Position numbers and translations under genes: made by a program. 64,000 bases of DNA. Origin: Bacilli bacterium. Its GTDB lineage: Bacteria; Bacillota_I; Bacilli_A; RFN20; CAG-826. This document shows, piece by piece, positions 1 through 64,000 of this stretch (positions are counted from its first letter, which is position 1; every line of letters starts with the position of its first letter). Under the pieces are notes generated by a model. That model did no database searches. It saw only the letters and a list, made by a program, of their open reading frames with translations, and was not told the DNA's origin. Location of the stretch: assembly GCA_900767605.1 (NCBI GenBank), contig CAAFZT010000063.1, positions 3,747-67,746 on the forward strand, in the 5' to 3' direction.

Positions 1-821
1 CCCCGGTATTTCCCTCCGGTTTTCGGCTTTTCATGTGGGATAATGTCCGGGCCCAAATGAAAGAGGAAACGAACACCTTCGCCAATATCGTAATATTCCA
101 CATCATCAACGTGGTTTATATATTGCAACTTTCCACCATATCGGAAGCCGATATAATTCGGAACATAATTAATAAACCTTTTTCCAACGGGGCAATGATA
201 CGTGCGATCGACATCGTGTTCTTTTATGTTCACTCCACTGATTGGGACAACATAAACCGTGTTTGAATGAAGATTTCGCATATTAATTATCCCTTTTAAA
301 TATTGGATCAATTCTTTAAGAAGCGCAGATTCGACCCTATTTGAATTGCGGATGGAATCTTGAGCAAGTTGGCGCAAATCATCGTAACGCATATGCTGGA
401 TGTGAATACCATCCAAGGGCCCTGAGATTGTAGCTTGTGCTACTGCACACATCGAGTCGGAAAGCGTTACGATAAACTTAAATCCTTTAGTCCTGCCATT
501 TAAATCATCTGCATATTTTTGCAGTTGCTCTTTACCCGGCAGATTAAATCCCCGTTTTGCTTCAATCACAATCGCAAACACGCCATCCTGTTCGATTTCA
601 ATATCAGTAATTCCGTCTTTTTCCCTTTTTTGAAATGCAATATCAACGTTTCCGAGGTCGAACGAAATATTGGGTGGCAAAACCTTTGTAAGAAAAAGTT
701 TCAAATATTCCGAGCACCTTGATAACGAGAAAGCGATAGCCTTCGTTATGTCGTTTTCATGTTTTCCCAATAAACTGAAAACACTTTCGACTTCATCCCC
801 GTATCCCAAAAGTCTTGTCAT
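1..821 (-). CDS. PD-(D/E)XK nuclease-like protein; 3' end lies outside the window (not in the supplied ORF track)
   Basis: Hand translation of the minus strand from ATG 821-819 stays open to position 1 (MTRLLGYGDEVESVFSLLGKHEND...). It has a nuclease-like core 'GITDIEIEQDGVFAIVIEAKRG' followed by 'EQLQKY', the same layout as the product of 954..1982. Confidence 0.5.
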   Translation of the reverse strand, partial: MTRLLGYGDEVESVFSLLGKHENDITKAIAFSLSRCSEYLKLFLTKVLPPNISFDLGNVDIAFQKREKDGITDIEIEQDGVFAIVIEAKRGFNLPGKEQLQKYADDLNGRTKGFKFIVTLSDSMCAVAQATISGPLDGIHIQHMRYDDLRQLAQDSIRNSNRVESALLKELIQYLKGIINMRNLHSNTVYVVPISGVNIKEHDVDRTYHCPVGKRFINYVPNYIGFRYGGKLQYINHVDDVEYYDIGEGVRFLFHLGPDIIPHEKPKTGGKYR

Positions 822-953
822 AACCCCTGCTTTCAAGATTACTTTATCACATTTCGCTTCATTGGGACGTTTTGATTTATTCCATAGAAAATGATCGCGG
901 GAGTCAGCTAGCCAAGCAATTAATAATGATGGACGAGAGATAGGGCAATGCCC

Positions 954-1982
954 TTACAAGTTCCAAATAGAGATAGCTTCCAAATACTCGCGCACGACGG
1001 TGCGAACATTATCGATGAAACCATCAATATCGCTTTGAGAAAACCTTCCTTTTGGAGTACGACCGACTTGCTTATTATGCTTTTCGCCGTAATTGGTCTT
1101 AAAAACGCCGTTGGATTCCATGGAATGAATTTTTTCTCTAAGCACTTCAGTCCCGTTTGGATTTTTTGAGAAGTTCACACCATACATGAGGATTTTCGCG
1201 TTGAACGATCCATTTAAGCAATCCCGACTTCGAATTTCTAAATAGGGCATATAAATCGAGTCCGTCCCTTTGGGCTGAACGCAAAAAACCGTGTATTTGT
1301 ATCTTGTTATCGCCGTCCAGCAAGTCGTCCAATCCTTAAACAAAGGAACAATTTGCTTATCGAAAAACGACTTCCATGCCAAGGTATTATTATCCATCGG
1401 CAATTCCGTGTTGTTCGTGGATTCCCATAACGAACACACGTGCTTCGCGTATTGACGAATAATCATGTGGTCCGAGTCGATAAACCTGGACCAAAAGGAA
1501 CGCAGGCTATCAAATTCAATGATTTGCCACCCCGCCTCTTGGACCCGTTTTCTTTCCGATTCATCCATTGTATCGGTTTTATAAAAAATCCTTTTGACGT
1601 CTTCTTCTTTGAGCTTGCCTTTTTCTCCCGCGATAATCCGACGGATAGAATCATTATATTTTTGAAGTTGATTATGTTCGGATGAGGTGACTTTATCCTC
1701 AATGAATATGGCAACTTCTCGATCACCTATTGTAATAAAGCAAGAAACATCCATCCGATACCATTGAGGTTTAATCCAAACGCTTTGAATGTTTTCGGTT
1801 TCATTGATGCCGGAAATAAATTGGATGAATTTTCTCGATGTAGTTCTTTCGATTTCGTTATCCGAATTCCAAGAATCAAACAGCCATAAAATAAAAGCGT
1901 CTTGGCTTAATTCCTTTGTCGCATAATCAAATAGATTCTTTCCCACGTAGTGCACCCCCTGTTTAATACATTTTAGTAACAT
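954..1982 (-). CDS. PD-(D/E)XK nuclease superfamily-like protein
   Basis: 342-aa ORF with 'YRMDVSCFITIGDREVAIFIEDKVTSSEHNQLQKY' (D ... E-D-K core). The N-terminal 'ELSQDAFILWL' pattern is common in PDDEXK-type proteins. Confidence 0.5.
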   Translation of the reverse strand: MLLKCIKQGVHYVGKNLFDYATKELSQDAFILWLFDSWNSDNEIERTTSRKFIQFISGINETENIQSVWIKPQWYRMDVSCFITIGDREVAIFIEDKVTSSEHNQLQKYNDSIRRIIAGEKGKLKEEDVKRIFYKTDTMDESERKRVQEAGWQIIEFDSLRSFWSRFIDSDHMIIRQYAKHVCSLWESTNNTELPMDNNTLAWKSFFDKQIVPLFKDWTTCWTAITRYKYTVFCVQPKGTDSIYMPYLEIRSRDCLNGSFNAKILMYGVNFSKNPNGTEVLREKIHSMESNGVFKTNYGEKHNKQVGRTPKGRFSQSDIDGFIDNVRTVVREYLEAISIWNL

Positions 1983-2052
1983 TCAAAGGACTGGTGTATA
2001 AACTCATGAGCCGAAATTAGGAATGTACTTAAAATAAGCTAGAGCCAGCCAA

Positions 2053-2754
2053 TCAATGAGCTTGAGACTTCGAGACGAATTTTGCCTGAATCGGCAACAC
2101 AAATGACCCACCAGCCTTTAGTTCGCTGACCGTGCACTTATCGCCGCCTAGATATAAAGCATCATTGATTTTAAAAACTATCCCTGAGGTCTTGGCATAT
2201 TGAGTTGCTTCCCGTTTCATGAAATAGAACGTGGTATCTTTCCCATCGTATTGGAAATTATCAAGGGAAGCATTCTCCGGAGTATTTAACCGCAGGTTAA
2301 ACATGGGGAACAAATACGGATCCGATATACGAACAGGAACGGTATAGGTAGAACCCGCCGCCCCATCCAATACCGTCGTAACCTGGAACGTCACCTGTTT
2401 TTCAAAGGAAGCATAGAGTTTCAAGGTATAATCCTTAATGGTGAAGGAACTTAATGAGACACTCCCCTTATAGAGCTTCGTCCCATTTTGTTCTTTCCAA
2501 CCCGCGAAATAAGTATGGTTTTCCGTATCATCGCTTAGAAAGGGCGTAGAGAAAAAACTATCTTGTTCTAAACCCGTCAGGCTTTTCGTTAAAGTATCGC
2601 CATTATAGAAATTCACCGTATAGAATTTCTCGGTTGGGGTTTGGGTGTTTTTGATGTTAACAACACTCCAAACGGCATAACCAACTACCGCGGATAAGCC
2701 AGCAAAAGCAAGGGAGGATAAAATCACGATGCCAATCTTGCTTCTTCTTTTCAT
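2053..2754 (-). CDS. Small secreted/anchored protein, paralog of 7265..7975, with a Listeria-Bacteroides (Flg_new)-like repeat
   Basis: N-terminal hydrophobic helix ending 'VVGYAVWSVVN'. 'YTVNFYNGDT...FAGWKEQNG...LKLYASF' resembles the Flg_new repeat. ATGA overlap with the upstream gene. Confidence 0.6.
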   Translation of the reverse strand: MKRRSKIGIVILSSLAFAGLSAVVGYAVWSVVNIKNTQTPTEKFYTVNFYNGDTLTKSLTGLEQDSFFSTPFLSDDTENHTYFAGWKEQNGTKLYKGSVSLSSFTIKDYTLKLYASFEKQVTFQVTTVLDGAAGSTYTVPVRISDPYLFPMFNLRLNTPENASLDNFQYDGKDTTFYFMKREATQYAKTSGIVFKINDALYLGGDKCTVSELKAGGSFVLPIQAKFVSKSQAH

Positions 2755-3380
2755 GATGCTTTGCCTCCTAAACGCAGTTCGAGATTGTAGGAATAATGGG
2801 ATAATTCCTTATCCTCCGTTTGATTCCGTAATAACAGGACTAATTGATGATTGAATTCAAAGGATAAATTACTAGTTAAGGCAACGGATGACGTTGGAAC
2901 TCTAAACAACAAATCGAAGGTAATATAGGTGCTATAAGACGCATAGGTTAAGGCGGAGCTTCCCCACTTCAAAGCCCCTAGTACAGTCCCTTCACTCTTA
3001 AATGCTTCCAAATAATTCCCGTCCTGGTTTTTAATCCCAAACGCACCAGAGAAAGTGAATTCATAATTCCCGTTCACGGGATTGGACTTTAGTCCTTCGG
3101 ATAAAGAACTATCCACCACGAATTGATAGGTAAGGCTGGCTTTGGTTTTATCCGTTTCCCCATTAAAGAAATAGGTACCTAGATTGGGGTTATGGGTGTT
3201 GGACATATTCAGCCCATCCACATGATCAAGGAATACGCCATCCGCGTTGCCGTTTAGGTTTCCTGACCCTTGGCTGGACCCTTGCCCAACAATCGCCCAC
3301 GAAGAAAAACCAACCGTGATGCAGGTAAGGCAGCATAACGTGACTACCAAGATTTCCGAGGCAAAGATCTTCTTTTTCAT
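2751..3380 (-). CDS. Small secreted protein with a 'GF(A/S)xW' N-terminal signal, paralog of 7972..8604
   Basis: 'CITVGFSSWAIVGQGSSQGSGNLNGNADGVFL' aligns with 'STGFAAWVIQGDNTNPEGQGTLNGEADYVFL' in 7972..8604. 4-nt overlaps on both sides. Confidence 0.6.
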   Translation of the reverse strand: MKKKIFASEILVVTLCCLTCITVGFSSWAIVGQGSSQGSGNLNGNADGVFLDHVDGLNMSNTHNPNLGTYFFNGETDKTKASLTYQFVVDSSLSEGLKSNPVNGNYEFTFSGAFGIKNQDGNYLEAFKSEGTVLGALKWGSSALTYASYSTYITFDLLFRVPTSSVALTSNLSFEFNHQLVLLLRNQTEDKELSHYSYNLELRLGGKAS

Positions 3381-6300
3381 GCGTTAGCCTCCGGAGGGGT
3401 CACCGTAATCGGATTCATCATCGAATCGCAGAGATAACCATTCGCATCAAAGTAATAGAGGCCTGCGTTTGTGGCTTTGCCGTTTAGTTTTCCTTCTTCC
3501 ACATAATAGGTGCCATCCCTCATGATGGAACCGTCGTCTTTGGCGTAATAGATGTGGGTGCCAGAGACGAAAAGCCCGATGCCAGCTTTAATCGTGCCGA
3601 AAGTGCAATAGCCGTCCGCGGATAATGTCACCGAATCCACGTCAGCAAAGTTCGAACATTCTAGTACTTCCACTCGGCCATCGTTGCCGAAGGTGTAGGC
3701 GCCGGCAGGGAGGAGATTATTTAGGTTGGTATCGATATAGCACGTCGTGTTGCGGTAAGCGTAATGGGAGGGGCCGAAATAGTAATAATAGATTTTCATA
3801 ATGTCACCGGACGGAACATTAAGTTCAACAAGACCTTTATTATTTTGTACCACCCCATTATCTACATAATAGGTGTTGCCATCGCCTCCGCCATCGTATT
3901 TGGCTCCTGTAGCATAGGTAAAGAACACGCCCGTTCCGGTTAATAGACGACCATTTTCGTCGAAACAGTATAAATTCTCAGGCCGCGCTCCTTCCCCATC
4001 AATGTCGTCAATGTAACGCAACCCTTTGATTTTGCCCAGGGTGCGATCGTAATAAAAAGTATATTTGCTGTTGTCTCTATACCAGCCGCCGATAAATGCA
4101 ATAAGTACGGTGCTGTCTCGAATAGCAGTAATGCTCGTATTTGGCTCATAGGAACGAGTTTTATCGCCTTCCTCAAGCCAAAGGAAAATAGAGCCTTGAA
4201 AACCAGTAAACCCACTTTGGTTTGGAAGTTCAATGCCGCTTCCATCAATCGTATATTTTTTAGTTCCAATAACCGTGGTTCCGTCCGCACCCTTAAAAGT
4301 GATTGTGATTTCTTTAGTCCCTTGGCCTTGAACCTTCCAAAAACCATTTTCATATACCAAAGCGGTATTCATGGGACATGTTTCTATAAAGAAAGTCTCA
4401 TTTGAATTCATGAAAATAGCTGTTGTAGTATCGATATTTCTCTCTTCACTATTATTAAAGTACTGCTTCGTCTGAACGCCGGCATCGGTTTTCGGCGTAT
4501 ACGCACCAGGAACATACGTAAATTTTCCCCCGCCATCAGACACCACTTTTGCAACAGCAGGGGAATCCTGATTTTCTATATCTGACTTTGTCATGAAAAT
4601 TCCGCCGTTGCATTGGACATCGCCATTAATTATTAACTTTGCTCCTTGATTTAGTGGCCGTTGTGCTTTTGCAAAATCCGCGCTCGCGGAAGGCGAAACG
4701 TACGGTAGACGAAAAGCATCCGATGTATAGCCATATTTTTGGCCAACCCAATTGCTCAAATCATAAAATATAAGCTTATGTTTTTGCCCAAGATTTAAAA
4801 CGGCCCCTTTATCAACCCGCATCGTGGCGCCAGGAAGAAACTCTAGGTCTTGCTCAACCCCAACCGTGCCATCCTGCACGATGATATCCATGTTATTAAC
4901 AATCGGTAAAACGTAATCGGCGGAGTCAACAGACACTCTAATTTTTACAACAATATGAGAGAGCGTTCCACTGCCAACAACTCTCATTGTCAATCGGTCT
5001 GTTTTAGGATCGTATTTTTTAATTACTTTTGAATTTTGACTCAAGACAAACATTCCGTTTGCACCAATAAAAGTAAAACAAGAAGTTTGCTCCCCAAAAA
5101 GTTTAACAGTTATCGAGACGGATGTCTTTTCCGTGGCCCCGTAGTACACATGCAAATAGCACTCGATATTTTGGATAAAATATTGGTTGAATGGGAATAT
5201 TTTCTTTCCTTTACAGTCGGACGTGGCGGTTCCACCTCTAAAGCAAAAAGCAAAACCTTCGTAGACCGTCGAGCCGCTTCGGGCATGAATGTCTCCTTCC
5301 CCCGAAACAAATCCCCAAGCATATAGATTTGTACCCGATTCTAAATTAATTGTGCTGCCGGCGGCTAAATATATTTCCCCAACTTCATCAACGGGCCGCG
5401 CCGATATTTCCCCACCTTGAGCCATGCGCAATTTTCCAGCGACGCATACAGAAGAACCTTTTTGAACCAATATTGAAACACCGGCCAAAAGGCGCAAACT
5501 ATAATCGCAAGTAAACGTCGTCGATGCGCTTGTCAGCGGGATTTCCTTGGCAAAATCCAAATAATTCGAAGTTGCCGCTCCCGGAATAAATAAATTGACC
5601 CCTTCGGGCATAACGTACTCCGAGCCATCTTTTTTCGGCTCAACCTGGCCGCTTTTATACAACTTAACAAGTTTGGAACTTGTTGTTTTTGCATAATCCA
5701 TTGCTAATTGAAGGTCGTAAAAAGTTTTTTGTTCCACTCCGAATACGGCCGTTTTCTCGTCAACTGCGTTCACCTCAATTTTTGTATTAACTTCTCGAAT
5801 TTGAAAAGAATAGGGATCATTGTCTCCACATGATGCATCGTTTATTTTCCAATCAATAAAAATGTAGCCAGAAATTGCCTTTGGAGATTTTAGGGTTACG
5901 GAGTCGCCCGTTTTGCAATTCACGTCAGAATCTAATGAAACTCGGGAACCGTTGACATAAGCCTCATAAGCGCACAGTGGATTCGACTCAAATCGAACAA
6001 CGGCCGAAACGGAAGGCACTTCCAATTTTAGATTGGAAATTGTAACCGTTGTTTTGGCACTTGTTGAATTACTAGTCAATTTAACAGACACACTTTCTTG
6101 TTTTTGAATATCCTTGTTAAAATTTCCATTAGCCGTAATTTTATTGTTGTCTATTTCCATTGTGCCGCCTTGCAAATCAACAACATAATCAAAAGACAGC
6201 ACCCCAGCCTGGTTGCACATTATTGTAAGAGTAGTGTTGTAATGTTTTGGGCTGCTACCGCAACCACCGCCTTCAGATTGTGTGGCGCCAATAACTTGAG

Positions 6301-6499
6301 AATTACTATAAGTCCACGGGTTGTTAGCTTCCGTTCCAGCATAAGTCAATTTTATTCCGGTTTCGGTTTCGCTCCACCCCGTAACCGTTCCGCTCGTCGC
6401 GGCATAACCAACATCAATAAAGCTAACTCCTATTGCTGTAGTAGCTACAAATAGACTGAAAGCAATGGAAAGCCACTTCCATAATCCTCTACGCTTCAT
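3377..6499 (-). CDS. Giant secreted surface protein with C-terminal YG-type cell-wall/glucan-binding repeats, paralog of 8601..11489
   Basis: N-terminal signal-like helix. Shared central blocks 'FPFNQYF(I/V)QNIE' and 'YVLPI(V/T)NN(M/I)DI'. C-terminal aromatic repeats 'GLYYFDANGY', 'NLYCFDENGRL', 'TYYVDNGVV'. Confidence 0.7.
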   Translation of the reverse strand: MKRRGLWKWLSIAFSLFVATTAIGVSFIDVGYAATSGTVTGWSETETGIKLTYAGTEANNPWTYSNSQVIGATQSEGGGCGSSPKHYNTTLTIMCNQAGVLSFDYVVDLQGGTMEIDNNKITANGNFNKDIQKQESVSVKLTSNSTSAKTTVTISNLKLEVPSVSAVVRFESNPLCAYEAYVNGSRVSLDSDVNCKTGDSVTLKSPKAISGYIFIDWKINDASCGDNDPYSFQIREVNTKIEVNAVDEKTAVFGVEQKTFYDLQLAMDYAKTTSSKLVKLYKSGQVEPKKDGSEYVMPEGVNLFIPGAATSNYLDFAKEIPLTSASTTFTCDYSLRLLAGVSILVQKGSSVCVAGKLRMAQGGEISARPVDEVGEIYLAAGSTINLESGTNLYAWGFVSGEGDIHARSGSTVYEGFAFCFRGGTATSDCKGKKIFPFNQYFIQNIECYLHVYYGATEKTSVSITVKLFGEQTSCFTFIGANGMFVLSQNSKVIKKYDPKTDRLTMRVVGSGTLSHIVVKIRVSVDSADYVLPIVNNMDIIVQDGTVGVEQDLEFLPGATMRVDKGAVLNLGQKHKLIFYDLSNWVGQKYGYTSDAFRLPYVSPSASADFAKAQRPLNQGAKLIINGDVQCNGGIFMTKSDIENQDSPAVAKVVSDGGGKFTYVPGAYTPKTDAGVQTKQYFNNSEERNIDTTTAIFMNSNETFFIETCPMNTALVYENGFWKVQGQGTKEITITFKGADGTTVIGTKKYTIDGSGIELPNQSGFTGFQGSIFLWLEEGDKTRSYEPNTSITAIRDSTVLIAFIGGWYRDNSKYTFYYDRTLGKIKGLRYIDDIDGEGARPENLYCFDENGRLLTGTGVFFTYATGAKYDGGGDGNTYYVDNGVVQNNKGLVELNVPSGDIMKIYYYYFGPSHYAYRNTTCYIDTNLNNLLPAGAYTFGNDGRVEVLECSNFADVDSVTLSADGYCTFGTIKAGIGLFVSGTHIYYAKDDGSIMRDGTYYVEEGKLNGKATNAGLYYFDANGYLCDSMMNPITVTPPEANA

Positions 6500-7268
6500 A
6501 TTCGATACCCCTCTTCTGGTTTCGTCGATTTAGCAATAGATACGTGGCAATCCACACGATTCCTAAAACGACAGATACGATGGACCAGATATGGCCAAAA
6601 TGGAGAACAGCACTTCCGTTATATTCCCGGAACCACTCGATAATGAAACGGAAAATTCCATATCCCACCATATAGATGGGGTAGAGGATTCCTTTGCCTT
6701 TTTGGCCTATAAAAAGCCAAATCAAAGCAAGGAGAAAAGCGAATTGAAATAGAATCTCAATTAAAGGGGTCGGGAAGTGTTTCCCATTATTCATCAAGAT
6801 ACCTTGGCAACACCCATGCACCAAACAATTGAATCTTGCTAGCATCAACGTGCAAGTTAAACAGGGGGTGAAAATATCAAAGGATAAAGGAATCGATACT
6901 TTCTTGGTTTTTGCAAAACCAAGATAAAACAAAGGCATAAAGAAAATGCCACCATAAAGGGATAAATTCCCTGCTTTGGTTGCATCAAACCCCGCTTCTA
7001 ATAAAGCGAAGAATTTAACAAACAGAACCCCAATGATTGTATGAGCAAGGCTAACAAGAATGATTTCCCAGACTCGAATTTGGAGTTTCTTTCGGTAAAG
7101 AAATAACCACACAAAAATAAATCCGGTGGATAGGGTTAATAAAAGGATTAGGATCCACCACGAAGAAAAGAAGGATGCTAGTGGCGAAGCTGAGCCATCG
7201 AAAAGGACGGAATAATTAGAACCCCCCCCCAATCGAATTGGGAGGTTGGTCAGCAAGAGGCCCATCAT
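6489..7268 (-). CDS. Prolipoprotein diacylglyceryl transferase (Lgt) family paralog
   Basis: Polytopic membrane protein with 'ARFNCLVHGCCQG', 'FPTPLIEILFQ' and 'YGIFRFIIEWFRE'. These match the Lgt family pattern (GR.GCF..GCC.G / PTQLYE / YG..RF..E..R). Confidence 0.7.
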   Translation of the reverse strand: MMGLLLTNLPIRLGGGSNYSVLFDGSASPLASFFSSWWILILLLTLSTGFIFVWLFLYRKKLQIRVWEIILVSLAHTIIGVLFVKFFALLEAGFDATKAGNLSLYGGIFFMPLFYLGFAKTKKVSIPLSFDIFTPCLTCTLMLARFNCLVHGCCQGILMNNGKHFPTPLIEILFQFAFLLALIWLFIGQKGKGILYPIYMVGYGIFRFIIEWFREYNGSAVLHFGHIWSIVSVVLGIVWIATYLLLNRRNQKRGIEYEA

Positions 7269-7975
7269 CCTAGAACCTCCACATAATTTGCAGTCAACGC
7301 AAGCGCATTCCCTATATTCGGATCATTCACCATATTCGGATTAAGAATCAATCCATCATTAATTCCGAACTTCGTCCCGTTCTTGTTCTCGCTAGCCCAT
7401 TCTCCGTTGCTTTGTAGTTCTTTATACGTCAAGGTAGCCGTAGACGAGAAGGAGACCAGCTTATAAGCAACCTTATTCACGGTGAATTCATTTTCTATTG
7501 CTAGATTGGACAACAAATAGAGATAGGGATTGCTATCGATGATAACGCTTGTCGAATAATTCACCTGCTTCGGTGACGAACAAGTGACGTTAATCGTTAG
7601 AATCGGATCATAGACCGCATATAACGATAAAGTTTTATTTGCCCTATCAAAGGAAGTTAAATCCACGAGTTTTAAAGACTCTGTATAAATGTTCGTCTTG
7701 TCCGGACCCGCTTCTTTCCAGCCTTTGAAATGCTGCGTTGGCGTATCTTCTATCCACGGCAAGGAAAAGGATGAATCAATTTCTAGGTTCGTATAGGTCG
7801 TATAGATATCGTTTGCAGACGTATAGAATTTAACCGTATAACCCACTTCATTAAAGGAAGCAGACGTATCTTCTTTTTGAATGCTGGCCCACAAGGAAAA
7901 TCCGGTTCCCGTCGCCGCGGCAACAAGCCCCACAGACAAAATTGAGATTATGGCAATCTTGGCATTTCTTTTCAT
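7265..7975 (-). CDS. Small secreted/anchored protein, paralog of 2053..2754, with a Flg_new-like repeat
   Basis: N-terminal helix ending 'GTGFSLWASIQ'. 'YTVKFYTSAND...FKGWKEAG...LSLYAVY'. ATGA overlaps. Confidence 0.6.
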   Translation of the reverse strand: MKRNAKIAIISILSVGLVAAATGTGFSLWASIQKEDTSASFNEVGYTVKFYTSANDIYTTYTNLEIDSSFSLPWIEDTPTQHFKGWKEAGPDKTNIYTESLKLVDLTSFDRANKTLSLYAVYDPILTINVTCSSPKQVNYSTSVIIDSNPYLYLLSNLAIENEFTVNKVAYKLVSFSSTATLTYKELQSNGEWASENKNGTKFGINDGLILNPNMVNDPNIGNALALTANYVEVLG

Positions 7976-8604
7976 GCGTTGCCTCCTAACCCGAAGCTAA
8001 GCCGGAAGGTAAAATCGTTCAGTTTTAAGTTTGTGTCAGACTTCATCGCTTGACGGGCCGCGATAACGATATGGTGAGAAATCGTAAACGATAGGACGGA
8101 CGTGCTTGTGGTCTCTGGCACGACGAAAAGCAAATCCACGGATCCTGTGGATGCATTCGTCGTCACTGCTTCAGTTGTAGTCCCGTAAGTGCAGGATTGA
8201 ACGATTTCATTCGCGTTCCCATAATAGGTTTTCTTGGATTTGCTATATAACCCAAAAGTGCACTTCAAGGTGAATTGATTCAAATCGATCATCGTTTGGT
8301 TCATTTTGGCGCGGCTTAAGTCAAAGGTATACGACAAAGGCGCTTCCTTCACGGCAGCATCCCCCCCATTATCAAAGAAATAGGTGCCGAAGCTCGGTAA
8401 TGCCGTGGTCATTTTGATATCGATTCCATTGGTATCCCCAAGGAAGACATAATCGGCTTCCCCATTTAAGGTTCCCTGTCCCTCAGGATTGGTATTATCC
8501 CCTTGGATGACCCAGGCAGCAAAACCAGTGGAAGCTAAAACGGAGGCAGCAAGAACGCTGACACATAGTAACATGACGTTTTTATTGGGTTTAAAAGGGT
8601 TCAT
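7972..8604 (-). CDS. Small secreted protein with a 'GFAAW' N-terminal signal, paralog of 2751..3380
   Basis: 'ASTGFAAWVIQGDNTNPEGQGTLNGEADYVFL'. Shares the 'GTYFF(D/N)' block and the C-terminal 'L(S/R)(F/L)G(L)GG(N/K)A' end with 2751..3380. Confidence 0.6.
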   Translation of the reverse strand: MNPFKPNKNVMLLCVSVLAASVLASTGFAAWVIQGDNTNPEGQGTLNGEADYVFLGDTNGIDIKMTTALPSFGTYFFDNGGDAAVKEAPLSYTFDLSRAKMNQTMIDLNQFTLKCTFGLYSKSKKTYYGNANEIVQSCTYGTTTEAVTTNASTGSVDLLFVVPETTSTSVLSFTISHHIVIAARQAMKSDTNLKLNDFTFRLSFGLGGNA

Positions 8605-11489
8605 GATGCATTCCCCCTTGTAATCACTTTAAAGTTCGAATCGTACATATGGCCATTCTTATCAAAGTAATAAAGTCCAGCGGTCAATACCTTGCCTGAG
8701 GAATCCTTGATGTTATTAATTTTATGGGATGGGACATAATAAGTTCCGTTAGTCATAAGGGTTCCATCGTCTTCGGCAAGATAAACATGGGATTGGTTTT
8801 CGAATAATCCAAATCCCGCTTTAATTCCATTGTAATAGCAAATCCCTTTTGTAATGGTCATGTCGGAAGAAAAATTGCTCGTAATAGAATCAACGGACAC
8901 CATACGAAGCAATTTAGCCTCAGCATCAAAGAAATGACGGGCTTTGATACCACGGGCGGGGTTATCTCCACTTGCCATGGACATTAAAACGACCGACATA
9001 TTTTGATATGCGTATTGATTAGGGCCGAAATGATAATAGGCCCCATTTGTTGTATCTTTCCACCACTCGTTGCGTTTGCTGACCACGCCCTTATTCAAAT
9101 AATAATAATGGTCGTCAGCGGCGTTGTAAGATGTCGACGTAGTCTTCGAATAATAGAACAAACCCGTGTAGTTGCTCTGTTTTATATCGTCGTGCAGCAA
9201 AACCGTTTGAATGGTGTTGTCATCAAGCGTCTTGAACAAGCCAAATTTCTTAGCGTGCGCGGTAGAAACAGACCATCGATCAAGGACTTTGTCGTAAACT
9301 ACGTTAGAATTGGCTGGGAGTGCATCCGAGGTTATAGACAAATCCCCATTGCGGAATTGAATTCGATTAACGGGAATATTCCCATATGTGATCGTAACAC
9401 TGAATCCACTGCCTTCATTCTTTTCCGCCTGGTACGTATATTGATCCACTATTTTTGCAGCCTGTTCGGAAGCAAACAGCACATTCCCAGTTCTTTTTGA
9501 CGAAATGAAGGGGGCGGGGTTGCCCGTAACACACGAATACAGCCCGCATCCCGATTGAACTTCGACTGTGCCATTTACATCAAATAATGCATCAACAACA
9601 TTCTTGCGAATATTGGGTTTCGATCCTGTAGTGGGGCTATAGTAAACCGGCGCCATGGTAACACCATTGAATGCATACCCCGCCTTCCAATCGTCTTTTC
9701 CGTACAAGTAAACGGAACGGTTGTTTTTTATGACGTATTTCGATCCCTTTCCAACTTTAATCGTTGATCCTGGCAATAGACCAACATCTTGTTCAATCCC
9801 CACCGTAAAATCGCCTTCCGCTAGGTCAATGTCAATGTTGTTCGTAATAGGCAAGACGTATTGGGATGAATCAAAATCAACACCCAATTTAAAGTTGATG
9901 CTTCTAATGGCACCGTCGCCATGGATTTCAACTTGAAGACGGTCTTGCGTCGGCAGATACTTTTTCGTTAAATAGCCCCGAGTCAGCGAGAACATACCGT
10001 CATTGTCGGCCCCGATAAAACGAAAACTCGAATGATAGTCTCCAGCCCCAATACCAAGGAAGCCATATGTGTAAATACCTACAGTAACGATCTCTTTGGC
10101 TCCGTGATTTATAATCAGCTTGGCTTCAATGTTTTGAACAAAATATTGATTGAAGGGAAAAACGCGTTCGGAGCTTTCTTTAATTTTTTTAGTCGCTCCG
10201 CCTCCGCGATAACCGCCGATTTGAAACAACTCATAAACATTAGCCCCGCTTTTAGCTTCGACTTCACCATCTCCAGTAGCAAAACCCCAACAGTAAAAAT
10301 TACTTCCGGAATTTAAAATAACCTTTGCTCCAGCTTCAAGTTCTAATCGGCCATATCCACCAATAGGATATGAAGTATATTGAGCGCTAGCACAATACAT
10401 TTTCGACCCAACTGAAATCGAACTCCCGCCAGCGACATTTATTAACGTCCCGTTTTTCAAGGTCAATCGTCTAAATTCCACATTTGCTTCAGAGCCGCTT
10501 GTTTCAGGAACGAATTCGGGCTCAGTAGTTTCGAATGTGTTGGCAGAATCATAAGGTATTAGCAAGCGGACACCTTCATCGAGTGTGTAAGACCCAGCCT
10601 TCAATGTTCCACTTTTAGCAGTTACAACAGTTTTACCGGAAACCAATTTAGCCTTGGTAATTGCTTCTTTTAGGTCATCATAAGCAATTCCGGCCACAGA
10701 AAACATAGCAACAGAAGAATCGGTGGCCCTTGGAAAAACAACGTGATAGTTTTTCGTCAGTGAAAAACTATAATCCGATGAATTGGACACCAAGGAGCCG
10801 TCAACGTCCCACCCAACAAGCGAATATCCGGTATTTGGAACAAACTTTAAATTGTAAGCCCCGTAGGGTTTTGTTTTCGTGCATTCTTCTAATATTTCTG
10901 TTCCATCCACGAAAAAACGTCCAAGATTTATCGGAGAACAGGGTTTGAAAGTCACGGAATAAGTAAACGTTTGGCTGCACTGGATAGATGAAATCGAAAT
11001 GCTCGTAGTTTTATTGATGCCCTTGACTTCTAAATAGATTGTGAAAGATTGCCCGAAAGACAGCTTGCCTTCAATCGTTTGAGGCGCGGTTTTAATATCA
11101 TTGTCCCAAACGGTAACTTTTCCATTACCGCGGGGCGCGCTTGATATTTTAACGGCGTTGATCTTTAACGAAATATTCAAATCACCATTCGAAATATTTT
11201 TAATTTCAAGTATCGCTTCGCTCGTTCCGGTCCAGCCACCTCTGCTCACACTTCCTTGGAGCGTTCCTCCGCTATAGCTAAAACTACCATCCCCCGAATA
11301 GTTTGCAGACAACCCATCAATCCCAAGATTTAAATTGCCGCTGCTAATGGGCATAACCTGGGCATTTTCCGGTTCTTTTTCTTGTTCTACTATCGGTTTA
11401 CTTGCACATCCTGCCAATAACCCAAGCAATATGCCAAAAGAGGCAATCACACTTTTGAATGCTTTACGATGTCGAGAGAAGAATCCCAC
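8601..11489 (-). CDS. Giant surface lipoprotein with C-terminal YG-type wall-binding repeats, paralog of 3377..6499
   Basis: GTG start preceded by AAAGGAGG. Canonical lipobox 'LLAGC'. Central blocks shared with 3377..6499. C-terminal 'GLYYFDKNGHMYD', 'HVYLAEDDGTL', 'GAYYHFGPNQYAYQN'. Confidence 0.7.
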   Translation of the reverse strand: MGFFSRHRKAFKSVIASFGILLGLLAGCASKPIVEQEKEPENAQVMPISSGNLNLGIDGLSANYSGDGSFSYSGGTLQGSVSRGGWTGTSEAILEIKNISNGDLNISLKINAVKISSAPRGNGKVTVWDNDIKTAPQTIEGKLSFGQSFTIYLEVKGINKTTSISISSIQCSQTFTYSVTFKPCSPINLGRFFVDGTEILEECTKTKPYGAYNLKFVPNTGYSLVGWDVDGSLVSNSSDYSFSLTKNYHVVFPRATDSSVAMFSVAGIAYDDLKEAITKAKLVSGKTVVTAKSGTLKAGSYTLDEGVRLLIPYDSANTFETTEPEFVPETSGSEANVEFRRLTLKNGTLINVAGGSSISVGSKMYCASAQYTSYPIGGYGRLELEAGAKVILNSGSNFYCWGFATGDGEVEAKSGANVYELFQIGGYRGGGATKKIKESSERVFPFNQYFVQNIEAKLIINHGAKEIVTVGIYTYGFLGIGAGDYHSSFRFIGADNDGMFSLTRGYLTKKYLPTQDRLQVEIHGDGAIRSINFKLGVDFDSSQYVLPITNNIDIDLAEGDFTVGIEQDVGLLPGSTIKVGKGSKYVIKNNRSVYLYGKDDWKAGYAFNGVTMAPVYYSPTTGSKPNIRKNVVDALFDVNGTVEVQSGCGLYSCVTGNPAPFISSKRTGNVLFASEQAAKIVDQYTYQAEKNEGSGFSVTITYGNIPVNRIQFRNGDLSITSDALPANSNVVYDKVLDRWSVSTAHAKKFGLFKTLDDNTIQTVLLHDDIKQSNYTGLFYYSKTTSTSYNAADDHYYYLNKGVVSKRNEWWKDTTNGAYYHFGPNQYAYQNMSVVLMSMASGDNPARGIKARHFFDAEAKLLRMVSVDSITSNFSSDMTITKGICYYNGIKAGFGLFENQSHVYLAEDDGTLMTNGTYYVPSHKINNIKDSSGKVLTAGLYYFDKNGHMYDSNFKVITRGNAS

Positions 11490-11530
11490 GGTTATTGCCT
11501 CCTTTCTTGGTTAGTTAACGATTGAATGTA

Positions 11531-12610
11531 TTAGGCTCGCACCCAACGGGCGAAGAGTTTGATGTCGCCCCAGACGTTGGTGAGGTCGGTGAATTTGCCA
11601 GTCGTAGGTTTCACCACATTAGAAGTATACCACCCATCGAATTCATAGTTAGGACGAGACGCTAAAGGAACTTCGATGGATTCGCTATAGAAATTACGGC
11701 CCCGTTTGATTTGGATTTGGCTTTCCGCCTCGTATAAGAATTTAGCATCCGCGGCATTTAAATCAAAGGTGACGGTATAAAGCTGATTGGATTGATCGGC
11801 TAGAGAGATCATGAGTTGCCAGCCTTTATCCGCGTCAAAATAATAAATCGCGTTGCCATCTTGATCGTAATAGAAATCTCCCGCTTGCCCTTGGCTAGGA
11901 CGCGGGGCGCCTTTGCCGGAAATCCAGCCCGATTGACGTTTCAAAACAAACGATTCGGATTCGCCGTTAGAATAATGAAGCGTCACGGTGATATTGCCTT
12001 CTTCATCGGCACTCGACTCGCTAGAAACAACTCCGGTCCCTTGGGGGATGACGATACTATCATCAATCGAACCATCGCTAAAGGTAATCGTTAAGCGGAT
12101 CGAACCATCCGCCTGGGTTTGGGAAGCAATGGATTCGATGCCTTTGCCATCTTTCCCGTCTTGTCCCGGGTCTCCTTTTTCGCCTTTAGAAAGAGTGATT
12201 TGGTTTTTGTCCGTAGTTCCATCCGTATAATGGATCGTTAAGGTAATCGAACCATCCTCGTTATAGGTCGGTTCAATATAATCCAAAGAACGAACCGCGG
12301 GGACGGTGAAGGAGGTGGATTTGCCATCACTAGTTTTAAAGGTGATCGTCGTTTCCCCTTTTTCGTTTTTGGTCGCATTGACTTCGGTTACTCCAATCCC
12401 TGCTGGGACGGTAAAGGAGGTGGAGGGCTTATCTTCGTTCGCATAGATAATCGTGACTAACGTATCCCCGTTTTGAAGAGTCGTGGTATCTACGCGCGAA
12501 ATCGTAATCGCATCGTCTCCCGAAAAGAAGCCATTGCAGGAACTCGCTGTTCCTAATACTCCTAAGGCTAAGAAGCTTAGGGCAAGATGTTTGAGACTAC
12601 TTTTTTTCAT
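11531..12610 (-). CDS. Lipoprotein with five ~35-aa internal repeats, a short collagen-like G-X-Y run and a C-terminal Flg_new repeat
   Basis: Lipobox 'GTASSC'. Repeats of the pattern '..DG(S)I.LTI.(Y/F)(S/T)DG'. 'GEKGDPGQDGKDGKG'. 'YTVTFDLN...FDGWYTS...LFARW'. Confidence 0.65.
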   Translation of the reverse strand: MKKSSLKHLALSFLALGVLGTASSCNGFFSGDDAITISRVDTTTLQNGDTLVTIIYANEDKPSTSFTVPAGIGVTEVNATKNEKGETTITFKTSDGKSTSFTVPAVRSLDYIEPTYNEDGSITLTIHYTDGTTDKNQITLSKGEKGDPGQDGKDGKGIESIASQTQADGSIRLTITFSDGSIDDSIVIPQGTGVVSSESSADEEGNITVTLHYSNGESESFVLKRQSGWISGKGAPRPSQGQAGDFYYDQDGNAIYYFDADKGWQLMISLADQSNQLYTVTFDLNAADAKFLYEAESQIQIKRGRNFYSESIEVPLASRPNYEFDGWYTSNVVKPTTGKFTDLTNVWGDIKLFARWVRA

Positions 12611-12629
12611 ATTCGTTCTCCTTTTAGTT

Positions 12630-15146
12630 TTATAAGGCGCTTATTGCATTTTGTTTTAAGGTATCTAGACTTGGGTATTTGCCAAATCTAGAACCAGAAG
12701 AATCAAAGAAACCAAACTGGAAGGGATTAAATCCCGTAACCATCGTAACAATCCGGTAAAGAAGGTTCCAATAGACTTCTTGGCCTTCGGCAGGACGATA
12801 CAAGTAATAATGGACCAAATCGCAATCCTTGATGCCCGCGTAATGGTCATTAAAATTCTTCCACCGGTAGGTTTCTACGATGCTTCCATTATATCCGCCT
12901 CCATAGAAAGCGATGGGGACAGAGATGGTACCTTGCTCGTCATAGACAAGATTCTCGTCTTTGGCTAATTGGGTCAGTACTTCTTTTAAAGGGAAGATTG
13001 CATCAATCGAGATATCCTTATTGAGTTTTTGGATCTTATCCTTGATTTCATCGGGGAGGATAGAAATTAACCCCGTGAAATCCTGTTGGAGGATGCCATC
13101 TAACACGAAGTCGCTTGGCTTCTTATCATCAAAGAAATCCGTCTTGCCGATTAGATTCAACTTCGAAGGCGCCATATTGAAGGCCATGTTCTTGGGAACA
13201 AAGGGGACAAGGCTATGTCCGGCCCCGTCGATCGGAGTATTTAAGGCTTGGATTAAGGTTCCCATTAAAGACGGGGAGAGGTTATATAAGAAAGGTCCAT
13301 TAAAGGAATTTTCTAATCCAATCGGCGAGACGCCACTTCGATAGAAAAGGTCGTCTTCGACTTCTAGACTCGTCGCGTAATCGTGCAAGCCGGTCTTCGG
13401 ATGCGAGGCAGATTGCAAAGAGTTGATCGCTCCTTCTGCCGCGCGGGAAACGCTGGCATCTCCACCTAAACTTCCTAAATAACTTGTTAATACATCTTGT
13501 CCTGGGCCGTTAAGATAAGCATCATAAGCCGCGGATTTCTTAGAGCCATCAAGTTGCAAGAACGAAGAGGTGGCGCTAGGATCGACGGGAGTTGTCTCAT
13601 CGCTTCCTAGGGTAAGGCAGAAATTTAAAGCATCGCTTAAAAGGCAATTCACGATTTTAGAGTTTTTGGAAGAGAAGGCACGGACCACGTTTTTGCCGTT
13701 ATGGAGCTTGGAATTTCGAATTTCGATGTTGTCCCCGTGTAAATTCATTACGGTTCCTGCGTATTGCAGGAAGGAATAGGAATCCCCATAATCCGCGTTT
13801 TTAACGTCGAGGTCGTTAACGAGGATATTATTTCCATCTAGATAGATCCCTGCGTTATCTTCGCCGTATAGCCCAATAAGAGGGAAACGTTTCGGATCGC
13901 CCATGCAGTAAGTAAATAAAGGACCACGGAACAAATTGGAAGTCGTTAAGGAAGGGACCGTCGCGGTTTTGCCATCACTCGTCACCATCGTGGTCTTGCC
14001 ATAAGGATAAGCCAAGTTATGGAAATTAAGGGTATATCCATTCCCATAGAAATCCTTTTGGATGCGAAGTCCCGCGTAGAGGGATTTAGAAAGGATCGAA
14101 TCGCGATATAAGGACGAAGAGGAAGCAAATTCGTTCCAGGCATCGATATAAGCCGTGTTGCCCGTCGTCTCATGGGCATAGATTTCGTTTTTGAAATTCC
14201 ATTTGGCCGATCCATCTTTTTCTTTGCCTAAATAGGTGCCAAATAAGGCGACGTTATTTTTCTTGGCTACAGGCATCCCATTTTCGAGCTTCATATTCCC
14301 TTTTTCGTCTTTTAAAGCAAAGTTATCGAGGGATTCAAAAGATTTACGGAGGCAGATAATTTCACCCTGTTCCGACTGATTCGTACAACTTAATAAGGTG
14401 GAATAGTCATAGACATTGATGCCATTTTGAACGACGACAAAGCTCGTCTTACGGGTCTTACCATGATATTCCAAGGTAAAGAAAGCTTCTTCCAAAGGCT
14501 TTTGGATATCTTTGATCTGGACCGTTCCTTTATGGAGGTCCACCGAAAGATTGGAACTGGCTTCTTCTAGGCGTAACGCGTTCGTCGTATCCGCGGGGAA
14601 GGGGGTAAAAGCATATTCAATTGTTGCTTTCTTTTTATTCGCACCCGTTCCATCATATTCTCCATAATAGAGTTTCGAATCAATATTCGCGTTCGAGGCT
14701 TCTACCTTGGGCGTTACGGTTAATCCATAGGAAGAATAAAGCACCGCGGTCGTGGTCTTTTTAATCGTTCCCTTACGGTTCGAGACGCTTAAATAGACGT
14801 CGCCTTCTTTTAAGGGGGTTAAATAATAATCAAAATTGCCCTGACTATTGATGCGGTCAGAGACGGTTAAAGTGCAATAAACCTCTTCATCGCTAGGGTC
14901 CACGTTGACGACGTTCCAAACCAAATCATTGCCATAAGCTAACATGCAGGTCTTGTCGTAAATTTGTTCCGCTTCGAGTTTTATCGGTTGGGCTTGGATT
15001 TTAAAACCAACTTGGGAAGGATATTGCCATTCGATATCGATCAAATCCTTTTCGATGCGGTTAAACCCTCCCGTCGCGGTGCTGACGCCCAAAAAAGCCA
15101 CGACAAACGGGAAGAGAAGGAGGAAAACTAAATTACCCTTTTTCAT
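12630..15146 (-). CDS. Large secreted protein, possibly with a parallel beta-helix region
   Basis: N-terminal signal anchor. Ig-like N-terminal region. 'NIEIRNSKLHNGKNVVRAFSSKNSKIVNCLLSDALNFCL' looks like beta-helix coils. No catalytic motif recognised. Confidence 0.4.
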   Translation of the reverse strand: MKKGNLVFLLLFPFVVAFLGVSTATGGFNRIEKDLIDIEWQYPSQVGFKIQAQPIKLEAEQIYDKTCMLAYGNDLVWNVVNVDPSDEEVYCTLTVSDRINSQGNFDYYLTPLKEGDVYLSVSNRKGTIKKTTTAVLYSSYGLTVTPKVEASNANIDSKLYYGEYDGTGANKKKATIEYAFTPFPADTTNALRLEEASSNLSVDLHKGTVQIKDIQKPLEEAFFTLEYHGKTRKTSFVVVQNGINVYDYSTLLSCTNQSEQGEIICLRKSFESLDNFALKDEKGNMKLENGMPVAKKNNVALFGTYLGKEKDGSAKWNFKNEIYAHETTGNTAYIDAWNEFASSSSLYRDSILSKSLYAGLRIQKDFYGNGYTLNFHNLAYPYGKTTMVTSDGKTATVPSLTTSNLFRGPLFTYCMGDPKRFPLIGLYGEDNAGIYLDGNNILVNDLDVKNADYGDSYSFLQYAGTVMNLHGDNIEIRNSKLHNGKNVVRAFSSKNSKIVNCLLSDALNFCLTLGSDETTPVDPSATSSFLQLDGSKKSAAYDAYLNGPGQDVLTSYLGSLGGDASVSRAAEGAINSLQSASHPKTGLHDYATSLEVEDDLFYRSGVSPIGLENSFNGPFLYNLSPSLMGTLIQALNTPIDGAGHSLVPFVPKNMAFNMAPSKLNLIGKTDFFDDKKPSDFVLDGILQQDFTGLISILPDEIKDKIQKLNKDISIDAIFPLKEVLTQLAKDENLVYDEQGTISVPIAFYGGGYNGSIVETYRWKNFNDHYAGIKDCDLVHYYLYRPAEGQEVYWNLLYRIVTMVTGFNPFQFGFFDSSGSRFGKYPSLDTLKQNAISAL

Positions 15147-15147
15147 C

Positions 15148-16740
15148 TTAGTTTCCTACCTCCATATCATCCCAGAGGTTCTTCTTTTGCTTCATAAAAT
15201 AAAGGACTCCAGGAAGAGAGATTGCTAGTAGCACGGCAAAGGCAATCAAATAGATGATTCCTACTGGTAAACGTAAAAACGAGAATAAGGCGGCAATCCC
15301 TAAGAATAGAAAAGGCGCCCCATAACTATATAAAGAAGATAATAAGGTGAGATTCGCTCCCGACCTCGTTTTCTTCATTTCTTCCATTAAGCGGAGCAAG
15401 GACAAGGAGAATAAAGCAACTTCTCCAAATAGATAGGCAAGCCAGGTGGCTCCAGCCCCTAAAACTCCAGTAGAAGAAACTACAATCGAGGTGATAAGGA
15501 ACGATACCGAAGAAGCAAGGAAAGTCGGAGCAAATTTCAAGACGAGTTGCTTCATGGGGGAGAAAGGAATCGTCTTTAAAATCTTCATCGCTTCCCCTTC
15601 TCTTCCAAAATAATCCATGCCCCCGCTAGAGACGCAAAGAAATAACATCAAAAGGGCAAAGAAATTGATGTAGGTCGCTAGATTGGGGAACGAAACAAAA
15701 TAATAAGCAACGGTCCCACTAGAAAAGACGGTATTTAAGGCATAGAGGATCGAATAAGCAAGATAGGGGCTTAATAATAAGAACCCTGCAAAAGAGAATA
15801 GGCTAGTCGAATCGCGGAAAAGCAAAATGAATTCCTTTTTAAAATAGGCTTTCTCGGGGCTTAACGGCTTAAAACGGATTTTAGGAACCCTAGTATGGGC
15901 TTTGGCTCCCCCGCCGATATTACGGCTATAAAAAGGAACCGATAGCAATAAGCCAAGGATAAAGGCAAAAAGGCTAAAGGCCGCCCATAATAGTAACCCG
16001 CTACTAGAACCCGCGAAGAAAAGCTGAACCAAATAATTGGCGACGATCCAGTATATACGGTTCGCCACCATCTTGGATAAATTCGCGTCGGTTAAGAAGG
16101 CGTTGATGCCACTCCCTGAAACCAAAGAAACAAAGACGTCGAGAAGTTTAGCGTAGGCAAAAGCCCCTAGTCCCAAAAGAATAGCAATCACGATAAATTC
16201 TAGATAGGGGCGGGAAGATAATAATTGCTTGAAATAATGGAAGGGATAAACAAGGGCTAAAGCTAGACCCACTTCAAAAAAGAAGGTCATCAAGGGATAA
16301 AAGATTCCAAGGAAATAGAATAAGACGAGTTTACGGAAAACGAGTCCATAAGATAAAAGAACAGGATAAACAAAGAGAAAATCAAGAAGATAATGGGACC
16401 CCAGTAGTAGAATCAACTTGGAGAATATCTTTTTGGCGGGGGAAATCGGAAGGATATCCATGTCACGACGGTCTGATTCGTCGAAGAGGAGTTTTTCGGC
16501 TTGAAGCAACGAGAACAAAATCGAGAACAAAGAAACGATAAATAGAAATAAAGTCGTAAAGCTTAAAGAAGCCCCCGGGAAAGAAGATAATTTGGTAAGG
16601 ATTTCGCGGTAGAGATAGCTTTCAACAAAAACTAACACCCCAAGGCCAAGGACCAAAAAGAGGACGCGAAGGAAAAGGGAGACCCCTTTTTCTTTGCCTC
16701 CTAAAAGCAATTTGATGTCTTTCGCGATGAGATTCAGCAT
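15148..16740 (-). CDS. Polytopic membrane protein, putative ABC exporter permease
   Basis: 530 aa, almost entirely hydrophobic helices. Its ATG overlaps the TAA of the upstream ABC ATPase gene by 1 nt (TAATG). Confidence 0.6.
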   Translation of the reverse strand: MLNLIAKDIKLLLGGKEKGVSLFLRVLFLVLGLGVLVFVESYLYREILTKLSSFPGASLSFTTLFLFIVSLFSILFSLLQAEKLLFDESDRRDMDILPISPAKKIFSKLILLLGSHYLLDFLFVYPVLLSYGLVFRKLVLFYFLGIFYPLMTFFFEVGLALALVYPFHYFKQLLSSRPYLEFIVIAILLGLGAFAYAKLLDVFVSLVSGSGINAFLTDANLSKMVANRIYWIVANYLVQLFFAGSSSGLLLWAAFSLFAFILGLLLSVPFYSRNIGGGAKAHTRVPKIRFKPLSPEKAYFKKEFILLFRDSTSLFSFAGFLLLSPYLAYSILYALNTVFSSGTVAYYFVSFPNLATYINFFALLMLFLCVSSGGMDYFGREGEAMKILKTIPFSPMKQLVLKFAPTFLASSVSFLITSIVVSSTGVLGAGATWLAYLFGEVALFSLSLLRLMEEMKKTRSGANLTLLSSLYSYGAPFLFLGIAALFSFLRLPVGIIYLIAFAVLLAISLPGVLYFMKQKKNLWDDMEVGN

Positions 16741-17510
16741 TATTTCTCTTTCTCCTCGCTTTCATAGACTTCAAAGAAGGTGCGTTTTAAGCTAAGTCGC
16801 GCATTCGGGTTCTTCTTTAAATCGAGCAACAAGGCGATTTTGCCATGATTTAAAATAGCAACGCGGTCACATAATTCACGGACTAAATCGATATTATGGC
16901 TAGTAAGCAAGACCGTTTGGCCATTATCCGCGTATTCGCGCATCATCTTCGTTAATTCTTCTACGGCCATGACGTCGAGACCAACGGTCGGCTCATCAAG
17001 GATCCAAATTTCCGGGCGATGGAGAAGGGAAGCAATTAAGCAGAGCTTCTGCTTCATGCCGTGGCTATATCCCGAATTCGGACGGCTTAAGGCTTCTTCG
17101 CTTAAGTCTAAGCGCTTGGCGAGGTATTTCGCGTTATTCGCAAAATCCACCTGGGACACGGAATAAACGGAAGCGATGAAATCTAAATATTCGTATCCCG
17201 TCATCGATTCGTAGCAATTCGGTTCACTAGCAACGTAGCCAAAATGGGCTTTCGCTTCTAACGGATGAAGCAAAATATCGTCGCCTAGGATTTTAATTTC
17301 GCCGCTTTGAAATTTCTTGCAGCCGATGACGCAGTCAATGGTCGTGGATTTACCAACGCCGTTTTTCCCTAAAAAGCCAAAAACCTCTCCTTTTTTGACT
17401 TGGAGATTGAGTCCTTGGATGACTTCTTTCTTGCCGTAGCTTTTATGGAGTTCATTAATTTCCAGGGCACATTCAGAGGAAGGGAGTTTTTCTAAATGAT
17501 TGAAATCCAT
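16740..17510 (-). CDS. ABC transporter ATP-binding protein
   Basis: Walker A 'GKNGVGKST', signature-like 'YSHGMKQKL', Walker B 'ILDEPTVGLD', H-loop 'TSHN'. I chose the start at M12 (MDFNHLEK), which overlaps the upstream stop as TAATG. Confidence 0.9.
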   Translation of the reverse strand: MDFNHLEKLPSSECALEINELHKSYGKKEVIQGLNLQVKKGEVFGFLGKNGVGKSTTIDCVIGCKKFQSGEIKILGDDILLHPLEAKAHFGYVASEPNCYESMTGYEYLDFIASVYSVSQVDFANNAKYLAKRLDLSEEALSRPNSGYSHGMKQKLCLIASLLHRPEIWILDEPTVGLDVMAVEELTKMMREYADNGQTVLLTSHNIDLVRELCDRVAILNHGKIALLLDLKKNPNARLSLKRTFFEVYESEEKEK

Positions 17511-18841
17511 TATTCTTCTTCCTCCTTTTGGCTCAATACCCATAAGCGGGTTTGCTTTTTCTTAGTTTGAATAAAGGCGTATTTGCTATGGCAGTGCGGA
17601 CATTCTTTGACGTATCCTTCTTCTAGCATTCCCTTTTCACCACATACCGGGCAATAAAGGGAATATAAGGGGATCGAAGCTTCCTTTAATTCTCCTTTGC
17701 CTTGGAAAAGACGCTTTAATAACGCTTCTTCTCCATCTTCTTGGTGGATAGGAAGATATTTCTTTCTTCCTAGGATCGCCGTATCCCAAATGGAGAGGAC
17801 ATCGATTTCATCGTAGGCAGAAGTTTCTCCTGCGTATTTCCCTAAGCTAAACCCTTCTAAGGAATCGCTAGCGGTAAATAACAGCAAATATTTCGCGGTA
17901 GGATGGTCTTCTTTCCCAAGGGGAGTAAGTTCAAAACGTAACGCATCAAAATCAACGCGGTTGATGACCAATAAGAAATCCTTGGAAATCAAACGGATAT
18001 CTTTCGAATGGGTTAAGAAATCGTTTTTGGGGTCCATAGAAACCCGGCTGGATTTAGGGGACAAGGCAAAGCCGCCATTTAAGAGAAGCTTTAAAATATA
18101 GCAATAGAAATAGGTGCCTAAATCTTCGGTGGCGCTATTATTACGGCCATATTGGCTGATTTCAAGGTAAAAGCGGTACACCCGGTGATACAGGCGGTCC
18201 GACTTTAAGATGTTCGTTGGATAAATCCGGGGAAGATCGCAATTAGCTTTGGAAACGATCCGATAGAAATCGCTTTTTTGAATCCTCTCGATTTTACTAA
18301 ATAAACGGGGGAACGCGCATAAGGCTTCGTAGGTGCGATCGCTATCTAAGCTTAAGCGAGTCGAATTCACCAAATGAATGCGATTTTCATAGAAGGCTTT
18401 CCGGTGACGTAATTCTTTTTCGATTCGGCGTAAGGCCATCACAATGAAAAGGTTCTCGTAGATTAAAATATCGTCTTCGTTTTCTTTGTGATGGACGTAT
18501 TCCGGTTCCATTCTCCCCGCTTTATTTTTCCATAAGGCCGGATCGCGGAGGGTTTTGGCAAAGGAATCATTGCTTAACGAACCCGCTTGATCGGCACGAA
18601 GAATCGTCTCCACGTTTTTGGAGACTACATGCGGCTTATGGCAGATCGTTTCTATGATCGACAAAATATGAGAGGCTTCCTCGAAGAAGGCAAAGTCTCC
18701 ATCGATGAAAGCCCCTTGTAACGATAGAAAGGGGGAAGAAGAAAGCGAGTCAAAGAACCCGCGGATCGTCGGGCTTGAACTCTTCAACGAAGCAATATGT
18801 GTACTAGCTTCTTGAAGCCGCCTTTCTTCTTCCTTTCTCAT
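17510..18841 (-). CDS. Partner of the McrB-like NTPase (McrC/DUF2357-like N-terminal region?) with a C-terminal Zn-ribbon
   Basis: 'DDILIYENLFIVMALRRIEKEL' and 'PTNILKSDRLYHRVYRFY' align with 'DVDYQIYENRFVWSLINKAALFIEKRY' and 'RTNMIVKEPHYHACYELW' of 62741..64000. C-terminal 'CPVCGEKG...CPHCHSKY'. No clear PD-(D/E)XK motif seen. Confidence 0.5.
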   Translation of the reverse strand: MRKEEERRLQEASTHIASLKSSSPTIRGFFDSLSSSPFLSLQGAFIDGDFAFFEEASHILSIIETICHKPHVVSKNVETILRADQAGSLSNDSFAKTLRDPALWKNKAGRMEPEYVHHKENEDDILIYENLFIVMALRRIEKELRHRKAFYENRIHLVNSTRLSLDSDRTYEALCAFPRLFSKIERIQKSDFYRIVSKANCDLPRIYPTNILKSDRLYHRVYRFYLEISQYGRNNSATEDLGTYFYCYILKLLLNGGFALSPKSSRVSMDPKNDFLTHSKDIRLISKDFLLVINRVDFDALRFELTPLGKEDHPTAKYLLLFTASDSLEGFSLGKYAGETSAYDEIDVLSIWDTAILGRKKYLPIHQEDGEEALLKRLFQGKGELKEASIPLYSLYCPVCGEKGMLEEGYVKECPHCHSKYAFIQTKKKQTRLWVLSQKEEEE

Positions 18842-18858
18842 GATAACCCCTTTCTGGA

Positions 18859-20772
18859 CTAAAAGCGACGTAACATGCGTTTAATGGCGTCGCGCGATTG
18901 ATTAAATTTGTTATCCCCGTATAAAGATGAGATCAAATCGAGGATATGTTCTAAGCCCGGCTTGACGTTATCTTCATAACGCCCTTCGAGCTTCGATAGA
19001 ATTTTGCGGGTTAAGAAGAAATCGAGAACCGTTTCTTTCTTGCCACCGCAGGCGATAAATACCGGGACCATCTTCTCCATCTGCATGAGGATACGGTTGC
19101 CAAAGGCGACCCCAAATTCATCATAGACGTAATCGGTGATTTGCTCGAATTTGGTTTCATCGGCTTCCGTTAAGGCATAATCCTTATTTGCTTCCGCTTC
19201 GTCGAATAAGGCGTGAAGCTTCGAAGCACTTAAAACGATGGGTTCGACTTCTTCTTTGGCAGCAAAAGCCGCGTTACGGTTATGGAAGGATAAGGTAATC
19301 GCACGGTCATAGACCTTATCGGCAATGGAGAAGGTCGAATCGTCTTGGTTCGCCGTTCCAATAAAATAGGCAGAGCCTGGAATATCGACTTTTCCGTCTT
19401 CGAGTTTTGCAGGTCCAACAAACCCTGTTGGGAAATGCATGACGCGGATCTTCCATTCGTCTTCTGGATATTCCAAGACGGAGAGGAAGTCTGCAAAATA
19501 ATATTCAACGCGGGAGATATTCATTTCATCCAAAACGAAGAGATAAATACGGTCCGGGTTGTAATTGGCTTCATAAAGATTCATCAAGAAGTCCGTCTCG
19601 CGGTAAGTTTTCGAGAAATCGTTAAAATAACCAATTAAGGCCGATTTATCTCTCCAAGTCGCTTGGACCGGGACGAAGACACTGACGCCTCCTACGAATT
19701 TAGCAAAGCTACGCGGGAGAGAGGATTTTCCAGTTCCCGATAGACCTTCAAGGATTTCTAGATGGGAAGCGGCTAAACCCGCGACAAAGAAACGAAGGGT
19801 GTCGGTATCGTAATAGAGTTTTTCTTTTCCTGCTAAGAAGGAACGGAATTTGGTGATTAATTCCGGCAAAGCGATATCATCCCCATGGATCGATTCAATC
19901 GCATAGCCTTCATAATGCTTATCGATTTTGCATAAAGAGGGGAAGACGATTTCTCTTTCTGCAAGGGCTTCGGCGGTGGCACCAGTTCCTGCTCCCCCAG
20001 CTCCTCCGCCTTCTACATTTTCTGCAGAGATTTGGCTCGAGACGCTTTGGAAGCCGTTATTCGTTTCGTCTCCCATCCCTTTGGCCACATCTTCGTTCCG
20101 GTCTTCTTCTTCCAAAGAATCGCCAACTTTAGCAAAGGGCTTACCAAGATGAACAAAGTTCACCAGGCAAAGCAATACAGCAGAAATCAAAACGGCGAAG
20201 AAGAGATAGAGCAATAAGCTAATTAAGAGGGATTCGCCAAGGAACGTCATGGCGTTGCCTAGATTCTCTTTTGTATGAGGGACTTGGAGGAGTAAACCAA
20301 ATCCAACGGAAAGAGCAAGGCAAACAAGGAGGGTTCCTACATACCAAAGCCAATTCTTCTTCGCGTACCATTTCTTGCCGTCTAGAATCGCGTGACGGTA
20401 TTCAAAGATAAAGGCAAAAACGAAGAGGCTGATAAAGATCGCGACGAGAACGTTTAACGTCTGTCCGCCCATATGGGCGTTAATCGCGGGTAATCCTAAG
20501 CTTTGACGGAGCAAGGCAATCGGGTTTTTAGAAGAAACAAGGCTCGATTCTCCTTCTCCGTGCACGGTGATGCAGATCCCGACGAAAATCATTAAGAAGG
20601 TGAAAAACATCGATAAACCGATGGAAATCAAATTTCCGCGGGTGAGATATTCCCTTCGAATTCCTTTCGTTGGCTTTTCTTTACTCTCGGGGGCTTTGGG
20701 AGCTTCTGGCTCTGCAACAGAATTCGCCGTTAACGAATCCATCCCGAGGTTTTCGTTTTCTTGAATGTCCAT
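18859..20772 (-). CDS. Membrane-anchored McrB-family AAA+ (AAA_5-like) NTPase
   Basis: Walker A 'GLSGTGKSS'. McrB-type Walker B 'FVLDEMNISRVEYYFADFLSVLE'. 'FIGTANQDDSTFSIADKVYDRA' resembles McrB 'NTADRS...D.AL.RRF'. About five N-terminal TM helices and a Gly-rich linker. Start is uncertain: 20772 has an AAAGGAA SD; 20793 and 20889 are also in frame. Confidence 0.7.
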   Translation of the reverse strand: MDIQENENLGMDSLTANSVAEPEAPKAPESKEKPTKGIRREYLTRGNLISIGLSMFFTFLMIFVGICITVHGEGESSLVSSKNPIALLRQSLGLPAINAHMGGQTLNVLVAIFISLFVFAFIFEYRHAILDGKKWYAKKNWLWYVGTLLVCLALSVGFGLLLQVPHTKENLGNAMTFLGESLLISLLLYLFFAVLISAVLLCLVNFVHLGKPFAKVGDSLEEEDRNEDVAKGMGDETNNGFQSVSSQISAENVEGGGAGGAGTGATAEALAEREIVFPSLCKIDKHYEGYAIESIHGDDIALPELITKFRSFLAGKEKLYYDTDTLRFFVAGLAASHLEILEGLSGTGKSSLPRSFAKFVGGVSVFVPVQATWRDKSALIGYFNDFSKTYRETDFLMNLYEANYNPDRIYLFVLDEMNISRVEYYFADFLSVLEYPEDEWKIRVMHFPTGFVGPAKLEDGKVDIPGSAYFIGTANQDDSTFSIADKVYDRAITLSFHNRNAAFAAKEEVEPIVLSASKLHALFDEAEANKDYALTEADETKFEQITDYVYDEFGVAFGNRILMQMEKMVPVFIACGGKKETVLDFFLTRKILSKLEGRYEDNVKPGLEHILDLISSLYGDNKFNQSRDAIKRMLRRF

Positions 20773-20785
20773 GGGGGTATTCCTT

Positions 20786-21910
20786 TCATTCATAATCTTT
20801 CGTCGTATCTTGGATTTCTTCTTCGTTATTTTGCTCTTCTTCATAACTCGAAGTATCCATGAGTTCTTCTTCTTGGATGGGGGTTTCACCCATCAAGAAG
20901 CTAGAGGAGGTTTCTTGGCCGTTAGAAGTGACGACCTTTTTGAGGTTATTGCCAAGGCCTGGGGCTTCTTCTTTAGAGAGGAAGCCCGCTTCATTGAAGT
21001 GATAAGCATAACCTCCATAATAGATGGTCTCGCGGAAAGCAGAACTTAGATTCTTCGGGTCTTTTTTGACGGAGACCGAATCAACAATCTCCGCTAACTT
21101 TTGAACCCGTTCTTCTTCCGCCTTGTCGATTTTTCCAGCGAGGTAATTAAACATCAAGATGCTATAAGCAACGGAGAGAATCGTGATGATGCCGTGGGGG
21201 GATTGGAAGAACATGACGAGCATTCCAATTCCTTGGACCTTCTTCCCGTTATAGACGCCTTTGATGTCGTCTAAGGTTGCGTAATATTGTTCTTGGCCGG
21301 CGTTATCTGTAGCGTTATTCGCATCTCCCCGAGTCACGTAACGGGTCACCCCGTCCGATCCGGTTTTGATATCAATCACGCGGTGGATATAAATCGCATT
21401 CGCCGCGGGATTCCGGTTATAGAAGGCCACAACATCATAGAGGTGGATGTCACTGGCTTCATGAACCTTCGTCACAAAGATCATGTCGTATTGGGCGAAT
21501 TGATTGTCTAACGTATAGGTCTTTTGCTTCTCTTCGTCGAATAGATAGCTATTCGCATCGTTTTTAAAGCTCATGGAGCCGGAAGCGACGACTAACATCG
21601 ATTCATTCCCAAATCCCGTTAAGTTCCCTTGGGCTTTGTTAATCAAAGCGAAGGCGAACGCGGGGGTGATTAAGGCTAAGAAACCATAGAACAATACGTT
21701 GGAGATAATCGTTCCGGCCTTCTTTCGTCTTTTGGCTTTGACGTCCTGCTCCGTGATTTCCCGGTCGATGAGTTCGATGTCGCGTTTCCCTTCTTTCGTC
21801 TCCTTCACGTTGGCTTTGACGTATTTGCCAAATAGAATTGTGAAGACGGCGCAGAAGCTCACAACACCCAGCAAACTCATCACCAGGCTGATGATGTCCG
21901 CGGATTTCAT
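20786..21910 (-). CDS. SipW-like (ER/archaeal-type, S26B) signal peptidase I with extra TM helix and acidic C-terminal tail
   Basis: 'VVASGSMSFKN' (SGSM Ser box), 'IYIHRVIDI' (His box), 'VTRGDANNATD' (GDNN-like box), 'IKGVYNGK'. It sits next to genes with SipW-class signals. Confidence 0.7.
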   Translation of the reverse strand: MKSADIISLVMSLLGVVSFCAVFTILFGKYVKANVKETKEGKRDIELIDREITEQDVKAKRRKKAGTIISNVLFYGFLALITPAFAFALINKAQGNLTGFGNESMLVVASGSMSFKNDANSYLFDEEKQKTYTLDNQFAQYDMIFVTKVHEASDIHLYDVVAFYNRNPAANAIYIHRVIDIKTGSDGVTRYVTRGDANNATDNAGQEQYYATLDDIKGVYNGKKVQGIGMLVMFFQSPHGIITILSVAYSILMFNYLAGKIDKAEEERVQKLAEIVDSVSVKKDPKNLSSAFRETIYYGGYAYHFNEAGFLSKEEAPGLGNNLKKVVTSNGQETSSSFLMGETPIQEEELMDTSSYEEEQNNEEEIQDTTKDYE

Positions 21911-21912
21911 AA

Positions 21913-22707
21913 CTAGTTGATCTCCGCGGTGAGGATCGCCGTGAAACTTAATTCTGGCAGGTCTTTTTCATCAGTTGGATAAGGTCCTTTGAAGTCTTTG
22001 CCATAATGAAGAAGCGTTGTGAAATTCTTCATCTCTTGGCGCATTGTTTCATCTGGGATCGAAGCCCCTCCGCCGGGATTAGCATCATCATAATAAATCG
22101 AGGGATTTACATGATTGAATTTCTCGCCCCACTTAAAACCAAGGGTCACATCAAAAGATTTGGAATCGTCTTTAGAATCCACAGCCCCAAGGGGGATTTC
22201 AACGGGATGGTTGATATAATCTGTAGAATTGTTGATGGGGGCTAATTCGATATAACCCGCTTCAATAGCATCTAAAATAGGATTCCCCTTATATCCTTCA
22301 TAAGCCGTCGCGGTTTGTAACTGCAACGTAACTCTAGAGATATAAGTCCAGGGCAGGACTTTGCCTTGGATACAAACCGTAAGATGTTCATAGAGGTTTT
22401 TCCCATCATCGAGATAACAGAAGCGACCCGCTTTATCGTCTTTGGGAGCATCAAAGCAAATGGTGTTATACAAATCGTCGTTGGTGGCTTTAAAGAAATC
22501 GGTCAATTGGCCTCCATCCGTCGATTCGAAGCGTACTTTGGCGTCTTGGATGACACCGATGTGGGCGTTGCCACCACTAGAGGCCGAGGCGGAACTCGTA
22601 ACTACGAAAGCCGCCGCTCCAACGGAGCAAAGCGAAACCACGGCGAAAACGGAGACACCGAGTGTCACCATTTTCTTGGTCTGTTTCTCCATCTTGGAGC
22701 GGCGCAT
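21913..22707 (-). CDS. Secreted protein, member 4 of the tandem 'GFAxW / FxWGxxF..NP..(F/Y)Y' family
   Basis: N-terminal helix '...CSVGAAAFVVTSSASASSGG'. C-terminal 'LGFKWGEKFNHVNPSIYYDD'. Confidence 0.6.
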   Translation of the reverse strand: MRRSKMEKQTKKMVTLGVSVFAVVSLCSVGAAAFVVTSSASASSGGNAHIGVIQDAKVRFESTDGGQLTDFFKATNDDLYNTICFDAPKDDKAGRFCYLDDGKNLYEHLTVCIQGKVLPWTYISRVTLQLQTATAYEGYKGNPILDAIEAGYIELAPINNSTDYINHPVEIPLGAVDSKDDSKSFDVTLGFKWGEKFNHVNPSIYYDDANPGGGASIPDETMRQEMKNFTTLLHYGKDFKGPYPTDEKDLPELSFTAILTAEIN

Positions 22708-22752
22708 CTAGTTCTAATTCCCCTCTTATATATTTATATAGATATAGAACAA

Positions 22753-23562
22753 TTAGGCGGCAGCGGCACCGGAGGTATCGGCGGTTACAACAACGACGAA
22801 GTTCAACGCAGAATAACCTGCTGCAATTTCATCGGGGGTCCCGGCTTCCTTGCCGGTAAGAGCCTTGTAGAACTTGTTCAAATCTTCTTTGTATTTATCC
22901 CCACCGTAATTCTTTGTTCCTGTTTTAGAATCATAGAATTCGGACGGGTTTAAATTTTTGTTGGTATCTTCCGTATCTTTAAAATGGTCGCCCCAAGCAA
23001 ACGAAATCGTATAGCTGAGCGTCGCTTTGCTCTTATCCGTAGCAACCGTGAGGGTCTTGCCTTCTTCGGCTATACCATTGGTGTCGAAGTCAACGCCGGC
23101 TTCGCCAAAGCAATCGGGAAGAACAATATATTTGTTCGGATCGGCAGCCGCTTCATTGAAACGAGTTTCCGCTTCGGCGCTGAACTCCGGATCAGCATCT
23201 TCCGAGGCGACGGTTCCCATGCGCAAAGCAATATTAAACTTATTGACCATATCAGGATTGGTGTATTCGCCCGAAACGGTAATGGAGAGATTCTCCCAGT
23301 TCTTGCCATCACAACGAACGCGCCCCGTCTTGTCGTCCCTCTTAGAATCGAAGGAGAATTTATCGGTGATCGGATTGACGGTCAATTTAATGGATTTATC
23401 AGAAACAACACCGACGTTAACGTTGCCTTGAACGTTTTTGGTTGCAGAGCTGGAGATAACCCAGGCTGCAAATCCAGTTGCCACAAGGGCAATGCCCGCA
23501 AAGGCAGTGGCCCCAACGACCATCGCTTTGCGTTGATAGGATTTTCTAGTTAATTTAGCCAT
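22753..23562 (-). CDS. Secreted protein, member 3 of the tandem family
   Basis: 'ALVATGFAAWVISSSATKNVQGNVNVGVV'. C-terminal 'ISFAWGDHFKD...NLNPSEFYDS'. Confidence 0.65.
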   Translation of the reverse strand: MAKLTRKSYQRKAMVVGATAFAGIALVATGFAAWVISSSATKNVQGNVNVGVVSDKSIKLTVNPITDKFSFDSKRDDKTGRVRCDGKNWENLSITVSGEYTNPDMVNKFNIALRMGTVASEDADPEFSAEAETRFNEAAADPNKYIVLPDCFGEAGVDFDTNGIAEEGKTLTVATDKSKATLSYTISFAWGDHFKDTEDTNKNLNPSEFYDSKTGTKNYGGDKYKEDLNKFYKALTGKEAGTPDEIAAGYSALNFVVVVTADTSGAAAA

Positions 23563-23581
23563 AACAGCAACGACTCCTTAA

Positions 23582-24322
23582 TTATTTTCTAACAATGTCA
23601 ACGCCAATCGCGAAGCCAACTTCATTGACCTTGAACAATTCGTGAATGCAGAAGACCGCATCGTCCGCCCAGGTATAAGGATCTTCAGCTTTCTTGGATT
23701 CGGGTCTGCTATTAACCGGCATGGTGGTCGAACCATCCGTGTCGCCATTGTTGTAGAATTCCAAAGGATTCTTATCGCCAAAGTGGGTTCCCCATTTAAA
23801 CGTAACCGTCATTTTGACAGTGGTCCCCGCGGCAGCAAGCTTATATGCGCCGCCTTCAGGTGTATCAAATTTGACCTCGGGTTCGGCAGCAACCAATCCA
23901 AGGGTTTTGGCGTTGGTCCAATTATCAGCGCCAGCCGTTAATTTAAATTTGTTCTCGCCCGTTTGTTGTGCAACGGTAAATGTGCCCGTGTCGCCGTCAT
24001 CTTTTGATTTAACCGTAAAGGTATACACGATTTCCAATTGCTCGGCTTTTTCGCCTTCGCCGGAGGAAAAACTAAACCAATTGTTAGTAAGTCCCGTCTT
24101 GTTATTGGTTCCGAAAACGATTTCGCCATTGCCATCGCCATTTGCCTTGTCCCAGGTTCCGCCTTCAACAACCAAGCGATGGTCGGCGACGTCAAAAGCC
24201 GTCACAACACCAGACGCGCTGGTGGTAGCATTTGCCGAGATAACCCAGCCTGCAAAGCCGGTACCGATGAGGGCCATGGATCCGAGGCTAGCCACGGCCA
24301 TGATCATTGCTTTTTTCTTCAT
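23582..24322 (-). CDS. Secreted protein, member 2 of the tandem family
   Basis: 'ALIGTGFAGWVISANATTSASGVV'. C-terminal 'VTFKWGTHFGDKNPLEFYNN'. Confidence 0.65.
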   Translation of the reverse strand: MKKKAMIMAVASLGSMALIGTGFAGWVISANATTSASGVVTAFDVADHRLVVEGGTWDKANGDGNGEIVFGTNNKTGLTNNWFSFSSGEGEKAEQLEIVYTFTVKSKDDGDTGTFTVAQQTGENKFKLTAGADNWTNAKTLGLVAAEPEVKFDTPEGGAYKLAAAGTTVKMTVTFKWGTHFGDKNPLEFYNNGDTDGSTTMPVNSRPESKKAEDPYTWADDAVFCIHELFKVNEVGFAIGVDIVRK

Positions 24323-24375
24323 GATTTTTTTACTCCTTTTAAATATTTATAAACTAATGAAGGAAACTAATTTAA

Positions 24376-25140
24376 TTACTTCGCCGAAACGGTGAACGAG
24401 TGGGTGAAGCCTGCGCCAGTAAGCGTTTTTAATTTTGCGATCTTTTCACTTGCATCGGCTCCATGACTAGCTTTCGTTTTGGTACCGTCGTTGTAATAGT
24501 CCATTGGGTTCTTGTGATTGAATGCGGCGCCCCAAGCAAACCCGATAGAGAATTTGATAGTCAACGTTTGCTCCGTCGGGAGTTTATTGACTTTCAGCGT
24601 AGCTTGATTGTTCGCAGCGCTAACCTCAAACTTGTTGCCAGTCTCTGTTTTGCTAATGGTTATATAACCGGAATCCGTACTCGTAGAATCTTTCAGCGTC
24701 GGTAACGCACCCACAACACCGGAAGTTTCGCCCTTGTCCATCAACGTAGAATAGGTGGAACCCGTTTCGACAAATGAGATGTCCGAAACGCTGATGGTTG
24801 TAACGTTCGTATATTTGACAACGAACGTGTATTCCGCTTTAAGGTCTTCCTTATTCGCCTCATTGGTGCCAAGATCGGCGGTCAACCATCCGTTCGGTTT
24901 GGAGGCAGCATTCGCGCCAAAGACAATTTTGGCGTCGCCATCAGCGCCAGTTCCAAACCCTGTGCCTTCGGTAACTTTTTCCAGTCCAAGCGTGGTAACG
25001 TCGCCATCCGCTGTAATGGATCCGCTTCCTTCTCCTTTCTGAGACGGGGCGCCAATAATCCACCCTGCAAAGCCGGTGGAAATCACGCCGATGGACCCTA
25101 GCAGGGAAATGCCTGCTACAGCCATTTTTTTGTTTTTCAT
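24376..25140 (-). CDS. Secreted protein, member 1 (promoter-proximal) of the tandem family
   Basis: I chose the start at M33 (MKNKKMAVAG...), preceded by AAAGGGGA. 'VISTGFAGWIIGAPSQKGEGSG'. C-terminal 'IGFAWGAAFNHKNPMDYYND'. Confidence 0.65.
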   Translation of the reverse strand: MKNKKMAVAGISLLGSIGVISTGFAGWIIGAPSQKGEGSGSITADGDVTTLGLEKVTEGTGFGTGADGDAKIVFGANAASKPNGWLTADLGTNEANKEDLKAEYTFVVKYTNVTTISVSDISFVETGSTYSTLMDKGETSGVVGALPTLKDSTSTDSGYITISKTETGNKFEVSAANNQATLKVNKLPTEQTLTIKFSIGFAWGAAFNHKNPMDYYNDGTKTKASHGADASEKIAKLKTLTGAGFTHSFTVSAK

Positions 25141-25157
25141 GTTATTCCCCTTTATTG

Positions 25158-25227
25158 ATAGGTCGTGTGTATGCGCGGTTTCTTCTTCGATAGGAATGAA
25201 GAAAATACGCGTACACACGAGACCTAT
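25158..25227 (-). promoter_or_regulatory. Long imperfect hairpin in the 5' leader of the supra-operon
   Basis: The arms ATAGGTCTCGTGTGTACGCG and CGCGCATACACACGACCTAT (minus-strand reading) give about 18 bp with two bulges. They enclose a TTCTTC/GAAGAA hairpin. The structure ends about 10 nt before the SD of 24376..25140. Confidence 0.5.
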
Positions 25228-25360
25228 TGTACTCATGGAACGCCAAAAAAATGCTAAAGATAGTCCAAATACGAGAATAAAAAATTAAAAGTCCGATTCC
25301 ATCGGGTCTTTTGACGGGAACTTTTAAGACAAAAGTAAGGAAAAAACTCGAATTCCTTTT

Positions 25361-26194
25361 TTAAATGCCTTTGGCCTTGTACCAAAGGATGGCCGCGACA
25401 AGGATCGCGACGATATAACCGAGGGCGAATAAGCAATCGATATAGAAATGAATCTCGTTATAACGGGTCTTCTTAAAGACGAAGGGGACGACGTTAAATA
25501 ATACCATCGGGATAAATAATCCAAGTAACCCGTACCAGGAGGGTTGCTTTAATTGAACAACGGCAAAGCAGCTTAGAATAATCCCGGTGACTCCTAATAC
25601 CATCAAGATGATATAGAAACCGAGTAACCAGGGTTTGGATTCTTTCTTGGGTTCAGGTTGAACTACTTCTACTTGCTCCTTGGTTTGTGGGGCGAGTTCT
25701 AGTAATAACGATTCAATCCGTTGCTGGATTTCGGGTTTGGCTTTGCTAAACCCTTTGGAGGCTTTCGCGGCCAAGAAGCAATCATAGGCTTCTAGGCGTT
25801 TCGAGGCGTCGTTATAGAGCCATAATCCAAGGTTATAGGCACTGAAGAAATCCCCCGCTTCTTTGCCTAAACGAGCATATTCCATGGCTTTATTTTCATC
25901 CTTGGATGTACCGAGTCCTTTTTTATAGCAAAGCGAAACATAGTTATAGCTTTGGGGGACTTTATGTTCAGCGGCGTTTAGAAAGCATACGAATGCTTTC
26001 TCGTTATTCCGTTTATCAAACTGATAGATTTTGCCGGCATAGAGATATCCATTGGGATCCCCACATTCGGCTTCCTTTAAAAAGCATTCGATGGCTTTGT
26101 CTTTATCCACGGTTCCTTCTGAACCGGAATCAAAAGCAATCCCTGCTTTCTTGTATTCGTTCGCCTGCTCGGAAATCGCCATGGAGTCCATCAA
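25361..26194 (-). CDS. Sel1/TPR-like repeat protein with C-terminal TM helices
   Basis: Repeated Sel1-like units such as 'AECGDPNGYLYAGKIYQ', 'AAEHKVPQSYNYVSLCYKKGLGTSKDENKAMEY', 'GKEAGDFFSAYNLGLWLY'. Three hydrophobic helices at the C-terminus. Confidence 0.7.
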   Translation of the reverse strand: MMDSMAISEQANEYKKAGIAFDSGSEGTVDKDKAIECFLKEAECGDPNGYLYAGKIYQFDKRNNEKAFVCFLNAAEHKVPQSYNYVSLCYKKGLGTSKDENKAMEYARLGKEAGDFFSAYNLGLWLYNDASKRLEAYDCFLAAKASKGFSKAKPEIQQRIESLLLELAPQTKEQVEVVQPEPKKESKPWLLGFYIILMVLGVTGIILSCFAVVQLKQPSWYGLLGLFIPMVLFNVVPFVFKKTRYNEIHFYIDCLFALGYIVAILVAAILWYKAKGI

Positions 26195-26744
26195 CCTTTC
26201 GTTTTCTTTCTAAAAAGCAAACTTAGTTTATCGCGCATTCCTTTATGAAGAAAGCAAAATCGGCTTTTTAGGCCTGTTTAGAGGGGGTGGGGCATATCCT
26301 TTTGTCGCTTACGCTATAGTCTTATAACCCTTTCGGGCATAAGTTCCGTTTTAATACGATAGACCCCATCAAGACAAAAGAACATCGCCCATCGATATTC
26401 TTTCCGCTTTTCATCCGCCAAAATCATGCTTTTTCTTTCTTCACCCAAATATCGATCTATCGAATCCGGCCATTTCACGGCCTTCCCCATCGACAATCAT
26501 GATGAGATGAACCTCCTCCGCACGTCCGTGCAACTCCTAAAAACACGCACCAAATACGGTCAAAATAATGAAGTTGGTTTTCGATAGACCTGTAGGACTT
26601 ACGGTGCAACGGGTAAAAAGGAACCCTTTCATTAGAACACAATGGAGCAAATAGGCATTTTATAAATTCTATCGACGATAGGAATTCACTCAAAAGCCAC
26701 TATCCGAGGATGGCATTTGCTTTTTCCATCCAATTTCCAAACGA

Positions 26745-26933
26745 TTAATCTTTGGCTTTCCAATACCTGGATTTATTCGACCCCATCCTTTCTATCAACC
26801 CCTTATTTTTCAAATGCTCCATCGTTCTATCGATGGTTGTTCTTCCGACATGCAGTTCTTTGGCCATTTGGGGCTTCGTTGCATTCGGATTGTCTCTTAT
26901 TAGATGGGGAACCTTGACGTAATAATCGGGCAT
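26745..26933 (-). CDS. Stand-alone wHTH, equivalent to the C-terminal module of the AlbA_2-type proteins (possible gene remnant)
   Basis: 'LIRDNPNATKPQMAKELHVGRTTIDRTMEHLKNKGLIERMGSNKSRYWKAK' parallels 'LIRDNPNITRPRLMVEL...FLKKSGYIQRVGSNKKGYWETLK' in 37352..38000. Confidence 0.5.
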   Translation of the reverse strand: MPDYYVKVPHLIRDNPNATKPQMAKELHVGRTTIDRTMEHLKNKGLIERMGSNKSRYWKAKD

Positions 26934-26953
26934 CTCTTTTTTATCACCCCACT

Positions 26954-26983
26954 GAGTTTTATCACCATGGGGTGATAAAACTC
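26954..26983. promoter_or_regulatory. Perfect 13-bp palindrome (operator-like) upstream of 26745..26933
   Basis: GAGTTTTATCACC-ATGG-GGTGATAAAACTC. An extra direct copy, TTTTATCACC, sits at 26939-26948. Confidence 0.5.
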
Positions 26984-27267
26984 AATTCATCTCCCGTCGC
27001 TAGTTAGCAAATGTGCGAAACACTTTAAGCGCTTAGGACCTCCTCGTCTCCCCCGAATCGTCCATCTGTTGCCGTCGTTGTTTATCCTCTTTTGCAGCGC
27101 GACAAGGCAATCATCGTCGCAAGCAGGGTCACACCGCTTGAGGCGTTTGGAGAAAAAGGCAATCAAGTAGCAAGTGAAAAGCTAAACTCCTCCGCCCCCC
27201 TCACCCCGCCATGGAACAGAACTTGGAATTCGTTCTTATCATCCATTTCCTATAAAAATTGAGTTTG

Positions 27268-27314
27268 CTCACAATTTAGGCTATATTTTGTGAGTAAACA
27301 GAAAGGATTGTGAG
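27268..27314 (+). promoter_or_regulatory. Fic promoter region with CTCACAA/TTGTGAG repeats
   Basis: CTCACAA (27268), TTGTGAG (27288) and TTGTGAG (27308) bracket a TATATT -10-like hexamer (27282-27287) and the SD. Confidence 0.35.
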
Positions 27315-27317
27315 AAA

Positions 27318-28367
27318 ATGCGGAAAGAATTGGATTATTTCAAACTAAGGGAGAGAACCTTCGACAGGGAAACCATCAATTACATCGGCTTGATCCATGA
27401 ATATAAGGGGAGACAGGAACTTTACCTAGAACAGAAACCAGAGGAACTTGATCGGCTCATCGAGCTTTCCAAAATCCAAAGCACGGAATCCAGCAACGAA
27501 ATTGAAGGAATCGTTACGACCAACCAGAGATTTGTCCAACTGATGAAGGATAAGACGACACCCAAGAACCGCAACGAAAAAGAAATCAAAGGGTACCGCC
27601 ATGTCCTTGACATCATTAACACGAATTTTGGCTACATCCCCATCACCCCTAACATGATCCTTCAGCTGCATAGGGAACTGTACCAATTCTCCGAAGAGCG
27701 TTTCGGTGGCAAGTTCAAGGATTCCCCTAACGAAATCGATGCCATAGCAAAAGACGGGACGAAGATGGTTCTCTTCCGCCCGTTAGAACCTTTTGAGACA
27801 CCAGAAGCGATCGAAAAACTTTGCAAGGAATACGACAAGGCCATCCACCAATACCGCGTCGATCCCCTCATTGTCATCCCGGTTTTCATCCACGATTTTC
27901 TCTGCATCCACCCCTTCAACGATGGAAACGGAAGAATGTCCAGGCTTCTTACCACCCTCCTTCTCTATCAAAACGGATATGAGGTTGGGAAATACATCTC
28001 CTTAGAAAAGAAAATACAAATCACCAAGAGGGACTATTACGATGCCCTGCAAGCAAGCTCCCGCGGTTGGATCGAGGGCAAAAACGATGACACCCCTTTC
28101 ATCCAATACCTCCTTGGGACCGTTCTAGCTGCCTATCGCGATTTTCAAGACAGGGTCAATATCGTCGGAAAGAAGATGTCTGCCAGGGAAATGGTTGAAA
28201 AGGCCGTTCATTCTAAAATCGGAAAGTTCACCAAAGCCGACATCGTAGAACTATGCCCAGAAATCAGCAAAGGCTCTATCGAGCAGACTCTTAAAAAGCT
28301 CTGCGATGAAGGCAAAATAAAAAAGGAAGGTATCGGAAAGGCGACATTCTACTATACAGTTGGATGA
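27318..28367 (+). CDS. Fic/DOC family protein (putative AMPylase) with C-terminal wHTH
   Basis: Canonical Fic motif 'HPFNDGNGRMSRLL'. Confidence 0.9.
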   Translation: MRKELDYFKLRERTFDRETINYIGLIHEYKGRQELYLEQKPEELDRLIELSKIQSTESSNEIEGIVTTNQRFVQLMKDKTTPKNRNEKEIKGYRHVLDIINTNFGYIPITPNMILQLHRELYQFSEERFGGKFKDSPNEIDAIAKDGTKMVLFRPLEPFETPEAIEKLCKEYDKAIHQYRVDPLIVIPVFIHDFLCIHPFNDGNGRMSRLLTTLLLYQNGYEVGKYISLEKKIQITKRDYYDALQASSRGWIEGKNDDTPFIQYLLGTVLAAYRDFQDRVNIVGKKMSAREMVEKAVHSKIGKFTKADIVELCPEISKGSIEQTLKKLCDEGKIKKEGIGKATFYYTVG

Positions 28368-28376
28368 CTGGCTTCA

Positions 28377-28408
28377 TTCCCTTACTTTCGCAGGAAGGGA
28401 TTTTCCTC
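28377..28408 (+). terminator. Possible intrinsic terminator after the Fic gene
   Basis: TCCCTT-N11-AAGGGA hairpin followed by TTTTCCTC. Confidence 0.4.
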
Positions 28409-28802
28409 ACAATCCATTCGTTTGCTCGTAATTTTGATACTATTTTTTGAGAAAGCCATTCTTTCTCGTATTGATAGGAGCAGATTTCATGAATCGATTC
28501 GTCTTTCTCCCCGTAGTCGCTTCTCCTTTTATTACCAACCAAATTACAACAAAAAGTTGGTAATAAAGTTGGTAATAAATTTCTTTTCTAGCGTCTTTTC
28601 AATTCGAAATCTGTTTTACCATTACACTTCGTTTTAAAGGAGTGTGGAAAAAAGCCTGACCATAAAAGGAAGGAATGCCGCGGTTCAGTTTTTGGTCCGT
28701 ACTTCCATTCTTTATAGGGTTTTATATGCTTATCGGCGATATTCCTTCCTCAAAAATAAGGATGGAGCAAGAAAAATCTTTGAACTGCGGCACGAGCAAG
28801 GC

Positions 28803-30161
28803 TCATTCGTTTTTCCCTTTGATAAAATAACCGCCTTTTTTCTGGGCACCTAGGAATTCGATGTAATGATGCAATTTTCTTTTGATGTTGTTTTTCAAGA
28901 TGTCCAACGTGACTTCAGGCTGCTTTTCTTTGATTAGGTTAAGTAGATTTTTTGTGCTGATTCCTGGGTTTTGCTGTATTGCTTGTAGAATCAGCAATTC
29001 TAAGTCCCCCAGTCTATCATCCTCGATTTTTACAGGGTCATTTGCAGGGTCATTTGCAGGGTCATTTACAGGGTCAGCATAATTTTGGTTCGGCAATGTC
29101 AGCATGAAGAAATTACCGCTTGGATTAAAAACAGGTTGCTTGTCGGCCCCTTCATATGCCTGAAGGATCCTGGGGATGCCTGTACCGAAGTTCTCAATGT
29201 AATGCAGTTTGCTGAGAATGTTGACCAATCCAGGGTTTCGGTAAGTCTGGACACCGGACATAATCTGTTCCAAAGTGGCCTGATAAATTCCTCCAGGATT
29301 CGTTATTTTGACTCTGTCGTCGAAAAATTCAATTTTGATATTCGAGCGAATGAAGTAATTGCTATGGGAGAAAGCGTTAAGTATGGCTTCGCGAAGCGAG
29401 GAGCCGGGATAGGAAACGGTCTCTTTCCGTTGCCATGAATCCGGAGAGATGACAGCAGATACGTCATTCAAATTCGCGGCATTGTCCAAAGTGCTCTCTA
29501 AACACTTCAGCAACGATCCCTCGAATTCCTTTTTCGTTACGAAATTTAGTTTCTTATCGTATTTCGCGAACTTGACGACGATATCCGATTGATCCGACAT
29601 CATAAAGCCAAGGTTCGTGTATTTTCCATCTTTGTCAATCATTCGGAGGGAGCGTAGATTTCTTTCTTCGTGGGGGATGCGGTTCTCATCGCAGATGTCG
29701 TTGAAGAAACGGAATGTTAGGTCCTGCTCATCGGAAACGTCCTCTTCGTAGCTGTATTTTTTGGAATCCAAAAGCATGAGCAAAATCTCGCTTTCGGTCG
29801 CCATTCTTGATGTCGTGCCAATGCGAACGTATACTCCGCTTGGTTTTGGACCCTTCTCTTTAAGGTAATAAGGCTTTTCGATTCCTTGGTTGACCTCGAT
29901 AACAAAGACACCGTCCTCATTGAAATGGTACCTAAGCAGACTGGCGACATTGGGATAGAAGACATCCCTTATCCAATTGGAGATTTTGACGTCCATCTCA
30001 TCCCTTTCCTTAGAATTCTTATAGGGGATAACTGTGCCGCCATCTTTCACGCCGACATAAATGGTGCCGCCTTCGGTGTTCAGGAAAGCAAGGATCTCTT
30101 TCTTGATTTCATCCGTCATCATTTCCTTGAGTTCAATCTTGTTTGACTCGATGTATTCCAC
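28803..30161 (-). CDS. AlbA_2 (Schlafen-like) / HATPase_c_4-like / wHTH putative DNA-binding protein (COG2865-like)
   Basis: GTG start with GAAAGGA SD. N-terminal 'ESNKIELKEMM...FLNTEGGTIYVGV' (AlbA_2 pattern). 'REAILNAFSHSNY', 'NFGTGIPRI'. C-terminal wHTH. Linker 'DPVNDPANDPANDPV'. Confidence 0.75.
   Translation of the reverse strand: MEYIESNKIELKEMMTDEIKKEILAFLNTEGGTIYVGVKDGGTVIPYKNSKERDEMDVKISNWIRDVFYPNVASLLRYHFNEDGVFVIEVNQGIEKPYYLKEKGPKPSGVYVRIGTTSRMATESEILLMLLDSKKYSYEEDVSDEQDLTFRFFNDICDENRIPHEERNLRSLRMIDKDGKYTNLGFMMSDQSDIVVKFAKYDKKLNFVTKKEFEGSLLKCLESTLDNAANLNDVSAVISPDSWQRKETVSYPGSSLREAILNAFSHSNYFIRSNIKIEFFDDRVKITNPGGIYQATLEQIMSGVQTYRNPGLVNILSKLHYIENFGTGIPRILQAYEGADKQPVFNPSGNFFMLTLPNQNYADPVNDPANDPANDPVKIEDDRLGDLELLILQAIQQNPGISTKNLLNLIKEKQPEVTLDILKNNIKRKLHHYIEFLGAQKKGGYFIKGKNE
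29029..29076 (-). repeat. 4 x 12-bp in-frame tandem repeat encoding the NDPA linker
   Basis: TTT(A/G)CAGGGTCA x4 on the plus strand. Confidence 0.9.
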
Positions 30162-30174
30162 GAAGCCACCATCC

Positions 30175-30216
30175 TTTCAGGGTCATTTACAATTTAAATA
30201 TATCTTAAATGACCTT
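30175..30216. promoter_or_regulatory. Operator-like inverted repeat that reuses the intragenic linker repeat motif
   Basis: TTTCAGGGTCATTTACA-N14-TAAATGACCTTGTAAA lies immediately upstream of the SD of 28803..30161. GGTCATTTACA is the same unit as the 29029-29076 repeat. Confidence 0.5.
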
Positions 30217-30467
30217 GTAAAACAATAGCTCTGGGTGATTCATCGATTTTATTGATTGTTCTACTTCAAATGATGTGAAACAAAATAAGAGGAGAATAAC
30301 GGATCCCAAAACCCTTGGATAAGAGCCAAGGATGGTGGGGAAGGGAAAAGGCATCTCGCCTATCATGTTTTCGACTAAGAAAACGAACGGAGATGCCGAT
30401 GGATATTATAACCGTGAAAAATCAAAACTGATGTGCGATATGGAGCGAGGTAAGGTGGCCCAATCTC

Positions 30468-30965
30468 CTAAAGCGTTTTCCTCTTCTGCCAACTAGCATT
30501 TCCAATAGCCGGACTTATTTGAACCAACTCTTTCGATGTATCCTCTTTTTTAAAACGAATACGGCATTGTCGATTGACGTTTTGCCTAAACAACAGACGA
30601 CCGCAAGTTCTTTTTTTCGTTATGTTTGGATTGTTTCGTATCTCGGCGAGCGCCTTTGTTCGTGAGTCATTAAGACCATTTTCTTCGGTTTTATTACAAA
30701 CTTTATTACCAACCTTAATACCCACTTTATTACCCGTTTTATTACCCACTTTATTACCCACCTCATGGATGAAATTGAATGGGACGGTGACTGTAATGTC
30801 GTTGTCGTAGAAATCAAACGTCCCTTCGCCATATTCGGAAAGAACGCTTCTTATTATCCGGATTTTCCTAACAAAAAAAGCTACCATTCGAAGACTATTC
30901 TTCGTTGATTGTGCGATAGATGGCTCCGATTGTCTTATTTCTTTACCATAAATGCACAAAAACAT
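30468..30965 (-). pseudogene. Decayed AlbA_2-family gene (C-terminal part only)
   Basis: It retains 'ITVTVPFNFIHE', a 12-bp repeat linker (VGNKVGNKTGNKVGIKVGNKV; 30690-30762) and 'IRNNPNITKK'. The wHTH is scrambled and the N-terminal domains are absent. Confidence 0.55.
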
Positions 30966-31083
30966 TTAACGAATTCGCCACTTAGAGTGAACGATTCGCG
31001 GTCTTTCCTCGTTTTTAGCCTTTTTTCAGATTATCAACTAACCATGTACGTCAAGCTTTTTTGGAGAGCATCCCGACTATTTC

Positions 31084-31659
31084 TTATTTTTCTCTCGTAT
31101 CATTAAGAGAATGTCTCACTTTAGATTCCAGTTTTTTCTGAACAAATGGCTTTATATTATTTAGGAGAATTGCTGCGATCTTATTCTTTTGACGTTGAGT
31201 AATTGCATCTTTGTCTCTTTTATTAAACATCTTAAGTAAAAACTTATAGTTCTCCTCTTCGTGATACTTCTCGTCAGTTGAATAAAAGGCTCCTTCATCA
31301 TATAAGTGCTTCAAAAGTTTTCGGCTAAATAAATCAGTGCTCAAGTTTAAGAATTCGTTTTCTTCCACCGCATGATAAAGTTTGAATAGCTGCTCGGTAA
31401 GAGAAGTCTGATTGTTTAGGTCGCTTCGCTCAAATTTCCGGATGCAAGAGCTTCCTATCGGAAATAGAGTTTCTTTGGTCTTTGTATTTTCGATGGTATA
31501 AAGGTAGCGTATATCTTCTTTTCCGCAGACACACGACGAAGAACAAGACTCATCTTCATCCGCATCCGCAATCTCCCATTCCAAAACTGCATTTATCCAA
31601 TTTTTTGAGCAGGATTTTTCTAAAACAACCTTTTTTAGTTGCTCAAAAGAAGATGGCAT
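31084..31659 (-). CDS. Hypothetical protein with a Cys cluster (possible Zn-binding)
   Basis: 191-aa ORF with 'CSSSCVCGKEDIRYLYTIEN...PIGSSCIRKF'. No family recognised. Confidence 0.4.
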   Translation of the reverse strand: MPSSFEQLKKVVLEKSCSKNWINAVLEWEIADADEDESCSSSCVCGKEDIRYLYTIENTKTKETLFPIGSSCIRKFERSDLNNQTSLTEQLFKLYHAVEENEFLNLSTDLFSRKLLKHLYDEGAFYSTDEKYHEEENYKFLLKMFNKRDKDAITQRQKNKIAAILLNNIKPFVQKKLESKVRHSLNDTREK

Positions 31660-31848
31660 ACAAGTTCCTCCTTTTTATCTTGCTTATATTTTATCACAGA
31701 AGTTCCATAAAGCACGGCTGGCAGGAAAGGGGGCCCAGTCGTTTTGCTAGATAGTAAATCGGATTTTTAAGCCTGTTTACGGGGTTTAGAGGTGAAAATT
31801 CGCCTCTTGCAGCATCGCACTTAGTAGTCAAACATCGAGTGAGACGTT

Positions 31849-32700
31849 TTAATTCGACGATTTGGCCTTCTCTTCTAAAACCAGGAATTTATTCAAGGTT
31901 TCTTTCGTCTGCACGTAGCTCTCCACATAGATGCACATGTTAAACATTTCATCCAAATGTCTTTCTTTATCTTTGACGAACCACAAATATGGTTTTTCCT
32001 TTTGCTTGGTGTCAGGGTGGCGAATTAATTGGGAATATCTTTTGATTTGACCAATCATATCGACGGTATGATATTTTGAAAGAGTCGGTTCTAAACGATC
32101 AATAAGGTGGTGCAAAGCCGTTTCTTTCGCCTTCACATCTCCATCTCTAGATCCTAGATATTCGTATATCGCAGCACGGATTGTCTTTGGAGACGCTTCA
32201 GCAACGCATTCCGCTTGCGGATTAATTTTAATAGCGCGGCAAGTGTGCATTTCCTCGTTTTCCACCACGGTTTTATAACCAATGCTATGCAAGCTATTGT
32301 GCACAAACTCCACAAATTGTTTGCAGATTGCTTGGTTCAAACCCCAGTCGCTCCATTTGGCACGGCCATTCGGGGAAAATGAAACGAAATATAAATTAAT
32401 GAGGATCTCACAATATTTTAGAAATTCTTCCGTAATGGCGCGCCGCTCTTTGACTGGCAAGTTTGCGTAATCACAGCCACAATGTTCGGAAAGTTCGCTT
32501 GTATTTTGGCGTATACAATCATTATAGTCGACATAATAAGGCCGCAAACTTTCGGAAAGGGGAAAGCACACCTCGAATAAAGTTGAAATGGTATGTCGAT
32601 ATATACTCGCCTCTTTATAAATCAGTCGAGTAATTTTCCCAAATTCCACCAACGGATCGCTTTTATACCCATCTAGTTGTGAAAAGATTGATTTGCGCAT
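31849..32700 (-). CDS. Hypothetical protein
   Basis: ORF with the start moved to M10 (MRKSIFSQ), preceded by TTAGGAGGAGG. No family recognised. Confidence 0.45.
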   Translation of the reverse strand: MRKSIFSQLDGYKSDPLVEFGKITRLIYKEASIYRHTISTLFEVCFPLSESLRPYYVDYNDCIRQNTSELSEHCGCDYANLPVKERRAITEEFLKYCEILINLYFVSFSPNGRAKWSDWGLNQAICKQFVEFVHNSLHSIGYKTVVENEEMHTCRAIKINPQAECVAEASPKTIRAAIYEYLGSRDGDVKAKETALHHLIDRLEPTLSKYHTVDMIGQIKRYSQLIRHPDTKQKEKPYLWFVKDKERHLDEMFNMCIYVESYVQTKETLNKFLVLEEKAKSSN

Positions 32701-32827
32701 ATCGCCTCCTCCTAACAATAGAAACACTTTGCGATTTCAGCATTTATTTGCAAAAAAGTATAACATCGGTTTTCCATAATGGCATGATGCTCCTAGGGCT
32801 TCAGCCAGCAACAAACAACACCTCAAA

Positions 32828-33196
32828 TTATTTCACGTATACGAACGGCTGTGGTGCCATTCTTAAACCAAAGTCCAATAAGGATTTGGGTCTCTCGTAT
32901 ACTTTGATTTCTCCAAGCTTATAGGCGTAAGCAATCTGCTTATCCTTAAAGTATTCATCAAAGAACGACTTAGTGATTCCGGATTGGTTCTTGGTTCGAT
33001 TCCAAAGTTCTTCGGGCGAAGTGGCGATAACACCGAGGATTTCTACTTCTGCGACAACCTTCATCATTGGTTTCGTTGTATAGATAATAAGGGTATCAAC
33101 CTGTTGTTTAGCAACCCTCGTCCGATATTCAAACTTCTTCTCCCCACTTAGGATTTTCTCGACGTATTCTGGATTGATAGCAACGATGATTTTCAT
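32828..33196 (-). CDS. ASCH domain protein
   Basis: 'MKIIVAINPEYVEKILSGEKKFEYRTR...DTLIIYTTKPMMKVVAEVEI' matches the ASCH pattern. AGGAGG lies 6 nt upstream of the chosen ATG (ATG 33202 is also possible). Confidence 0.7.
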   Translation of the reverse strand: MKIIVAINPEYVEKILSGEKKFEYRTRVAKQQVDTLIIYTTKPMMKVVAEVEILGVIATSPEELWNRTKNQSGITKSFFDEYFKDKQIAYAYKLGEIKVYERPKSLLDFGLRMAPQPFVYVK

Positions 33197-33285
33197 TTTC
33201 ATCCTCCTGCCACCGAGACATCTCAAACCACGTTTTCATAAAAATCTTGTTTTTGAGGATTGCCATCACAAAAATAATTATAACG

Positions 33286-34779
33286 ATGACCAATAAACCC
33301 GTTTCACTAATTCAATTAACAAACTTAAAAGATAACGAGGAACTTTCGAAAGCCTTTGTTCCCTATATCGCAGGATTGCCTTCTAGAGGCGAATACAGAC
33401 ATCAAGAAATAGAAGACATTGCGTCTCTTTTAGCCAATTTCAAATTGCCGGAGAACTGCTATTCCGATTTTATCTACAGTTACAAGATTGCCCATTTTAA
33501 CGAGGAATTCGACTTAATAAAGATAACGGACAACCAAGTTATCAACATCGAACTCAAAAGCCAAATGATTTCCAAAGTGAAAATCGAAGAGCAATTAAAA
33601 CGGCATGAGCACGCCTTGAAGCTATTGTCGAATCAAATCTATTGTTTCACCTACGTTAGTAAAACAAATGAACTGTTTCGATGGTATGACGGCAAATTGT
33701 TTGAGTGTTCCTTCGAATCGCTAAAAGATCTGCTAGCATCTTCTTTGATAACCCAAGATGTTGATTTGGATGAGGCGTTTTCGCCCAAAAACATTTTAGT
33801 ATCTCCTCTTAATGACTCTGAACGTTTCGTCCATGGCGAATATCTATTGACCCAAAAACAAGAGGATATTAAGCAAGACATCCTTTCCAAAATCCGTAAT
33901 TGCAATTCTTCTATCTTTCTAGGAATTACCGGTGGACCCGGAACAGGAAAAACGCTCCTTTTATACGATATCGCCAAAGAACTAAGCAAAACGATGAAAG
34001 TTTTGGTCATTCACTGTGGCGAACTGTGTGAAGGACATCACTTTCTGAAATTGAATTTGAAAAACGTGCAGATTCGCCCAATAAAACATTTTCGCGATAA
34101 CAATATCGAGAATGACATCGGCTGTATATTGCTAGATGAAGCGCAAAGAATATACGATTCGTTGCTTGAAAAGATTGTCGGGCAGGCAAATGTTAAAAAA
34201 CTTCCCTGCATTATTTCTTACGACGAGAAACAGCGATTATCCCATTCCGAATTAAAAAGAAAGTCCGTTAGTCGGATAGCTAACCTATGCGGAAAGCCTT
34301 TCAAGTTAACCACGACAATAAGGACAAATAAAGAGACCATTCAATTCATTAATTGTCTTTTCAATCTAAATAACGACCATAAAAACGCATTATTTTCTAA
34401 CATCAAGCTGTTCTACGAACCCGATAAAATGAAGGCTGCTGACCTAGCAAAATCCATGAGCGACCAGGGTTACCGATATATCGGGCTGACACCATCGAGT
34501 TATGACCACAAATTAGACTACCAAAAAGGCGACTTGAATACTCATGCGGTCATTGGACAAGAATTCGGCAAAGTATGCATGATCATGGATGAGCACTTCT
34601 TTTACAACGAAGAAAATCGCCTCAGTTCTTTGCATCACCCCAACTCTGACTACATATGTACGAACCTTTTGTGGCAAGGCCTCACGCGTGCAAGAACGGG
34701 AATCGCATTAGTTGTAACGACGGAACATCTAGTCGAAAAGATTCTTCCGTTACTTACAAGCACAAAGAACCGCCAATAG
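33286..34779 (+). CDS. DUF2075-like P-loop NTPase with an N-terminal nuclease-like region
   Basis: Walker A 'GGPGTGKT', Walker B 'ILLDEAQR'. N-terminal 'FDLIKITDNQVINIELKSQ' (D...E-x-K-like). Start taken at ATG 33286 rather than the TTG of the ORF track. Confidence 0.6.
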   Translation: MTNKPVSLIQLTNLKDNEELSKAFVPYIAGLPSRGEYRHQEIEDIASLLANFKLPENCYSDFIYSYKIAHFNEEFDLIKITDNQVINIELKSQMISKVKIEEQLKRHEHALKLLSNQIYCFTYVSKTNELFRWYDGKLFECSFESLKDLLASSLITQDVDLDEAFSPKNILVSPLNDSERFVHGEYLLTQKQEDIKQDILSKIRNCNSSIFLGITGGPGTGKTLLLYDIAKELSKTMKVLVIHCGELCEGHHFLKLNLKNVQIRPIKHFRDNNIENDIGCILLDEAQRIYDSLLEKIVGQANVKKLPCIISYDEKQRLSHSELKRKSVSRIANLCGKPFKLTTTIRTNKETIQFINCLFNLNNDHKNALFSNIKLFYEPDKMKAADLAKSMSDQGYRYIGLTPSSYDHKLDYQKGDLNTHAVIGQEFGKVCMIMDEHFFYNEENRLSSLHHPNSDYICTNLLWQGLTRARTGIALVVTTEHLVEKILPLLTSTKNRQ

Positions 34780-34783
34780 AAAA

Positions 34784-34809
34784 TGGAGCCGCGTTTTGAA
34801 GCGGCTCCA
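34784..34809. terminator. Hairpin between convergent genes (probable terminator, mainly for the minus-strand gene)
   Basis: TGGAGCCGC-GTTTTGAA-GCGGCTCCA. On the minus strand it is followed by TTTTCT. Confidence 0.6.
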
Positions 34810-34832
34810 TATCGTTATATATACCCTTAAGA

Positions 34833-36455
34833 TTAGTTGGATTTCTTACGACGGAAGAAGAGTAGAGATGCACTGGCGGCAATCGTAACGGCTCCAATGC
34901 CAACAAGAGTCCATGTGGTGGAATCCGTTGCACCCGGAAGCATCAAGGCATTGGCTTTGGTGGTAGTGTGACGGCCAAGGAAGTCATGAAGAGCAGCGTA
35001 CTTGGTGTTGATAATGAAATCATAACCAGCAAGAGCTTGTTTCATTTTCTCGCCTTCAAAATTGCCGTATTTAATCGCCATCTTATCGGGGATAGAGAGG
35101 GTATCAAACGTAGCTTCAGCTTCGCTCCATTTGGCTTCCGTAAGAGCCGTATTGCCGGTCGGATCGCAAATTTCATTTAGCTTAGCCAAGAAGGTTTCGG
35201 CCCAGGTTTCGGTGCCAAAGGTCACAGGCGCGTCCGGAGAAACATAGATAGACGGGGCAATTTGGCCACTCGAATAGCAAGAGAAAAGGGGGCTCCTATC
35301 ATTGTGGCGGAGACTATTGTTAGTGTTAGAGCCAGTAAACTTAATGGTCCAAACTCCATTGGAGCAGGATAATTTTGCAAACGAATTTGCGTTGATATCC
35401 TGAAACACTTTTTCCGTCCTCAGATAATTATTCCCTTTCCCGGAGCCAGCGGCATATAAAACGCCCATTTCTTTTTCATCATACAAGGCAAACGTCCCAT
35501 TTTTCGCAGGCAATACAAGCAAGGAAGTGTAAGTATCTTGAGCCACAATCCTATCTCCGCTCGTCTCCACCTCGATTTCAGCGCGATTATTATCGCCTTG
35601 CTTATCTAAGATTTTAGTGACGTCCCCTTTAGTATTGGCGATGTAAATCTTCTTTCCAGCCACGATATCAGCAGTAACCGTTGATTTCGTATAGAAATTG
35701 CCTTTAATCGCTTTAACAACAAATTGGCACTCATGAGGAGTTTCTCCAGAAACGTATTGGAACTTAATAACATTATCACCTTCAACAAGAATGGGGCTTT
35801 CAATCGTTACATCGCTTTTCAAAACACTCGTATTCCCGTCTTTGTGGGTTGCCGTGATAGTGAAAGCATCAAGCGTCGCCTTATCGCCAACAAAGAAAGT
35901 TGCTTTCGGATCGGCCAATTCCGCCGAAATACTCGTGACAGGCGATGTCGTTACCGGCGCGGAGGGTTGAAGAGTAACCGAAATTTTAGTTACACGAACT
36001 TGTGCTTTTAGATTGAAGGAAACGCTATCAGCACTACCGGACCAACTACCAATCTGGCCACTACTGGAAAACCCTGTTGATATAATAAAATTTTCAGGCT
36101 TATATTTGTTAGCGCATGTGATTTTTATAGAATTAATAATCAAATTTGGATCGTCCGATTCAATGGTAAGAATCGACCCTTGATAGAAACGATAGGCTTT
36201 GCCATCGTCCAATTTGCAAGGGTATGGTTGGCTGCAAGTCCCTTGTGTGACATTAAAGGTCACGACATCTTGAGTCATGGTAACGACCGATGAATCACTC
36301 GCTTTTTGGCTAGTCGCGTCAAATACAATAGTTTTCTCCGCTTCCGCCGCCTTCACCATCAACGCATCTTGATGGCCTAAGCCCATCTTCACTCCGCCTA
36401 GGGTCACACCAAAAGCAAGGGTTCCTAAGGCTAACGCTAAGAATCTTTTCTTCAT
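34833..36455 (-). CDS. Secreted surface protein with Ig-like region and a C-terminal hydrophobic anchor plus basic tail
   Basis: N-terminal signal peptide. C-terminus 'LPGATDSTTWTLVGIGAVTIAASASLLFFRRKKSN' looks like a sorting signal but has no canonical LPXTG. SD is TAGGAGAA. Confidence 0.6.
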   Translation of the reverse strand: MKKRFLALALGTLAFGVTLGGVKMGLGHQDALMVKAAEAEKTIVFDATSQKASDSSVVTMTQDVVTFNVTQGTCSQPYPCKLDDGKAYRFYQGSILTIESDDPNLIINSIKITCANKYKPENFIISTGFSSSGQIGSWSGSADSVSFNLKAQVRVTKISVTLQPSAPVTTSPVTSISAELADPKATFFVGDKATLDAFTITATHKDGNTSVLKSDVTIESPILVEGDNVIKFQYVSGETPHECQFVVKAIKGNFYTKSTVTADIVAGKKIYIANTKGDVTKILDKQGDNNRAEIEVETSGDRIVAQDTYTSLLVLPAKNGTFALYDEKEMGVLYAAGSGKGNNYLRTEKVFQDINANSFAKLSCSNGVWTIKFTGSNTNNSLRHNDRSPLFSCYSSGQIAPSIYVSPDAPVTFGTETWAETFLAKLNEICDPTGNTALTEAKWSEAEATFDTLSIPDKMAIKYGNFEGEKMKQALAGYDFIINTKYAALHDFLGRHTTTKANALMLPGATDSTTWTLVGIGAVTIAASASLLFFRRKKSN

Positions 36456-36480
36456 GTTCTTTGTTTCTCCTAATTTGATT

Positions 36481-36725
36481 AACGCGCTTTATCCTTGGCC
36501 GTTAAGCGGGTTGCACCCGTTTAGTAGCCGAGAAACGGCGCCTTCTGGGAGAAGGGTGCACCGCTTCTACTAGACGGCCAAGGATAAAGCCTTGGCAAGT
36601 GTGCTTCCTTTGCTAACGAATAGGAAGAACGGTCTAATAGACTAGAGGAGAGAAGGGGCCTGCTTCTATCCTAGTTTAGGCATAGAATCCCCATAGGCCG
36701 GATCTCACGGCTCTAGTCTATCCTA
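36481..36725 (-). ncRNA. Highly structured ~245-nt leader or ncRNA of unknown class
   Basis: Perfect 16-bp stem (36487-36502 / 36574-36589) and perfect 11-bp stem (36637-36647 / 36711-36721). Hairpins at 36604-36627 and 36664-36687. Inner pairing GCGGTGCACCC/GGGTGCAACCCGC crosses a TAGTAG/CTACTA pairing. Confidence 0.45.
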
Positions 36726-36863
36726 CTATATATAAGAATGAAACCATGATTTTAAACAAAGCCGATTCTATGCACTCAAATAAACATGAAAGCGGTTACT
36801 TTGGTGTCTATAGAAAATATGCCGCCCCGGGATTCGGGACGGCATCCATGAAGGTGGGGTTCG

Positions 36864-37300
36864 TTAAAGAACCGGGGGGTCGATGCCGGCAAAAGACAAG
36901 GATATCGATACGGAACCCTTATCGCATTCGTCTTGGTTCTCCACTTCCGTTCCTTCTAGCCAGGTGACGCCATAGTAATAACGAATTTCATCAGGATGGA
37001 TAACGCCCAGGGATTGGGGGTGGTCCAACCCCATCTTTTTATTCGGCATCTCAATGGATTCGGTATAGATATGATTGATATCCGACTTTGCATAAGAACC
37101 AATGTTAATTTGGAATCGTGGGTGGCTATCGATGGGACAAAACGATCCGTATTACCGCCGTTTTCTTGGTCGAAAACATGATAAGCAAAATGCTCTTCCC
37201 TTTCCCCGTTGGTTATCACCGGGGATTCCGGGTTCTCCGCTTCCCTCGACTTTGCTTCACGCCTTTTGAAACGGAACAAATGCGCGGGCAACTAAAAGGT
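36864..37300 (-). pseudogene. Decayed fourth TasA-like paralog (C-terminal part, frameshifted)
   Basis: 'YYYGVTWLEGTEVENQDECDKGSVSISLSFAGIDP' mirrors the C-terminus of 38190..39095. The upstream part is readable only in another frame, and the signal region is missing. Confidence 0.65.
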
Positions 37301-37351
37301 ACAGGACGGCGAGCCCGTTTACGCCCCTCTATTGTGCTTGCCTAGGTTTCC

Positions 37352-38000
37352 CTATTTCAGCGTCTCCCAATACCCTTTTTTGTTCGATCCAACGCGTTGG
37401 ATGTATCCGCTTTTCTTAAGGAAGGAAATATTGTTCTGAACGGCGGTCTCGCCTAATCTCAACTCCACCATGAGACGAGGCCGAGTGATGTTCGGGTTGT
37501 CCCGAATCAGTTCAAGCATCTTCTGTTGGGTTTGATTGAGCGTATCCCTCACTTTATCCCTCACTTTATCCCTCACTTCCGGTTGATGGACGAAATTAAA
37601 TGGGATGGTGACACGAATCGAATTTTCCTCAATGGCAATGGCGTCTTCCCCATAGAACGAGGTGATTTTCGGAACTCCCCTGCCACTGGTCTCGGAAATG
37701 TGGAGTTGGTTGATGATCTTGGCGAGGCTTTTGTTGACGGGTACCGAATCCCCTCGATAGAACCCGAGCATGGTCTGCTCCGGCGGCAACGGGCCGCGGG
37801 AGAGGATCTCCAACCTATCAGAATACATCGTGAACGCGGGGCCATAACCCGTCACCCATTTATTGTGGAGAATTGCGTTGAGTGTTGCTTCAAAAAAGGC
37901 ACTGGGTTCAAACAGTGGGACGTCCTTGCGTTCTACTTTTCGGTTCGTCTCGTCCGCTTGAATCAGATTGATGGTGTCGCCGCAATCGATCAGCTTATCC
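37352..38000 (-). pseudogene. 5'-truncated AlbA_2-family gene (HATPase_c_4-like domain plus wHTH only)
   Basis: 'ATLNAILHNKW', 'SETSGRGVPKI', 'IRVTIPFNFVHQ', VRDK x3 linker and a wHTH are present, but there is no AlbA_2 N-terminal domain. The track ORF extends to 38257 only by reading through the 3' end of the neighbouring gene. Confidence 0.6.
37543..37578 (-). repeat. 3 x 12-bp in-frame tandem repeat (VRDK linker)
   Basis: TATCCCTCACTT x3 on the plus strand. Confidence 0.9.
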
Positions 38001-38189
38001 AGAGAAACCGGGACACAACAATTGCCGAATTCCCTCACCGAATACAAGGATCTATTCTTCCCTCGTTTGCAAATGAGATTTAAAACAATGGGGATTCCAT
38101 GCGCGCAAAAACCCGGAAAGCGGTTGCAAAGCGTCCATGGAAAAGATGCCGTCCCGAGTTGGGGGCGGCATAGAAATTCGTTTATCCGT

Positions 38190-39095
38190 TTAGTAACTCG
38201 CAGGATCAATGCCAGCAAAAGACAGCGAAATCGATACGGATCCGTTTTGGCAGGCATCCTGGTTTTCCATCTCGGTACCCTCTAACCAGACCACCCCATA
38301 ATAATAACGGGTGCCTTGGGCGGTTAATTGGCCCATATATTGTTTGCTCGTAAACGGGGTGAATTGGTTTGGCATCGCGAAGTCCTCGACGTAGAAATGA
38401 TTGAAGGTCGAATCATCGCTATAACGGGACGTAGATACGGTTCGATCGGTATTTAAAATCGGCGAATCGATATAGGTATCTAACACTGCGTCCTTCTTCT
38501 TTTCAAAGACCATCTTGCATTCGCCTAGATAGGCTCCATTCGCGTCTTTTCGGTCGTAGTTCTTCTTATTTACTTCTAAAACCGATACGCGGGTCCATTG
38601 GGATAACATAACATCCGCGTCTTTTTCTTTATCCACGGGATTAATCGAAGTCCCGTTACATAAAAATAATGGCAATTCTGTAGTTCCGGGGTTTGTTACC
38701 GAAAACCGGAACAAGGTGTAATAATGATAATCCCCTGTCACGTTTCTAACGTTATAGCACTTCCCGTTTAATTGGGATGAATCCATCCAATCGGGACGAT
38801 AGATGGTTCGTCCGTCTTTGCTGGATACATCCTTCGTCACGGATTCGTTGGATAACAAGGTTTGATGGACGCCACTATGGTCTCCATTTCCTTCTTGCAT
38901 CACGGCTTTCGGATCGGATATCGAATCAATCGATACCCTTAAATGGCCATAGTTGCCATTGACGGTAATCGAAGAATAATTCATCGATACCGAGCGGTTG
39001 ACGTTAAACCAAGCAAGAGTGGAAACCGCCGCGGTGGATAAAGAAGCCACGATTAAAACCGAGATGGCAATCAGGGCTTTGTTGGGATTTTTCAT
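38190..39095 (-). CDS. TasA/CalY-class secreted protein with SipW-cognate signal (array member 3)
   Basis: 'SLSTAAVSTLAWFNVNRS' resembles TasA/CalY 'GGGTFAYFSD'. Family C-terminal block 'YYYGVVWLEGTEMENQDACQNGSVSISLSF'. Confidence 0.7.
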   Translation of the reverse strand: MKNPNKALIAISVLIVASLSTAAVSTLAWFNVNRSVSMNYSSITVNGNYGHLRVSIDSISDPKAVMQEGNGDHSGVHQTLLSNESVTKDVSSKDGRTIYRPDWMDSSQLNGKCYNVRNVTGDYHYYTLFRFSVTNPGTTELPLFLCNGTSINPVDKEKDADVMLSQWTRVSVLEVNKKNYDRKDANGAYLGECKMVFEKKKDAVLDTYIDSPILNTDRTVSTSRYSDDSTFNHFYVEDFAMPNQFTPFTSKQYMGQLTAQGTRYYYGVVWLEGTEMENQDACQNGSVSISLSFAGIDPASY

Positions 39096-39136
39096 CGCGG
39101 CGGTTTCCTTTCTTCTTGAATTATAAGTAGAGATAA

Positions 39137-39162
39137 GCGGGAGAGGGAATCCCCTCCCCCGC
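39137..39162 (-). terminator. GC-rich intergenic hairpin (attenuator or partial terminator) after the putative major subunit gene
   Basis: Minus strand reads GCGGGGGAGGG-GATT-CCCTCTCCCGC (one mismatch). The downstream U-tract is weak. Confidence 0.45.
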
Positions 39163-39191
39163 TTCTAGACGTAGGGTTTTAACGAAACGGA

Positions 39192-40097
39192 TTAGGCGCC
39201 AGCGCCAACAGTCTCGATACCAGTGAGTTTCAACGTGACGTCAACAGCTCCGCCAGCAGCCGTGTCTTGATTGTCGGATTCGGTGCCTTCGAGCCAAACG
39301 GAGACAATATAAGCTTTCGTAGCATCCGCGGCTAATTCGCCCAAATAAGCAACGTTGCCCGTAGTCTTGGTGACACCAGAAACAACCGGCGCAAAGTTCC
39401 CAACTTTATGAGTCGCAGTCACAACGTTGGCAATGGTGGCTTTATTTTCAGTTGTCACAGCCTTAGAGGCGATACCTTGTCCTTTATTGGCGCCAGAATC
39501 CTCATTTTCAAAGATAACCTTCAAGGTGGCGTCAGCGACATTATCGGCGGTCGGAATCTTTGTGCTATCCTTCGCTTCTAAAACGGCGACACGAGTCCAT
39601 TGAGCAAGCGCAGCATCGGCCTTGTTTCCGGCCGCATTGGCTTTAACCGCGGTTCCTTCATTGAAGAAGACGTGGGTCTTAGTATTACCGGTATTCTTCA
39701 CCGTGAAATAGAATTGGGTGAATCCGTCCGTAGCTTCCTTGACGGAATAAACTTTAGCATTGTTCCCTGCAACGCCTTTCCAGTCCGGCTTATAGAATTT
39801 CTTTCCATCAACAGAGGAGACGTCCGTGGTGAAGGATTTCGCCGAGGCTAGCGAAATCGCATCGGCAAAAGATCCGTCCTTATCGTTGTAGTTGGATTGA
39901 GCATTTAATCCGCCATCGGTGATACCGCCAAGGGTAACTTGGAGTTTAGCGTTGGAGGATTGAGCAACAATCTTGGAATAGGTGAGGGTCGCACTGCGGT
40001 TGGTGGTGAACCAAGCGAAGGTGCCGGTAGCGCCGGCGACCGCGGTTCCGGCCGTGAGGACGGAGAGAGCGAGGACGAGTTTAGCTTTCGTTTTCAT
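39192..40097 (-). CDS. TasA/CalY-class secreted protein with SipW-cognate signal (array member 2; Ala/Thr/Gly-rich, candidate major subunit)
   Basis: 'AVAGATGTFAWFTTNRS'. C-terminal 'YIVSVWLEGTESDNQDTAAGGAVDVTLKLTG'. Confidence 0.7.
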   Translation of the reverse strand: MKTKAKLVLALSVLTAGTAVAGATGTFAWFTTNRSATLTYSKIVAQSSNAKLQVTLGGITDGGLNAQSNYNDKDGSFADAISLASAKSFTTDVSSVDGKKFYKPDWKGVAGNNAKVYSVKEATDGFTQFYFTVKNTGNTKTHVFFNEGTAVKANAAGNKADAALAQWTRVAVLEAKDSTKIPTADNVADATLKVIFENEDSGANKGQGIASKAVTTENKATIANVVTATHKVGNFAPVVSGVTKTTGNVAYLGELAADATKAYIVSVWLEGTESDNQDTAAGGAVDVTLKLTGIETVGAGA

Positions 40098-40140
40098 TTG
40101 TTTTGATTTCCTTTCAATGAATGTATGAATTGAAGATTAA

Positions 40141-41100
40141 TTAAGCGATGGCTTTCGAGAGGGCATTGATTTCGAGATTGATGTCCACCTTGCCGCCTTG
40201 GGCGGAACGTTGGTCATTATTCTCACTGCCTTCGAGCCAGACGCGGACCACATAATAGGAGGTGGTTCCACTTGCAATCGTGCTGAGATAGTTCTTGGAA
40301 GATGTGTTGGAGTCTTTGCTCGTATTGGCAAATACTCCTTCGTCCCCTAGAACATAATGGCGATCGCTATCTTGATAGGATGCAAGATCCAATTTGTCAT
40401 CCGTAATTAGGTTCTTGGATTGGATGAATTGGGTCTTATCCGCGGTTACTCCCGTTGCTGGCTTCGTTTCGAACGTCAGGATGGGAGTGAGTTCGCTAGA
40501 AACGATATCATCGTGCCTAGCAATCGGGGTTAGAGGATTTTCTCCTTGGAGAATTGCCACACGAGTCCAGCTGGTCGCGGCCTCATTGGCTTTCTTTTGG
40601 GCTTCGTCGCTATCATCGTGAGCAAACACACGGGTGCCTGCGGTCAGATAGACTTCAAACGGACGATCCGTTTTGGCGTTATATCCGGCTTCTCCTTGTT
40701 TAATCCCCTTGTGGGTTAACGAGAAGGCGTATTCGGCGTAATAGGTATTGGCGCCACCTTCGGAGACATCATTGACGCGGACGGGGGCTTTGTCGTTGCC
40801 GATTTCCATTCCCCAGTCCGGAGAATAGAAGGTCTTGCCGTCTTTACTACTCACATCGCTTGCGGTGCTTGTGGCTCCAGAAATCGTTTGGGCTTTGTCA
40901 TTTCCGGTAGCCGTCGCTCCATCCAAGCTAATGAGTTGGCCGCTTAATTCCGCGGAGCGATTTTGCATCGTGACCGAGGAATAGGCGAGACTCACCGTCC
41001 GGTTCACTTGGAACCAGGCGAAGGTGGATGCGCCTGCAGCCGCCAAAGCGCCAACTGAGAGGACGGAGATCGCCATCAAAGCTTTGGTTTTGCCTTTCAT
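40141..41100 (-). CDS. TasA/CalY-class secreted protein with SipW-cognate signal (array member 1)
   Basis: 'LAAAGASTFAWFQVNRT'. C-terminal 'YYVVRVWLEGSENNDQRSAQGGKVDINLEI'. SD is GAAAGGAAG. Confidence 0.7.
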   Translation of the reverse strand: MKGKTKALMAISVLSVGALAAAGASTFAWFQVNRTVSLAYSSVTMQNRSAELSGQLISLDGATATGNDKAQTISGATSTASDVSSKDGKTFYSPDWGMEIGNDKAPVRVNDVSEGGANTYYAEYAFSLTHKGIKQGEAGYNAKTDRPFEVYLTAGTRVFAHDDSDEAQKKANEAATSWTRVAILQGENPLTPIARHDDIVSSELTPILTFETKPATGVTADKTQFIQSKNLITDDKLDLASYQDSDRHYVLGDEGVFANTSKDSNTSSKNYLSTIASGTTSYYVVRVWLEGSENNDQRSAQGGKVDINLEINALSKAIA

Positions 41101-41239
41101 TGCTTCCTTTCTGTTCCTTATTCTTTATTTATTAGGAACTTGAATCCGCGTATTTGGGCGTTCCCCGCCAACGCGGATGCGGGGAATTTGAATTCCAGCA
41201 CGACGAAGAATTGGTCTCCCCCGTATGCTAGATGGCTCT

Positions 41240-41267
41240 ATTATAGAATTTAAGAAACGGGTTTCAA
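41240..41267 (-). promoter_or_regulatory. Sigma-A-type promoter for the TasA-like array
   Basis: Minus strand reads TTGAAA-16 nt-TATAAT. Confidence 0.5.
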
Positions 41268-41547
41268 CCATAAAGTAAGCATTCCCTTACTATTTATTTG
41301 TTTTATGCGATGATTAGGGGCTTTGTTGCTCTTTCTCTTTGGGTACTAGACTTCCCTTGGATTGGGGTTCTTGCTCCTTCTTATCCTCCTGTTGACTTCT
41401 TCTGGTCCATGGGCTTCCTGCGAGGAGTTGGAACGTCAAGCAGTCCCCATTTCGTAGACGCTTCCCCATTTCTTTAATCTTTCAGGATTCTATATGCTAA
41501 TTGGACTTCCACGATCCATAGACTCGATATAAGGGCCTACTTTCCGG

Positions 41548-41763
41548 TTACGATATCCCTTTATCTATTTCAGTCCTTCCCATATGGTTGGCTTTACATA
41601 AGTAATCCCATGCGTTCCAATAACCATCTTGGATTCGTTTGATTGCTTTTGTCCCAATGGAAGGGACGGAGAGGGCACATGAGGGAACATGATAGGGCAC
41701 ATGATATGGTTTTTGCAGGGCACATGATGAAACAGGATTAAAAATTACCCTTTCGACAGCCAC
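41548..41763 (-). pseudogene. Possible highly decayed AlbA_2-family remnant
   Basis: 'VIFNPV' resembles 'IPFNFV'. An internal GGGCACATGA-type repeat occurs x4 (41673-41727). The 'DGYWNA' tail resembles 'KGYWET'. Weak overall. Confidence 0.3.
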
Positions 41764-41823
41764 CTTCTTTGTACACTTTTTGAGCGGCGGCTGTCTACTT
41801 AGAGATTAGCAGTAGTCCAATTT

Positions 41824-41870
41824 GTCACTTTATTATCACTTTATTTGTCACTTTATTGTCACTTTATTTT
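41824..41870. repeat. 4 copies of a ~12-bp tandem repeat, (G/A)TCACTTTATT
   Basis: GTCACTTTATTATCACTTTATTTGTCACTTTATTGTCACTTTATTTT. Shares TCACTTTAT with the 37543-37578 coding repeat. Confidence 0.85.
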
Positions 41871-42230
41871 GATGGGAGGATGGAGCAAATTTGCGAGAAG
41901 CCTAGCAAAGCAACTTCTTCTTTCCCCACCCCTCTTGGGAGCAACACCGTGTTTGTCTTTCAAAGAGAAACATCAGGCAAGGGGATACGCTTTCCTTTTA
42001 GAAAAATTACGTCCAAGGCATGGACAATGGATGATATATCGGTTACACGGAATTTGAAAAATGGTGATACCAATGAATCAAAATCAAAAGATGCTAGAAA
42101 GGATGGTGGACGCTGGCAACGGAAAAGATTTGCCAACCTGTCTTAGTCCTTCGATGGCCTTGATTTTCCCGTTGCCTCTAAACCGAAGGAGTTGTTGGAT
42201 TTCCTTATTCCGTTTAAATACGACATCCGT

Positions 42231-43376
42231 TTAGTCTATTTGTCCTCCTGCAAATTCGCTTAATCCCAGGCGAAGGAAATGTTCTAACCCCATGTGGATA
42301 ATTCCGCTTCCATCCTTCCAGGGGGCAGTTTCGATCGGAACAACGACGATTTTCAAATAAGAATCTTTTAAAAACTTCGCCATGGTTTCCGCTTCCTTGA
42401 ATCCATCGGAATCCCCATACGACAAATAAATTTTGTCGCGGCCCTTTCGTAAAACGAATGCGACATCCAAAGCTTGGAACGTTCCGTTGAATTTGCCATA
42501 CACATAACCGCTTGAAACACGGTAAGACTCTTCGATTAGTTTGGACAAAATCATCGTTTTATCTTCGACGGCGTGGTCTCTCTTCTCCCCTTGGAAGCTA
42601 ACGTCCATCGGGTAAAGAGCAAAAGAACGGGCATTCGTCTGTTCCGTCTCTACGTTTTCTCTAGGCAACATTTGGAGCAGATTCGCGCCTTTTAAGAAAT
42701 CAAAATAAGAGAGAAAGGTATTAATGGAAAGTTTGGATTCCAACTCCAGGCGAATTTGATTCACCGTGAGCGGGGTGTCGCAACGATTCAACGAATGACG
42801 AAAAACCGACTCGATATTCCGTGAATAGTCTCCACGGAACTTTTTCAATTGGCGTCCTTCTTCGATTGCTTTTGTCAGGCACTCGTCCTTGGAGACGAAA
42901 AGACCGCCACGTTGTAGATATTCTTCCTGACTTTTCACGGAACCGGACTTCAAGGAATCGATATAAGAAACGGGCGTGAAAGCAAAGCGCTGGAAGCGTC
43001 CGCGAATTAGGGTCTCTTTCTCCCCCAGGGCAAAAGAAGGTTCTAAATCGCTGGTCGCAATAACGTCCACATCGCTTTGTCCAGCACAAGCATCGAACAA
43101 GGATTCCGAATGTTCGAAGAGAAATATATCATCGATAAGGACAATTACATGTTTATCGTGTTCTTTCCTAACCCTCAAAAGCAATGCAGCGGGGTCGTTG
43201 CAAACGGATTGGCGAATTTCAATGATTTGATAATCGGGGCAAGCGCTTAGTTCGTTAAAAAGGTCATGGAATAAAAAACGGGATTTCCCAGAACCAGCCA
43301 GGCCAACAAGCAGCTTGAGCAATCCGTTCCCAAAACTATTTAAGATTTCTTTTTTAAGTGAGGTCCGCATATCCAC
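42231..43376 (-). CDS. P-loop ATPase (AAA_14/COG1373-like?)
   Basis: Walker A 'GLAGSGKSRF', Walker B 'VIVLIDDIF'. Confidence 0.55.
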   Translation of the reverse strand: MDMRTSLKKEILNSFGNGLLKLLVGLAGSGKSRFLFHDLFNELSACPDYQIIEIRQSVCNDPAALLLRVRKEHDKHVIVLIDDIFLFEHSESLFDACAGQSDVDVIATSDLEPSFALGEKETLIRGRFQRFAFTPVSYIDSLKSGSVKSQEEYLQRGGLFVSKDECLTKAIEEGRQLKKFRGDYSRNIESVFRHSLNRCDTPLTVNQIRLELESKLSINTFLSYFDFLKGANLLQMLPRENVETEQTNARSFALYPMDVSFQGEKRDHAVEDKTMILSKLIEESYRVSSGYVYGKFNGTFQALDVAFVLRKGRDKIYLSYGDSDGFKEAETMAKFLKDSYLKIVVVPIETAPWKDGSGIIHMGLEHFLRLGLSEFAGGQID

Positions 43377-43404
43377 AAGAAAATATTATCCTTTTTCTCC
43401 GTCT

Positions 43405-43510
43405 GAATGAAGTAATTATTTCATTAATTTTATTTTTTAGTGAGATTATTACTTAAATTTCAGTATTTATTTCATTAATTTTCCTTTTTAATGAAATTCT
43501 TACTACTCCT
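43405..43510. repeat. Direct and inverted repeats upstream of the 42231..43376 ATPase gene
   Basis: TTATTTCATTAATTTT at 43416 and 43467. Inverted AATGAAAT at about 43490. AAGTAAT/ATTACTT pair. Confidence 0.7.
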
Positions 43511-43693
43511 TGTGAACGGGATAAAATGGCTGCGGAGACAATAAAGTACGGCGTTTTGATTCATCCTATCCATAATTATTGATATAGATGTAACCAACGG
43601 CTTTATCGAACAGGATAGGGGATTCTTCTTTGCTGTTCTAGAGTTTTCTCCGCTTCGTTACGATATTTTTCGAAGTGAAATCCTTCCAAAAAA

Positions 43694-46600
43694 TCAGGCA
43701 TTGGTATAGACAACCGTCCCGTTCAGGGAGATGGTGACCGTCATGGTGCCGGATGGAGTTTGGGTGATAAGAATCGTAGGATGAGGATCTTGTTGGTCTT
43801 CCCCTGCTGCAAGAAAGCCCTGAATCGTTTGGTAGCCATCCCCATCAGGATCAACCAAGGTTAAGGTATATTGGAAGGTAGCTTCCGTTTGAGAAGTTCC
43901 ATCCGCCTTCTTGTTTAAATAGGAATAAGAGAATCCCACTAGGACCTTAGAGGCATCGGGATCGTTCCAGTGGATCGAATCTAGTTCGCTTGAATCGTAT
44001 GCAGAACCTTGTTTCGCCTCTCCTTCTGCTTCATCGCGGTAGATTGGAACGATCGAAGTATCGGTGAGCTCGGAGGTATCTTCCACCCAAGACGAATCTT
44101 CGCCTTGATAATAACGATGGATTTCCCGTGGACGAGAGGTCGTGGAGGTCGTCCCTGTCAATAAATTCTCCTTAGTTACGGTTTCATCGAGGAAATCCAC
44201 ACGGGCTAAGGTTCGCTTATTCACGGAGTAATCATAGAAATGCAATCGACGTAGGGTCTTGGTTTTCCTAGAAAATGGCTCCGGTTCCTTTAAAGCCTCT
44301 CCAGTGGGGGACTCCAATGCGATTCCATCCCCTTTAAACGAAGGAGAAACGGAATCATCGACGCCGCCGACTTCCACTTTCTGGTCTTCGGGGGCGGAAT
44401 CTCGTTGCAAGGTCAAAGTCCCCACATATCCCGATCGAACCAAGACGCAAACCGAATCGGTGGGGTCTACCGACGAGGTGCCAGTCGCCACAAGGGATAC
44501 ACCCAAGGGGAAATAAAACGATTCTTGGATTTCGTGGATGAACTCCGTAACGCGGGTACGGTTGATTTCTTTGGCGGACGCCCCAATGTCAAGGTACATC
44601 AAATAGCAGCCAACACCACCGGAGACGGAGCCCAAGGCATATTCCCCTTCATTGACGGGGACTTCGAAGTAATAGGCTTTCTGGTATAGCAAATCGTTTC
44701 GCTTCATGATGCGAGCGACATCGAAAATCGAGGAATATCCCGTGGGCTTGCTAGGGGACTTCCCATAGGATTCTTCCATAGGGGTTACCCCGTCCATTTC
44801 TAGTTTCTCTCCCTTGTCGCTTAAACGGTAGGGCAAGGAATAGAAGCCGTCTTGATAGGCGTAAACATAGGGGTATTCGGGGTGATCGTCGTTACGAAAG
44901 ATCGCTTGGATTTGTCGGATTTCATGAACCTTGGACGCGTTCCCCAAATCGCGGATAATTTGATGCAAAGAAAAGAAACTGTTGTTGCGTCCCTCGCCGC
45001 CAGAGCCAGAATCAAAATACGTTCCCGACATGAAATTGATGCTGCCCTTCTCCTTCAATTGGAAGTTAATGGAATTAGCGGGCATTTGATAGTCCGTATG
45101 GGTTTGGTTATTGATGGAAACCCAAGGGGCGGTGACGAGATTATCCGTAGAGAGGTTTGCATCCATAAAATGGATGCCCCAGATGCTTTTGCTTCCTTTC
45201 AAGCTATTGTTCCAAAGCCCATTGGTGACTTCGGAATATTTGCTTAAAACCGTGTCGTCGCCCTCGGCCGTCCAAACGGTTTTGCCGTTGATGTTCTTCG
45301 AAGAAATCGTGGCATTTTTCCCTTGATTATTGATTGTTTTGACGTTAAAAAATCCCTCGCTATCGGAATAGCAATCCGAGATATTTTCAGCGATTTCGAA
45401 TTTGCCGAAACGAAAATTAACGTGGTGATAATCGTACTTTTGCAGATAAGAATCCTTATAAGTGGATCCCCCAATCAGATAACCGGTGTTGTTCTCCGTC
45501 GGCTCGTACTTCTTCGCTCCATATTTCGAGGCTTCCTCTTGTGTCGTGTAAGCGTTAATCGGAGAGAAGGTGTTTTCGTTGCCAGAATAATCGACCTTGG
45601 ATTCGGAACGGTCAAAAACTTCGCGGCTTATCGTTTCAAAGGGATTCGTAGATGCTCTCACTTCGACACGTTCGGAACTAGTGGTCCCCTGAAGAGAAAC
45701 GAGGTTGACGCTGGAAGTCTCTCTGGAAGCCGTCCAGTTGCTATTATTGAAGGTAAGATAGTAATCGCCACTCCAACGAGAGTAATAAAGAGAGACCGTG
45801 GAGCTAAGGGAAGACGAAGAAAAATACAAATTCGTATTCGAACTCGTGGAAACGCCTACGCTTGCCGTCGGATTAAACAAACCCGAAACGGAAATATCAA
45901 GATAATACCGGGCGGAATCCACCACGGTATAGATATTGGCCTGATTTTGGTTGATTTCAATGGTCCACCTCGTGGCTTTCCAGGGATTGGTGGTATTCTC
46001 CACCCCGTTTCGGCTATCGTTGATTTTCATATAATTGGAGCCAGAAGAAATCAAAAACGTGGAACCGCTGGTAAATTGGGAGCGTTCCACTAACGACCAC
46101 CCGGCAGTCGCCCCCGTCCCTGTTTCTGAGGGAACGGTGAACCGGAGATAATAGGTCTTCCCGTTAAGGATCGAAGAGATTTTGGAAGAGGGGCCCACGT
46201 ACCAGTCGGTGGCGCGAGAAGAATCTGTTGTAGTTTTCAGTTTTCCCGCTTCGTTAACCAAATAGTATTCCGCACCGTCGCGGACTTGGGAAATGGTGCC
46301 ATAATCGCCGGAAGATGGCATTTTCCAAACGTAAGCGTTCTCCGCGTTTTCTTCATAGCCAAGGGTGCCGTCGCTTCGAAGAGAAAGGAAGTAATCGCTT
46401 CCCCCATTGGAATAAACGATGGCTGAATAATAGTGTTTTTCGACCTCTTCTCGATAAATGTTAGCGCGTTGGTAGTACCCACCATCGAGCAACGTATAGA
46501 CGCCGTAAGTTTTCGATGCATTCTCCTTATCGCTTCCATTGTTCCGGTAAAGGAAATTGTAATTCCCGATTTTGGGGTTATAGGTCGCGGAATGGAAATC

Positions 46601-47737
46601 CGAGTTATAAAGGCGAGCCTCGCCAACTCCACGATAATTGTTTTCCCTTTGGTCGTTCCCGTTTTGCCAATTACCCTTATCTGTTTCGGTTTTCACTCCA
46701 GAAGAAGAGATGTTGTAAGTGCGATCATAATAATAAGGATGGGAACTCGTTCCGACATCGCAATAATTATCGCGGATATCCTGCAGGCGGGTGTTGATGG
46801 CCTTCATGTCGATGCCCCCGCCCCAACCAGCTTTCGAACCCTGGCCATTGACGACGAAGTTCTTCTGCTGGGTTTCGGGGCTAGTGACGGAATAGGACAT
46901 TTTCTCGACCGCGTTTTCGTACTCGGGCTCGCAATACCCCACTAGGGAATATTTGGAGATGCAAGAAAAAGAGGGGGATCCCGAAGTATAGGCATGGGCC
47001 TCGTTTTGGATTTTTAGGGCCGAAGAAGCCGAACTGGAATTGGATATCGCAACGTCAGACATCACTCCGTTGACATATCCCGCGGCCAAACCCATCAGGA
47101 CTTGGTTTTGTTCTCCCGAAGCGGAGTTTGTATCCGAGACGGTTGCGTCCATCAACGTGAAATTCTTGATTTCGGGAGTAATCGAAGCATAGGGAGAAGA
47201 GCCTGTTACTGCGGGCTTATATTCCCCGACTACGCCAAAAAGACCGAGGATATGGAAATAACTATCGCCTTGATCGGAGATGCTTTTGACGGCGCTAGGG
47301 GCATTCAACTCGCTTCGGGTATTGGCGATTTTTAGTCCTTTGATGGTTTTGCCGTTTCCATTGAACGTCCCCACGAAAGGGTTTTCCGTTGTCCCGATGG
47401 GGGGCAACGTCAAAGCGGAGGCGTCAAAATCGTCCCCAAGTTCAAAATGGAATTGCCGCTTCAGCTTCCCCGATTCGTCTGCCTGGTTGAAATGGCCAAG
47501 GTACTGTAGCCATGCAAGGTTATAAAGATGCAGGGGGCGAGTGATGCCATAGGGCTTTTCCGCCGTTCCGTTTCCGTAAGCAAAATAGGAGCCATAGCTT
47601 TTCCCAATGAAGGCCTCCTGGATGATGTTTTTGTTTTTGAACCAGGCGTAGGAAAAAGAAGCTAACGACGCGGTGAGGGCGATGAAGGAAGACAAAACGC
47701 CGGAAAAGAGTAATTTAAAGGTTTTATCCTTCATCAT
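43694..47737 (-). CDS. Giant (1347 aa) secreted protein with SipW-cognate signal
   Basis: 'LTASLASFSYAWFKNKN'. 'NPFVGTFNGNGKTIKGLKI' is a motif common in large Firmicute surface proteins. ATGA overlap with 47734..48636. Confidence 0.7.
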   Translation of the reverse strand: MMKDKTFKLLFSGVLSSFIALTASLASFSYAWFKNKNIIQEAFIGKSYGSYFAYGNGTAEKPYGITRPLHLYNLAWLQYLGHFNQADESGKLKRQFHFELGDDFDASALTLPPIGTTENPFVGTFNGNGKTIKGLKIANTRSELNAPSAVKSISDQGDSYFHILGLFGVVGEYKPAVTGSSPYASITPEIKNFTLMDATVSDTNSASGEQNQVLMGLAAGYVNGVMSDVAISNSSSASSALKIQNEAHAYTSGSPSFSCISKYSLVGYCEPEYENAVEKMSYSVTSPETQQKNFVVNGQGSKAGWGGGIDMKAINTRLQDIRDNYCDVGTSSHPYYYDRTYNISSSGVKTETDKGNWQNGNDQRENNYRGVGEARLYNSDFHSATYNPKIGNYNFLYRNNGSDKENASKTYGVYTLLDGGYYQRANIYREEVEKHYYSAIVYSNGGSDYFLSLRSDGTLGYEENAENAYVWKMPSSGDYGTISQVRDGAEYYLVNEAGKLKTTTDSSRATDWYVGPSSKISSILNGKTYYLRFTVPSETGTGATAGWSLVERSQFTSGSTFLISSGSNYMKINDSRNGVENTTNPWKATRWTIEINQNQANIYTVVDSARYYLDISVSGLFNPTASVGVSTSSNTNLYFSSSSLSSTVSLYYSRWSGDYYLTFNNSNWTASRETSSVNLVSLQGTTSSERVEVRASTNPFETISREVFDRSESKVDYSGNENTFSPINAYTTQEEASKYGAKKYEPTENNTGYLIGGSTYKDSYLQKYDYHHVNFRFGKFEIAENISDCYSDSEGFFNVKTINNQGKNATISSKNINGKTVWTAEGDDTVLSKYSEVTNGLWNNSLKGSKSIWGIHFMDANLSTDNLVTAPWVSINNQTHTDYQMPANSINFQLKEKGSINFMSGTYFDSGSGGEGRNNSFFSLHQIIRDLGNASKVHEIRQIQAIFRNDDHPEYPYVYAYQDGFYSLPYRLSDKGEKLEMDGVTPMEESYGKSPSKPTGYSSIFDVARIMKRNDLLYQKAYYFEVPVNEGEYALGSVSGGVGCYLMYLDIGASAKEINRTRVTEFIHEIQESFYFPLGVSLVATGTSSVDPTDSVCVLVRSGYVGTLTLQRDSAPEDQKVEVGGVDDSVSPSFKGDGIALESPTGEALKEPEPFSRKTKTLRRLHFYDYSVNKRTLARVDFLDETVTKENLLTGTTSTTSRPREIHRYYQGEDSSWVEDTSELTDTSIVPIYRDEAEGEAKQGSAYDSSELDSIHWNDPDASKVLVGFSYSYLNKKADGTSQTEATFQYTLTLVDPDGDGYQTIQGFLAAGEDQQDPHPTILITQTPSGTMTVTISLNGTVVYTNA

Positions 47738-48636
47738 TTCCCCTCCTTCACCGAAAGAGTGAAATCCCGGTAATAAGCTACATACCCTAGACGCTCCCCA
47801 TTAGAAGAAAGCATCCCCTCCTCAAAAAGGGCGTTGCCGATATTGTCCGTATAAAGGCTCGTAACGGCTTCCGCGTTATAATCCAGCAATAGCCAAACAT
47901 TTCTCGCCCCGTCTAAGGTCAATTGAACCTCATTTTCTCCTGAAGGGATTTCCAAATATCCTTGCGGGGCATAGGTCAAAGTCACCGGGGCGGTGGAGAC
48001 GTCCACATCTACAAATCCCTTGACCGCCTTTTTCTTTTGGATGGATAAGCAAGAATAGGTTTGTCCTTCTTCCGTCGTCACTTCTTGTAGCGTTTGGTTG
48101 ATCTCCGAGTCGGCGTAAGAAGCAAAGGCGATAACCGTGGAGAGGGGGTTGGTGAGGGAATTGGCTTTAGCAAAACTCTCCTCGAAAGTCGAAGGCCAAT
48201 CCCAAGAAGAAGAATCCCCTTCTTGGCGGGGTTCTAAAATCGTTGGACGGTCGGAACGGGCGAAGGCAACAACACGTTCAAAGGAAGCCAAAACAGGGAT
48301 TTGAATGAGCATCCGATAGCTCGATTCTCCCAAAAGGTCTTTATCGCGATATGCCCCGATATCAAAGGTGTTATCTGCGATTTTAGAAAAATAATAAGGG
48401 TCACCCTCTTGGTAGGAAGCGGGGCGAACGTAGCGATAGTAGGTAGGCGTTCCAAGGATCGCGGGGTCACGGGCCACGATTTGGGAATAAGTCGTTTTGG
48501 CAAAGCGGTTGGTGGTGAACCAGGCAAAGGTGGAAACCCCAATCGTGGACAATACCAAAGTGCCTAAAACTGCGCTGGCGGCAAAACGAATGCGAGCCAT
48601 ACGACGGCGTTTTAATGCGGTTTGAATGTTTGCCAT
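47734..48636 (-). CDS. Secreted protein with SipW-cognate signal
   Basis: 'VLSTIGVSTFAWFTTNRF'. No SD; the start codon lies 2 nt after the riboswitch aptamer. Confidence 0.65.
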   Translation of the reverse strand: MANIQTALKRRRMARIRFAASAVLGTLVLSTIGVSTFAWFTTNRFAKTTYSQIVARDPAILGTPTYYRYVRPASYQEGDPYYFSKIADNTFDIGAYRDKDLLGESSYRMLIQIPVLASFERVVAFARSDRPTILEPRQEGDSSSWDWPSTFEESFAKANSLTNPLSTVIAFASYADSEINQTLQEVTTEEGQTYSCLSIQKKKAVKGFVDVDVSTAPVTLTYAPQGYLEIPSGENEVQLTLDGARNVWLLLDYNAEAVTSLYTDNIGNALFEEGMLSSNGERLGYVAYYRDFTLSVKEGK

Positions 48637-48638
48637 AA

Positions 48639-48720
48639 GGGTCTAGTGGCAACTGGCTGTCTAAAAACTAGACCCTTTAGTTTTGCGTCACCGAATCGCT
48701 TCGGTTTTGCTTTTAACCCC
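48639..48720 (-). promoter_or_regulatory. c-di-GMP-I (GEMM-I) riboswitch aptamer
   Basis: Minus strand reads AAAGCAAAACC-GAA-GCGA-UUC-GG-UGACGCAAAACUAAAGGGUCUAGU...ACUAGACCC. This matches the GEMM-I core 'GGCAAACC-[GNRA hairpin]-GACGCAAAGC' plus a 9-bp P2-type stem. Confidence 0.65.
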
Positions 48721-48723
48721 ACT

Positions 48724-48752
48724 AAATTATCATTGTGTTTCCCTTTTTTCAA
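48724..48752 (-). promoter_or_regulatory. Sigma-A-type promoter driving the riboswitch
   Basis: Minus strand reads TTGAAA-17 nt-TAATTT, ending about 5-7 nt before the aptamer. Confidence 0.55.
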
Positions 48753-49098
48753 CGAAAAGGAAGGGAATTGATCAGGGGGTGGATATAGAAGAAAATGATT
48801 AGCGAAGGAAAAAGTGGGCGGAATCTCTTTATCGAATGGAGTTTTAAAGCAAGATTTATAGCTAAAACAGCATTTAGAAATTTTAAAACGTTTTATGACC
48901 AAGAACCTCTCCTCGGAATAGGACGCCTAATCGATCTTATCCGCTTAACTAATCCTTGAACCTCTATATATATCTACATCAATAGAATAGTAGTTTTATC
49001 CCTTCCCTCTCGAGCCATCCGTCTAGTAACCCCCGAGGTTATAGGAACAAGCGCAAAGTATCGTTATTATTCCAATTGACCATCCCCTTCATTTCTCT

Positions 49099-49291
49099 TG
49101 AAGCGAAATCTGAAGCGAAATTTTGGAAGTTGAAGCGAAATTTGAAGCGAAATTAGCGAAATTGAAACGAAATTTTTTTCGCTTCAAAACGAAGTAATTT
49201 CGCTTCAAAAAGAAAAGTTGGCTTTTTATCGAAACTTTTTGATAATGGGAAACGAAACTGAAACGAAATAACAAGGGCGAGGAAACGAAAT
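49099..49291. repeat. Dense array of TGAAGCGAAAT / GAAACGAAA motifs in direct and inverted orientation
   Basis: TGAAGCGAAAT at 49099, 49111, 49131 and 49143. TAGCGAAAT at 49154 and TGAAACGAAAT at 49163. Inverted TTTCGCTTCA at 49177 and 49198. GAAACGAAA at 49249, 49260 and 49282. Confidence 0.9.
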
Positions 49292-49465
49292 GGGTGGAGG
49301 ACGAGTTTCCAAGGAGAAGAAATATAGAGGAAAGTAGATAGCAAAAGAAAACAAGCGTAAACAAGCGGATTTATCGAAAAAAGGTACAAGTTGCAATCCT
49401 AGGCGAGTGCGCATAAAATTAAGCAACAAGTAAGTTTTTATTTACCGAATAGCGAATTTAAAATT

Positions 49466-49870
49466 ATGGACAAGAAAACGAAACGCACCTTATTAATCGC
49501 GGGAATCGTGGAAGCGGCGATCATCCTCTTCTGCTTGGTTGTATCGATTCTCGTGATTGTGACCTACAACAAGCCGGAATCGGGACCCAACTGGCAACAG
49601 ATGAATCTCGATAAAAACGGACCGATGATCGGCTGGTTCCAAAATAACCCGACGCCGTTCTTCTTAATCATCGTGCTTCCGCTTCTAGTCATCCTTGTTT
49701 TGGATATCATCTATCTCATCATCTATGCCTCCAAGCGTGAATCCAAGCTTAGCGATGCCGAAATCAACGAAATCCAAGCCCAAGCTAGAGCTGAGGCTAG
49801 AGAAGAACTTAGAAAAGAAATCGAAGCCGAGGAACGTGCGAAGGCAGCAGCCGAAAAGAAAGACGAATAA
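49466..49870 (+). CDS. Small membrane protein with a charged coiled-coil-like tail
   Basis: Two predicted TM helices, then 'AQARAEAREELRKEIEAEERAKAAAEKK'. Followed by a strong terminator. Confidence 0.55.
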   Translation: MDKKTKRTLLIAGIVEAAIILFCLVVSILVIVTYNKPESGPNWQQMNLDKNGPMIGWFQNNPTPFFLIIVLPLLVILVLDIIYLIIYASKRESKLSDAEINEIQAQARAEAREELRKEIEAEERAKAAAEKKDE

Positions 49871-49874
49871 TAAC

Positions 49875-49900
49875 AGGGGCCGACGGCCCCTTTACTTTTT
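49875..49900 (+). terminator. Intrinsic terminator
   Basis: GGGGCC-GAC-GGCCCC followed by TTTACTTTTT. Confidence 0.8.
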
Positions 49901-49963
49901 GCCTTCTTTGCATTTTCGGATGGAGGAGGAAAAGATATAATTTTCCCGATTGGAGGCATCCCC

Positions 49964-50860
49964 ATGAAAAAATCATTCCTTCTGACCCTAGCTTCTAGCG
50001 CATTGCTACTTTGTGCTTGTGGTTCTAACCCTTCGACTTCTAACCCATCTTCGGATTCCGCGACAAGCGAATCTTCGACTTCTTCTATTCCTGCGATCGA
50101 CTTTAGCTTAGTCTCTAGTTGCAAAGCGGGATCGATTGAAAAAGAAAGCTTTACGATTACTACCCCAAATCCAGGCGAAGAATATTCTTCTTGGGATGAC
50201 CCGGTGATTGAAATTGAAATCAACCAAGCCAACTGGGCTTATGTCACCGCGATCAAGAAGGATGACAAGTCTATCCTTTCCCAAAACGAAGATGTTGTTC
50301 CTTCTGCTGCGATTTCTATTGAACCCCAAGACTCGCTATCAGGAACAGGGGGCAGCAACGTCATCAACCGCATCGACCTTCATATCGATCCGAGCCAAGT
50401 TAAAACTGGAACCACGCGGATTAAAACGCGCATCACTCCTAGCAACGGGGTTTCTTCGGCTTCTAGAATCGAACTTTGTTTTGAATTAAACGTTGTTCCC
50501 TTTGGTTCGATTTCCATCGAAACAACCGAAGTTCCCTTTGAAATCGATTTGTCCGCGGTGAAAAATGCCGCGGGGAAACATTTGGAATTCAATGTCTCGG
50601 ATATGGATTACGAATATGGTTCCAGTCACGTTAGTTATTACGGCTTTACCACGAACGGCTCTTCTAAAATCGTCGACACGATGTCTCTTGCTCTAGGGCA
50701 CGTTTATTCTTTCTCCGTTGCGCTTGGGGAATCCGCCCCGTATGTCTTCTATGATGTTTCTACTTCGAGTTCATCTTTAGAAAAAGTAGATACGAACCAC
50801 TACCGGGTGAAAGAAGCAATTCCATCGACCGTTTCTTTCGTGGCCATGGAAAGAGCTTAG
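49964..50860 (+). CDS. Putative lipoprotein
   Basis: SD is TGGAGG. 'LLLCACGSNPSTSNPSSDS' gives a lipobox-like LCAC followed by a Ser-rich linker. Confidence 0.6.
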   Translation: MKKSFLLTLASSALLLCACGSNPSTSNPSSDSATSESSTSSIPAIDFSLVSSCKAGSIEKESFTITTPNPGEEYSSWDDPVIEIEINQANWAYVTAIKKDDKSILSQNEDVVPSAAISIEPQDSLSGTGGSNVINRIDLHIDPSQVKTGTTRIKTRITPSNGVSSASRIELCFELNVVPFGSISIETTEVPFEIDLSAVKNAAGKHLEFNVSDMDYEYGSSHVSYYGFTTNGSSKIVDTMSLALGHVYSFSVALGESAPYVFYDVSTSSSSLEKVDTNHYRVKEAIPSTVSFVAMERA

Positions 50861-50884
50861 TTCCTGTTTTCCTATGAACCCTTT

Positions 50885-50912
50885 GGCTTCCGAACCAGGA
50901 AGCCTTTTTCTT
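50885..50912 (+). terminator. Intrinsic terminator
   Basis: GGCTTCC-GAACCA-GGAAGCC followed by TTTTTCTTC. Confidence 0.8.
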
Positions 50913-51055
50913 CTCTTGTTCCAAGACAATCGGACGAGCTTAGCCTAAGACTCATCCCCCTTTCCCTCCCGTTAAATATGGCGTTTAACAAGAAAAAATT
51001 GATGTTTTCTTCAAAAGATTCTTGTTAAACGGCTAATTCGGAATAAAATGGCCTT

Positions 51056-52294
51056 ATGGAATTATTCAAACGAGAAAACATTTTGAAGCGGATTCGTCCC
51101 TTCTACCAAGACACTTCTTTAATCAAAGTCATCACGGGAATCCGAAGATGCGGCAAATCCTCGATCATGAAATTGATTAGTCAAGAGCTAGAAGAAAATA
51201 ACGGGGTTCCCTCCTCTTCGGTCTTTTTCCTCGACTTGAACTCCCGCCCCTATAAGCGAATCAGCAAGCCCGATGAATTAGAAGCCCTGATCGAAACCCA
51301 TACCAAAGGGATCGAGGGAACGAAATATCTTTTCATCGATGAAGTTCAAAACGTCAAAGGGTTTGAGACGATTTTAGAATCCTTCCGTTTGGAAGGGGAT
51401 TTCAATTTCTTCATCACTGGAAGTAATTCCTATTTGCTTTCCGGGGAACTCATCACCAAATTAACGGGCCGATACCTGGAATTTGAAATGGGGACCTTAA
51501 CCTTCGATGAATATCTGGCGATGAAATCCTTTTATGGGCAGGCTCTTGCCCCGTTAGCGGAAGAATTCCAATCCTTCCTCCAAGACGGGGGATTCCCCCA
51601 AACGATTTTCTTATCTGATTCTTACGCGCGAAAAGAATACTCCAAAAACATCATTCACGAGATTTTCTTAAAGGATATCAAACGAAACCACCGCATCCGG
51701 AACGGGGTGTTATTCGAACAAGTTCAAAACTATATTCTCCATAACTTTGGATCGACCACTTCTATCACCTCACTAGCCGCCTATTTATCGAAAGCAAACG
51801 GAGTCAAAGTATCCGTCCAAAGCGTATATAACTACATCGAAATATTGCTGAATGCGAAGATCATTGAACGGTGTTCCCGAAAGGACATGAAGACAAGACG
51901 AGAACTTAACGGCGGAGAAAAGTATTACCTCGCCGATATGAGTTTCTATTTTGCTACCCAGACCGATAATCGTATTCCCTACGGGGCGTGTTTAGAAAAT
52001 ATCGTTTATAACTATGCAAAAAACAAGGGATATCACATCTCCATCGGCAAAATTGGTAAGTTCGAATGTGACTTCATCTTCCGTAATTCCATCACGGGGG
52101 ACTATTCCTACGCCCAGGTTTGCTACGCAATGACGGGGCAAGAAGAAACCGAGGAACGAGAATATCGACCCTTGGAATCCATTTCCGATAATTACCCGAA
52201 ATATATTCTAACGACGGACACCTTCCTTCAAAGGCGAAACGGCATCCTCCACGTGAATGTCTATGACTTCATGTCCAAGGGATTGATGTTTTAG
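51056..52294 (+). CDS. AAA_14 / DUF4143-type ATPase (COG1373-like)
   Basis: 'GIRRCGKSS' Walker A, 'FIDEVQNV' Walker B. Overall size and C-terminal region are typical of the family. Confidence 0.75.
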   Translation: MELFKRENILKRIRPFYQDTSLIKVITGIRRCGKSSIMKLISQELEENNGVPSSSVFFLDLNSRPYKRISKPDELEALIETHTKGIEGTKYLFIDEVQNVKGFETILESFRLEGDFNFFITGSNSYLLSGELITKLTGRYLEFEMGTLTFDEYLAMKSFYGQALAPLAEEFQSFLQDGGFPQTIFLSDSYARKEYSKNIIHEIFLKDIKRNHRIRNGVLFEQVQNYILHNFGSTTSITSLAAYLSKANGVKVSVQSVYNYIEILLNAKIIERCSRKDMKTRRELNGGEKYYLADMSFYFATQTDNRIPYGACLENIVYNYAKNKGYHISIGKIGKFECDFIFRNSITGDYSYAQVCYAMTGQEETEEREYRPLESISDNYPKYILTTDTFLQRRNGILHVNVYDFMSKGLMF

Positions 52295-52340
52295 TAATCC
52301 ATAAATAACTTCTTGTTCATCCATTCAAAAATCTAGAGTT

Positions 52341-52403
52341 CCGAGGAGTGCCAAGGAGTGCCAAGGAGTGCCAAGGAGTGCCAAGGAGTGCCAAGGAGTG
52401 CCA
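52341..52403. repeat. About 6.3 copies of a 10-bp tandem repeat, CCAAGGAGTG
   Basis: CCGAGGAGTG, then CCAAGGAGTG x5, then CCA. Lies about 60 bp upstream of the 52464 start. Confidence 0.95.
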
Positions 52404-52463
52404 AGGAGTGCCATCCTCTACATTTTCTGATATAATGTACCTATATACAAATGAGGAGTTAGC

Positions 52464-53798
52464 ATGAAGTTTGGAACCGAATCGGAAACTCTAGAATTCA
52501 AAGAATCAACAAGCGAACTTCACCAAGCGGTGGAATCGATTGCCGCTATTTTAAATAAGCACGAATCTGGGAAGATCTACTTTGGAATTGACGATGCAGG
52601 CAATATCAAAGGACAGGTCATCTCAGACAGCACCTTTAAAACGGTATCCGACGCCATACTGCGTGACATCGAGCCGCGAATTATCCCGACGATCGAAAAA
52701 GAGGAACAGGACGGCAAGACCATCTTAAAAGTCAGTTTTAGTGGAACACAAAAGCCCTATTCCGCATTCGGTAGATTTCTTACTCGGGTTGGCACCCAAA
52801 ATCGGGCGATGACTCGAAATGAATTAAGAAAGCTCATTAAAGAGGAAGACTATTCCTTCCCTTGGGAAAAAGAAGTCTACGACATGACTTTGGACGATTT
52901 TGATGATCAAGCCCTATACAATTATTATCAAGAAGCCGTTGGCTGCGGACGTCTTACGTTGCCTAGTTACGACAAAGAATCCCTCCTTACCGTTTTGGAA
53001 CTTTATAAAAACGGGAAATTCAACAACGCCGCGTTTGCCTTATTTGGAAAAAACGCGAATATCAAATTAAAAGTAGCCTGTTTTGCCACGGACGAAAAAC
53101 TAACGTTCACCGACCTCAATTCGATACGCGGCAACATCTATAACTTGATTCAATTCGGTGTTACCTACATCCTGAATCATATTGATTGGCGGATATCCAT
53201 CGGCCTAAAGCGGGAAGAAACACCCGAAATTCCCGTTCAAGCTATCCGCGAAATTATCGTTAACGCGTTTGCCCACGCGATGTATCAGCCGACCCCAGAA
53301 ATTGAAATTAACATCCACCCGGGCCATATAACCATCTTTAACCCCGGCTCTTTCCCAGATGATTTGACTCCACGGGACTTTGTTACCGGCACCCTTTCCT
53401 CCATCAAGCGCAACCCCTTGATTCTTGACGTTTTGTACCGGTGCAAAAACGTCGAAAAAACAGGAACCGGATTTAAACGAGTGGACAAGATGTGCATCGA
53501 AAGTGGAGTTCGTTGGGATAGCCGCAACAGCGCATATGGTTTCTACTTCACCTTCTATCGGAATAGACAGCAAGCGCCAAAAGTCATAGAAACAACCGAA
53601 CGCCCAAAACTTTCGGATATCGAAATGTTTGTTTTCACGGAAATTAAAAACAACCCAAAAATTTCCCGAACAGAGTTGTCAAATACAGTAGGAAGAAGCG
53701 TACGTTCCATTCAGCGCATCGCTAACACGCTGGTGGAAAAAGGCTATTTGATCCGAATTGGCAACAATCAATTTGGTTATTGGGAAGTAGTTCACTAA
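52464..53798 (+). CDS. AlbA_2 / HATPase_c_4-like / wHTH protein (COG2865-like)
   Basis: 'GTESETLEFKESTSEL...HESGKIYFGIDDAGN', 'REIIVNAFAHAMY', 'EKTGTGFKRV'. C-terminal 'IKNNPKISRTEL...GYLIRIGNNQFGYWEVV'. Confidence 0.75.
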   Translation: MKFGTESETLEFKESTSELHQAVESIAAILNKHESGKIYFGIDDAGNIKGQVISDSTFKTVSDAILRDIEPRIIPTIEKEEQDGKTILKVSFSGTQKPYSAFGRFLTRVGTQNRAMTRNELRKLIKEEDYSFPWEKEVYDMTLDDFDDQALYNYYQEAVGCGRLTLPSYDKESLLTVLELYKNGKFNNAAFALFGKNANIKLKVACFATDEKLTFTDLNSIRGNIYNLIQFGVTYILNHIDWRISIGLKREETPEIPVQAIREIIVNAFAHAMYQPTPEIEINIHPGHITIFNPGSFPDDLTPRDFVTGTLSSIKRNPLILDVLYRCKNVEKTGTGFKRVDKMCIESGVRWDSRNSAYGFYFTFYRNRQQAPKVIETTERPKLSDIEMFVFTEIKNNPKISRTELSNTVGRSVRSIQRIANTLVEKGYLIRIGNNQFGYWEVVH

Positions 53799-54354
53799 GC
53801 CTTCCGTGACCATCTTCTGCCATGCAAGCGCATTGCGATGCATCGCAGGAAATTTCTTAATTTCGCTTTTTTCGTTTTTAATCGATCGCTTAAGAGTGTT
53901 TTGGGCCAAAAAGTGTAACTTAAAAACGGGTTTGCCGTTTTTATTTTCAAAATCATGAGGATGAGTTTGCATCCCTCCGCGTTTTAATCCCGGCACTTTT
54001 GGATCAATAAAAGGATCTCGGAATCGGAAAAGAAACGATAGATGACTTTGCTCCGATATTTAATATAGGCAGAGCCGGGAAAAGTGTCCCTTTTTTAGTG
54101 GCGCCATAAGATAAGGGTTTCGAAATTCAAACACCGAATTTCTTCAAAAAAGAAAAAGGTTTCTTTCTCCATTTTTACTCGGATTACATTCTTCTTGGGC
54201 ATGGCACAAAGCCAACGATGATGCCGGCATCTTATTCAGTTGTAATCGTTTTTCTAATAATGTATCCGCGCTTTTTTGCATATTCCAAGATGATATTGGC
54301 ATTTTTTCGCTAATCAAATGTCGCTTTTTTGACTTTTTTGAATGGTAATTTTCT

Positions 54355-54476
54355 AAAAAGTCCCTTGGAATTTCTTATAAAATAATGGAAAAGTCCATTG
54401 GAATTTCTTAAAGATTCATTGAAAAGTCCCTTGGAATTTCTTATATTTTAGACGAAAAGTCCCTTGGAATTTCTTA
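54355..54476. repeat. 4 copies of a 22-bp repeat at an exact 33-bp period (iteron-like)
   Basis: AAAAGTCC(C/A)TTGGAATTTCTTA starts at 54356, 54389, 54422 and 54455. Spacers are 11 bp and variable. The array ends 5 nt before the SD of 54495..55850. Confidence 0.95.
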
Positions 54477-54494
54477 AAAGGAGGCTGAGTTCTT

Positions 54495-55850
54495 ATGTAT
54501 TTTAAAAGAAAAATCGATGCAAAATTAGACGAGTGGCTCCGTAAAAAAGATTCATCCCCCGCGTTAGTCGCCGGGATTCGTCAATGTGGCAAAACCGAAA
54601 CGATTCGTGAATTCGCTAAGCGAAACGGAATGCAACTAATCGAAATCAATTTTTGGACCCATCCCGAATATCGTTCTGACTTCGAAGGGGATTTAGATAT
54701 CGTTACTTTGATGTCCAATCTTTCTTTGCGTTTCCCAAGTGCTTCTTTTGACCCGGACAAAACGCTTATTTTCTTCGATGAAATCCAGGATTGCCCCCGA
54801 GCAAGGCTGGCATTTAAAAATTTCAAAAACGATGGTCGGTTTCATGTAATCGGTAGCGGATCCTATCTCGGAATCAATGGATATGTCATCGGAGACGCTA
54901 CCCCCGCTCCAACAGGATATGAAGACGTGATCCCCATGAAGACCATGGATTTTGAAGAATTCTTATGGGCATCTGGATATAGCAATCAGCAAATCGATTC
55001 CTTGTACGAATATTTCATCTCCAGAAAACCCCTTCCCGAAAACGTGAATCAACTCTATTCCGACCTCTATTTAAAATACACCTGCATCGGCGGATTCCCC
55101 AAAGTCGTCAAGGAATATTTCAAGACGAAACGAATCGTGGAAGCTTATCGCGTCCTTCAAAGCACGATCTTCGATATGAAAAGCGACTTCGGGAGACGAA
55201 AAGACAAAAACGGATCCCCGTTATTTAAGGCATCCGAGGTTTCCCGAATCCAAAGCGTTTTCGATTTAATTCCGACCTTCTTGGCCAAAGAAAGCAAACG
55301 CTTCATCGTTTCCAAAATAGACGGTGGGACGCAATACGATAAAAATGACGCGATCGAATATCTCGAACAGGCCCATATCGTCTCCAAAGTCTATAACCTT
55401 GAAATTCCTTCTCTTCCCTTGGCAGGGCAGAAAATCACTTCTCAATTTAAGCTTTTTCCCGAGGATATCGGCATCGTCACCGCGATGTATGGAATCGATA
55501 CCGTCGCCGCGATTTATCGAGGCGATTTAGGGCAAGGAAAGGGGGCCATTTACGAGGCCTTGGTCTTTGATTCCTTAAGCAAAGCGGGAATCGAACCCTA
55601 TTATTTTGCAAAAAGCAGCGGACTAGAAATCGATTTTGTCATCGCTTATCAAGGTTATCCGACTTTAGTGGAATCCAAAGCGACGACCGGGAACGCCAAA
55701 TCAAGCAAAACAGTGATGAAACATACGGAGCATTATGGCAAAACCAAATGCATCAAAATCGGCAGCTACAACATCAGCGAGGAAGGAGATATTCTCACCA
55801 TTCCTCACTATTTAACCTTCTTATTAGGACGTACCTCTTACGATTTTTAG
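54495..55850 (+). CDS. AAA_14 / DUF4143-type ATPase (COG1373-like)
   Basis: 'GIRQCGKTE' Walker A, 'FFDEIQDCP' Walker B. SD is AAGGAGG. Confidence 0.75.
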   Translation: MYFKRKIDAKLDEWLRKKDSSPALVAGIRQCGKTETIREFAKRNGMQLIEINFWTHPEYRSDFEGDLDIVTLMSNLSLRFPSASFDPDKTLIFFDEIQDCPRARLAFKNFKNDGRFHVIGSGSYLGINGYVIGDATPAPTGYEDVIPMKTMDFEEFLWASGYSNQQIDSLYEYFISRKPLPENVNQLYSDLYLKYTCIGGFPKVVKEYFKTKRIVEAYRVLQSTIFDMKSDFGRRKDKNGSPLFKASEVSRIQSVFDLIPTFLAKESKRFIVSKIDGGTQYDKNDAIEYLEQAHIVSKVYNLEIPSLPLAGQKITSQFKLFPEDIGIVTAMYGIDTVAAIYRGDLGQGKGAIYEALVFDSLSKAGIEPYYFAKSSGLEIDFVIAYQGYPTLVESKATTGNAKSSKTVMKHTEHYGKTKCIKIGSYNISEEGDILTIPHYLTFLLGRTSYDF

Positions 55851-56440
55851 GCCGATTCGTATTCTTTTTCAATCAGTTTAATCAACAATCTCAAATTGGT
55901 CTTCTTGTAGAAGGAAGCTAACCTTTTTAGTTCGGTAAAATCGCAGGAAGCGAATTCGTCTTCGTCGAACCTCTTATCCTTGAATAATAGTTCCTTTAGT
56001 TCCTCCACGTTCTTCACGACCCTGTATTTGCAGAGGGAATCGCAGATGGCTTTTTCTTTACTCGCGATTTTAACGATATATTCCCCTTCTTCTAAATAGG
56101 TAAGCCCGTAATGGAACACCTTGGAGGGGACGTCGCCATATTCAAATCGGCCAAAATGGTTGCAAAAGGTTTTGTTCTTGTGGATTTGCAGGCTTGCCGA
56201 GGTGATGGAAACAACGCGTTCAGGGATGAGCCCATAATAAGACAATGCCCATTCAAAGCTTAAATAGGACGGGGATAAAATCGAAGAGGCGAGTAGATAG
56301 GGCTCGGCGTGGGGATTTGTTTCGTAAAGACCCCTCGTTAAGCGAAATAGAATTCCTTTATCCGCGTCGCGCTTGATTTTGTCCAAAGGATTCGCATAAT
56401 CGCGATATCTCTCCTTCAGCATCGAAATCGTAACAATCAT
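55847..56440 (-). CDS. AbiEi-family antitoxin-like protein (orphan; no AbiEii partner seen)
   Basis: 'GILFRLTRGLYE' and 'SYLSFEWALSYYGLIPE' match the AbiEi pattern. Overlaps the converging gene by 4 nt. Confidence 0.65.
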   Translation of the reverse strand: MIVTISMLKERYRDYANPLDKIKRDADKGILFRLTRGLYETNPHAEPYLLASSILSPSYLSFEWALSYYGLIPERVVSITSASLQIHKNKTFCNHFGRFEYGDVPSKVFHYGLTYLEEGEYIVKIASKEKAICDSLCKYRVVKNVEELKELLFKDKRFDEDEFASCDFTELKRLASFYKKTNLRLLIKLIEKEYESA

Positions 56441-56594
56441 TTTTGCTCCTCTAAATACAATTATATTGGATTATGCGGAGCAATTAAATAGGGAATCTTT
56501 TTGCCCTGTATTGTCCTGTAATCTCCCTTATTTTTAGGGGAATAAGCATTTTGAAGCCAAAAATGAAAAGCGGCTGATCATCGAATGAATTTCC

Positions 56595-56630
56595 AAAAAT
56601 AGTGAAAAAATAGTGAAAAAATAGTGAAAT
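56595..56630. repeat. 3 copies of an 11-bp tandem repeat, AAAAATAGTGA
   Basis: AAAAATAGTGAAAAAATAGTGAAAAAATAGTGAAAT. Confidence 0.9.
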
Positions 56631-56877
56631 CCGCCCCATAAAATAGCGACATCGATTATAACCTTAGAAACCCGTTTTCGGAAAAATGTGTAAATTGTTC
56701 TAAGAAAAGTCGGAAAAATGTGTTTTTCATGATTTCGGCCCAGAAAAAGAATGCCTGCGAACAGTCTGGATTCGGAAGTGTAAAACGGCTATAAGCCCCT
56801 TGCCAGGCGCAGTTCTGGCAAAAGTTAATTCTCATATCATCCTGACAATGACTCTCTTTATGGCCTGTTTCCCCTTT

Positions 56878-57072
56878 ACCATCCTAATGACCATCCTAAT
56901 GACCATCCTATTAGAAATATCTATATAGTGTAGTTTGTTTATCCGACCATAAAAATAGTATTTTTCATCGATAAATGGCCGAATATTACAATTTTTTCTT
57001 ACTTCAAATTAGTTGTCTTTCATTTCAAAAAAGAATGACCGTCCTATTGACCATCCTATTAAACCATCCTAT
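56878..57072. repeat. Two triplets of a 12-bp ACCATCCTA-type repeat flanking the promoter region of 57103..58806
   Basis: ACCATCCTAATG x2 then ACCATCCTATTA (56878-56913). GACCGTCCTATT, GACCATCCTATT, AAACCATCCTAT (57037-57072). Confidence 0.9.
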
Positions 57073-57102
57073 ATTAAATTTACATTGCGAGGCACCCAAG
57101 AA

Positions 57103-58806
57103 ATGAATGAATCAAAAGAGTTGGAATTTAAGGTTGTTTTAGACCGAAAGCACCCCGAACACTGGATGAAAACCGTGTGTGCCTTCGCCATGACTAACGG
57201 TGGCAAACTCATGGTTGGTTATCAGGATGACGGCGCTTTTGTTGGTGTCCCCTCCGAAAATGTTGACGACGAAGTTCAATACGCCGTCAATCAGTTCCGC
57301 TATCTTTCTAAGCCCATGGTTGCATACGACGTTCGTTACGAAGAACGCCCAGAATTTCCAGGACGGAAGGGGATTATTTTCCAGATTCAGCCCCGCAAAG
57401 AAATCACTTGGCTCACCCCTCATGATCATAGTCCTCTCGCCTATATTCGCGAGGAAAGAGCAACTCTCCCCGCCCCCGTCGAAGTATTGCAAGAACGGCT
57501 GCTGGAATCCTTAACCACGCCTTACGATTCCGTTAGCATAGGAGTTAAACGAAGCGAGGTATCTTTTTCCCTTCTTTCTGATTTATATGCCAGCAAGCAC
57601 GAGGGGCGACCTTTGACCGAACGAGATTTAGCTTCTTTTGGTTTGGTGGACAAGAATGGCTTTTTAACCATAACTGGCTACGCATTTTGCGATGATAGCG
57701 ACTATTTCAACGCCCAAGTTCTTTGCACCACCTGGCCCGAAACCGATAAAGGGGGGCGCAATTATCTCGACTCCAAGACATTTTCGGGGTCCATTTTGCA
57801 ACTAATCGAAAAAATGATGGATTACGTTCACGGAGTTATGTTCTTTCAATTTGGTGGGGTCAAAAAAGGGATGTTTCGCGAAGAGGACGGTTCTTTTTCC
57901 ACCGCTTCTTTGCGCGAAGCTTTCGTGAACGCCGTCGCTCACCGAGACTATCGCCTCTCCGGGCCGATTTCTTTGCAATGTTTCCCTGACCGAATTGAAA
58001 TCACCTCCCCTGGATCCATGCGTTCTTTAAAGTCGGTAACGAATATGCCTCTAATTGGGGTGGAATCGGATCGAAGAAACCAGACGATTTCCGCGATGCT
58101 CGCCCGAATCGGCTTGATGGAAGAAAGAGGGTCGGGATTTGATTTGATTCTAAACGACTACTCCTTATTAGATGAGCGTTATACTCCGCGCATCACCGCG
58201 ACCAAAACCTACTTCACCTTATCGCTTAAAAACAAAAAATACGATTACGGTTCCCTTTTAGGAGTCGCTAATGGAACCAGTTCTCTCGTCCACGTTCCCA
58301 ACACCCCAATGTTTTCTTCGCGCGAATCTCTTTACAAAGAAAATCTAAAATATCCCCTTGTCGAAGATTTGATCCGTCAAAATCCAAACGCCAAATTTGC
58401 CGATATTCAAAAAGGAACCGGATTAACTCTAGGTGGAGCAAAATACTTAATCACAGCCATGAAAAAAGCTTGTTTGATCCGGAGGGAGGGAAATCCCGTC
58501 AATGGTCATTACGAAGTCGTTCAAGACTCCGATCGCCCCGCGGATTTTCTCCGTCTTGACATAGAAAGCCGTACCAAAGCCGTCGCGTGGTGCGTTCGTT
58601 ATTTTATGGTTTCTTCTACTTACGATCCCAGGTGCACTTCCATTGAATTAAAAGGGACATTGGAGGCTTTTGATGGCACTTATTTAAGCAACGGGCAATT
58701 CAAAGGCGCAATGCTTTTATCGGGATATAAACCTCAAAATGAAGAAGACTTAAATTGGGTTTTTTCCGTCTCGGAGAAATCTCCCGCCTTTCATCTCAAA
58801 AAATAG
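57103..58806 (+). CDS. AlbA_2 / HATPase_c_4-like / wHTH protein (COG2865-like) with an extended C-terminus
   Basis: Start moved to ATG 57103 ('MNESKELEFKVVLD', the typical AlbA_2 N-terminus). 'REAFVNAVAHRDY', 'EERGSGFDLI'. The wHTH contains 'IRQNPNAKFADI'. Confidence 0.7.
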   Translation: MNESKELEFKVVLDRKHPEHWMKTVCAFAMTNGGKLMVGYQDDGAFVGVPSENVDDEVQYAVNQFRYLSKPMVAYDVRYEERPEFPGRKGIIFQIQPRKEITWLTPHDHSPLAYIREERATLPAPVEVLQERLLESLTTPYDSVSIGVKRSEVSFSLLSDLYASKHEGRPLTERDLASFGLVDKNGFLTITGYAFCDDSDYFNAQVLCTTWPETDKGGRNYLDSKTFSGSILQLIEKMMDYVHGVMFFQFGGVKKGMFREEDGSFSTASLREAFVNAVAHRDYRLSGPISLQCFPDRIEITSPGSMRSLKSVTNMPLIGVESDRRNQTISAMLARIGLMEERGSGFDLILNDYSLLDERYTPRITATKTYFTLSLKNKKYDYGSLLGVANGTSSLVHVPNTPMFSSRESLYKENLKYPLVEDLIRQNPNAKFADIQKGTGLTLGGAKYLITAMKKACLIRREGNPVNGHYEVVQDSDRPADFLRLDIESRTKAVAWCVRYFMVSSTYDPRCTSIELKGTLEAFDGTYLSNGQFKGAMLLSGYKPQNEEDLNWVFSVSEKSPAFHLKK

Positions 58807-58818
58807 ATTGTGATTTCT

Positions 58819-58837
58819 AGGGCTTATAGCCCTTTTC
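58819..58837 (+). terminator. Probable intrinsic terminator
   Basis: AGGGCT-TAT-AGCCCT followed by TTTC. Confidence 0.5.
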
Positions 58838-58851
58838 GGCATGGTTGGCCA

Positions 58852-58880
58852 TTGACAGGAAAAAGGAGTATCGATAAACT
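58852..58880 (+). promoter_or_regulatory. Sigma-A-type promoter driving the riboswitch
   Basis: TTGACA-17 nt-TAAACT, ending about 7 nt before the aptamer. Confidence 0.6.
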
Positions 58881-58886
58881 ACGAAT

Positions 58887-58980
58887 CGATAAAGGCAAAA
58901 CCTGGGTAACCAGGCGACGCAAAGCTACAGGGCCCCGAAGGAGGCAGCCAGCTCCCGAGAAGTGGAGTGGCTTCTTTTTG
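58887..58980 (+). promoter_or_regulatory. c-di-GMP-I (GEMM-I) riboswitch with terminator-type expression platform
   Basis: AUAAAGGCAAAACC-UGG-GUAA-CCA-GG-CGACGCAAAGCUACAGGGCC matches the GEMM-I core, including the GNRA hairpin. It is followed by AGCCAGCUCC-N8-GGAGUGGCU and UCUUUUU (58945-58979). Confidence 0.8.
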
Positions 58981-59090
58981 GGCAATTGAAGCGTTGTACT
59001 CCCTTCAAAAATTGGGCAAAATATCTTATCTCTCCTTTAGGAGAGTTCATTTTCGTGTGTTATGCGCGCGAACGAAAGGAGGCACTTCCT

Positions 59091-60098
59091 TTGGGTAAAC
59101 CAACTTCCAATCCGCCAAGCGACTCCGCTTTTCCCTCGCCAAGCTATAAAATGAGCGAGAAAATCGCAAGGCGTAGAAAAGCCAAGAAAATCGCAACGAT
59201 CGTCGGGGCTACCGGGTTAGCCGGGGTCACTTTATTTTCGATTATTGCTTTTTTAGGTCGCGTCTCGGGCAATTTCACCGTCAATATCAATCAATCTTCT
59301 AATCTTGCTCGGCTTCAATTATCCGAGACTAAGGACTTCGCTTCTCCTAGTGTCCACCTCAAAGCTCCGGGGCTAGATAACGCCTCCTGTGCTTCTAGCG
59401 ACGACGTTTTGAAAGTGGGGGATGAAGCTAATATCGCTGAAAATGGCGGTTCGTACTCCGAAAAATTAGATGAAATTCGTTATGATGAAGACGGGAATGA
59501 AAACTCGCGGATCAATCGCGGTTTGATTTATTCTTGCTTCTTACTCAATCCTAGCTCGGTCGCGGTCAAATTCGACTTGAGTCTAGTGATGACGGGTTAT
59601 TCTTCTCCTTCCAATGCGGCGGTAGAGCCTTATTCCCTCTTACGGGTAGGGATTTGGCATACCCGTTTTGCCATGGATGGGGTGGCCGAGGCGAGCTTAT
59701 TCAAGTGCTTTGCCGCGGATAATACGACCGTCAGGTATTCGGGAGATGGCATCCGTATCGAAGACGATCCCCGCGAATACGTGGGGGAATCCCATTTGAT
59801 GCGAGGGACCCATTCGGGAGAAAACATCACCTATCGACGTTTGGACCAAACAATTGCCACCGATCCTAGGAGCCAGCAAAAAGCGGATAGCTTCACCGGT
59901 TACCTGGGGGGAGAAGGCATCTTCTCCGAGCGTTACCGTGCGGATAACGAATACCAAATCAACGCCCTGCAGCCGGGACAAATGTCGCGCTTCACCTTCG
60001 CCTTCTGGTTCGAAGGGGGCGACCCCGATTGCCAAGGTCCGACTCCTCAGGGAGCCTCGATGACCTTCCAAATGAATTTCACCCCTTCCGTTTTATAA
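59091..60098 (+). CDS. TasA-like family secreted protein (divergent signal)
   Basis: A TTG start at 59091 has AAGGAGG 8 nt upstream (ATG 59151 is the alternative; the track start 58962 lies inside the riboswitch). 'NINQSSNLARLQLS' and C-terminal 'FAFWFEGGDPDCQGPTPQGASMTFQMNF' match the family blocks. Confidence 0.6.
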   Translation: MGKPTSNPPSDSAFPSPSYKMSEKIARRRKAKKIATIVGATGLAGVTLFSIIAFLGRVSGNFTVNINQSSNLARLQLSETKDFASPSVHLKAPGLDNASCASSDDVLKVGDEANIAENGGSYSEKLDEIRYDEDGNENSRINRGLIYSCFLLNPSSVAVKFDLSLVMTGYSSPSNAAVEPYSLLRVGIWHTRFAMDGVAEASLFKCFAADNTTVRYSGDGIRIEDDPREYVGESHLMRGTHSGENITYRRLDQTIATDPRSQQKADSFTGYLGGEGIFSERYRADNEYQINALQPGQMSRFTFAFWFEGGDPDCQGPTPQGASMTFQMNFTPSVL

Positions 60099-60104
60099 AC
60101 CATC

Positions 60105-61184
60105 ATGAAAAAGAATCCGTCCAAAAAGACAACGCATTCCAAAGCCCTCCTGGGAATAGGGGCGCTTTCGCTTGGACTGACTCTTTCTAGCTTGGCTACC
60201 GCGACTTATGCCTAGTTTGATATCGTCACAAGCGCATCGCTAGACCAAATCGAAATGAGTTTTGGGGGAGCCCCAAGTCTAGAGATGGGATTAAAAGATA
60301 CGGAAGGAAATATCCATTACGCTTCTAGTTGGAACGATGCGTCTTTGCAAGAATTAGACCCCACTTACGTTCCGTTTGAGCCCTTAAAAGAAGTTTCTTC
60401 CATGTTTGAATCGAGTTGGAATCATTCTTCGATGGATTCTTCTTCGGCATTCCCTCTTCTCTATGAGCCTTTCTACGCGAGCCAAGATCCGACTTCAACT
60501 CCTGTAGCTAAAGACGGATTTCTCCAATACGAAATGTTCTTCCGTAGCGACCGTAACCTCTATTTGTTCCTAGACGGGGCGACCAAAATCTCCCCCTTAA
60601 AGGAATTGAATAAGTCCCGCGCGGAGGAAATCAATGCCCAAACGGGTTCTTCGTTAAAAGGATCCGACCTCGACCAAGTCGTCGATGCGGTGCGGGCGAG
60701 TTTCTTTAGTGAGACCAGCTTCTACATCTGTTCTCCTAGTGGCTCTTCTTCCGTGACCTACGGAGGTCTCCTCGACCTCGATAAAGACGGGTATTATGAC
60801 TCAAGGGAGGGCAAAGAAATCGTCTATGGGGATTATGCGGGAACTCCACTTTATGGGGAGCCCCTTAGCGAAGATAGCTTATCTCCTTCTAGCCCCAATG
60901 CCTTCGAGGCCAAACACCAAAAAGGGATTTCGCCTTGGCTCCATAACGACGTCGGCTTCCAAAAGGAAACCTCCTATTCCGTCGAAGAACTCGCGTTAAG
61001 CAAATCCGCTTCCTATTTCGATGCTTCTACCATGAAGCCCCTCGCCCACTTAAAAGCCAACGTCCCCACGCGGCTTGTCTTCACCCTCTACGCCGAAGGG
61101 TGGGACCATCATCTCACCGAGAAGATCGCTAACGGCGCCTTCTCCCTTCATTTAGCCTTTACCGGACTTGAATCCGCCAAATAA
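60105..61184 (+). pseudogene. TasA-like gene with SipW-cognate signal, interrupted by an in-frame TAG at the conserved Trp codon
   Basis: ATG 60105 gives 'MKKNPSKKTTHSKALLGIGALSLGLTLSSLATATYA*FDIV', with TAG at 60213-60215 where paralogs have the W of 'AWF'. It is in the same frame as track ORF 60255..61184. C-terminal 'LVFTLYAEGWDHH' block. Confidence 0.65.
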
Positions 61185-61199
61185 AAAAGGAGCACCATT

Positions 61200-62741
61200 A
61201 TGTCAGACTACTTCCAGTACCTTAAGGAATTCCTCATTGCCTTCTTTGCGAACATCGGCCACTGGTTCAACGACCGCTTCGCCGGTCCTTGGGCCCGCGT
61301 CCCCGGGGAATTTGAGAATTATTCCTCTTTATTAAGGACCTATTCCCCCGGATTTGGATTCTGGGGATGGCTCTTCTATGTGCTTTTCTTGCTCCTAGCC
61401 ATCGCCTTGATCGGCTCCATTCTCTTCTTCATTGGGTATTTTATTTACCGGTACGTCAAATTCTATAAGAAGGAATCCGCAGCCGATCGCATGCAGGCCC
61501 AAATCGAAGAGCTTAATTACGAACTCTATCAAGCCTTGGCCGAAAAAGACCGCATCCTTGGCCTTCAATTCGAAGGAATGGGCGGCAAAGCTCCTGCTAA
61601 AATCGGGCCCAAGGGCGAAAAGGAAGAAGAAACTAGCGGAACCGGGCCGCGCTTCCCGCGCCTTGCTCTTGTGGATTCCCGTTATGCCACCCCGATGTCT
61701 CCGACCGAACTCCCCACGGACGCTCAAGATATTAGCCTTGTCGGGATTTGTGAACGCTTCCGCTTGTTCGCCTGCTCCCAGATGGGACTTTATTACACCC
61801 CGGAAGTCGTCCGGCAATTCTTCGCCGCGATGGGAACGGGCAAAATCATCATTTTGGAAGGGATTTCCGGCACCGGTAAAACCTCGCTTCCTTATTGCTT
61901 AGGACGTTTCTTTAAACATAACGCGGCCATCTGCTCCGTCCAGCCTTCTTGGCATGACCGCAGCGAGTTACTAGGCTATTACAATGACTTCACCCATAAA
62001 TTCACCGAGACCGAATTCCTCCGCGCGATTTATGAAGCCACGTATCGCGATGACATCAACATCGTCGTCCTCGACGAAATGAACCTCGCCCGTATCGAGT
62101 ACTATTTTGCCGAATTCCTCTCCATCATGGAAATGCCAAACGTCAACGAATGGAATATTTCCCTCGTTGCCGCTCCGCAACCCGATGACCCCAAGCACCT
62201 CCGCGATGGAAGGTTACTCATTCCGCAGAACATTTGGTTCGTGGGCACCGCCAATAACGATGACTCCACCTTCACGATCACCGATAAGGTTTATGATCGT
62301 GCCATGTCCTTATTCTTTGATAATAAAGGGATTGCTTTTGAAGCTCCTTATACCGATCCGCTTCCTCTTCCTTATCATTATTTTAAATCCCTCTTCGACC
62401 AAGCGATGGTCGATCACCCTTTAAGCGAAGCCACCTTAACCAAATTCCAGTCTTTGGATAGTTTTGTCATCGATCACTTCAAGCTCGCCTTTGGTAACCG
62501 TATCATGAAGCAGCTTGGCGAATTCGTTCCTTGCTATGTGGGGTGCGGCGGAACAGAACTAGAAGCCGTCGACTACGTTTTCTGCTCGAAGATTCTCAAG
62601 AAATTCGAAGTCTTAAATGTTGGATTCCTCCGCGACGAATTACTCGCCCTCGATAAAGAATTGGTGCGTCTATTTGGCAAAGGAGAATTCGTTTTATCCC
62701 ACAAGAAGATCAAATCCTTCTTGAAGCAATCGCAAGAATAA
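61200..62741 (+). CDS. Membrane-anchored McrB-family AAA+ NTPase (paralog of 18859..20772)
   Basis: 'GISGTGKTS', 'VVLDEMNLARIEYYFAEFLSIMEMP', 'FVGTANNDDSTFTITDKVYDRA'. N-terminal hydrophobic segment 'FGFWGWLFYVLFLLLAIALIGSILFFIGYFIY'. Shared 'FP.L..(I/V)D..Y' block. Confidence 0.7.
   Translation: MSDYFQYLKEFLIAFFANIGHWFNDRFAGPWARVPGEFENYSSLLRTYSPGFGFWGWLFYVLFLLLAIALIGSILFFIGYFIYRYVKFYKKESAADRMQAQIEELNYELYQALAEKDRILGLQFEGMGGKAPAKIGPKGEKEEETSGTGPRFPRLALVDSRYATPMSPTELPTDAQDISLVGICERFRLFACSQMGLYYTPEVVRQFFAAMGTGKIIILEGISGTGKTSLPYCLGRFFKHNAAICSVQPSWHDRSELLGYYNDFTHKFTETEFLRAIYEATYRDDINIVVLDEMNLARIEYYFAEFLSIMEMPNVNEWNISLVAAPQPDDPKHLRDGRLLIPQNIWFVGTANNDDSTFTITDKVYDRAMSLFFDNKGIAFEAPYTDPLPLPYHYFKSLFDQAMVDHPLSEATLTKFQSLDSFVIDHFKLAFGNRIMKQLGEFVPCYVGCGGTELEAVDYVFCSKILKKFEVLNVGFLRDELLALDKELVRLFGKGEFVLSHKKIKSFLKQSQE

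Positions 62742-64000: not shown

Follow-up and report, generated by a model that had tools for sequence, protein, structure and literature searches.

The cleavage region of the fibre protein TasA reads ...GGGTWA|AFND. [quoted passage not shown] A second precedent, CoCoPALM, has been described in one paragraph (Bell et al., 2024; PMC11090510), which connects pilus assembly and signal peptidases with homologs of McrBC. Our search of the CoCoPALM literature found no follow-up paper; the system has been named and never characterised. Here we compare both with a gene cluster whose content tips the balance, if modestly, towards a system devoted to building a variable structure (a fibre or coat) on the cell surface of uncultured gut Bacillota.

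The cluster lies in a 64,000-nt window (the whole stretch analysed) of contig CAAFZT010000063.1. ORF listing and translation gave 18 consecutive ORFs at 2053–25140, g18 to g01 in transcription order, the same number that the initial annotation had counted and, as it had stated, all on the minus strand, to which all cluster coordinates below refer. The cluster that it had drawn at 2053–25227 stands except for its 5′ end: the g18 ORF has its first ATG at 25236, and a start at 25140 yields the conserved MKNKKMAV... N-terminus. With the most plausible start codon for each gene, the junctions span −11 to +53 nt and include nine overlaps (from g18 to g01: +53, +19, +45, +2, −8, +17, −1, −1, +1, +19, +41, −4, −4, −4, −11, −4, −4). 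All overlaps reported earlier were found again (ATGA at 2751, 3377, 7265, 7972 and 8601; TAATG at 16740 and 17510, the latter the g11 start; 11 nt at 6489), and to these is added an 8-nt overlap of g13 and g14, with g13 most likely starting at 20793 to give the 644 aa annotated in relatives. A GGAG/AGGAG-like Shine-Dalgarno sequence precedes every start. No stable hairpin or terminator was found in a scan of the internal gaps, and promoter-like and terminator-like counts in the cluster were not above those of shuffles. The 170-nt g18 leader folds with a z of −4.5 (0 of 200 shuffles were as stable) and holds a stable hairpin with 23-nt arms (25163–25220) that matched no Rfam family. In relatives with an NTPase only 43–52% identical, gene calls give overlaps of 1–11 nt or gaps of at most 3 nt at most core junctions, the largest core gaps being 16–34 nt.

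The NTPase family is found in at least 561 species genomes, from which 85 loci of diverse species were retrieved (NTPase identity 43–99%). Wherever contig ends allow, all of them keep the order subunits, peptidase, NTPase, McrC-like protein, ABC ATPase, permease, g09, g08, with one to five small subunit genes ahead of g14 and a g09 equivalent of ∼800 aa. Genes g11, g12 and g13 are present in 85/85 loci, g14 and g10 in 82/85 each (the three g14 absences are contig ends), and g09 in 76/85, the remainder being cut by contig ends. Synteny across relatives, the test proposed with the initial annotation, was strong for g08–g18, and a close relative has the full 18-gene layout; in L086 the cluster likewise ends at the g01 equivalent, followed by a GmrSD gene. 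Database labels of these organisms are Mollicutes, Bacilli and Acholeplasmatales, and we take the hosts to be RF39-like. No study of any relative was found in the literature.

The peptidase gene, g14 (20786–21910), was first described as SipW-type, and its product is indeed a signal peptidase I of the ER/archaeal (SipW/SEC11) type. It scores 46.1 bits against TIGR02228, below the cut-off of 51.85, its profile matches SEC11C and SEC11A (E = 1e-8), and its catalytic residues belong to a set invariant in 29 orthologs: S112 (SGSMS), H176-R177, G195-D196 and D202. It has three transmembrane (TM) helices, including an extra N-terminal one, and both its loop and its C-terminal tail on the cytosolic side are conserved.

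Sequence comparison bears out the proposal that four tandem paralogs precede the peptidase: the small surface subunits g18 (24376–25140, 254 aa from the MKNKK start; A1 profile E = 3.5e-45; N-terminus ...STGFA|GWIIG), g17 (23582–24322, 246 aa; AF2 pLDDT 78), g16 (22753–23562, 269 aa) and g15 (21913–22707, 264 aa), which adjoins g14. The N-terminal 28 residues of g17, whose family comprises 1794 representatives, are nearly invariant, whereas orthologs are ∼40% identical elsewhere. In a 48-sequence alignment of this family with g15, g16 and g18, G22 and A24 are invariant at positions −3 and −1 of the predicted cleavage site, residues 1–28 and 36–49 are conserved, and the rest is at ∼40%. Eight small proteins of the cluster have in common an N-terminus of cleavage type, G-x-[AS]|x-[WF] (G at −3, A or S at −1, W or F at +2), a motif that the initial annotation had missed. 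TIGR04088, the signal-peptide model suggested there for a search, did not detect the substrates. Family searches and Foldseek of a predicted model recovered no TasA/camelysin family or fold; the best Foldseek matches of the subunit model, CfaB, PapE and AggA, were not significant (E = 0.04–0.07, TM score 0.2–0.3), and TasA was not among them.

Strain pairs with core proteins 96–99% identical (∼91–92% nucleotide identity) have subunits 38–90% identical and giant proteins, encoded by g03 and g07, 30–60% identical. By subunit, identity is 43–87% for g18, 38–84% for g17 and 45–90% for g16, with g15 the conserved one at 86–90%; between giants it is 30–48% for g07 and 60% for g03 in L086. The DNA of g16 and g17 aligns between strains only in short stretches near the 5′ ends. 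Such hypervariability, which had also escaped notice, is what exposed antigens of the pilin, flagellin or S-layer kind show; g15 is a possible minor or base subunit. Variability of this kind would equally suit a surface coat or antigen that forms no polymer, made of membrane-anchored or shed proteins like those of wall-less bacteria; the peptidase would then only mature proteins, and the NTPase pair and ABC exporter would work in quality control, in clearing signal peptides or in regulated shedding. The nearly invariant hydrophobic N-terminal segment could stay as the anchor of such proteins, the g17 family is large and very diverse, and no fibre subunit gave a structural match. The invariance of positions −3 (G) and −1 (A), however, argues for cleavage over anchoring, the conserved stretch right after the predicted site is hard to explain with a monomeric coat, and a conserved minor paralog next to variable ones resembles minor and major pilin sets. 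We consider an unpolymerised coat rather unlikely.

The product of g13 (18859–20793) was initially called a membrane McrB-like NTPase, and motifs, library matches and TM prediction agree: four N-terminal TM helices lead through a disordered acidic/Gly linker to a cytosolic AAA+ domain of the AAA_5 clade (Walker A GTGKS, Walker B VLDEMN, N-K-D-D). By sequence alone the McrB assignment is weak (E = 0.0026 and 0.11, the latter for the best PDB sequence match, McrB 6hz4, with which the motifs are collinear), and MoxR, RavA, MCM, Lon and dynein rank above McrB in Foldseek. The strongest library match is PADLOC PDC-M26A, a candidate phage-defence protein (E = 7e-48, 162 bits). Next to it, g12 (17510–18841) encodes an McrC N-terminal homolog (DUF2357; PF09823 at 29.1 bits, over the cut-off of 23.3), a partner not recognised before; it is predicted to be cytosolic and has a C-terminal CPxC...CxxC zinc ribbon that matches L37Ae-type ribbons. 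An alignment of 32 orthologs contains no conserved PD-(D/E)xK nuclease motif. The two appear to descend from the McrBC restriction enzyme as a GTPase pair that is anchored in the membrane and lacks the nuclease.

The pair could instead be a McrBC-like anti-phage module akin to PDC-M26, fixed between surface-protein/peptidase and ABC operons and functionally unrelated to either. The PDC-M26A match points that way, by far the most McrBC relatives act in defence (PMC11090510), and defence-type genes (Fic, Schlafen/AlbA_2, GmrSD, PycTM) flank the locus. Defence modules, however, are normally patchy and mobile, whereas g12-g13 sit between g14 and g11 in 81/85 loci and, after insertion or rearrangement, still inside the cluster in the other four; relatives keep the start/stop overlaps on both sides of the pair; few genes of the locus are as conserved as g13 (43–68% identity between species), whose four-TM anchor replaces the DNA-binding domain; and g12, besides lacking the nuclease motif, matches no PADLOC model. 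An unrelated defence module is improbable on these grounds. The window also holds a second McrB-like/McrC-like paralog pair (61200–64000), downstream of a c-di-GMP-I riboswitch, a class that commonly controls pili and adhesins. Its NTPase (61200–62741; 39% identical to g13, E = 7e-84) has a single TM and coiled-coil N-terminus of the CoCoPALM type, and this pair is a better CoCoPALM-type match than g12-g13.

An ABC exporter had been proposed, and its parts can be named. The ATPase is g11 (16740–17510), of the DrrA/GldA/NodI (ABC-2) type (PF00005, E = 5e-24; TIGR01188, E = 1.4e-53), and g10 (15148–16740) is a polytopic permease of 530 aa and, by hydropathy, ∼10–12 TM helices, assigned to the 12TM_1 type through orthologs that match PF09847 (L005 and L087; L004 weakly), the window protein itself having no Pfam match. 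Conserved g09 (12630–15146, 838 aa) is extracytoplasmic with an N-terminal signal or anchor, and family searches placed it in no known family; g08 (11531–12610), a lipoprotein of the surface (lipobox ...ASSC), carries collagen-flanked repeats and, at its C-terminus, a Listeria-Bacteroides (Flg_new) repeat.

The distal genes g01–g03 and g05–g07 are two copies of a giant-small-small module, a duplication overlooked at first. The giants are the lipoprotein g07 (8601–11489, 962 aa; LLAGC) and its secreted paralog g03 (3377–6499, 1040 aa; E = 8e-62). Each is followed by a small protein B, g06 (7972–8604, 210 aa; ...STGFA|AWVIQ; E = 8.5e-19 to g02 and 2.5e-6 to the A1 profile) or g02 (2751–3380, 209 aa; ...TVGFS|SWAIV), and a small protein A, g05 (7265–7975, 236 aa; ...GTGFS|LWASI; E = 1.2e-18 to g01) or g01 (2053–2754, 233 aa; ...VVGYA|VWSVV), the last cluster gene. 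Between the copies, g04 (6489–7268) is the Lgt paralog that had been suspected (PF01790, 62.3 bits; TIGR00544, 45.9 bits, far below the equivalog cut-off of 118.9); its family yielded 106 matches, and in L086, L087 and L088 a g04-like gene stands ahead of a giant of the g03/g07 kind. The description of the giants as wall-binding was not upheld: their C-termini bear no Pfam repeat even at E ≤ 1, and neither protein matched Pfam or PDB. Judged by gene content across relatives, the distal half is accessory, strain-variable and separable rather than core, the Lgt-giant-small-small modules being missing from many loci that keep the core. That absence, the subunit-class secretion-type N-termini of the small proteins (unlike cytosolic immunity proteins) and the lack of any toxin domain in Pfam or NCBIfam searches make it very improbable that, as duplicated, strain-swapped modules beside an ABC exporter might suggest, the giants are effectors of polymorphic toxin or contact-dependent antagonism, with the small downstream genes as immunity or accessory factors and the ABC transporter and NTPase as exporter.

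A fibre- or matrix-building role of the cluster is our inference, and its genes suggest the following model for a biogenesis system. Subunits would insert via Sec through the N-terminal segment, nearly invariant within each orthologous group, and be cleaved by g14 behind the invariant G-x-A, at A24 in the case of g17. The new, conserved N-terminus (GWVIS...AxGVxTAxDV) may then provide the strand for polymerisation or docking, in the manner of donor-strand fibres of the TasA type, leaving the variable body surface-exposed. A membrane-held g13 hexamer whose pore is plugged by g12, in the manner of McrC in McrBC, would be exapted from DNA restriction as a nucleotide-driven gate or motor and coupled to g14 via the peptidase's conserved cytosolic loop and tail. 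Known filaments (TasA, AbpA, threads) assemble by themselves with no NTPase, so analogy does not call for a motor. The ABC exporter, g09 and g08 would form the export and anchoring part, and the Lgt-like-giant-small-small modules may be accessory cassettes open to exchange, which are candidates for tips or adhesins and share the peptidase signal.

Among known systems, type IV pili and type II secretion offer an analogy only: subunits there and here combine a conserved hydrophobic N-terminus with an exposed body that varies, minor and major subunit sets and a dedicated peptidase are present, and the NTPase would be a cytosolic hexamer working at a polytopic membrane platform. Unlike the pilus, the cluster has no homologous PilB/PilT, PilC, PilD or class III signal peptide, and cleavage is predicted after the hydrophobic segment, not before it. 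McrBC shares with g13 an AAA_5-clade NTPase whose Walker A, Walker B and N-x-x-D motifs are collinear (E. coli McrB), and with the pair an adjacent DUF2357 partner in McrB-then-McrC order. It differs in having a DNA-binding N-domain where g13 has TM helices, and a PD-(D/E)xK nuclease where g12 has a variable region and zinc ribbon; g12-g13, for their part, are fixed within a surface-protein locus in 85/85 retrieved loci. PDC systems, of which g13 alone matches a model (PDC-M26A), are candidates defined by genomic association, and the context of g13 is a conserved surface-protein locus.

The tapA-sipW-tasA operon of B. subtilis likewise sets an ER/archaeal-type peptidase gene beside its substrates, whose N-termini those of the cluster resemble; TasA-type fibres and the archaeal AbpA/thread filament group share the conserved N-terminal stretch after cleavage, and the conserved g15 beside variable major paralogs recalls TapA and TasA. 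The subunits nevertheless fall outside the TasA/camelysin (Peptidase_M73) family and fold and go unmatched by TIGR04088, g14 is twice as long as SipW, with an extra TM helix and cytosolic parts, and TasA-type systems have neither NTPase nor ABC exporter. CoCoPALM comes closest, with a membrane-anchored McrB-type GTPase homolog next to a McrC-N (DUF2357) homolog, a genomic association with a signal-peptidase-family protein, and a role predicted to lie in the assembly of pili or the surface rather than in restriction. In place of its FtsB-like TM/coiled coil, g13 has a four-TM bundle and disordered linker, and the ABC exporter, g09, g08 and the hypervariable subunit family lie outside the published description. 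The initial annotation's statement that no described system has this composition needs qualifying, given CoCoPALM as a named precedent; the cluster is most likely a type of surface-assembly machine at which the literature has so far only hinted.

The cluster is a conserved, tightly packed locus. ORF listing and translation place 18 open reading frames in a row on the minus strand from 2053 to about 25140, each start preceded by a GGAG-type ribosome-binding site. With the most plausible starts, intergenic distances range from −11 to +53 nt and nine junctions overlap. The packed 18-gene arrangement described in the initial annotation is thereby confirmed, along with all of the overlaps it listed, and its interpretation is supported in part and open to sharpening. 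Its 5′ end at 25227 gives way to a better start at 25140 (MKNKKMAV...), and a start at 20793 for g13, the McrB-like NTPase gene, creates an 8-nt overlap with the peptidase gene that was absent from the earlier list. The start of g11, the ABC ATPase gene, is at 17510. TGA serves as a stop codon; therefore, the organism uses code 11. No stable hairpins were found upon folding the internal gaps of the cluster, and scans of it for promoters and terminators gave counts at or below shuffle expectation. The layout appears compatible with one long transcript.

All proteins of the window were compared by tblastn with 85 loci retrieved from relatives. The order of subunits, peptidase (g14), NTPase (g13), McrC-like protein (g12), ABC ATPase (g11), permease (g10), exoprotein (g09), and lipoprotein (g08) is kept in essentially all of them, which answers the question of synteny posed by the initial annotation. 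Genes g11, g12, and g13 occur in 85/85 loci, and g14 and g10 in 82/85, the three absences of g14 being contig ends. The McrC-like gene adjoins the NTPase gene in 81 of the 85 loci; in the remaining four, there is an insertion or rearrangement. Most overlaps at the core junctions are kept in relatives with 43–52% NTPase identity, and the full 18-gene layout recurs, with the same end point, in a close relative (L086). In a distant relative (L087), g08 is followed by an Lgt-like gene and then by a giant gene and two small proteins. Loci L069, L070, L071, and L077 show an extra gene of ∼2.5–4 kb between peptidase and NTPase, or local reordering; in some of these, the inserted gene resembles g07, one of the giants, and the core genes stay in the cluster. 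Homologs of the NTPase number more than 3688 in the protein collection and occur in at least 561 GTDB species genomes, with labels that include Mollicutes, Bacilli, Acholeplasmatales, Anaeroplasmataceae, 'Staphylococcus sp. CAG:324', and Candidatus Onthovivens. An exact-match look-up of one window protein returned no match.

The NTPase begins with four transmembrane (TM) helices, which a disordered acidic/glycine linker connects to an AAA+ domain in the cytosol. Its GTGKS, VLDEMN, and N482-K-D-D485 motifs are invariant in orthologs and collinear with those of Escherichia coli McrB (6hz4), which is also its top, non-significant, PDB sequence match (E 0.11); the McrB model NF008457 scores E 0.0026, AAA_5 was matched in 20 of 27 relatives, and N-K-D-D is compatible with both NxD and NxxD. 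A Foldseek search with the full-length model confirmed the AAA+ domain and placed it among AAA_5-type and related AAA+ proteins (NorQ included), ranking MoxR, RavA, MCM, and dynein first, with McrB absent from the top 50 matches. Where an N-terminal domain for binding DNA with modified bases was sought, the four TM helices and the disordered linker are found. The NTPase of the initial annotation thus stands as a membrane-anchored AAA+ protein, whose assignment to McrB is tentative: the motifs are collinear, but the two E values are weak. For g12, to which no function had been assigned, PF09823 (DUF2357, the N-terminal domain of McrC) scores 29.1 bits against a cut-off of 23.3, identifying it as a McrC-like partner; in McrC, this domain plugs the McrB ring (PMC11090510). 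Across 32 aligned orthologs, the N-terminal half is conserved and is followed by a variable stretch and a conserved CPxC...CxxC zinc ribbon at the C-terminus; no conserved acidic/lysine motif of the PD-(D/E)xK kind could be found in the C-terminal half, and a PDB sequence-profile search gave no match apart from the zinc ribbon. In sum, the locus encodes a McrB-like NTPase anchored in the membrane, a McrC-like partner that lacks the nuclease, and an ABC exporter.

The best library match of g13 is PDC-M26A, a PADLOC candidate defence model (E 7e-48). This affinity and the presence of defence genes nearby count against a role of the cluster in fibre assembly, and raise the alternative that g12 and g13 constitute an independent defence module. 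We consider that alternative the less likely one because synteny is near-absolute, the overlaps are conserved, the nuclease is missing, and a TM anchor is present.

The peptidase g14 shares homology with the catalytic domain of the S26B (SEC11/SipW/archaeal) group. The profile built from 29 orthologs matches human SEC11C and SEC11A (E 1e-8 to 8e-8), the SipW model NF046067 matches with E 7.7e-10, and TIGR02228 does so with E 4.5e-12 and 46.1 bits, slightly below its cut-off of 51.85. Residues S112 (SGSMS), H176, G195-D196, and D202 are invariant across the 29 orthologs, such that Ser-His rather than Ser-Lys catalysis and the GDxN box are conserved. The SEC11 matches and these residues uphold the peptidase type proposed initially, and g14 is, judging from its sequence, an active-looking SipW/SEC11-type enzyme. 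At roughly twice SipW's size, it includes an additional TM helix at the N-terminus, and both a loop (GKRDIELID) and a tail (ETIYYKGYxYxFNExGF) on the cytosolic side are conserved. A profile search found only one SipW-like peptidase within the window. In L087, the region 18664–20221, situated a few kb downstream of the main cluster, encodes a second SipW-like paralog (305 aa, 33% identity to g14), which has a small substrate of its own; a 207-aa protein with the N-terminus ...SSALAAYIVTGG precedes it.

Eight small proteins of the cluster share one N-terminal plan, in which a basic head and a hydrophobic stretch are followed by G-x-[AS] and then x-[WF], yielding cleavage-type motifs such as GFA↓GW, GFA↓AW, GFS↓SW, GYA↓VW, and GAA↓AF. 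Profile comparison upholds the mutual homology of the four tandem paralogs g15–g18 (the subunits) noted initially. In an alignment of 48 sequences, comprising the g17 family and the window paralogs g15, g16, and g18, residues 1–28 are almost invariant, with G22 and A24 (positions −3/−1) fully so; residues 36–49 are conserved, and the remainder is ∼40% identical. These proteins represent a substrate class with an invariant cleavage-type motif. Their N-termini resemble that of TasA (...GGGTWA↓AFND) by eye only, and the TIGR04088 model, put forward in the initial annotation as a check, failed to detect any of the eight at E ≤ 10. Mature TasA begins at residue 28, and its donor strand spans residues 28–38 (PMC9674648). 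For g17, the AF2 model (pLDDT 78) shows a beta-sandwich plus helices, the first 45 residues being unstructured. Foldseek searches with this model returned nothing at E ≤ 0.001 in the PDB, TasA included, and nothing significant in the viral BFVD; the top matches are donor-strand pilins, all non-significant. A TasA/camelysin fold for the subunits was rejected, given neither Peptidase_M73 nor any other Pfam/NCBIfam family and no significant Foldseek match. The family is large, with 1794 representatives at 50% clustering reaching E ≤ 1e-3, and no precomputed Pfam domain is recorded on the retrieved g17 homologs. That the subunits bear no structural similarity to known fibre subunits weighs against fibre assembly, as does the fact that known SipW-dependent fibres work without an NTPase.

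The secreted parts of the locus are hypervariable at the strain level. Between loci of the same species, the core proteins are 96–99% identical and nucleotide identity is ∼91–92%, but g16–g18 are only 38–90% and the giants only 30–60% identical. At g16 and g17, alignment of the DNA is limited to short stretches around the 5′ ends, where the signal segments are encoded; g15, adjoining the peptidase gene, keeps 86–90% identity. This pattern is the signature of exposed subunits that are selected by immunity or phages and that retain a conserved assembly end. Because they would be exposed, form a large family without a Pfam/NCBIfam match, and differ sharply between strains, the subunits are probably what phages and host IgA mainly target, and probably useful as strain markers.

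The ABC exporter of the initial annotation was borne out: g11 is an ABC-2-type ATPase (PF00005, E 5e-24; TIGR01188, E 1.4e-53), and the adjacent g10 is a polytopic permease with ∼10–12 TM helices by hydropathy, whose orthologs match PF09847 (12TM_1). The lipoprotein g08 carries a Listeria-Bacteroides repeat, and lipoboxes are present only in g07 and g08. No family and no relative in a PDB sequence-profile search were found for g09 (838 aa) or for the giants g03 and g07. The giants match no Pfam family at E ≤ 0.01 over their whole length, or at E ≤ 1 over the C-terminal 300 aa, and their description as wall-binding had to be abandoned, as Pfam detects no CW_binding or choline-binding repeats; the only hint of wall binding is a faint Choline_bind_3 match on a distant relative in locus L088. 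The secretion-type N-termini of the small proteins, together with the absence of any toxin domain among Pfam and NCBIfam matches, make a polymorphic-toxin reading unlikely. The pairs g01/g05, g02/g06, and g03/g07 are each homologous (28–36% identity), and the distal half of the cluster is therefore a tandem duplication of a module made up of a giant, a small B, and a small A protein, with the Lgt-like g04 between the two copies. The Lgt domain PF01790 scores 62.3 bits on g04, but the Lgt equivalog models fall far under their cut-offs (45.9 vs 118.9 and 42.5 vs 334); thus, of the earlier proposal, the domain and the designation as an Lgt paralog stand, though these scores do not assign g04 a specificity. 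At 10001–17081 of L088, an Lgt paralog without a nearby McrB core lies in a Wzy/LicD/glycosyltransferase (polysaccharide) locus and adjoins giants like g03/g07, one with Dockerin_1 and one with the faint Choline_bind_3 match. The Lgt-like gene thus tracks the giants rather than the machine. From the 85-locus synteny and the layouts of L086, L087, and L088, the core therefore extends from g08 to the subunit genes, and the Lgt-giant-small modules are accessory and separable.

Upstream of g18, a 220-nt leader contains a very stable hairpin on the minus strand, an inverted repeat with 23-nt arms at 25163–25220 (z = −4.5 vs shuffles); Rfam assigns it to no family, with only spurious sub-threshold matches to miRNA hairpins. 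A terminator-like hairpin at 25305–25293 separates g18 from the gene immediately upstream (25361–26194, minus strand), whose Sel1-repeat product has three TM helices at its C-terminus; this gene is not part of the core because it is kept only in the closest lineages (7/85 loci). Defence-type genes surround the cluster (26700–34800, 49700–58800, and 954–1982), encoding Fic/DOC, three Schlafen AlbA_2/HATPase_c_4 proteins, an SLFN-type helicase, AAA_14/DUF4143 ATPases, and a weak match to PDC-S26. GmrSD follows g01 in L086, of the same genus, and a PycTM gene lies upstream in L001. At 34833–36455 (minus strand), a 540-aa secreted protein carries a Big_3 domain and a weak C-terminal match to an LPXTG anchor (E 0.13), which may hint at sortase-type anchoring and hence at a cell wall.

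The window contains two c-di-GMP-I riboswitches; none was found in the leader of the main cluster or of its counterparts in six relatives. The first (RF01051; 48645–48721, minus strand, 55.9 bits) lies directly upstream of genes for a small and a giant protein of 300 and 1347 aa (47734–48636 and 43694–47737, minus strand, joined by an ATGA overlap; N-termini ...STFAWFTTNR and ...SFSYAWFKNK). Downstream of the latter, at 38190–41100 on the same strand, are three tandem paralogs of 301–319 aa with N-termini of the ...GTFAWFTTNR type. Together these look like a second set of SipW-class-like substrates, judged by their N-termini; TIGR04088 gives 7.5 bits against a cut-off of 19 on a second-cluster N-terminus, and kinship of the 301-aa paralogs with g15–g18 was rejected (hhalign probability 0.2%). 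The other riboswitch (58884–58959, plus strand, 58.9 bits) precedes four genes on the same strand (58962–60098, 60255–61184, 61200–62741, and 62741 to the window end). The product of the third is paralogous to g13 (39% identity, E 7e-84) and has a single N-terminal TM helix followed by a coiled-coil-like helix; the fourth, incomplete, encodes a DUF2357 homolog of g12 (hhalign 97%; hmmsearch E 5e-19). This riboswitch would place the pair, which resembles the CoCoPALM group of McrBC homologs, under c-di-GMP control.

In the model that we propose, the subunits would be cleaved after G-x-A and would assemble through their conserved N-terminal stretch into a fibre or, less likely, a coat. The McrBC-derived g13–g12 pair would be coupled to the peptidase and serve as a gate or motor driven by nucleotides, the ABC exporter with g09 and g08 would form the outer part, and the giants would serve as exchangeable tip or adhesin modules. 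We regard it as possible, though on balance doubtful, that a McrBC motor, having lost its nuclease and DNA-binding domains and acquired a membrane anchor, has been exapted to energise or gate a new class of surface-filament machine that has no kinship with type IV, sortase, chaperone-usher, or passive TasA-type assembly. On that reading, hundreds of uncultured, reduced-genome gut Bacillota species would use it for the display of hypervariable subunits processed by SipW and of exchangeable giant adhesins, and CoCoPALM-type relatives, the one in the window among them, would be under c-di-GMP riboswitch control. To our knowledge, McrB-type GTPase motors are known only from DNA restriction. Should the model be correct, a restriction-type GTPase motor would act at the membrane in protein display, and both AAA+ biology and surface-fibre assembly would gain a new principle. 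The locus is in principle experimentally tractable; literature searches on SipW in Mollicutes and on RF39 isolates returned nothing relevant.

This type of locus has already been named but never characterised, and it is widespread in uncultured gut bacteria. Bell et al. (2024; PMC11090510) introduced CoCoPALM in one paragraph: in this large group of McrB GTPases, which belongs to the NxD clade, the GTPase is joined to an FtsB-like TM/coiled-coil domain, the McrC homolog has coiled coils, and there is a link to signal peptidases and pilus assembly; the supplements of that paper hold no further detail on it, and a literature search found no follow-up publications. The cleavage motif, the subunit family, and the conserved partners give the CoCoPALM idea, for the first time, an anatomy that is concrete and testable, to which the c-di-GMP link of the paralogous system adds a further part. 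The main cluster resembles CoCoPALM in that the peptidase g14 and the McrC-like g12 directly flank g13 in most of the 85 loci, four of which carry insertions or rearrangements, but differs in that g13 has four TM helices and no long coiled coil in place of an FtsB-like TM helix and coiled coil. The CoCoPALM description is a better fit for the pair at 61200–64000 than for the main cluster; g12–g13 are a paralogous variant of such a pair, distinguished by its 4-TM anchor and a much richer conserved neighbourhood.

What the first reader, a model, noticed from the sequence alone, without database searches (positions are those of the whole stretch)
17510..20793. McrB-type NTPase fused to a polytopic membrane domain, with a partner lacking an evident nuclease motif
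The NTPase has the McrB hallmarks: 'DEMN' Walker B followed by 'EYYFA.FLS..E', and an 'ANQDDS' block at the position of McrB 'NTADRS'. Unlike McrB, it is preceded by about five TM helices and a Gly-rich linker instead of a DNA-binding domain.

The partner shares an 'IYEN.F' block reminiscent of McrC/DUF2357 N-terminal regions. However, I could not find a PD-(D/E)XK triad, and it ends in a CxxC...CxxC ribbon. This suggests a McrBC-derived motor repurposed for a membrane process.
Basis: partly seen in the sequence, partly recalled or inferred. Interest (0 to 1): 0.75.

Follow-up and report, generated by a model that had tools for sequence, protein, structure and literature searches.

The report
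Membrane-anchored, nuclease-less McrBC-like pair
Two adjacent genes encode a relative of the McrBC restriction motor that has four membrane helices instead of a DNA-binding domain and no nuclease, and it sits inside a strongly conserved surface-protein export operon of uncultured gut Bacilli, so it probably serves the cell envelope and does not cut DNA.

Summary
On the minus strand, 18859-20793 encodes a 644-aa protein with four conserved TM helices (not five), a disordered acidic/Gly-rich linker and a McrB-type AAA+ NTPase. Its motifs are Walker A GLSGTGKS, Walker B VLDEMN and signature GTAN-Q-DDST.

The partner gene (17510-18841) encodes DUF2357 (the McrC N-domain), a variable middle domain with no conserved D/E/K triad, and an invariant CPxC...CxxC zinc ribbon.

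The pair is not an isolated defence module. In 85 related loci, from uncultured gut Bacilli annotated mostly as Bacilli or Mollicutes, the gene order is fixed: 'GFAAW'-signal secreted paralogs, SipW-type signal peptidase, NTPase, partner, ABC ATPase, 12-TM permease, ~840-aa secreted protein, lipoprotein.

The NTPase belongs to the 'NxD' McrB clade of Bell et al. 2024. Its nearest described relatives are their briefly named, unexplored 'CoCoPALM' systems: a 1-TM/coiled-coil McrB plus a signal peptidase. A CoCoPALM-type locus also lies in this window (61200 onward), behind a c-di-GMP riboswitch.

The finding is therefore a 4-TM, zinc-ribbon, coiled-coil-free variant of that kind. It most likely acts as an NTP-driven membrane module for SipW-dependent surface-protein or fibre biogenesis. 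That function is inferred from context, not shown.

The parts
18859..20793 (-). 4-TM McrB-type NTPase gene (644 aa)
   Evidence: ORF. Only PDB sequence hits are McrB. hhalign vs EcMcrB 90.9%, E=1.2e-6. PADLOC PDC-M26A hit in the NTPase domain, E=7e-48. More than 3,688 homologue clusters.
20149..20637 (-). Membrane domain, residues 53-215: four TM helices, N-in/C-in
   Evidence: Hydropathy. AF2 helices with block-mean pLDDT of about 76-95. Positive-inside rule across 63 homologues. Conserved R52, C74, N90-P91, E131, R133.
19978..20148 (-). Acidic then Gly-rich disordered linker, residues 216-272
   Evidence: pLDDT <50 over 218-272. D+E-rich then 23% Gly, length-variable in the family.
18862..19977 (-). 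AAA+ McrB-type NTPase domain, residues 273-644. Walker A is at 19723-19746, Walker B at 19519-19539, and the NxD(D)S signature at 19336-19350.
   Evidence: Invariant motifs. Foldseek finds the AAA+ fold (MCM, Lon, dynein, MoxR-type; prob 1.0) but no McrB in the top 50. The 150 nearest of 8,109 cluster representatives carry N.D[DE]ST wherever the pattern was found (a minority gave no match).
17510..18841 (-). Partner gene (443 aa): DUF2357 + variable alpha/beta domain + zinc ribbon
   Evidence: ORF. Directly downstream of the NTPase in 85/85 loci, with gaps of mostly 1-17 nt.
18152..18691 (-). DUF2357 (McrC N-terminal-type) region, residues 51-230
   Evidence: Pfam PF09823 E=7.6e-7, matched by 41/76 family members. 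Conserved P70, R82, W104, K105, P113, E129, N130, T209, N210, Y218.
17672..18139 (-). Variable middle domain, residues 235-390: alpha-beta-beta-beta-beta-alpha-beta order, with no conserved catalytic residues
   Evidence: AF2 secondary structure. Per-column composition shows no conserved D/E/K. Also not conserved in outgroup partners. No Foldseek PDB hit below E=0.1.
17531..17653 (-). C-terminal zinc ribbon, CPVC(397-400)...CPHC(414-417)
   Evidence: Four Cys conserved at 99%. Profile hits to L37Ae/TFIIB-type ribbons.
20786..21910 (-). SipW/archaeal-type signal peptidase I homologue (374 aa, 3 TM)
   Evidence: TIGR02228 E=4.5e-12 and SipW model E=7.7e-10. SGSM, HR and GD boxes conserved at >=95% in 80 homologues. 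Present in 82/85 loci.
21913..25146 (-). Four paralogous secreted proteins with a 'GFA(A/G)W(V/I)IS'-type signal (21913-22707, 22753-23562, 23582-24322, 24376-25146)
   Evidence: Paralogy. 143 such proteins in the related loci share the signal motif and a C-terminal F.WG..F.G.NP..YYD motif.
15148..17543 (-). ABC ATPase (16740-17543) and 530-aa 12-TM permease (15148-16740)
   Evidence: Pfam ABC_tran E=5e-24. PF09847 12TM_1 on the homologues. Present in 85/85 and 81/85 loci. The partner gene overlaps the ABC gene by 34 nt.
11531..15146 (-). 838-aa secreted protein (12630-15146) and 359-aa lipoprotein with collagen-like triplets and a Listeria-Bacteroides repeat (11531-12610)
   Evidence: Conserved at the operon end in 75 and 66 of 85 loci. 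TIGR02543 repeat.

Best explanation
The pair is a McrBC-derived NTPase module that has lost both DNA-directed parts, the DNA-binding N-domain and the nuclease, and is anchored in the cytoplasmic membrane. It works as a component of a SipW-dependent surface-protein or fibre export operon.

Shown here:
- The NTPase has four TM helices (N-in/C-in), a flexible linker and an intact McrB-type AAA+ domain of the 'NxD' clade.
- The partner keeps the DUF2357 domain, has a catalytically degenerate middle domain and ends in a zinc ribbon.
- Both genes are translationally packed between a catalytically intact-looking SipW-type peptidase and an ABC exporter, and they co-diverge with them.

Inferred by analogy with McrBC structures:
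- The NTPase forms a hexameric ring hanging under the membrane on 24 TM helices.
- The partner's DUF2357 domain plugs the ring and stimulates NTP hydrolysis. Conserved R82 and K105 are candidates for the stimulating residue.

Inferred from context:
- Hydrolysis-driven movement is passed to the TM domain and acts on membrane-embedded clients. The most plausible clients are the signal-anchored 'GFAAW' precursors around SipW, through handing over, extraction, polymerisation or release, or gating of the adjacent ABC exporter.
- The output is not DNA cleavage.
For: McrB relationship: with invariant motifs.

TM domain and topology.

Partner: DUF2357; no conserved catalytic residues and an invariant zinc ribbon.

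Synteny: the fixed order substrates-SipW-NTPase-partner-ABC-permease-838aa-lipoprotein holds in 85 loci at 43-68% NTPase identity. Gene junctions are short or overlapping. Normalised similarity of the NTPase correlates with SipW (rho 0.72), the partner (0.62) and the permease (0.62).

Peptidase: SipW catalytic boxes are conserved.

Independent recurrence: the 1-TM sister clade (CoCoPALM-type) is also flanked by SipW-type peptidases (E=3.9e-14) and by secreted proteins with the same '...FAW(F/Y)' signal, plus an EAL c-di-GMP phosphodiesterase. A copy in this same window sits behind a c-di-GMP-I riboswitch.

Literature: Bell et al. 2024 note the signal-peptidase link for CoCoPALM. SipW-processed TasA-like BsaA fibres assemble while membrane-anchored, and their efficient secretion depended on some type IV pilus genes, including the ATPase gene pilB1 (PMC11580942).
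Against: There are no functional data of any kind.

More distant 4-TM relatives occur as free-standing 2-gene modules without SipW or ABC genes, so the pair can work outside this operon.

The partner is the fastest-diverging operon protein (24-44% identity), which could also fit an arms race.

Foldseek did not rank McrB among the top AAA+ matches, and the partner model matched nothing, not even McrC.

The 'GFAAW' paralogs have no detectable sequence similarity to TasA or any known fibre subunit.

In canonical McrBC the ring pore is occupied by McrC, so a substrate-threading mechanism is not obviously available.
Confidence: 0.55

Rival explanations
1. It is an anti-phage or conflict system. A membrane-anchored McrBC derivative senses infection and kills or arrests the cell through its TM domain (abortive infection). 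It has simply become fixed next to envelope genes.
For: Its ancestry is in Type IV restriction. The nearest PADLOC model is a candidate defence protein, PDC-M26A (E=7e-48). The sister CoCoNuT clade is predicted to be defensive. The partner evolves fastest. Free-standing 2-gene versions exist.
Against: Position and order are fixed inside one operon in 85 loci, from among at least 561 species-representative genomes that carry a relative. Reading frames are overlapping or tightly packed, and the components co-diverge. That pattern is unlike the patchy, island-borne distribution of defence genes.

The PDC-M26A match covers only the NTPase domain and is equally strong for every NxD subgroup, and no partner matches a PADLOC model.

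The free-standing relatives sit among housekeeping and envelope genes, not in defence islands. There is no nuclease or other recognisable effector.
Confidence: 0.2
2. It is a regulatory NTPase switch or envelope sensor and not a motor. The TM domain senses the state of the secretion/assembly site, and the NTPase-partner complex relays this to a cytoplasmic target through the zinc ribbon. The target could be the ABC ATPase, SipW's cytoplasmic loops, or nucleic acid.
For: The zinc ribbon is invariant and the middle domain is free to vary. A conserved extracytoplasmic KNP loop and a cytoplasmic E-x-R motif lie in the TM domain. The sister locus is wired to c-di-GMP signalling through a riboswitch and an EAL protein. 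A long, stable hairpin lies in the operon leader.
Against: No DNA- or RNA-binding domain was detected apart from the small ribbon. McrB-type AAA+ proteins are known as mechanochemical hexamers, not switches. Nothing here separates this reading from the motor model.
Confidence: 0.17
3. It is a decaying remnant of a McrBC restriction system with no present function.
For: It has lost the nuclease motif and the DNA-binding domain.
Against: Both ORFs are intact. Walker A/B, the sensor and the Arg motifs are invariant over thousands of homologues. The TM domain and the zinc ribbon are conserved.
Confidence: 0.02

Closest known systems
[quoted passage not shown] They were named in one paragraph and have not been explored.
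   Same: Both have an NxD-clade McrB-type NTPase anchored in the membrane and a DUF2357 partner without an evident active nuclease. Both are associated with a SipW-type signal peptidase and, as found here, with secreted proteins carrying '(G/T)(F)AW' signals.
   Different: CoCoPALM as described has an FtsB-like single TM plus coiled coil on the NTPase, and coiled coils on the partner. That matches the window's second locus at 61200 onward and the 661-aa K/E-rich partner in L174.

The finding instead has a 4-TM bundle, a disordered linker and no long coiled coil. Its partner ends in a zinc ribbon. The operon carries an ABC exporter, an ~840-aa secreted protein and a lipoprotein instead of an EAL phosphodiesterase.
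Canonical McrBC Type IV restriction enzyme (E. coli; PDB 6HZ4, 6UT6, 7VSR)
   Same: The AAA+ core has the same Walker A, DExN Walker B, sensor Asn/Asp signature and Arg, alignable over about 150-170 residues. The partner gene lies immediately downstream and has the McrC N-terminal (DUF2357) domain.
   Different: There is no DNA-binding N-domain; four TM helices take its place. The signature is N-x-D-D instead of N-x-x-D-R. The partner has no conserved PD-(D/E)xK residues and shows no detectable similarity to EcMcrC itself. It gains a zinc ribbon. The context is a core envelope operon.
CoCoNuT systems (CnuB/CnuC; same paper)
   Same: They share the NxD(D/E)ST NTPase clade, and McrC homologues that often lack a nuclease or carry an inactivated one.
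   Different: CoCoNuTs are cytoplasmic and coiled-coil-fused, and they always pair with HEPN or other nucleases. No TM-less architecture and no associated nuclease is present here.
PADLOC candidate system PDC-M26
   Same: The NTPase domain matches PDC-M26A (E=7e-48).
   Different: The match is limited to the NTPase domain (profile positions ~300-440 of 724) and is equally good for all NxD subgroups. The partner matches no PADLOC model.
sipW-tasA / sipW-bsaABC biofilm-fibre operons (B. subtilis, C. perfringens)
   Same: Both have a SipW-type peptidase encoded next to several paralogous secreted proteins whose signal ends in a G-aromatic-A-A-aromatic motif. Resemblance to TasA's GTWAAF is recalled from memory. 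Operon logic as in PMC11580942.
   Different: The paralogs here show no detectable sequence similarity to TasA or BsaA. Those operons contain no AAA+ NTPase, no DUF2357 protein and no ABC exporter.

Membership tests
McrBC Type IV restriction system | McrB-type AAA+ GTPase core (Walker A, DExN Walker B, N..D signature, Arg finger) | tested here: met
   McrB gives the only PDB sequence hits (E=8e-4). hhalign gives 90.9%, E=1.2e-6. The motifs are invariant. Caveat: Foldseek ranks other AAA+ proteins above McrB.
McrBC Type IV restriction system | N-terminal modified-DNA-binding domain on McrB | tested here: not met
   The N-terminal 215 residues form a 4-TM bundle. No DNA-binding family was detected.
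McrBC Type IV restriction system | McrC partner with N-terminal DUF2357 domain encoded adjacently | tested here: met
   PF09823 E=7.6e-7, above the gathering score. Matched by 41/76 family members. Adjacent in 85/85 loci.
McrBC Type IV restriction system | PD-(D/E)xK nuclease in McrC | tested here: not met
   No conserved D/E/K in residues 235-390 across 84 homologues or in the outgroups. No nuclease Pfam family was hit. No structural match was found. The strand/helix order is compatible with a degenerate restriction-endonuclease-like fold, but this is unproven.
CoCoPALM (Bell et al. 2024) | NxD variant of the McrB signature motif, usually followed by D/E | tested here: met
   N482-Q-D484-D485 is invariant or nearly so. 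The nearest 150 cluster representatives show N.D[DE]ST wherever the pattern was found; a minority gave no match. The ungapped alignment to EcMcrB could also be read as NxxD.
CoCoPALM (Bell et al. 2024) | GTPase fused to an FtsB-like domain (single TM + coiled coil) | tested here: not met
   There are four TM helices followed by a disordered linker, and no DivIC/FtsB Pfam hit. The window's other NTPase (61200-62741) does have one TM followed by a heptad-like helix.
CoCoPALM (Bell et al. 2024) | Association with signal-peptidase-family genes | tested here: met
   A SipW-type gene lies directly upstream with an 8-nt overlap. It is present in 82/85 loci.
CoCoPALM (Bell et al. 2024) | [quoted passage not shown] | tested here: inconclusive
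   No dedicated coiled-coil predictor was available. In the AF2 models the longest non-TM helices are about 29 residues (partner 128-156 and 166-188), and there is no long K/E-rich tail like that of the 661-aa partner in L174.
PADLOC PDC-M26 | Full-length match to PDC-M26A plus a PDC-M26B partner | tested here: not met
   Only the NTPase domain matches, and the partner has no hit.
SipW-dependent TasA-like fibre operon | Secreted subunits homologous to TasA/camelysin (Peptidase_M73) | tested here: not met
   There is no Pfam, NCBIfam or PDB-profile match for the paralog family.

The most novel reading that the evidence does not exclude
The 4-TM McrB-type ring with its McrC-derived plug is the energy-coupling core of a previously unrecognised surface-fibre or secretion machine of uncultured gut Bacilli. 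In this reading a hexameric GTPase with 24 TM helices works with SipW and an ABC exporter to extract, polymerise or release signal-anchored 'GFAAW' subunits. It would be the functional counterpart of the PilB/PilC ATPase-platform pair of type IV pili, but evolved from a restriction enzyme.
Probability: 0.3. Interest if true: 0.85.

Novelty: new variant of a known kind. Interest (0 to 1): 0.66.

Why it matters
McrBC is the textbook GTP-driven restriction motor. This is a clean case where that motor has lost both its DNA reader and its nuclease, has gained a conserved polytopic membrane domain, and is fixed inside a core envelope operon. The operon is present in at least 561 species-representative genomes in the scan, annotated mostly as uncultured gut Bacilli or Mollicutes.

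This gives a concrete, testable example of a defence machine recruited for cell-surface biogenesis. It extends the one-paragraph 'CoCoPALM' notion to a second architecture with a defined 8-11-gene operon. It also points to an unknown export or assembly pathway, with an unknown family of 'GFAAW'-signal surface proteins, in bacteria whose biology is almost entirely dark.

Tried and rejected
- **Partner structure search.** Foldseek of the partner AF2 model (pLDDT 76) against PDB gave nothing below E=0.1, not even McrC. A hidden nuclease fold is therefore neither shown nor excluded.
- **Partner sequence comparisons.** hhalign of the partner family against E. coli McrC found no relation. A PDB profile search hit only zinc-ribbon proteins.
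- **NTPase structure search.** Foldseek of the NTPase model gave only generic AAA+ hits. There was no McrB in the top 50 and no match for the TM domain.
- **PDC-M26 membership.** Rejected, because the match is confined to the NTPase domain.
- **Third protein-database search.** A search with the 76-sequence partner profile added only one new homologue, so the partner MSA for AF2 stayed shallow at 13 sequences.
- **TasA-like identity of the paralogs.** Not supported by any sequence method.
- **Possible retained D...ExK in outgroup partners.** L092 and L093 suggested this at first. It was rejected after aligning nine outgroup partners, where the residues are not conserved.
- **Promoter and terminator scan of the operon.** Counts were not above shuffle expectation, so the scan was uninformative.
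- **Riboswitch search upstream of the operon.** This gave only sub-threshold miRNA-model hits, caused by a long hairpin.
- **Literature.** No follow-up on CoCoPALM and nothing on PDC-M26 was found.


Full report
**What is there.** On the minus strand, two tightly spaced ORFs occupy the reported interval: 18859-20793 (644 aa from the ATG at 20793) and 17510-18841 (443 aa). The first overlaps the stop of the upstream gene by 8 nt. The second overlaps the start of the downstream ABC ATPase gene by 34 nt.

**The NTPase.** Hydropathy finds four strong segments at 53-76, 108-130, 148-170 and 186-215. An AlphaFold2 model built on 63 homologues (mean pLDDT 78) gives four long helices at the same places, with block-mean pLDDT of about 76-95. 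It also shows a short helix at 91-98 in the first outside loop, disordered stretches at 1-45 and 218-272, and a confident alpha/beta domain from about 270 to 643.

Across the family, the N-terminus and the TM2-TM3 loop are net positive and the other two loops are neutral. The topology is therefore N-in/C-in and the NTPase is cytoplasmic. So there are four TM helices, not five.

The soluble domain carries invariant GLSGTGKS, VLDE(M/L)N-ISR.EYYFADFLS and GTAN.DDSTF motifs, plus an invariant R497. By sequence its only PDB relatives are McrB (E=8e-4). The family profile aligns to E. coli McrB with 90.9% probability (E=1.2e-6), matching N482 to the Asn and D485 to the Asp of NTAD.

Pfam does not recognise the domain. 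Foldseek finds only generic AAA+ relatives (MCM, Lon, dynein, MoxR-type) and does not list McrB in the top 50. The McrB assignment therefore rests on sequence, motifs and the partner, not on the fold search.

**The partner.** Pfam DUF2357, the McrC N-terminal domain, matches residues 51-200 above its gathering score (E=7.6e-7). It also matches 41 of 76 family members.

I extracted 84 partner homologues from related loci. The N-terminal half holds invariant or near-invariant residues: P70, R82, W104, K105, P113, Y128-E129-N130-x-F132, T209-N210 and Y218. The stretch 250-390 has no position above 60% conservation except E371. The four cysteines CPxC...CxxC are 99% conserved. No member hits a nuclease family.

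The AF2 model (13 sequences, pLDDT 76, pTM 0.70) shows a helical N-half. After that comes a helix, four strands, a helix and further strands, and then the ribbon. That order is compatible with a degenerate restriction-endonuclease-like core. However, Foldseek found nothing below E=0.1, and hhalign to E. coli McrC found nothing. I therefore report 'no conserved catalytic triad' as shown and 'inactivated nuclease fold' as unproven.

**Context is the key result.** The NTPase has more than 3,688 full-length 90%-identity clusters. It has relatives in at least 561 species-representative genomes, nearly all uncultured gut bacteria. Most are annotated as Bacilli or Mollicutes (for example Ca. Enteromonas, Ca. 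Onthovivens, Staphylococcus sp. CAG:324), and others as Clostridia or Christensenellaceae. The window is 98-99% identical to contigs of an uncultured Bacilli bacterium and of uncultured Mollicutes bacterium UMGS153.

In all 85 fetched loci, at 43-68% NTPase identity, the gene order is the same wherever the contig reaches:
- one to six paralogous signal-bearing proteins
- a SipW-type signal peptidase
- the NTPase
- the partner
- an ABC ATPase
- a 530-aa 12-TM permease
- an ~840-aa secreted protein
- a ~360-aa lipoprotein

Junctions are mostly a few nucleotides or overlaps. Normalised similarity of the NTPase across loci tracks that of SipW (rho 0.72), the partner (0.62), the permease (0.62) and the 838-aa protein (0.52). 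The peptidase keeps the SGSM, HR and GD boxes in 80 homologues.

The upstream paralogs form an undescribed family. 143 members share a signal ending in (T/V)GFA(A/S)W(V/I)I(S/T), then G-N-(V/I)-x-V..V.D, and a C-terminal F.WG..F.G.NP..YYD. They match no Pfam, NCBIfam or PDB profile.

**Wider family.** An exhaustive HMMER search with the NTPase domain found 8,109 cluster representatives at E<=1e-3. The nearest 150 carry N.D(D/E)ST wherever the pattern was found. This is the 'NxD followed by D/E' motif that Bell et al. use to define a major non-canonical McrB branch.

These relatives fall into four groups:
- 4-TM proteins like this one
- a 1-2-TM group of about 500 aa
- TM-less proteins of 700-830 aa, the CoCoNuT-like size class
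- rare fusions to 10-16 TM helices

More distant 4-TM proteins, with DUF2357 + zinc-ribbon partners of 436-1190 aa, occur as free-standing pairs among housekeeping and envelope genes, without SipW or ABC. Their partners also lack a conserved catalytic triad. The 4-TM/zinc-ribbon pair is therefore an autonomous module, and one clade of it became fixed in the SipW/ABC operon.

**The 1-TM group corresponds to CoCoPALM.** Bell et al. describe CoCoPALM as an FtsB-like TM plus coiled coil on the NTPase, coiled-coil partners and signal-peptidase neighbours.

In the loci I fetched, the 1-TM NTPase is preceded by secreted proteins whose signals end in ...GFAWF...TFAWF or ...TYAWY. It is followed by the partner, a SipW-type peptidase (E=3.9e-14), a membrane EAL c-di-GMP phosphodiesterase and a PNP_UDP-like protein.

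So a membrane-anchored NxD NTPase, a DUF2357 partner, a SipW-type peptidase and FAW-signal proteins occur together in two different architectures. This is the strongest argument that the link is functional.

**A second system in the same window.** ORF 61200-62741 (+) is a 513-aa 1-TM NTPase, 39% identical to the first over the NTPase domain (E=2e-82). It is followed by a DUF2357 ORF that runs off the window (E=2.2e-8). A c-di-GMP-I riboswitch lies upstream, ahead of the two preceding genes (58.9 bits).

On a longer contig the locus continues with a 661-aa coiled-coil partner, a SipW-type peptidase, an EAL protein and a PNP_UDP protein. The organism therefore keeps both types, which argues for non-redundant roles. 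It also ties the sister system to c-di-GMP, the usual regulator of surface and biofilm structures.

**Mechanism.**
- Shown: the domain architecture, the topology, intact NTPase motifs, the absence of a conserved nuclease site, the conserved zinc ribbon and the operon linkage.
- Inferred from McrBC structures: a hexameric ring plugged and stimulated by the DUF2357 domain.
- Inferred from context: the work is done on membrane clients. These could be signal-anchored GFAAW precursors at SipW, or the ABC exporter. In C. perfringens, SipW substrates polymerise while still signal-anchored, and their efficient secretion depended on some type IV pilus genes, including the ATPase gene pilB1 (PMC11580942). 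This offers a precedent for needing such a machine.

I put 0.55 on this reading, 0.20 on a membrane-acting defence system, 0.17 on a regulatory switch and about 0.02 on a functionless remnant.

**Comparison and novelty.** It works like McrBC at the level of the NTPase-activator pair, but it fails two defining features of that system: the DNA-binding domain and the nuclease. It shares three of the four stated CoCoPALM features only in part. NxD and the signal-peptidase link are met, the FtsB-like domain is not met, and coiled coils are not evident. PDC-M26 membership is not met.

I class it as a new variant of a known, named but unexplored kind. The literature held here contains no follow-up on CoCoPALM and nothing on a 4-TM form.

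**Verdict.** Interest is 0.66. It stays high because the architecture, the complete conserved operon, the breadth of distribution and the co-resident c-di-GMP-controlled sister locus make a concrete, testable case of a restriction motor turned envelope machine.

Noticed in passing
window 61200-64000 (+), with 58884-61184 upstream; locus L174: There is a second, paralogous McrB-like system of the CoCoPALM type. It has a 513-aa 1-TM NTPase (61200-62741, 39% identical to the first over the NTPase domain) and an overlapping DUF2357 ORF that runs off the window. Two unknown genes precede it (58962-60098 and 60255-61184). On contig L174 it continues with a 661-aa coiled-coil partner, a SipW-type peptidase, an EAL phosphodiesterase and a PNP_UDP_1 protein.
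   Followed up: partly
window 58884-58959 (+) and 48645-48721 (-): Two c-di-GMP-I riboswitches score above the Rfam gathering threshold (58.9 and 55.9 bits). One heads the CoCoPALM-type locus. The other lies just upstream of a 300-aa '...STFAWFTTNR'-signal protein (47734-48636) and a 1347-aa '...SYAWFKNKN'-signal protein (43694-47737).
   Followed up: partly
window 21913-25146 (-); also 38190-41100, 2053-3380, 7265-8604: A large, undescribed family of secreted proteins has a signal ending in G-(F/T)-(A/S)-(A/S)-W-(V/F/I). There are four copies in the operon, three tandem paralogs at 38190-41100, and more downstream. None has a Pfam, NCBIfam or PDB sequence match. 143 members were collected from the related loci.
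   Followed up: partly
window 2053-11489 (-): Directly downstream of the operon lies a tandem duplication of a three-gene unit. The first unit is 962 aa, 210 aa and 236 aa. The second is 1040 aa, 209 aa and 233 aa. Pairwise identity is 28-35%. A prolipoprotein diacylglyceryl transferase (Lgt) homologue at 6489-7268 separates the two units. The small proteins carry GFAAW-like signals.
   Followed up: partly
window 20786-21910 (-): The SipW-type peptidase is unusually long at 374 aa. It has two N-terminal TM segments separated by a charged loop, a third TM segment after the catalytic domain, and an acidic C-terminal tail of about 100 residues. The catalytic boxes are conserved.
   Followed up: partly
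window 25157-25226 (-), within the leader 25147-25360: A ~70-nt near-perfect hairpin lies immediately upstream of the ribosome-binding site of the first operon gene. The 214-nt leader folds at -57.8 kcal/mol, z=-4.25 against shuffles. The hairpin caused sub-threshold hits to miRNA models. A terminator-like hairpin of the upstream gene lies at 25293-25305. Conservation in related loci was not checked.
   Followed up: no
window 11531-12610 (-): The last operon gene encodes a lipoprotein (lipobox ...TASSC) with a short collagen-like run, GEKGDPGQDGKDGKG, and a C-terminal Listeria-Bacteroides repeat.
   Followed up: no
loci L095-L098, L136; L092: In more distant 4-TM relatives the DUF2357 + zinc-ribbon partner carries an extra C-terminal region of about 600-700 aa (1047-1190 aa in total). 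In L092 the partner is followed by a separate 891-aa protein. BLAST found no similarity between that protein and the extensions, and it has no Pfam match. These may be unknown effector or adaptor domains.
   Followed up: partly
locus L088: Two tandem 1-2-TM McrB-like genes each have their own downstream gene. One is a 604-aa coiled-coil protein with a YSVYENRF motif. They are embedded among giant surface proteins: an LRR protein, a GH3 protein, and a 1141-aa transglutaminase-like protein with an AgI/II C2 domain and a long (GS)n spacer.
   Followed up: no
window 28803-30161, 37352-38257, 52464-53798, 57013-58806: Several paralogous proteins are scattered through the window. On the near-identical contig L174, two of them (52464-53798 and 57013-58806) carry SLFN_AlbA_2 + HATPase_c_4 domains, and neighbouring genes carry AAA_14/DUF4143 domains. 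These are possible transcription-regulator or defence-like genes and were not examined.
   Followed up: no

Follow-up and report, generated by a model that had tools for sequence, protein, structure and literature searches.

A class-I c-di-GMP riboswitch with a compact platform proposed to act on translation initiation at a start codon without a Shine-Dalgarno sequence in an uncultured gut bacterium

Introduction

[quoted passage not shown] Position 20 contacts one guanine of the ligand, and natural G20A aptamers bind both c-di-GMP and 3',3'-cGAMP (PMC6140456). Bc2, a c-di-GMP-I riboswitch that controls an adhesin, is of the ON type (PMC11218506). For mRNAs that lack an SD, initiation depends on the local absence of structure (PMC3121790).

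The locus described here lies on the minus strand of a 64,000-nt stretch of DNA (hereafter the window) from an uncultured gut Bacilli bacterium, directly upstream of a gene that starts without an SD. We consider it reasonably probable that this locus is a translational ON switch, in which a c-di-GMP-I riboswitch acts on initiation. The aptamer is a known one and the sensor ordinary; what is new is an unusually compact variant of a translational expression platform.

The promoter and the aptamer

The leader carries the following features, given in window positions.

48747..48752, minus strand: -35 box TTGAAA, read in the sequence
48724..48729, minus strand: -10 box TAATTT (TAATCT in clade relatives), a 17-nt spacer away from the -35 box
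48645..48721, minus strand: c-di-GMP-I (GEMM-I) aptamer, RF01051, from cmscan and covariation
48711, minus strand: aptamer position 20, an A
48690-48705, minus strand: aptamer hairpin 1, with a GCGA (GNRA) loop
48684, minus strand: A47 equivalent of the aptamer
48651-48682, minus strand: aptamer hairpin 2
48648-48650, minus strand: conserved GCC of the aptamer

A sequence-only reading of this DNA had proposed a GEMM-I-like aptamer here, and its quotation of the minus strand was exact: AAAGCAAAACC GAAGCGAUUCGG UGACGCAAAACUAAAGGGUCUAGU, 19 nt, then ACUAGACCC UU AUG. The cmscan check that was run, with Rfam gathering thresholds, bears the assignment out, since RF01051 matches at 48645-48721 on the minus strand with 55.9 bits against a cut-off of 35 (E 3e-8) and the model is covered completely (1-87). 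Judged from its sequence, the element is a genuine class-I c-di-GMP riboswitch. In the Rfam alignment, hairpin 2 reads AACU.A.GGGUC-loop-GAC.AG.CC.AGUU and ends at 48651. Among 16 related aptamers, 93.1% of the cells of both hairpins are paired and 9 of the 19 pairs have changed on both sides; registers with slid partners reach at most 40% paired, and none of 500 shuffles equalled the observed values. Covariation thus supports both hairpins. The loop of hairpin 1 keeps the GNRA form throughout: GCGA in the window, GUGA in its clade relatives, and in orthologues GCAA, GUAA or GGAA. At the putative docking site in hairpin 2, UCUAG takes the place of the canonical CUAAG receptor.

With regard to ligand contacts, the A47 equivalent (48684) and the 3' GCC (48650-48648) are present, and position 20 (48711) is A, not G. 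The core had earlier been called slightly degenerate on two counts. One of these, AAAAC in place of AAAGC, reflects nothing more than base-pair covariation; the other, AGC for GGC, weighs more than had been supposed, as its A is the ligand contact at position 20.

Both boxes of the promoter that had been noted just ahead of the aptamer (TTGAAA-17-TAATTT) are present, and each of the 20 distinct related leaders has a promoter of the form TTGnnn-16/17-TAnnnT in the corresponding position. In every lineage, 11-14 nt separate the end of the -10 box from aptamer position 20. A simple promoter scan did not call TTGAAA/TAATTT, TAATTT fitting at only 3 of 6 positions. Transcription would start at about 48716-48720. 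Three other candidate elements of the leader were set aside. A long-range helix, P0, would pair UUUAGUG.GGUU (48726-48715) with codons 5-9 (48622-48611); it is present in minimum-free-energy folds and shows one double change from G-C to A-U between the window and its relatives, but its 5' strand is probably mostly untranscribed, because the conserved promoter puts the start at about 48716-48720, and it stays a mere candidate. A helix P1 (YUAGU/ACUAG) meets the same objection, its 5' strand also lying probably mostly upstream of the transcription start, and an upstream ORF that would terminate at the UAG at -9 to -7 and allow reinitiation there lacks an in-frame start codon.

The start codon and the genes downstream

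48634..48636, minus strand: start codon ATG of the 300-aa gene, without an SD, placed by homologue N-termini
47734..48636, minus strand: gene 1, 300 aa, predicted to be a beta-rich protein, secreted or anchored in the membrane, that carries a STFAWFTTNR module at its N-terminus
43694..47737, minus strand: gene 2, 1347 aa, with the same N-terminal motif (SYAWFKNKN)

The ATG at 48636 had been taken as a start codon without an SD, and both parts of that statement hold. The N-termini of 15 homologues (19-29% identity) align at this codon (MAD[FI]RSKRLK vs MANIQTALKRRR), and because homologues this distant align there it is taken as the true start. A start at Met13 (48600) was rejected, since the homologue N-termini fit Met1; Met13 also lacks an SD. 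Pairing of positions -22 to -3 with the anti-SD has an energy of +0.5 kcal/mol, among the three weakest of the 39 genes in the window, for which the median is -8.6 and 30 lie at -6 or below. The host otherwise relies on SD sequences.

Gene 2 has a strong SD of its own (GAAGGAGGGG), and its start overlaps the stop codon of gene 1 (ATGA). The two genes are predicted to form an operon for surface proteins; control of the whole operon is uncertain because gene 2 has its own SD. The product of gene 1 matched nothing in Pfam or NCBIfam and gave no significant match in a PDB profile search, and a Foldseek search of its AlphaFold2 model (pLDDT 60.5) against the PDB returned nothing below E 0.01.

The competing helix

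48667..48677, minus strand: 5' strand of the alternative (anti-aptamer) helix, AAGGGUCUAGU, which is also the hairpin 2 5' strand (minimum-free-energy folds, duplex energy)
48637..48647, minus strand: 3' strand of the alternative helix, ACUAGACCCUU, positions -11 to -1 (folds, duplex energy, conservation)
48628..48653, minus strand: weaker second sequestor, GUUGCCA (48653-48647) with UGGCA(A)AC (48635-48628), read in the sequence

The sequence-only reading had drawn the last aptamer stem to 48639, so that the aptamer would end 2 nt before the ATG. This placement fails. The last aptamer helix ends at 48651, 15 nt upstream of the ATG, and the conserved GCC ends 12 nt from it (48648); an 11-nt tail follows. 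A bound aptamer thus ends 12-15 nt upstream of the AUG, which is the usual site of an SD-anti-SD duplex. The stem that had been drawn joins this tail to the 5' strand of hairpin 2, and it and the aptamer are mutually exclusive. GGGUCUAGU/ACUAGACCC is an 11-bp alternative helix outside the aptamer, which takes the 5' strand of hairpin 2 and masks positions -11 to -1, and the tail ACUAGACCCUU resembles the 3' strand of hairpin 2 (UAGAC-AG-CC) minus its AG bulge.

The alternative helix goes beyond chance expectation: folding of the leader gives it as the structure of minimum free energy, with z = -3.4. The duplex of AAGGGUCUAGU with the start region has an energy of -18.6 kcal/mol, a value matched by 0 to 0.4% of random windows from the same loci. 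The total fold energy is -43.7 kcal/mol with the alternative helix and -36.6 with the aptamer enforced, a gap of 7 kcal/mol that is plausibly, in our judgement, within reach of ligand binding. When the aptamer is enforced, the unpaired probability of positions -12 to -5 rises from 0.13 to 0.79.

The weaker sequestor is a local remnant of the start-codon sequestor used by SD-bearing orthologues. Its duplex energy, -6.5 kcal/mol, is no better than random in the window clade (fraction 0.38). In nearest-neighbour folds with the aptamer enforced, its GCCA/UGGC pairing dominates the ensemble as a small hairpin that still holds the U and G of the AUG; opening of the AUG would thus rely on the ligand engaging the GCC, a contact beyond the scope of the energy model. 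The predicted 5' end could also form a short terminal pairing, GGGUU/GACCC, with positions -7 to -3, and both this pairing and the closeness of the bound aptamer to the AUG could hinder the 30S subunit.

A scan from 48645 to 48600 found no terminator-like site between the aptamer and the ATG, as had been claimed; the alternative helix is followed by UUAUGGCAAAC, and the G+C-rich hairpin with a U tract before the gene that marks an intrinsic-terminator riboswitch is missing. Nor is this an SD sequestor, there being no SD and the alternately paired part consisting of -11 to -1 plus part of the AUG. With neither an SD nor a terminator, any control would have to act on initiation, and the same claim made from the sequence is supported by the real SD-less start and the missing terminator. 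The platform had further been called unusual: its logic is the usual one of alternative pairing, made very compact, and not that of an aptamer abutting the start. CTAGACC as a common motif before SD-less starts was rejected, its 4 copies in the window (3.1 expected) being a matter of chance. The second CTAGACC case precedes no real start.

Orthologous loci

Related loci were retrieved with alignment subsets from MAGs of uncultured gut Bacilli, Mollicutes and Erysipelotrichaceae and from metagenome contigs. RF01051 was found directly upstream of the orthologous gene in 31 of the 31 loci scanned, and 5 further close relatives, aligned rather than scanned, have the same aptamer sequence. Most related loci keep an SD (AAGGAG, AAGGA or AGAGG within a 20-30 nt spacer, against 11 nt in the window clade) and use the 3' strand of the aptamer to cover the start codon. 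In these SD-bearing lineages the duplex of that strand, AGCCAGUUGCC, with the start-codon region has energies of -9 to -19 kcal/mol, which rank among the best 0.2-10% of random windows. As the 3' strand pairs with the start region, aptamer and sequestor are mutually exclusive, which indicates ON logic. The window clade appears from these comparisons to have lost the SD and switched to the other strand of the hairpin. Ensemble accessibility across the orthologues is mixed and noisy, because the energy model often misses the canonical hairpin 2. One leader (L021) is terminator-like by eye, the aptamer 3' strand pairing with -21 to -5 and UUCUUUUUU following, and the simple scan did not call a terminator there. 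A second riboswitch in the window, an RF01051 match at 58884-58959 on the plus strand, likewise follows ON logic, its terminator overlapping that same strand of the aptamer.

Within the window clade, 13 sequences from different samples show 0 substitutions from -53 to +11, and 47 of 175 upstream columns vary. The clade amounts to effectively two lineages, so its platform is conserved but without covariation. The ORF of gene 1 is intact and under purifying selection, third codon positions taking most of the coding changes in the first six clade sequences (64:20:18). L027, a contig of low coverage, carries a further 8-nt deletion and lacks the 3' strand of the helix.

A proposed switch and its rivals

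We infer the ON direction, the ligand, and translation rather than RNA stability as the step that changes. Transcription would start a few nt before the aptamer. Without ligand, the tail, which ends at -1, would pair with AAGGGUCUAGU, and the resulting 11-bp helix would destroy the aptamer and bury the region just 5' of the AUG, which the weaker GUUGCCA/UGGCAAAC pairing could also cover. Once a cyclic dinucleotide is bound, hairpin 2 and the GCC junction would be kept in the aptamer, and the A/C-rich stretch that contains the tail and the AUG would be free of structure. Without an SD, initiation would depend on this local absence of structure, and ligand would raise translation of the 300-aa protein and probably also of the overlapping 1347-aa gene.

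The same architecture might not serve c-di-GMP alone but respond to 3',3'-cGAMP, or to both dinucleotides, a reading that we regard as unlikely. By analogy with described aptamers, cross-recognition of 3',3'-cGAMP is possible because position 20 is A rather than G: in the Rfam alignment, the first G of the consensus GGC corresponds to this A (48711), 17 of the 19 distinct aptamers of the gene family share it, and G20A variants as well as some natural A20 aptamers, one of them from Clostridium beijerinckii, bind both ligands, GEMM-Ib aptamers of Geobacter preferring cGAMP (PMC6140456). Two leaders in the same gene context (L017 and L019) nevertheless have G at this position, as does the other riboswitch of the window, which suggests one shared signal, c-di-GMP; and no cGAMP synthase was seen within the 64 kb window, a small part of the genome. 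An OFF switch, in which the compact bound aptamer, perhaps closed by GGGUU/GACCC ending at -3, blocks the 30S subunit and the ribosome melts the ligand-free hairpin, is improbable. It would draw on the 12 and 15 nt that separate the GCC junction and the aptamer helices from the AUG, on the 5-bp pairing open to the predicted 5' end and on the partly paired AUG of the aptamer-enforced ensemble, but the ligand-free helix of -18.6 kcal/mol abuts the AUG and is a far stronger block than any bound-state structure, and in the SD-bearing orthologues, and apparently in terminator-type relatives too, it is an aptamer strand that goes into the inhibitory structure, as ON logic has it.

That the switch acts mainly on the transcript, through ligand-dependent RNase access or Rho-dependent premature termination in an exposed untranslated leader, seems decidedly improbable. 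Without an SD, transcription and translation would come uncoupled if ribosome loading changed, operon-wide control would need polarity or an effect on stability given that gene 2 has its own SD, and a preprint reports RNA-stability control by the Vc2 c-di-GMP-I riboswitch (bioRxiv 10.1101/617340); against this, the sequence bears no specific sign of a Rho-loading or RNase site, the competing helix sits exactly on the initiation region, and effects of this kind would themselves follow from the very structural switch proposed here. There is a slight chance that, besides unmasking the start, the ligand-bound aptamer itself helps to recruit or position the 30S subunit as a structured standby or docking element, in which case an RNA fold with a bound second messenger would functionally replace the SD. 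Least credible is a decayed platform, with the SD lost by a small rearrangement and the gene weakly expressed or unregulated. Replacement of the orthologues' SD-bearing spacer by 11 nt and the additional deletion in L027 are what decay might leave, but the invariance from -53 to +11, the intact ORF under purifying selection and the near-perfect complementarity of the tail to an aptamer strand, not an expected product of random decay, all speak against it.

Comparison with known systems

If the translational ON switch is as proposed, a very common GEMM-I sensor has been wired to expression by 11 extra nt, without a ribosome-binding sequence, in an SD-using lineage, and would offer a minimal portable ON switch for synthetic biology. 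The orthologues form a natural before-and-after series for the rebuilding of a platform, from an SD with 3'-strand masking to no SD with 5'-strand pairing. The locus also ties cyclic-dinucleotide signalling in little-known uncultured gut Bacilli to uncharacterised surface proteins with a pilin-like conserved N-terminal module, and A20 aptamers, if truly bispecific, would bear on the existence of cGAMP signalling in these bacteria.

Among the closest systems are the orthologous riboswitches, which share with the window element the aptamer, the promoter position, the downstream gene family and a sequestor built from an aptamer strand. In those with an SD, hairpin 2 contributes its 3' strand, together with the GCC junction, to cover the start codon; in the window clade, -11 to -1 is masked by a copy of the 3' strand that pairs with the 5' strand. 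In add-type riboswitches, as here, a ligand-stabilised aptamer and a sequestor of the initiation region share a strand, and by analogy the window switch is likely to be reversible and thermodynamic as in add; what is masked here is not an SD but the SD-less sequence that immediately precedes the AUG. The GEMM-Ib 3',3'-cGAMP riboswitches, e.g. Geobacter Gs1761 and the bispecific Cbe 1-2 of Clostridium beijerinckii, also have A at the G20 equivalent (PMC6140456), but their gene context differs, and the window element has orthologues with G at position 20. Finally, the characterised RF01051 riboswitches, Vc1 and Vc2 of Vibrio cholerae, Bc1 and Bc2 of Bacillus thuringiensis and Cdi-1 of Clostridioides difficile, resemble the window element in that they have a two-hairpin aptamer whose hairpin 1 carries a GNRA loop, a GACGC-A junction and a 3' GCC, and in that the genes whose 5' leaders they occupy are of the surface-protein or adhesin type, and the ON logic of Bc2 is that inferred here (PMC11218506). 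Whereas characterised c-di-GMP-I riboswitches of Firmicutes use intrinsic terminators and long platforms (PMC11218506, PMC11477304), the window element has no terminator and differs from its characterised counterparts in a platform made of an 11-nt tail, a start without an SD and an A at position 20.

Anatomy of the leader and its start codon

The element at about 48.6 kb is almost surely a genuine GEMM-I riboswitch. A whole-window Rfam scan at Rfam gathering thresholds gave two matches in all, both to RF01051 (c-di-GMP-I), and the match before the 300-aa gene (48645-48721, minus strand) scores 55.9 bits over the full-length model (cut-off 35; E 3e-8). A sequence-only reading had proposed here a GEMM-I-like aptamer whose last stem ended 2 nt before an ATG lacking a Shine-Dalgarno (SD) sequence. 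Rereading of the minus-strand leader bore out its transcription and its promoter-like hexamers (TTGAAA - 17 nt - TAATTT), and a terminator scan agreed with it in finding no terminator between aptamer and ATG. The stem GGGUCUAGU ... ACUAGACCC that it placed next to the ATG was a mis-assignment; this is a separate pairing, and the second aptamer hairpin (hairpin 2) ends at 48651. The element is an aptamer plus an 11-nt anti-aptamer strand reaching the start codon, rather than an aptamer abutting the start codon.

Parts of the leader
48752 to 48628, minus strand: leader sequence, TTGAAA - 17 nt - TAATTT - AGUGGGGUUAAA - A GC AAA ACCGAA GCGA UUCGGU GAC GC A AA AACU A A GGGUCUA GUUUU UAGAC AG CC AGUU GCC ACUAGACCCUU AUG GCA AAC
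48677-48667, minus strand: AAGGGUCUAGU, the hairpin-2 5' strand and partner of the tail ACUAGACCCUU
Ending 48651, minus strand: aptamer hairpin 2, AACU.A.GGGUC - loop - GAC.AG.CC.AGUU (Rfam alignment)
48650-48648, minus strand: conserved GCC directly after hairpin 2 (Rfam alignment)
48647-48637, minus strand: tail ACUAGACCCUU, positions -11 to -1 from the ATG, 3' strand of the anti-aptamer helix

Searched in full with HMMER, a set of 1.84 billion representative proteins yielded 19 relatives of the 300-aa protein, most at 27-38% identity. Their N-termini (MAD[FI]RSKRLKRIK...ATFAWFTTN) align with that of the window protein (MANIQTALKRRRMARIRF...STFAWFTTN), and ATG 48636 is therefore the start, as had been claimed, in preference to the downstream start raised as an alternative. 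Met13 is ruled out as a start by the same alignment. The claimed absence of a purine-rich SD also stands: pairing of -22..-3 with the canonical anti-SD amounts to +0.5 kcal/mol, against a median of -8.6 over 39 window genes, 30 of which reach -6 or lower, and the 300-aa gene falls in the weakest three. SD usage is clear in this organism; the gene itself lacks an SD.

An anti-aptamer helix conserved in the window clade

In the minimum-free-energy structure (-37.8 kcal/mol, z = -3.4 vs shuffles), the tail, which resembles the hairpin-2 3' strand in tidied form (UAGAC-CC vs UAGAC-AG-CC), pairs with AAGGGUCUAGU. Because AAGGGUCUAGU is the hairpin-2 5' strand, this anti-aptamer helix and the aptamer are mutually exclusive. 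A slightly longer RNA folds at -43.7 kcal/mol when free vs -36.6 with the aptamer pairs enforced, and in ensemble folding, enforcing the aptamer takes the probability that -12..-5 is unpaired from 0.13 to 0.79. In the window clade, pairing of the hairpin-2 5' strand with -11..+4 reaches -18.6 kcal/mol, which 0 to 0.4% of random windows match; pairing of the aptamer 3' strand with the start region (-6.5 kcal/mol, fraction 0.38) is at chance level.

The same leader is found in five close homologues from gut metagenomes (91-94% amino-acid identity) and in seven further clade members from a metagenome scan. Across these 13 sequences, window included, there are zero substitutions from -53 to +11, the sole changes being a one-base length polymorphism in the hairpin-2 loop U run and, in a single contig of low coverage, an 8-nt deletion; further upstream, 47 of 175 columns are variable. 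Coding changes among the first six sequences are mostly at third positions (64:20:18 by codon position). The clade represents about two lineages, and its platform is backed by conservation and energetics, not covariation. The locus L027 (ERZ780100 NODE-2612, coverage about 2) lacks 8 nt near locus position 455 (CCACTAGA/ACTAGACC), with placement ambiguous between CC repeats; GCC-CTT-ATG is left and most of the anti-aptamer 3' strand is gone. Either the variant is natural and constitutive, or the assembly is in error here.

Orthologous loci and their expression platforms

Distant orthologues comprise 16 loci from a species-representative genome collection and eight from metagenomes. Informative host labels are uncultured Bacilli, Mollicutes, Erysipelotrichaceae and 'Bacillales UBA743', pointing to an uncultured gut host within Bacilli or 'Mollicutes'; many other MAG names are evident binning errors (E. 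coli, Bacteroides, Alistipes, Prevotella). The contigs of six loci (L006, L007, L012, L013, L016, L020) are filed under Alistipes communis, Prevotella sp., Sodaliphilus sp., Hallerella sp., Bacteroides uniformis and Escherichia coli ('cleanbin'), almost certainly through binning contamination or mislabelling.

All 31 loci scanned carry an RF01051 match (39-60 bits), and five close relatives, aligned but outside that scan, share this aptamer sequence; by sequence comparison, the riboswitch-gene pairing is conserved. Where measured, the gap between the end of the match and the orthologous start codon is 0-30 nt (about 17-30 nt for distant orthologues, 0-8 nt for the window clade). For the Rfam structure, 93% of cells over 16 distinct aptamers are paired, against at most 40% in slid control registers, and 9 pairs have changes on both sides. 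A TTGnnn-16/17-TAnnnT promoter occurs in 20 of 20 distinct leaders, its -10 box ending 11-14 nt before aptamer position 20. This conserved position implies that the transcript starts only a few nt before the aptamer, probably at about 48716-48720 in the window; helices P0 and P1, which use 48721-48726, hinge on that inferred start.

Nearly all distant lineages have an SD (AAGGAG, AAGGA or AGAGG) 4-9 nt before the ATG, in a 20-30 nt spacer, the clear exception being the orthologous locus L021. In their predicted ligand-free structure the invariant aptamer strand (C)AGCCAGUUGCC, made up of the hairpin-2 3' strand and the GCC junction, pairs with the start-codon region (for example GGCAAC-AUGGCU, AGCGAC-AUGGCUGA, GGC-AUGGCA and CGGC-AUGAUUGACUAUCG), at -9 to -19 kcal/mol in SD-bearing lineages (top 0.2-10% of same-locus random windows). 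The SD lies inside a hairpin loop of this structure and the start codon is paired, so the regulated element in SD-bearing lineages would be the start codon; sequestor and aptamer are mutually exclusive, so ligand should turn expression ON. In one lineage of nine loci (L009, L010, L020, L029-L032, L035, L036) the first five codons are changed to AUGAUUGACUAUCG (MIDY...), still complementary to the longer aptamer stretch GAUAGCCAGUUGCC (-13.4 kcal/mol); the family's conserved 'MAD/MID' N-terminus may therefore be partly shaped by the RNA sequestor.

The window holds one further riboswitch of the class:
58884-58959 (region 58852-59093), plus strand: c-di-GMP-I riboswitch, RF01051, 58.9 bits, G at position 20

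Here a promoter (TTGACA-17-TAAACT) and the aptamer are followed by a terminator-like stem AGCCAGCUCC...GGAGUGGCU + UCUUUUU, which overlaps the aptamer 3' strand, and then by an SD (AAAGGAGG); TTG 59091 is the probable start of the first gene. This layout, with terminator and SD, is classical, whereas the 48.6-kb element has neither. It is predicted to be an ON switch. In L021 a terminator built with the aptamer strand was seen by eye; the terminator scan gave no call. Both appear to use a terminator sharing the same aptamer strand, again with ON logic. Compared with its orthologues, the window clade has lost the SD-bearing spacer and moved sequestration to the other strand of hairpin 2.

The second gene behind the 58884-58959 riboswitch (60105-61184, plus strand; ATG 60105, MKKNPSKKTTHSKALLGIGALSLGLTLSSLATATYA) has an in-frame TAG at 60213-60215, exactly at the expected W of its A-W-F N-terminal motif (...ATATYA*FDIV...), possibly reflecting pseudogene status or a nonsense mutation, a sequencing error, or read-through. 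ATG 60255 was rejected as a genuine SD-less start, the gene starting at ATG 60105 and being interrupted by this TAG.

Proposed switch and its ligand

Sequence analysis establishes the anatomy and its conservation, whereas the direction of switching, the ligand and the effect on translation are inferred. The translational ON-switch model, taken as a whole, seems somewhat better than an even bet. When ligand is absent, the 11-bp helix would form and bury -11..-1; were hairpin 2 to form without ligand, weaker GUUGCCA/UGGCA(A)AC or GCCA/UGGC pairing could cover the AUG. Ligand binding would lock hairpin 2 and the GCC junction into the aptamer, leaving the tail and the A/C-rich first codons (AUGGCAAACAUUCAAACC) single-stranded. 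Translation of SD-less mRNAs requires locally unstructured start-site surroundings (PMC3121790), and a riboswitch toggling exactly that structure would therefore be a sufficient mechanism. Since transcription reaches the competitor strand only 4-14 nt beyond the completed aptamer, a thermodynamic, reversible switch is likelier than a kinetic one.

Key contacts in the Vibrio cholerae aptamer Vc2 are G20, A47 and C92 (PMC6140456, PMC11218506). In the window aptamer the A47 equivalent (48684) and the 3' GCC are retained, and position 20 is A (48711; Rfam alignment). Both c-di-GMP and 3',3'-cGAMP are bound by G20A RNAs and some natural A20 aptamers (PMC6140456), and the window aptamer, with its A20, may likewise recognize both. 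However, although A occupies position 20 in 17 of 19 distinct aptamers of this gene family, G is found in the orthologous loci L017 and L019 and in the other window riboswitch; this alternation within the same gene context makes c-di-GMP the more likely common signal.

Putatively regulated genes and their surroundings

In the operon, two genes are joined by an ATGA overlap, one for the 300-aa protein and one, with a strong SD of its own, for a 1347-aa protein. Neither protein matched Pfam or NCBIfam. Nothing usable on the 300-aa protein came from profile searching of the PDB, from AlphaFold2 modelling (pLDDT 60.5) or from Foldseek. Both share an N-terminal module with three tandem ~300-aa paralogues at 38190-41100 (minus strand): its basic stretch is followed by a hydrophobic segment and then by [GS]T[FL]AWF[TQN][TV]NR..(S/T)(L/T)(T/A)YS.I(V/T), degenerate in the 1347-aa protein (SYAWFKNKN). 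Outside the module, the bodies of these proteins (38190-41100 and 43694-48636, minus strand) are unrelated, and no database family was matched by any of the five. Pilins and fibre subunits likewise carry a constant N-terminus on variable bodies, and by analogy the five may be pilin-like or fibre-subunit-like in arrangement. The motif is also similar to the signal peptides of SipW type in TasA or camelysin (GT[FW]A[AY]F); NCBIfam gave no confirmation. The Bc2-cap adhesin is a surface protein that is ON with c-di-GMP (PMC11218506), and a class-II riboswitch precedes a C. difficile pilin operon (PMC11477304); switching surface or fibre proteins ON in response to c-di-GMP would be in keeping with the messenger's general biology.

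A long same-strand gene array (2053-25236, minus strand) encodes many proteins without Pfam matches. Several carry an N-terminal motif, TGF[AS][AGL]W[VIA][IS], after a signal-like segment (GTGFSLWAS, STGFAAWVI, ATGFAAWVIS, GTGFAGWVIS, STGFAGWIIG); it differs from the AWF module and may mark a second family of surface or pilus-like proteins that undergo processing. The region is also rich in defence-island or mobile-type genes.

Defence-island or mobile-type genes
28803-30161, 37352-38257, 52464-53798, 57013-58806: four HATPase_c_4 proteins, three also with SLFN_AlbA_2
37352-38257: the HATPase_c_4 ORF with HTH_24 instead of SLFN_AlbA_2, overlapping the end of the neighbouring paralogue gene
51056-52294, 54495-55850: two AAA_14/DUF4143 ATPases
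27318-28367: Fic/DOC protein
33247-34779: Schlafen-group-3 helicase-like protein

Comparison with known c-di-GMP riboswitches

The aptamer at 48.6 kb is unremarkable within its very well known class. Translational control has been discussed for class-I c-di-GMP riboswitches in Vibrio (PMC11218506), and the characterized Firmicute cases rely on terminators (PMC11218506, PMC11477304). The unusual features are a platform cut down to 11 nt, a regulated start without an SD inside an SD-using genome, and a clade that, compared with its own orthologues, has swapped the hairpin-2 strand used for sequestration. The element is a variant on a known riboswitch theme, of moderate appeal to riboswitch specialists.
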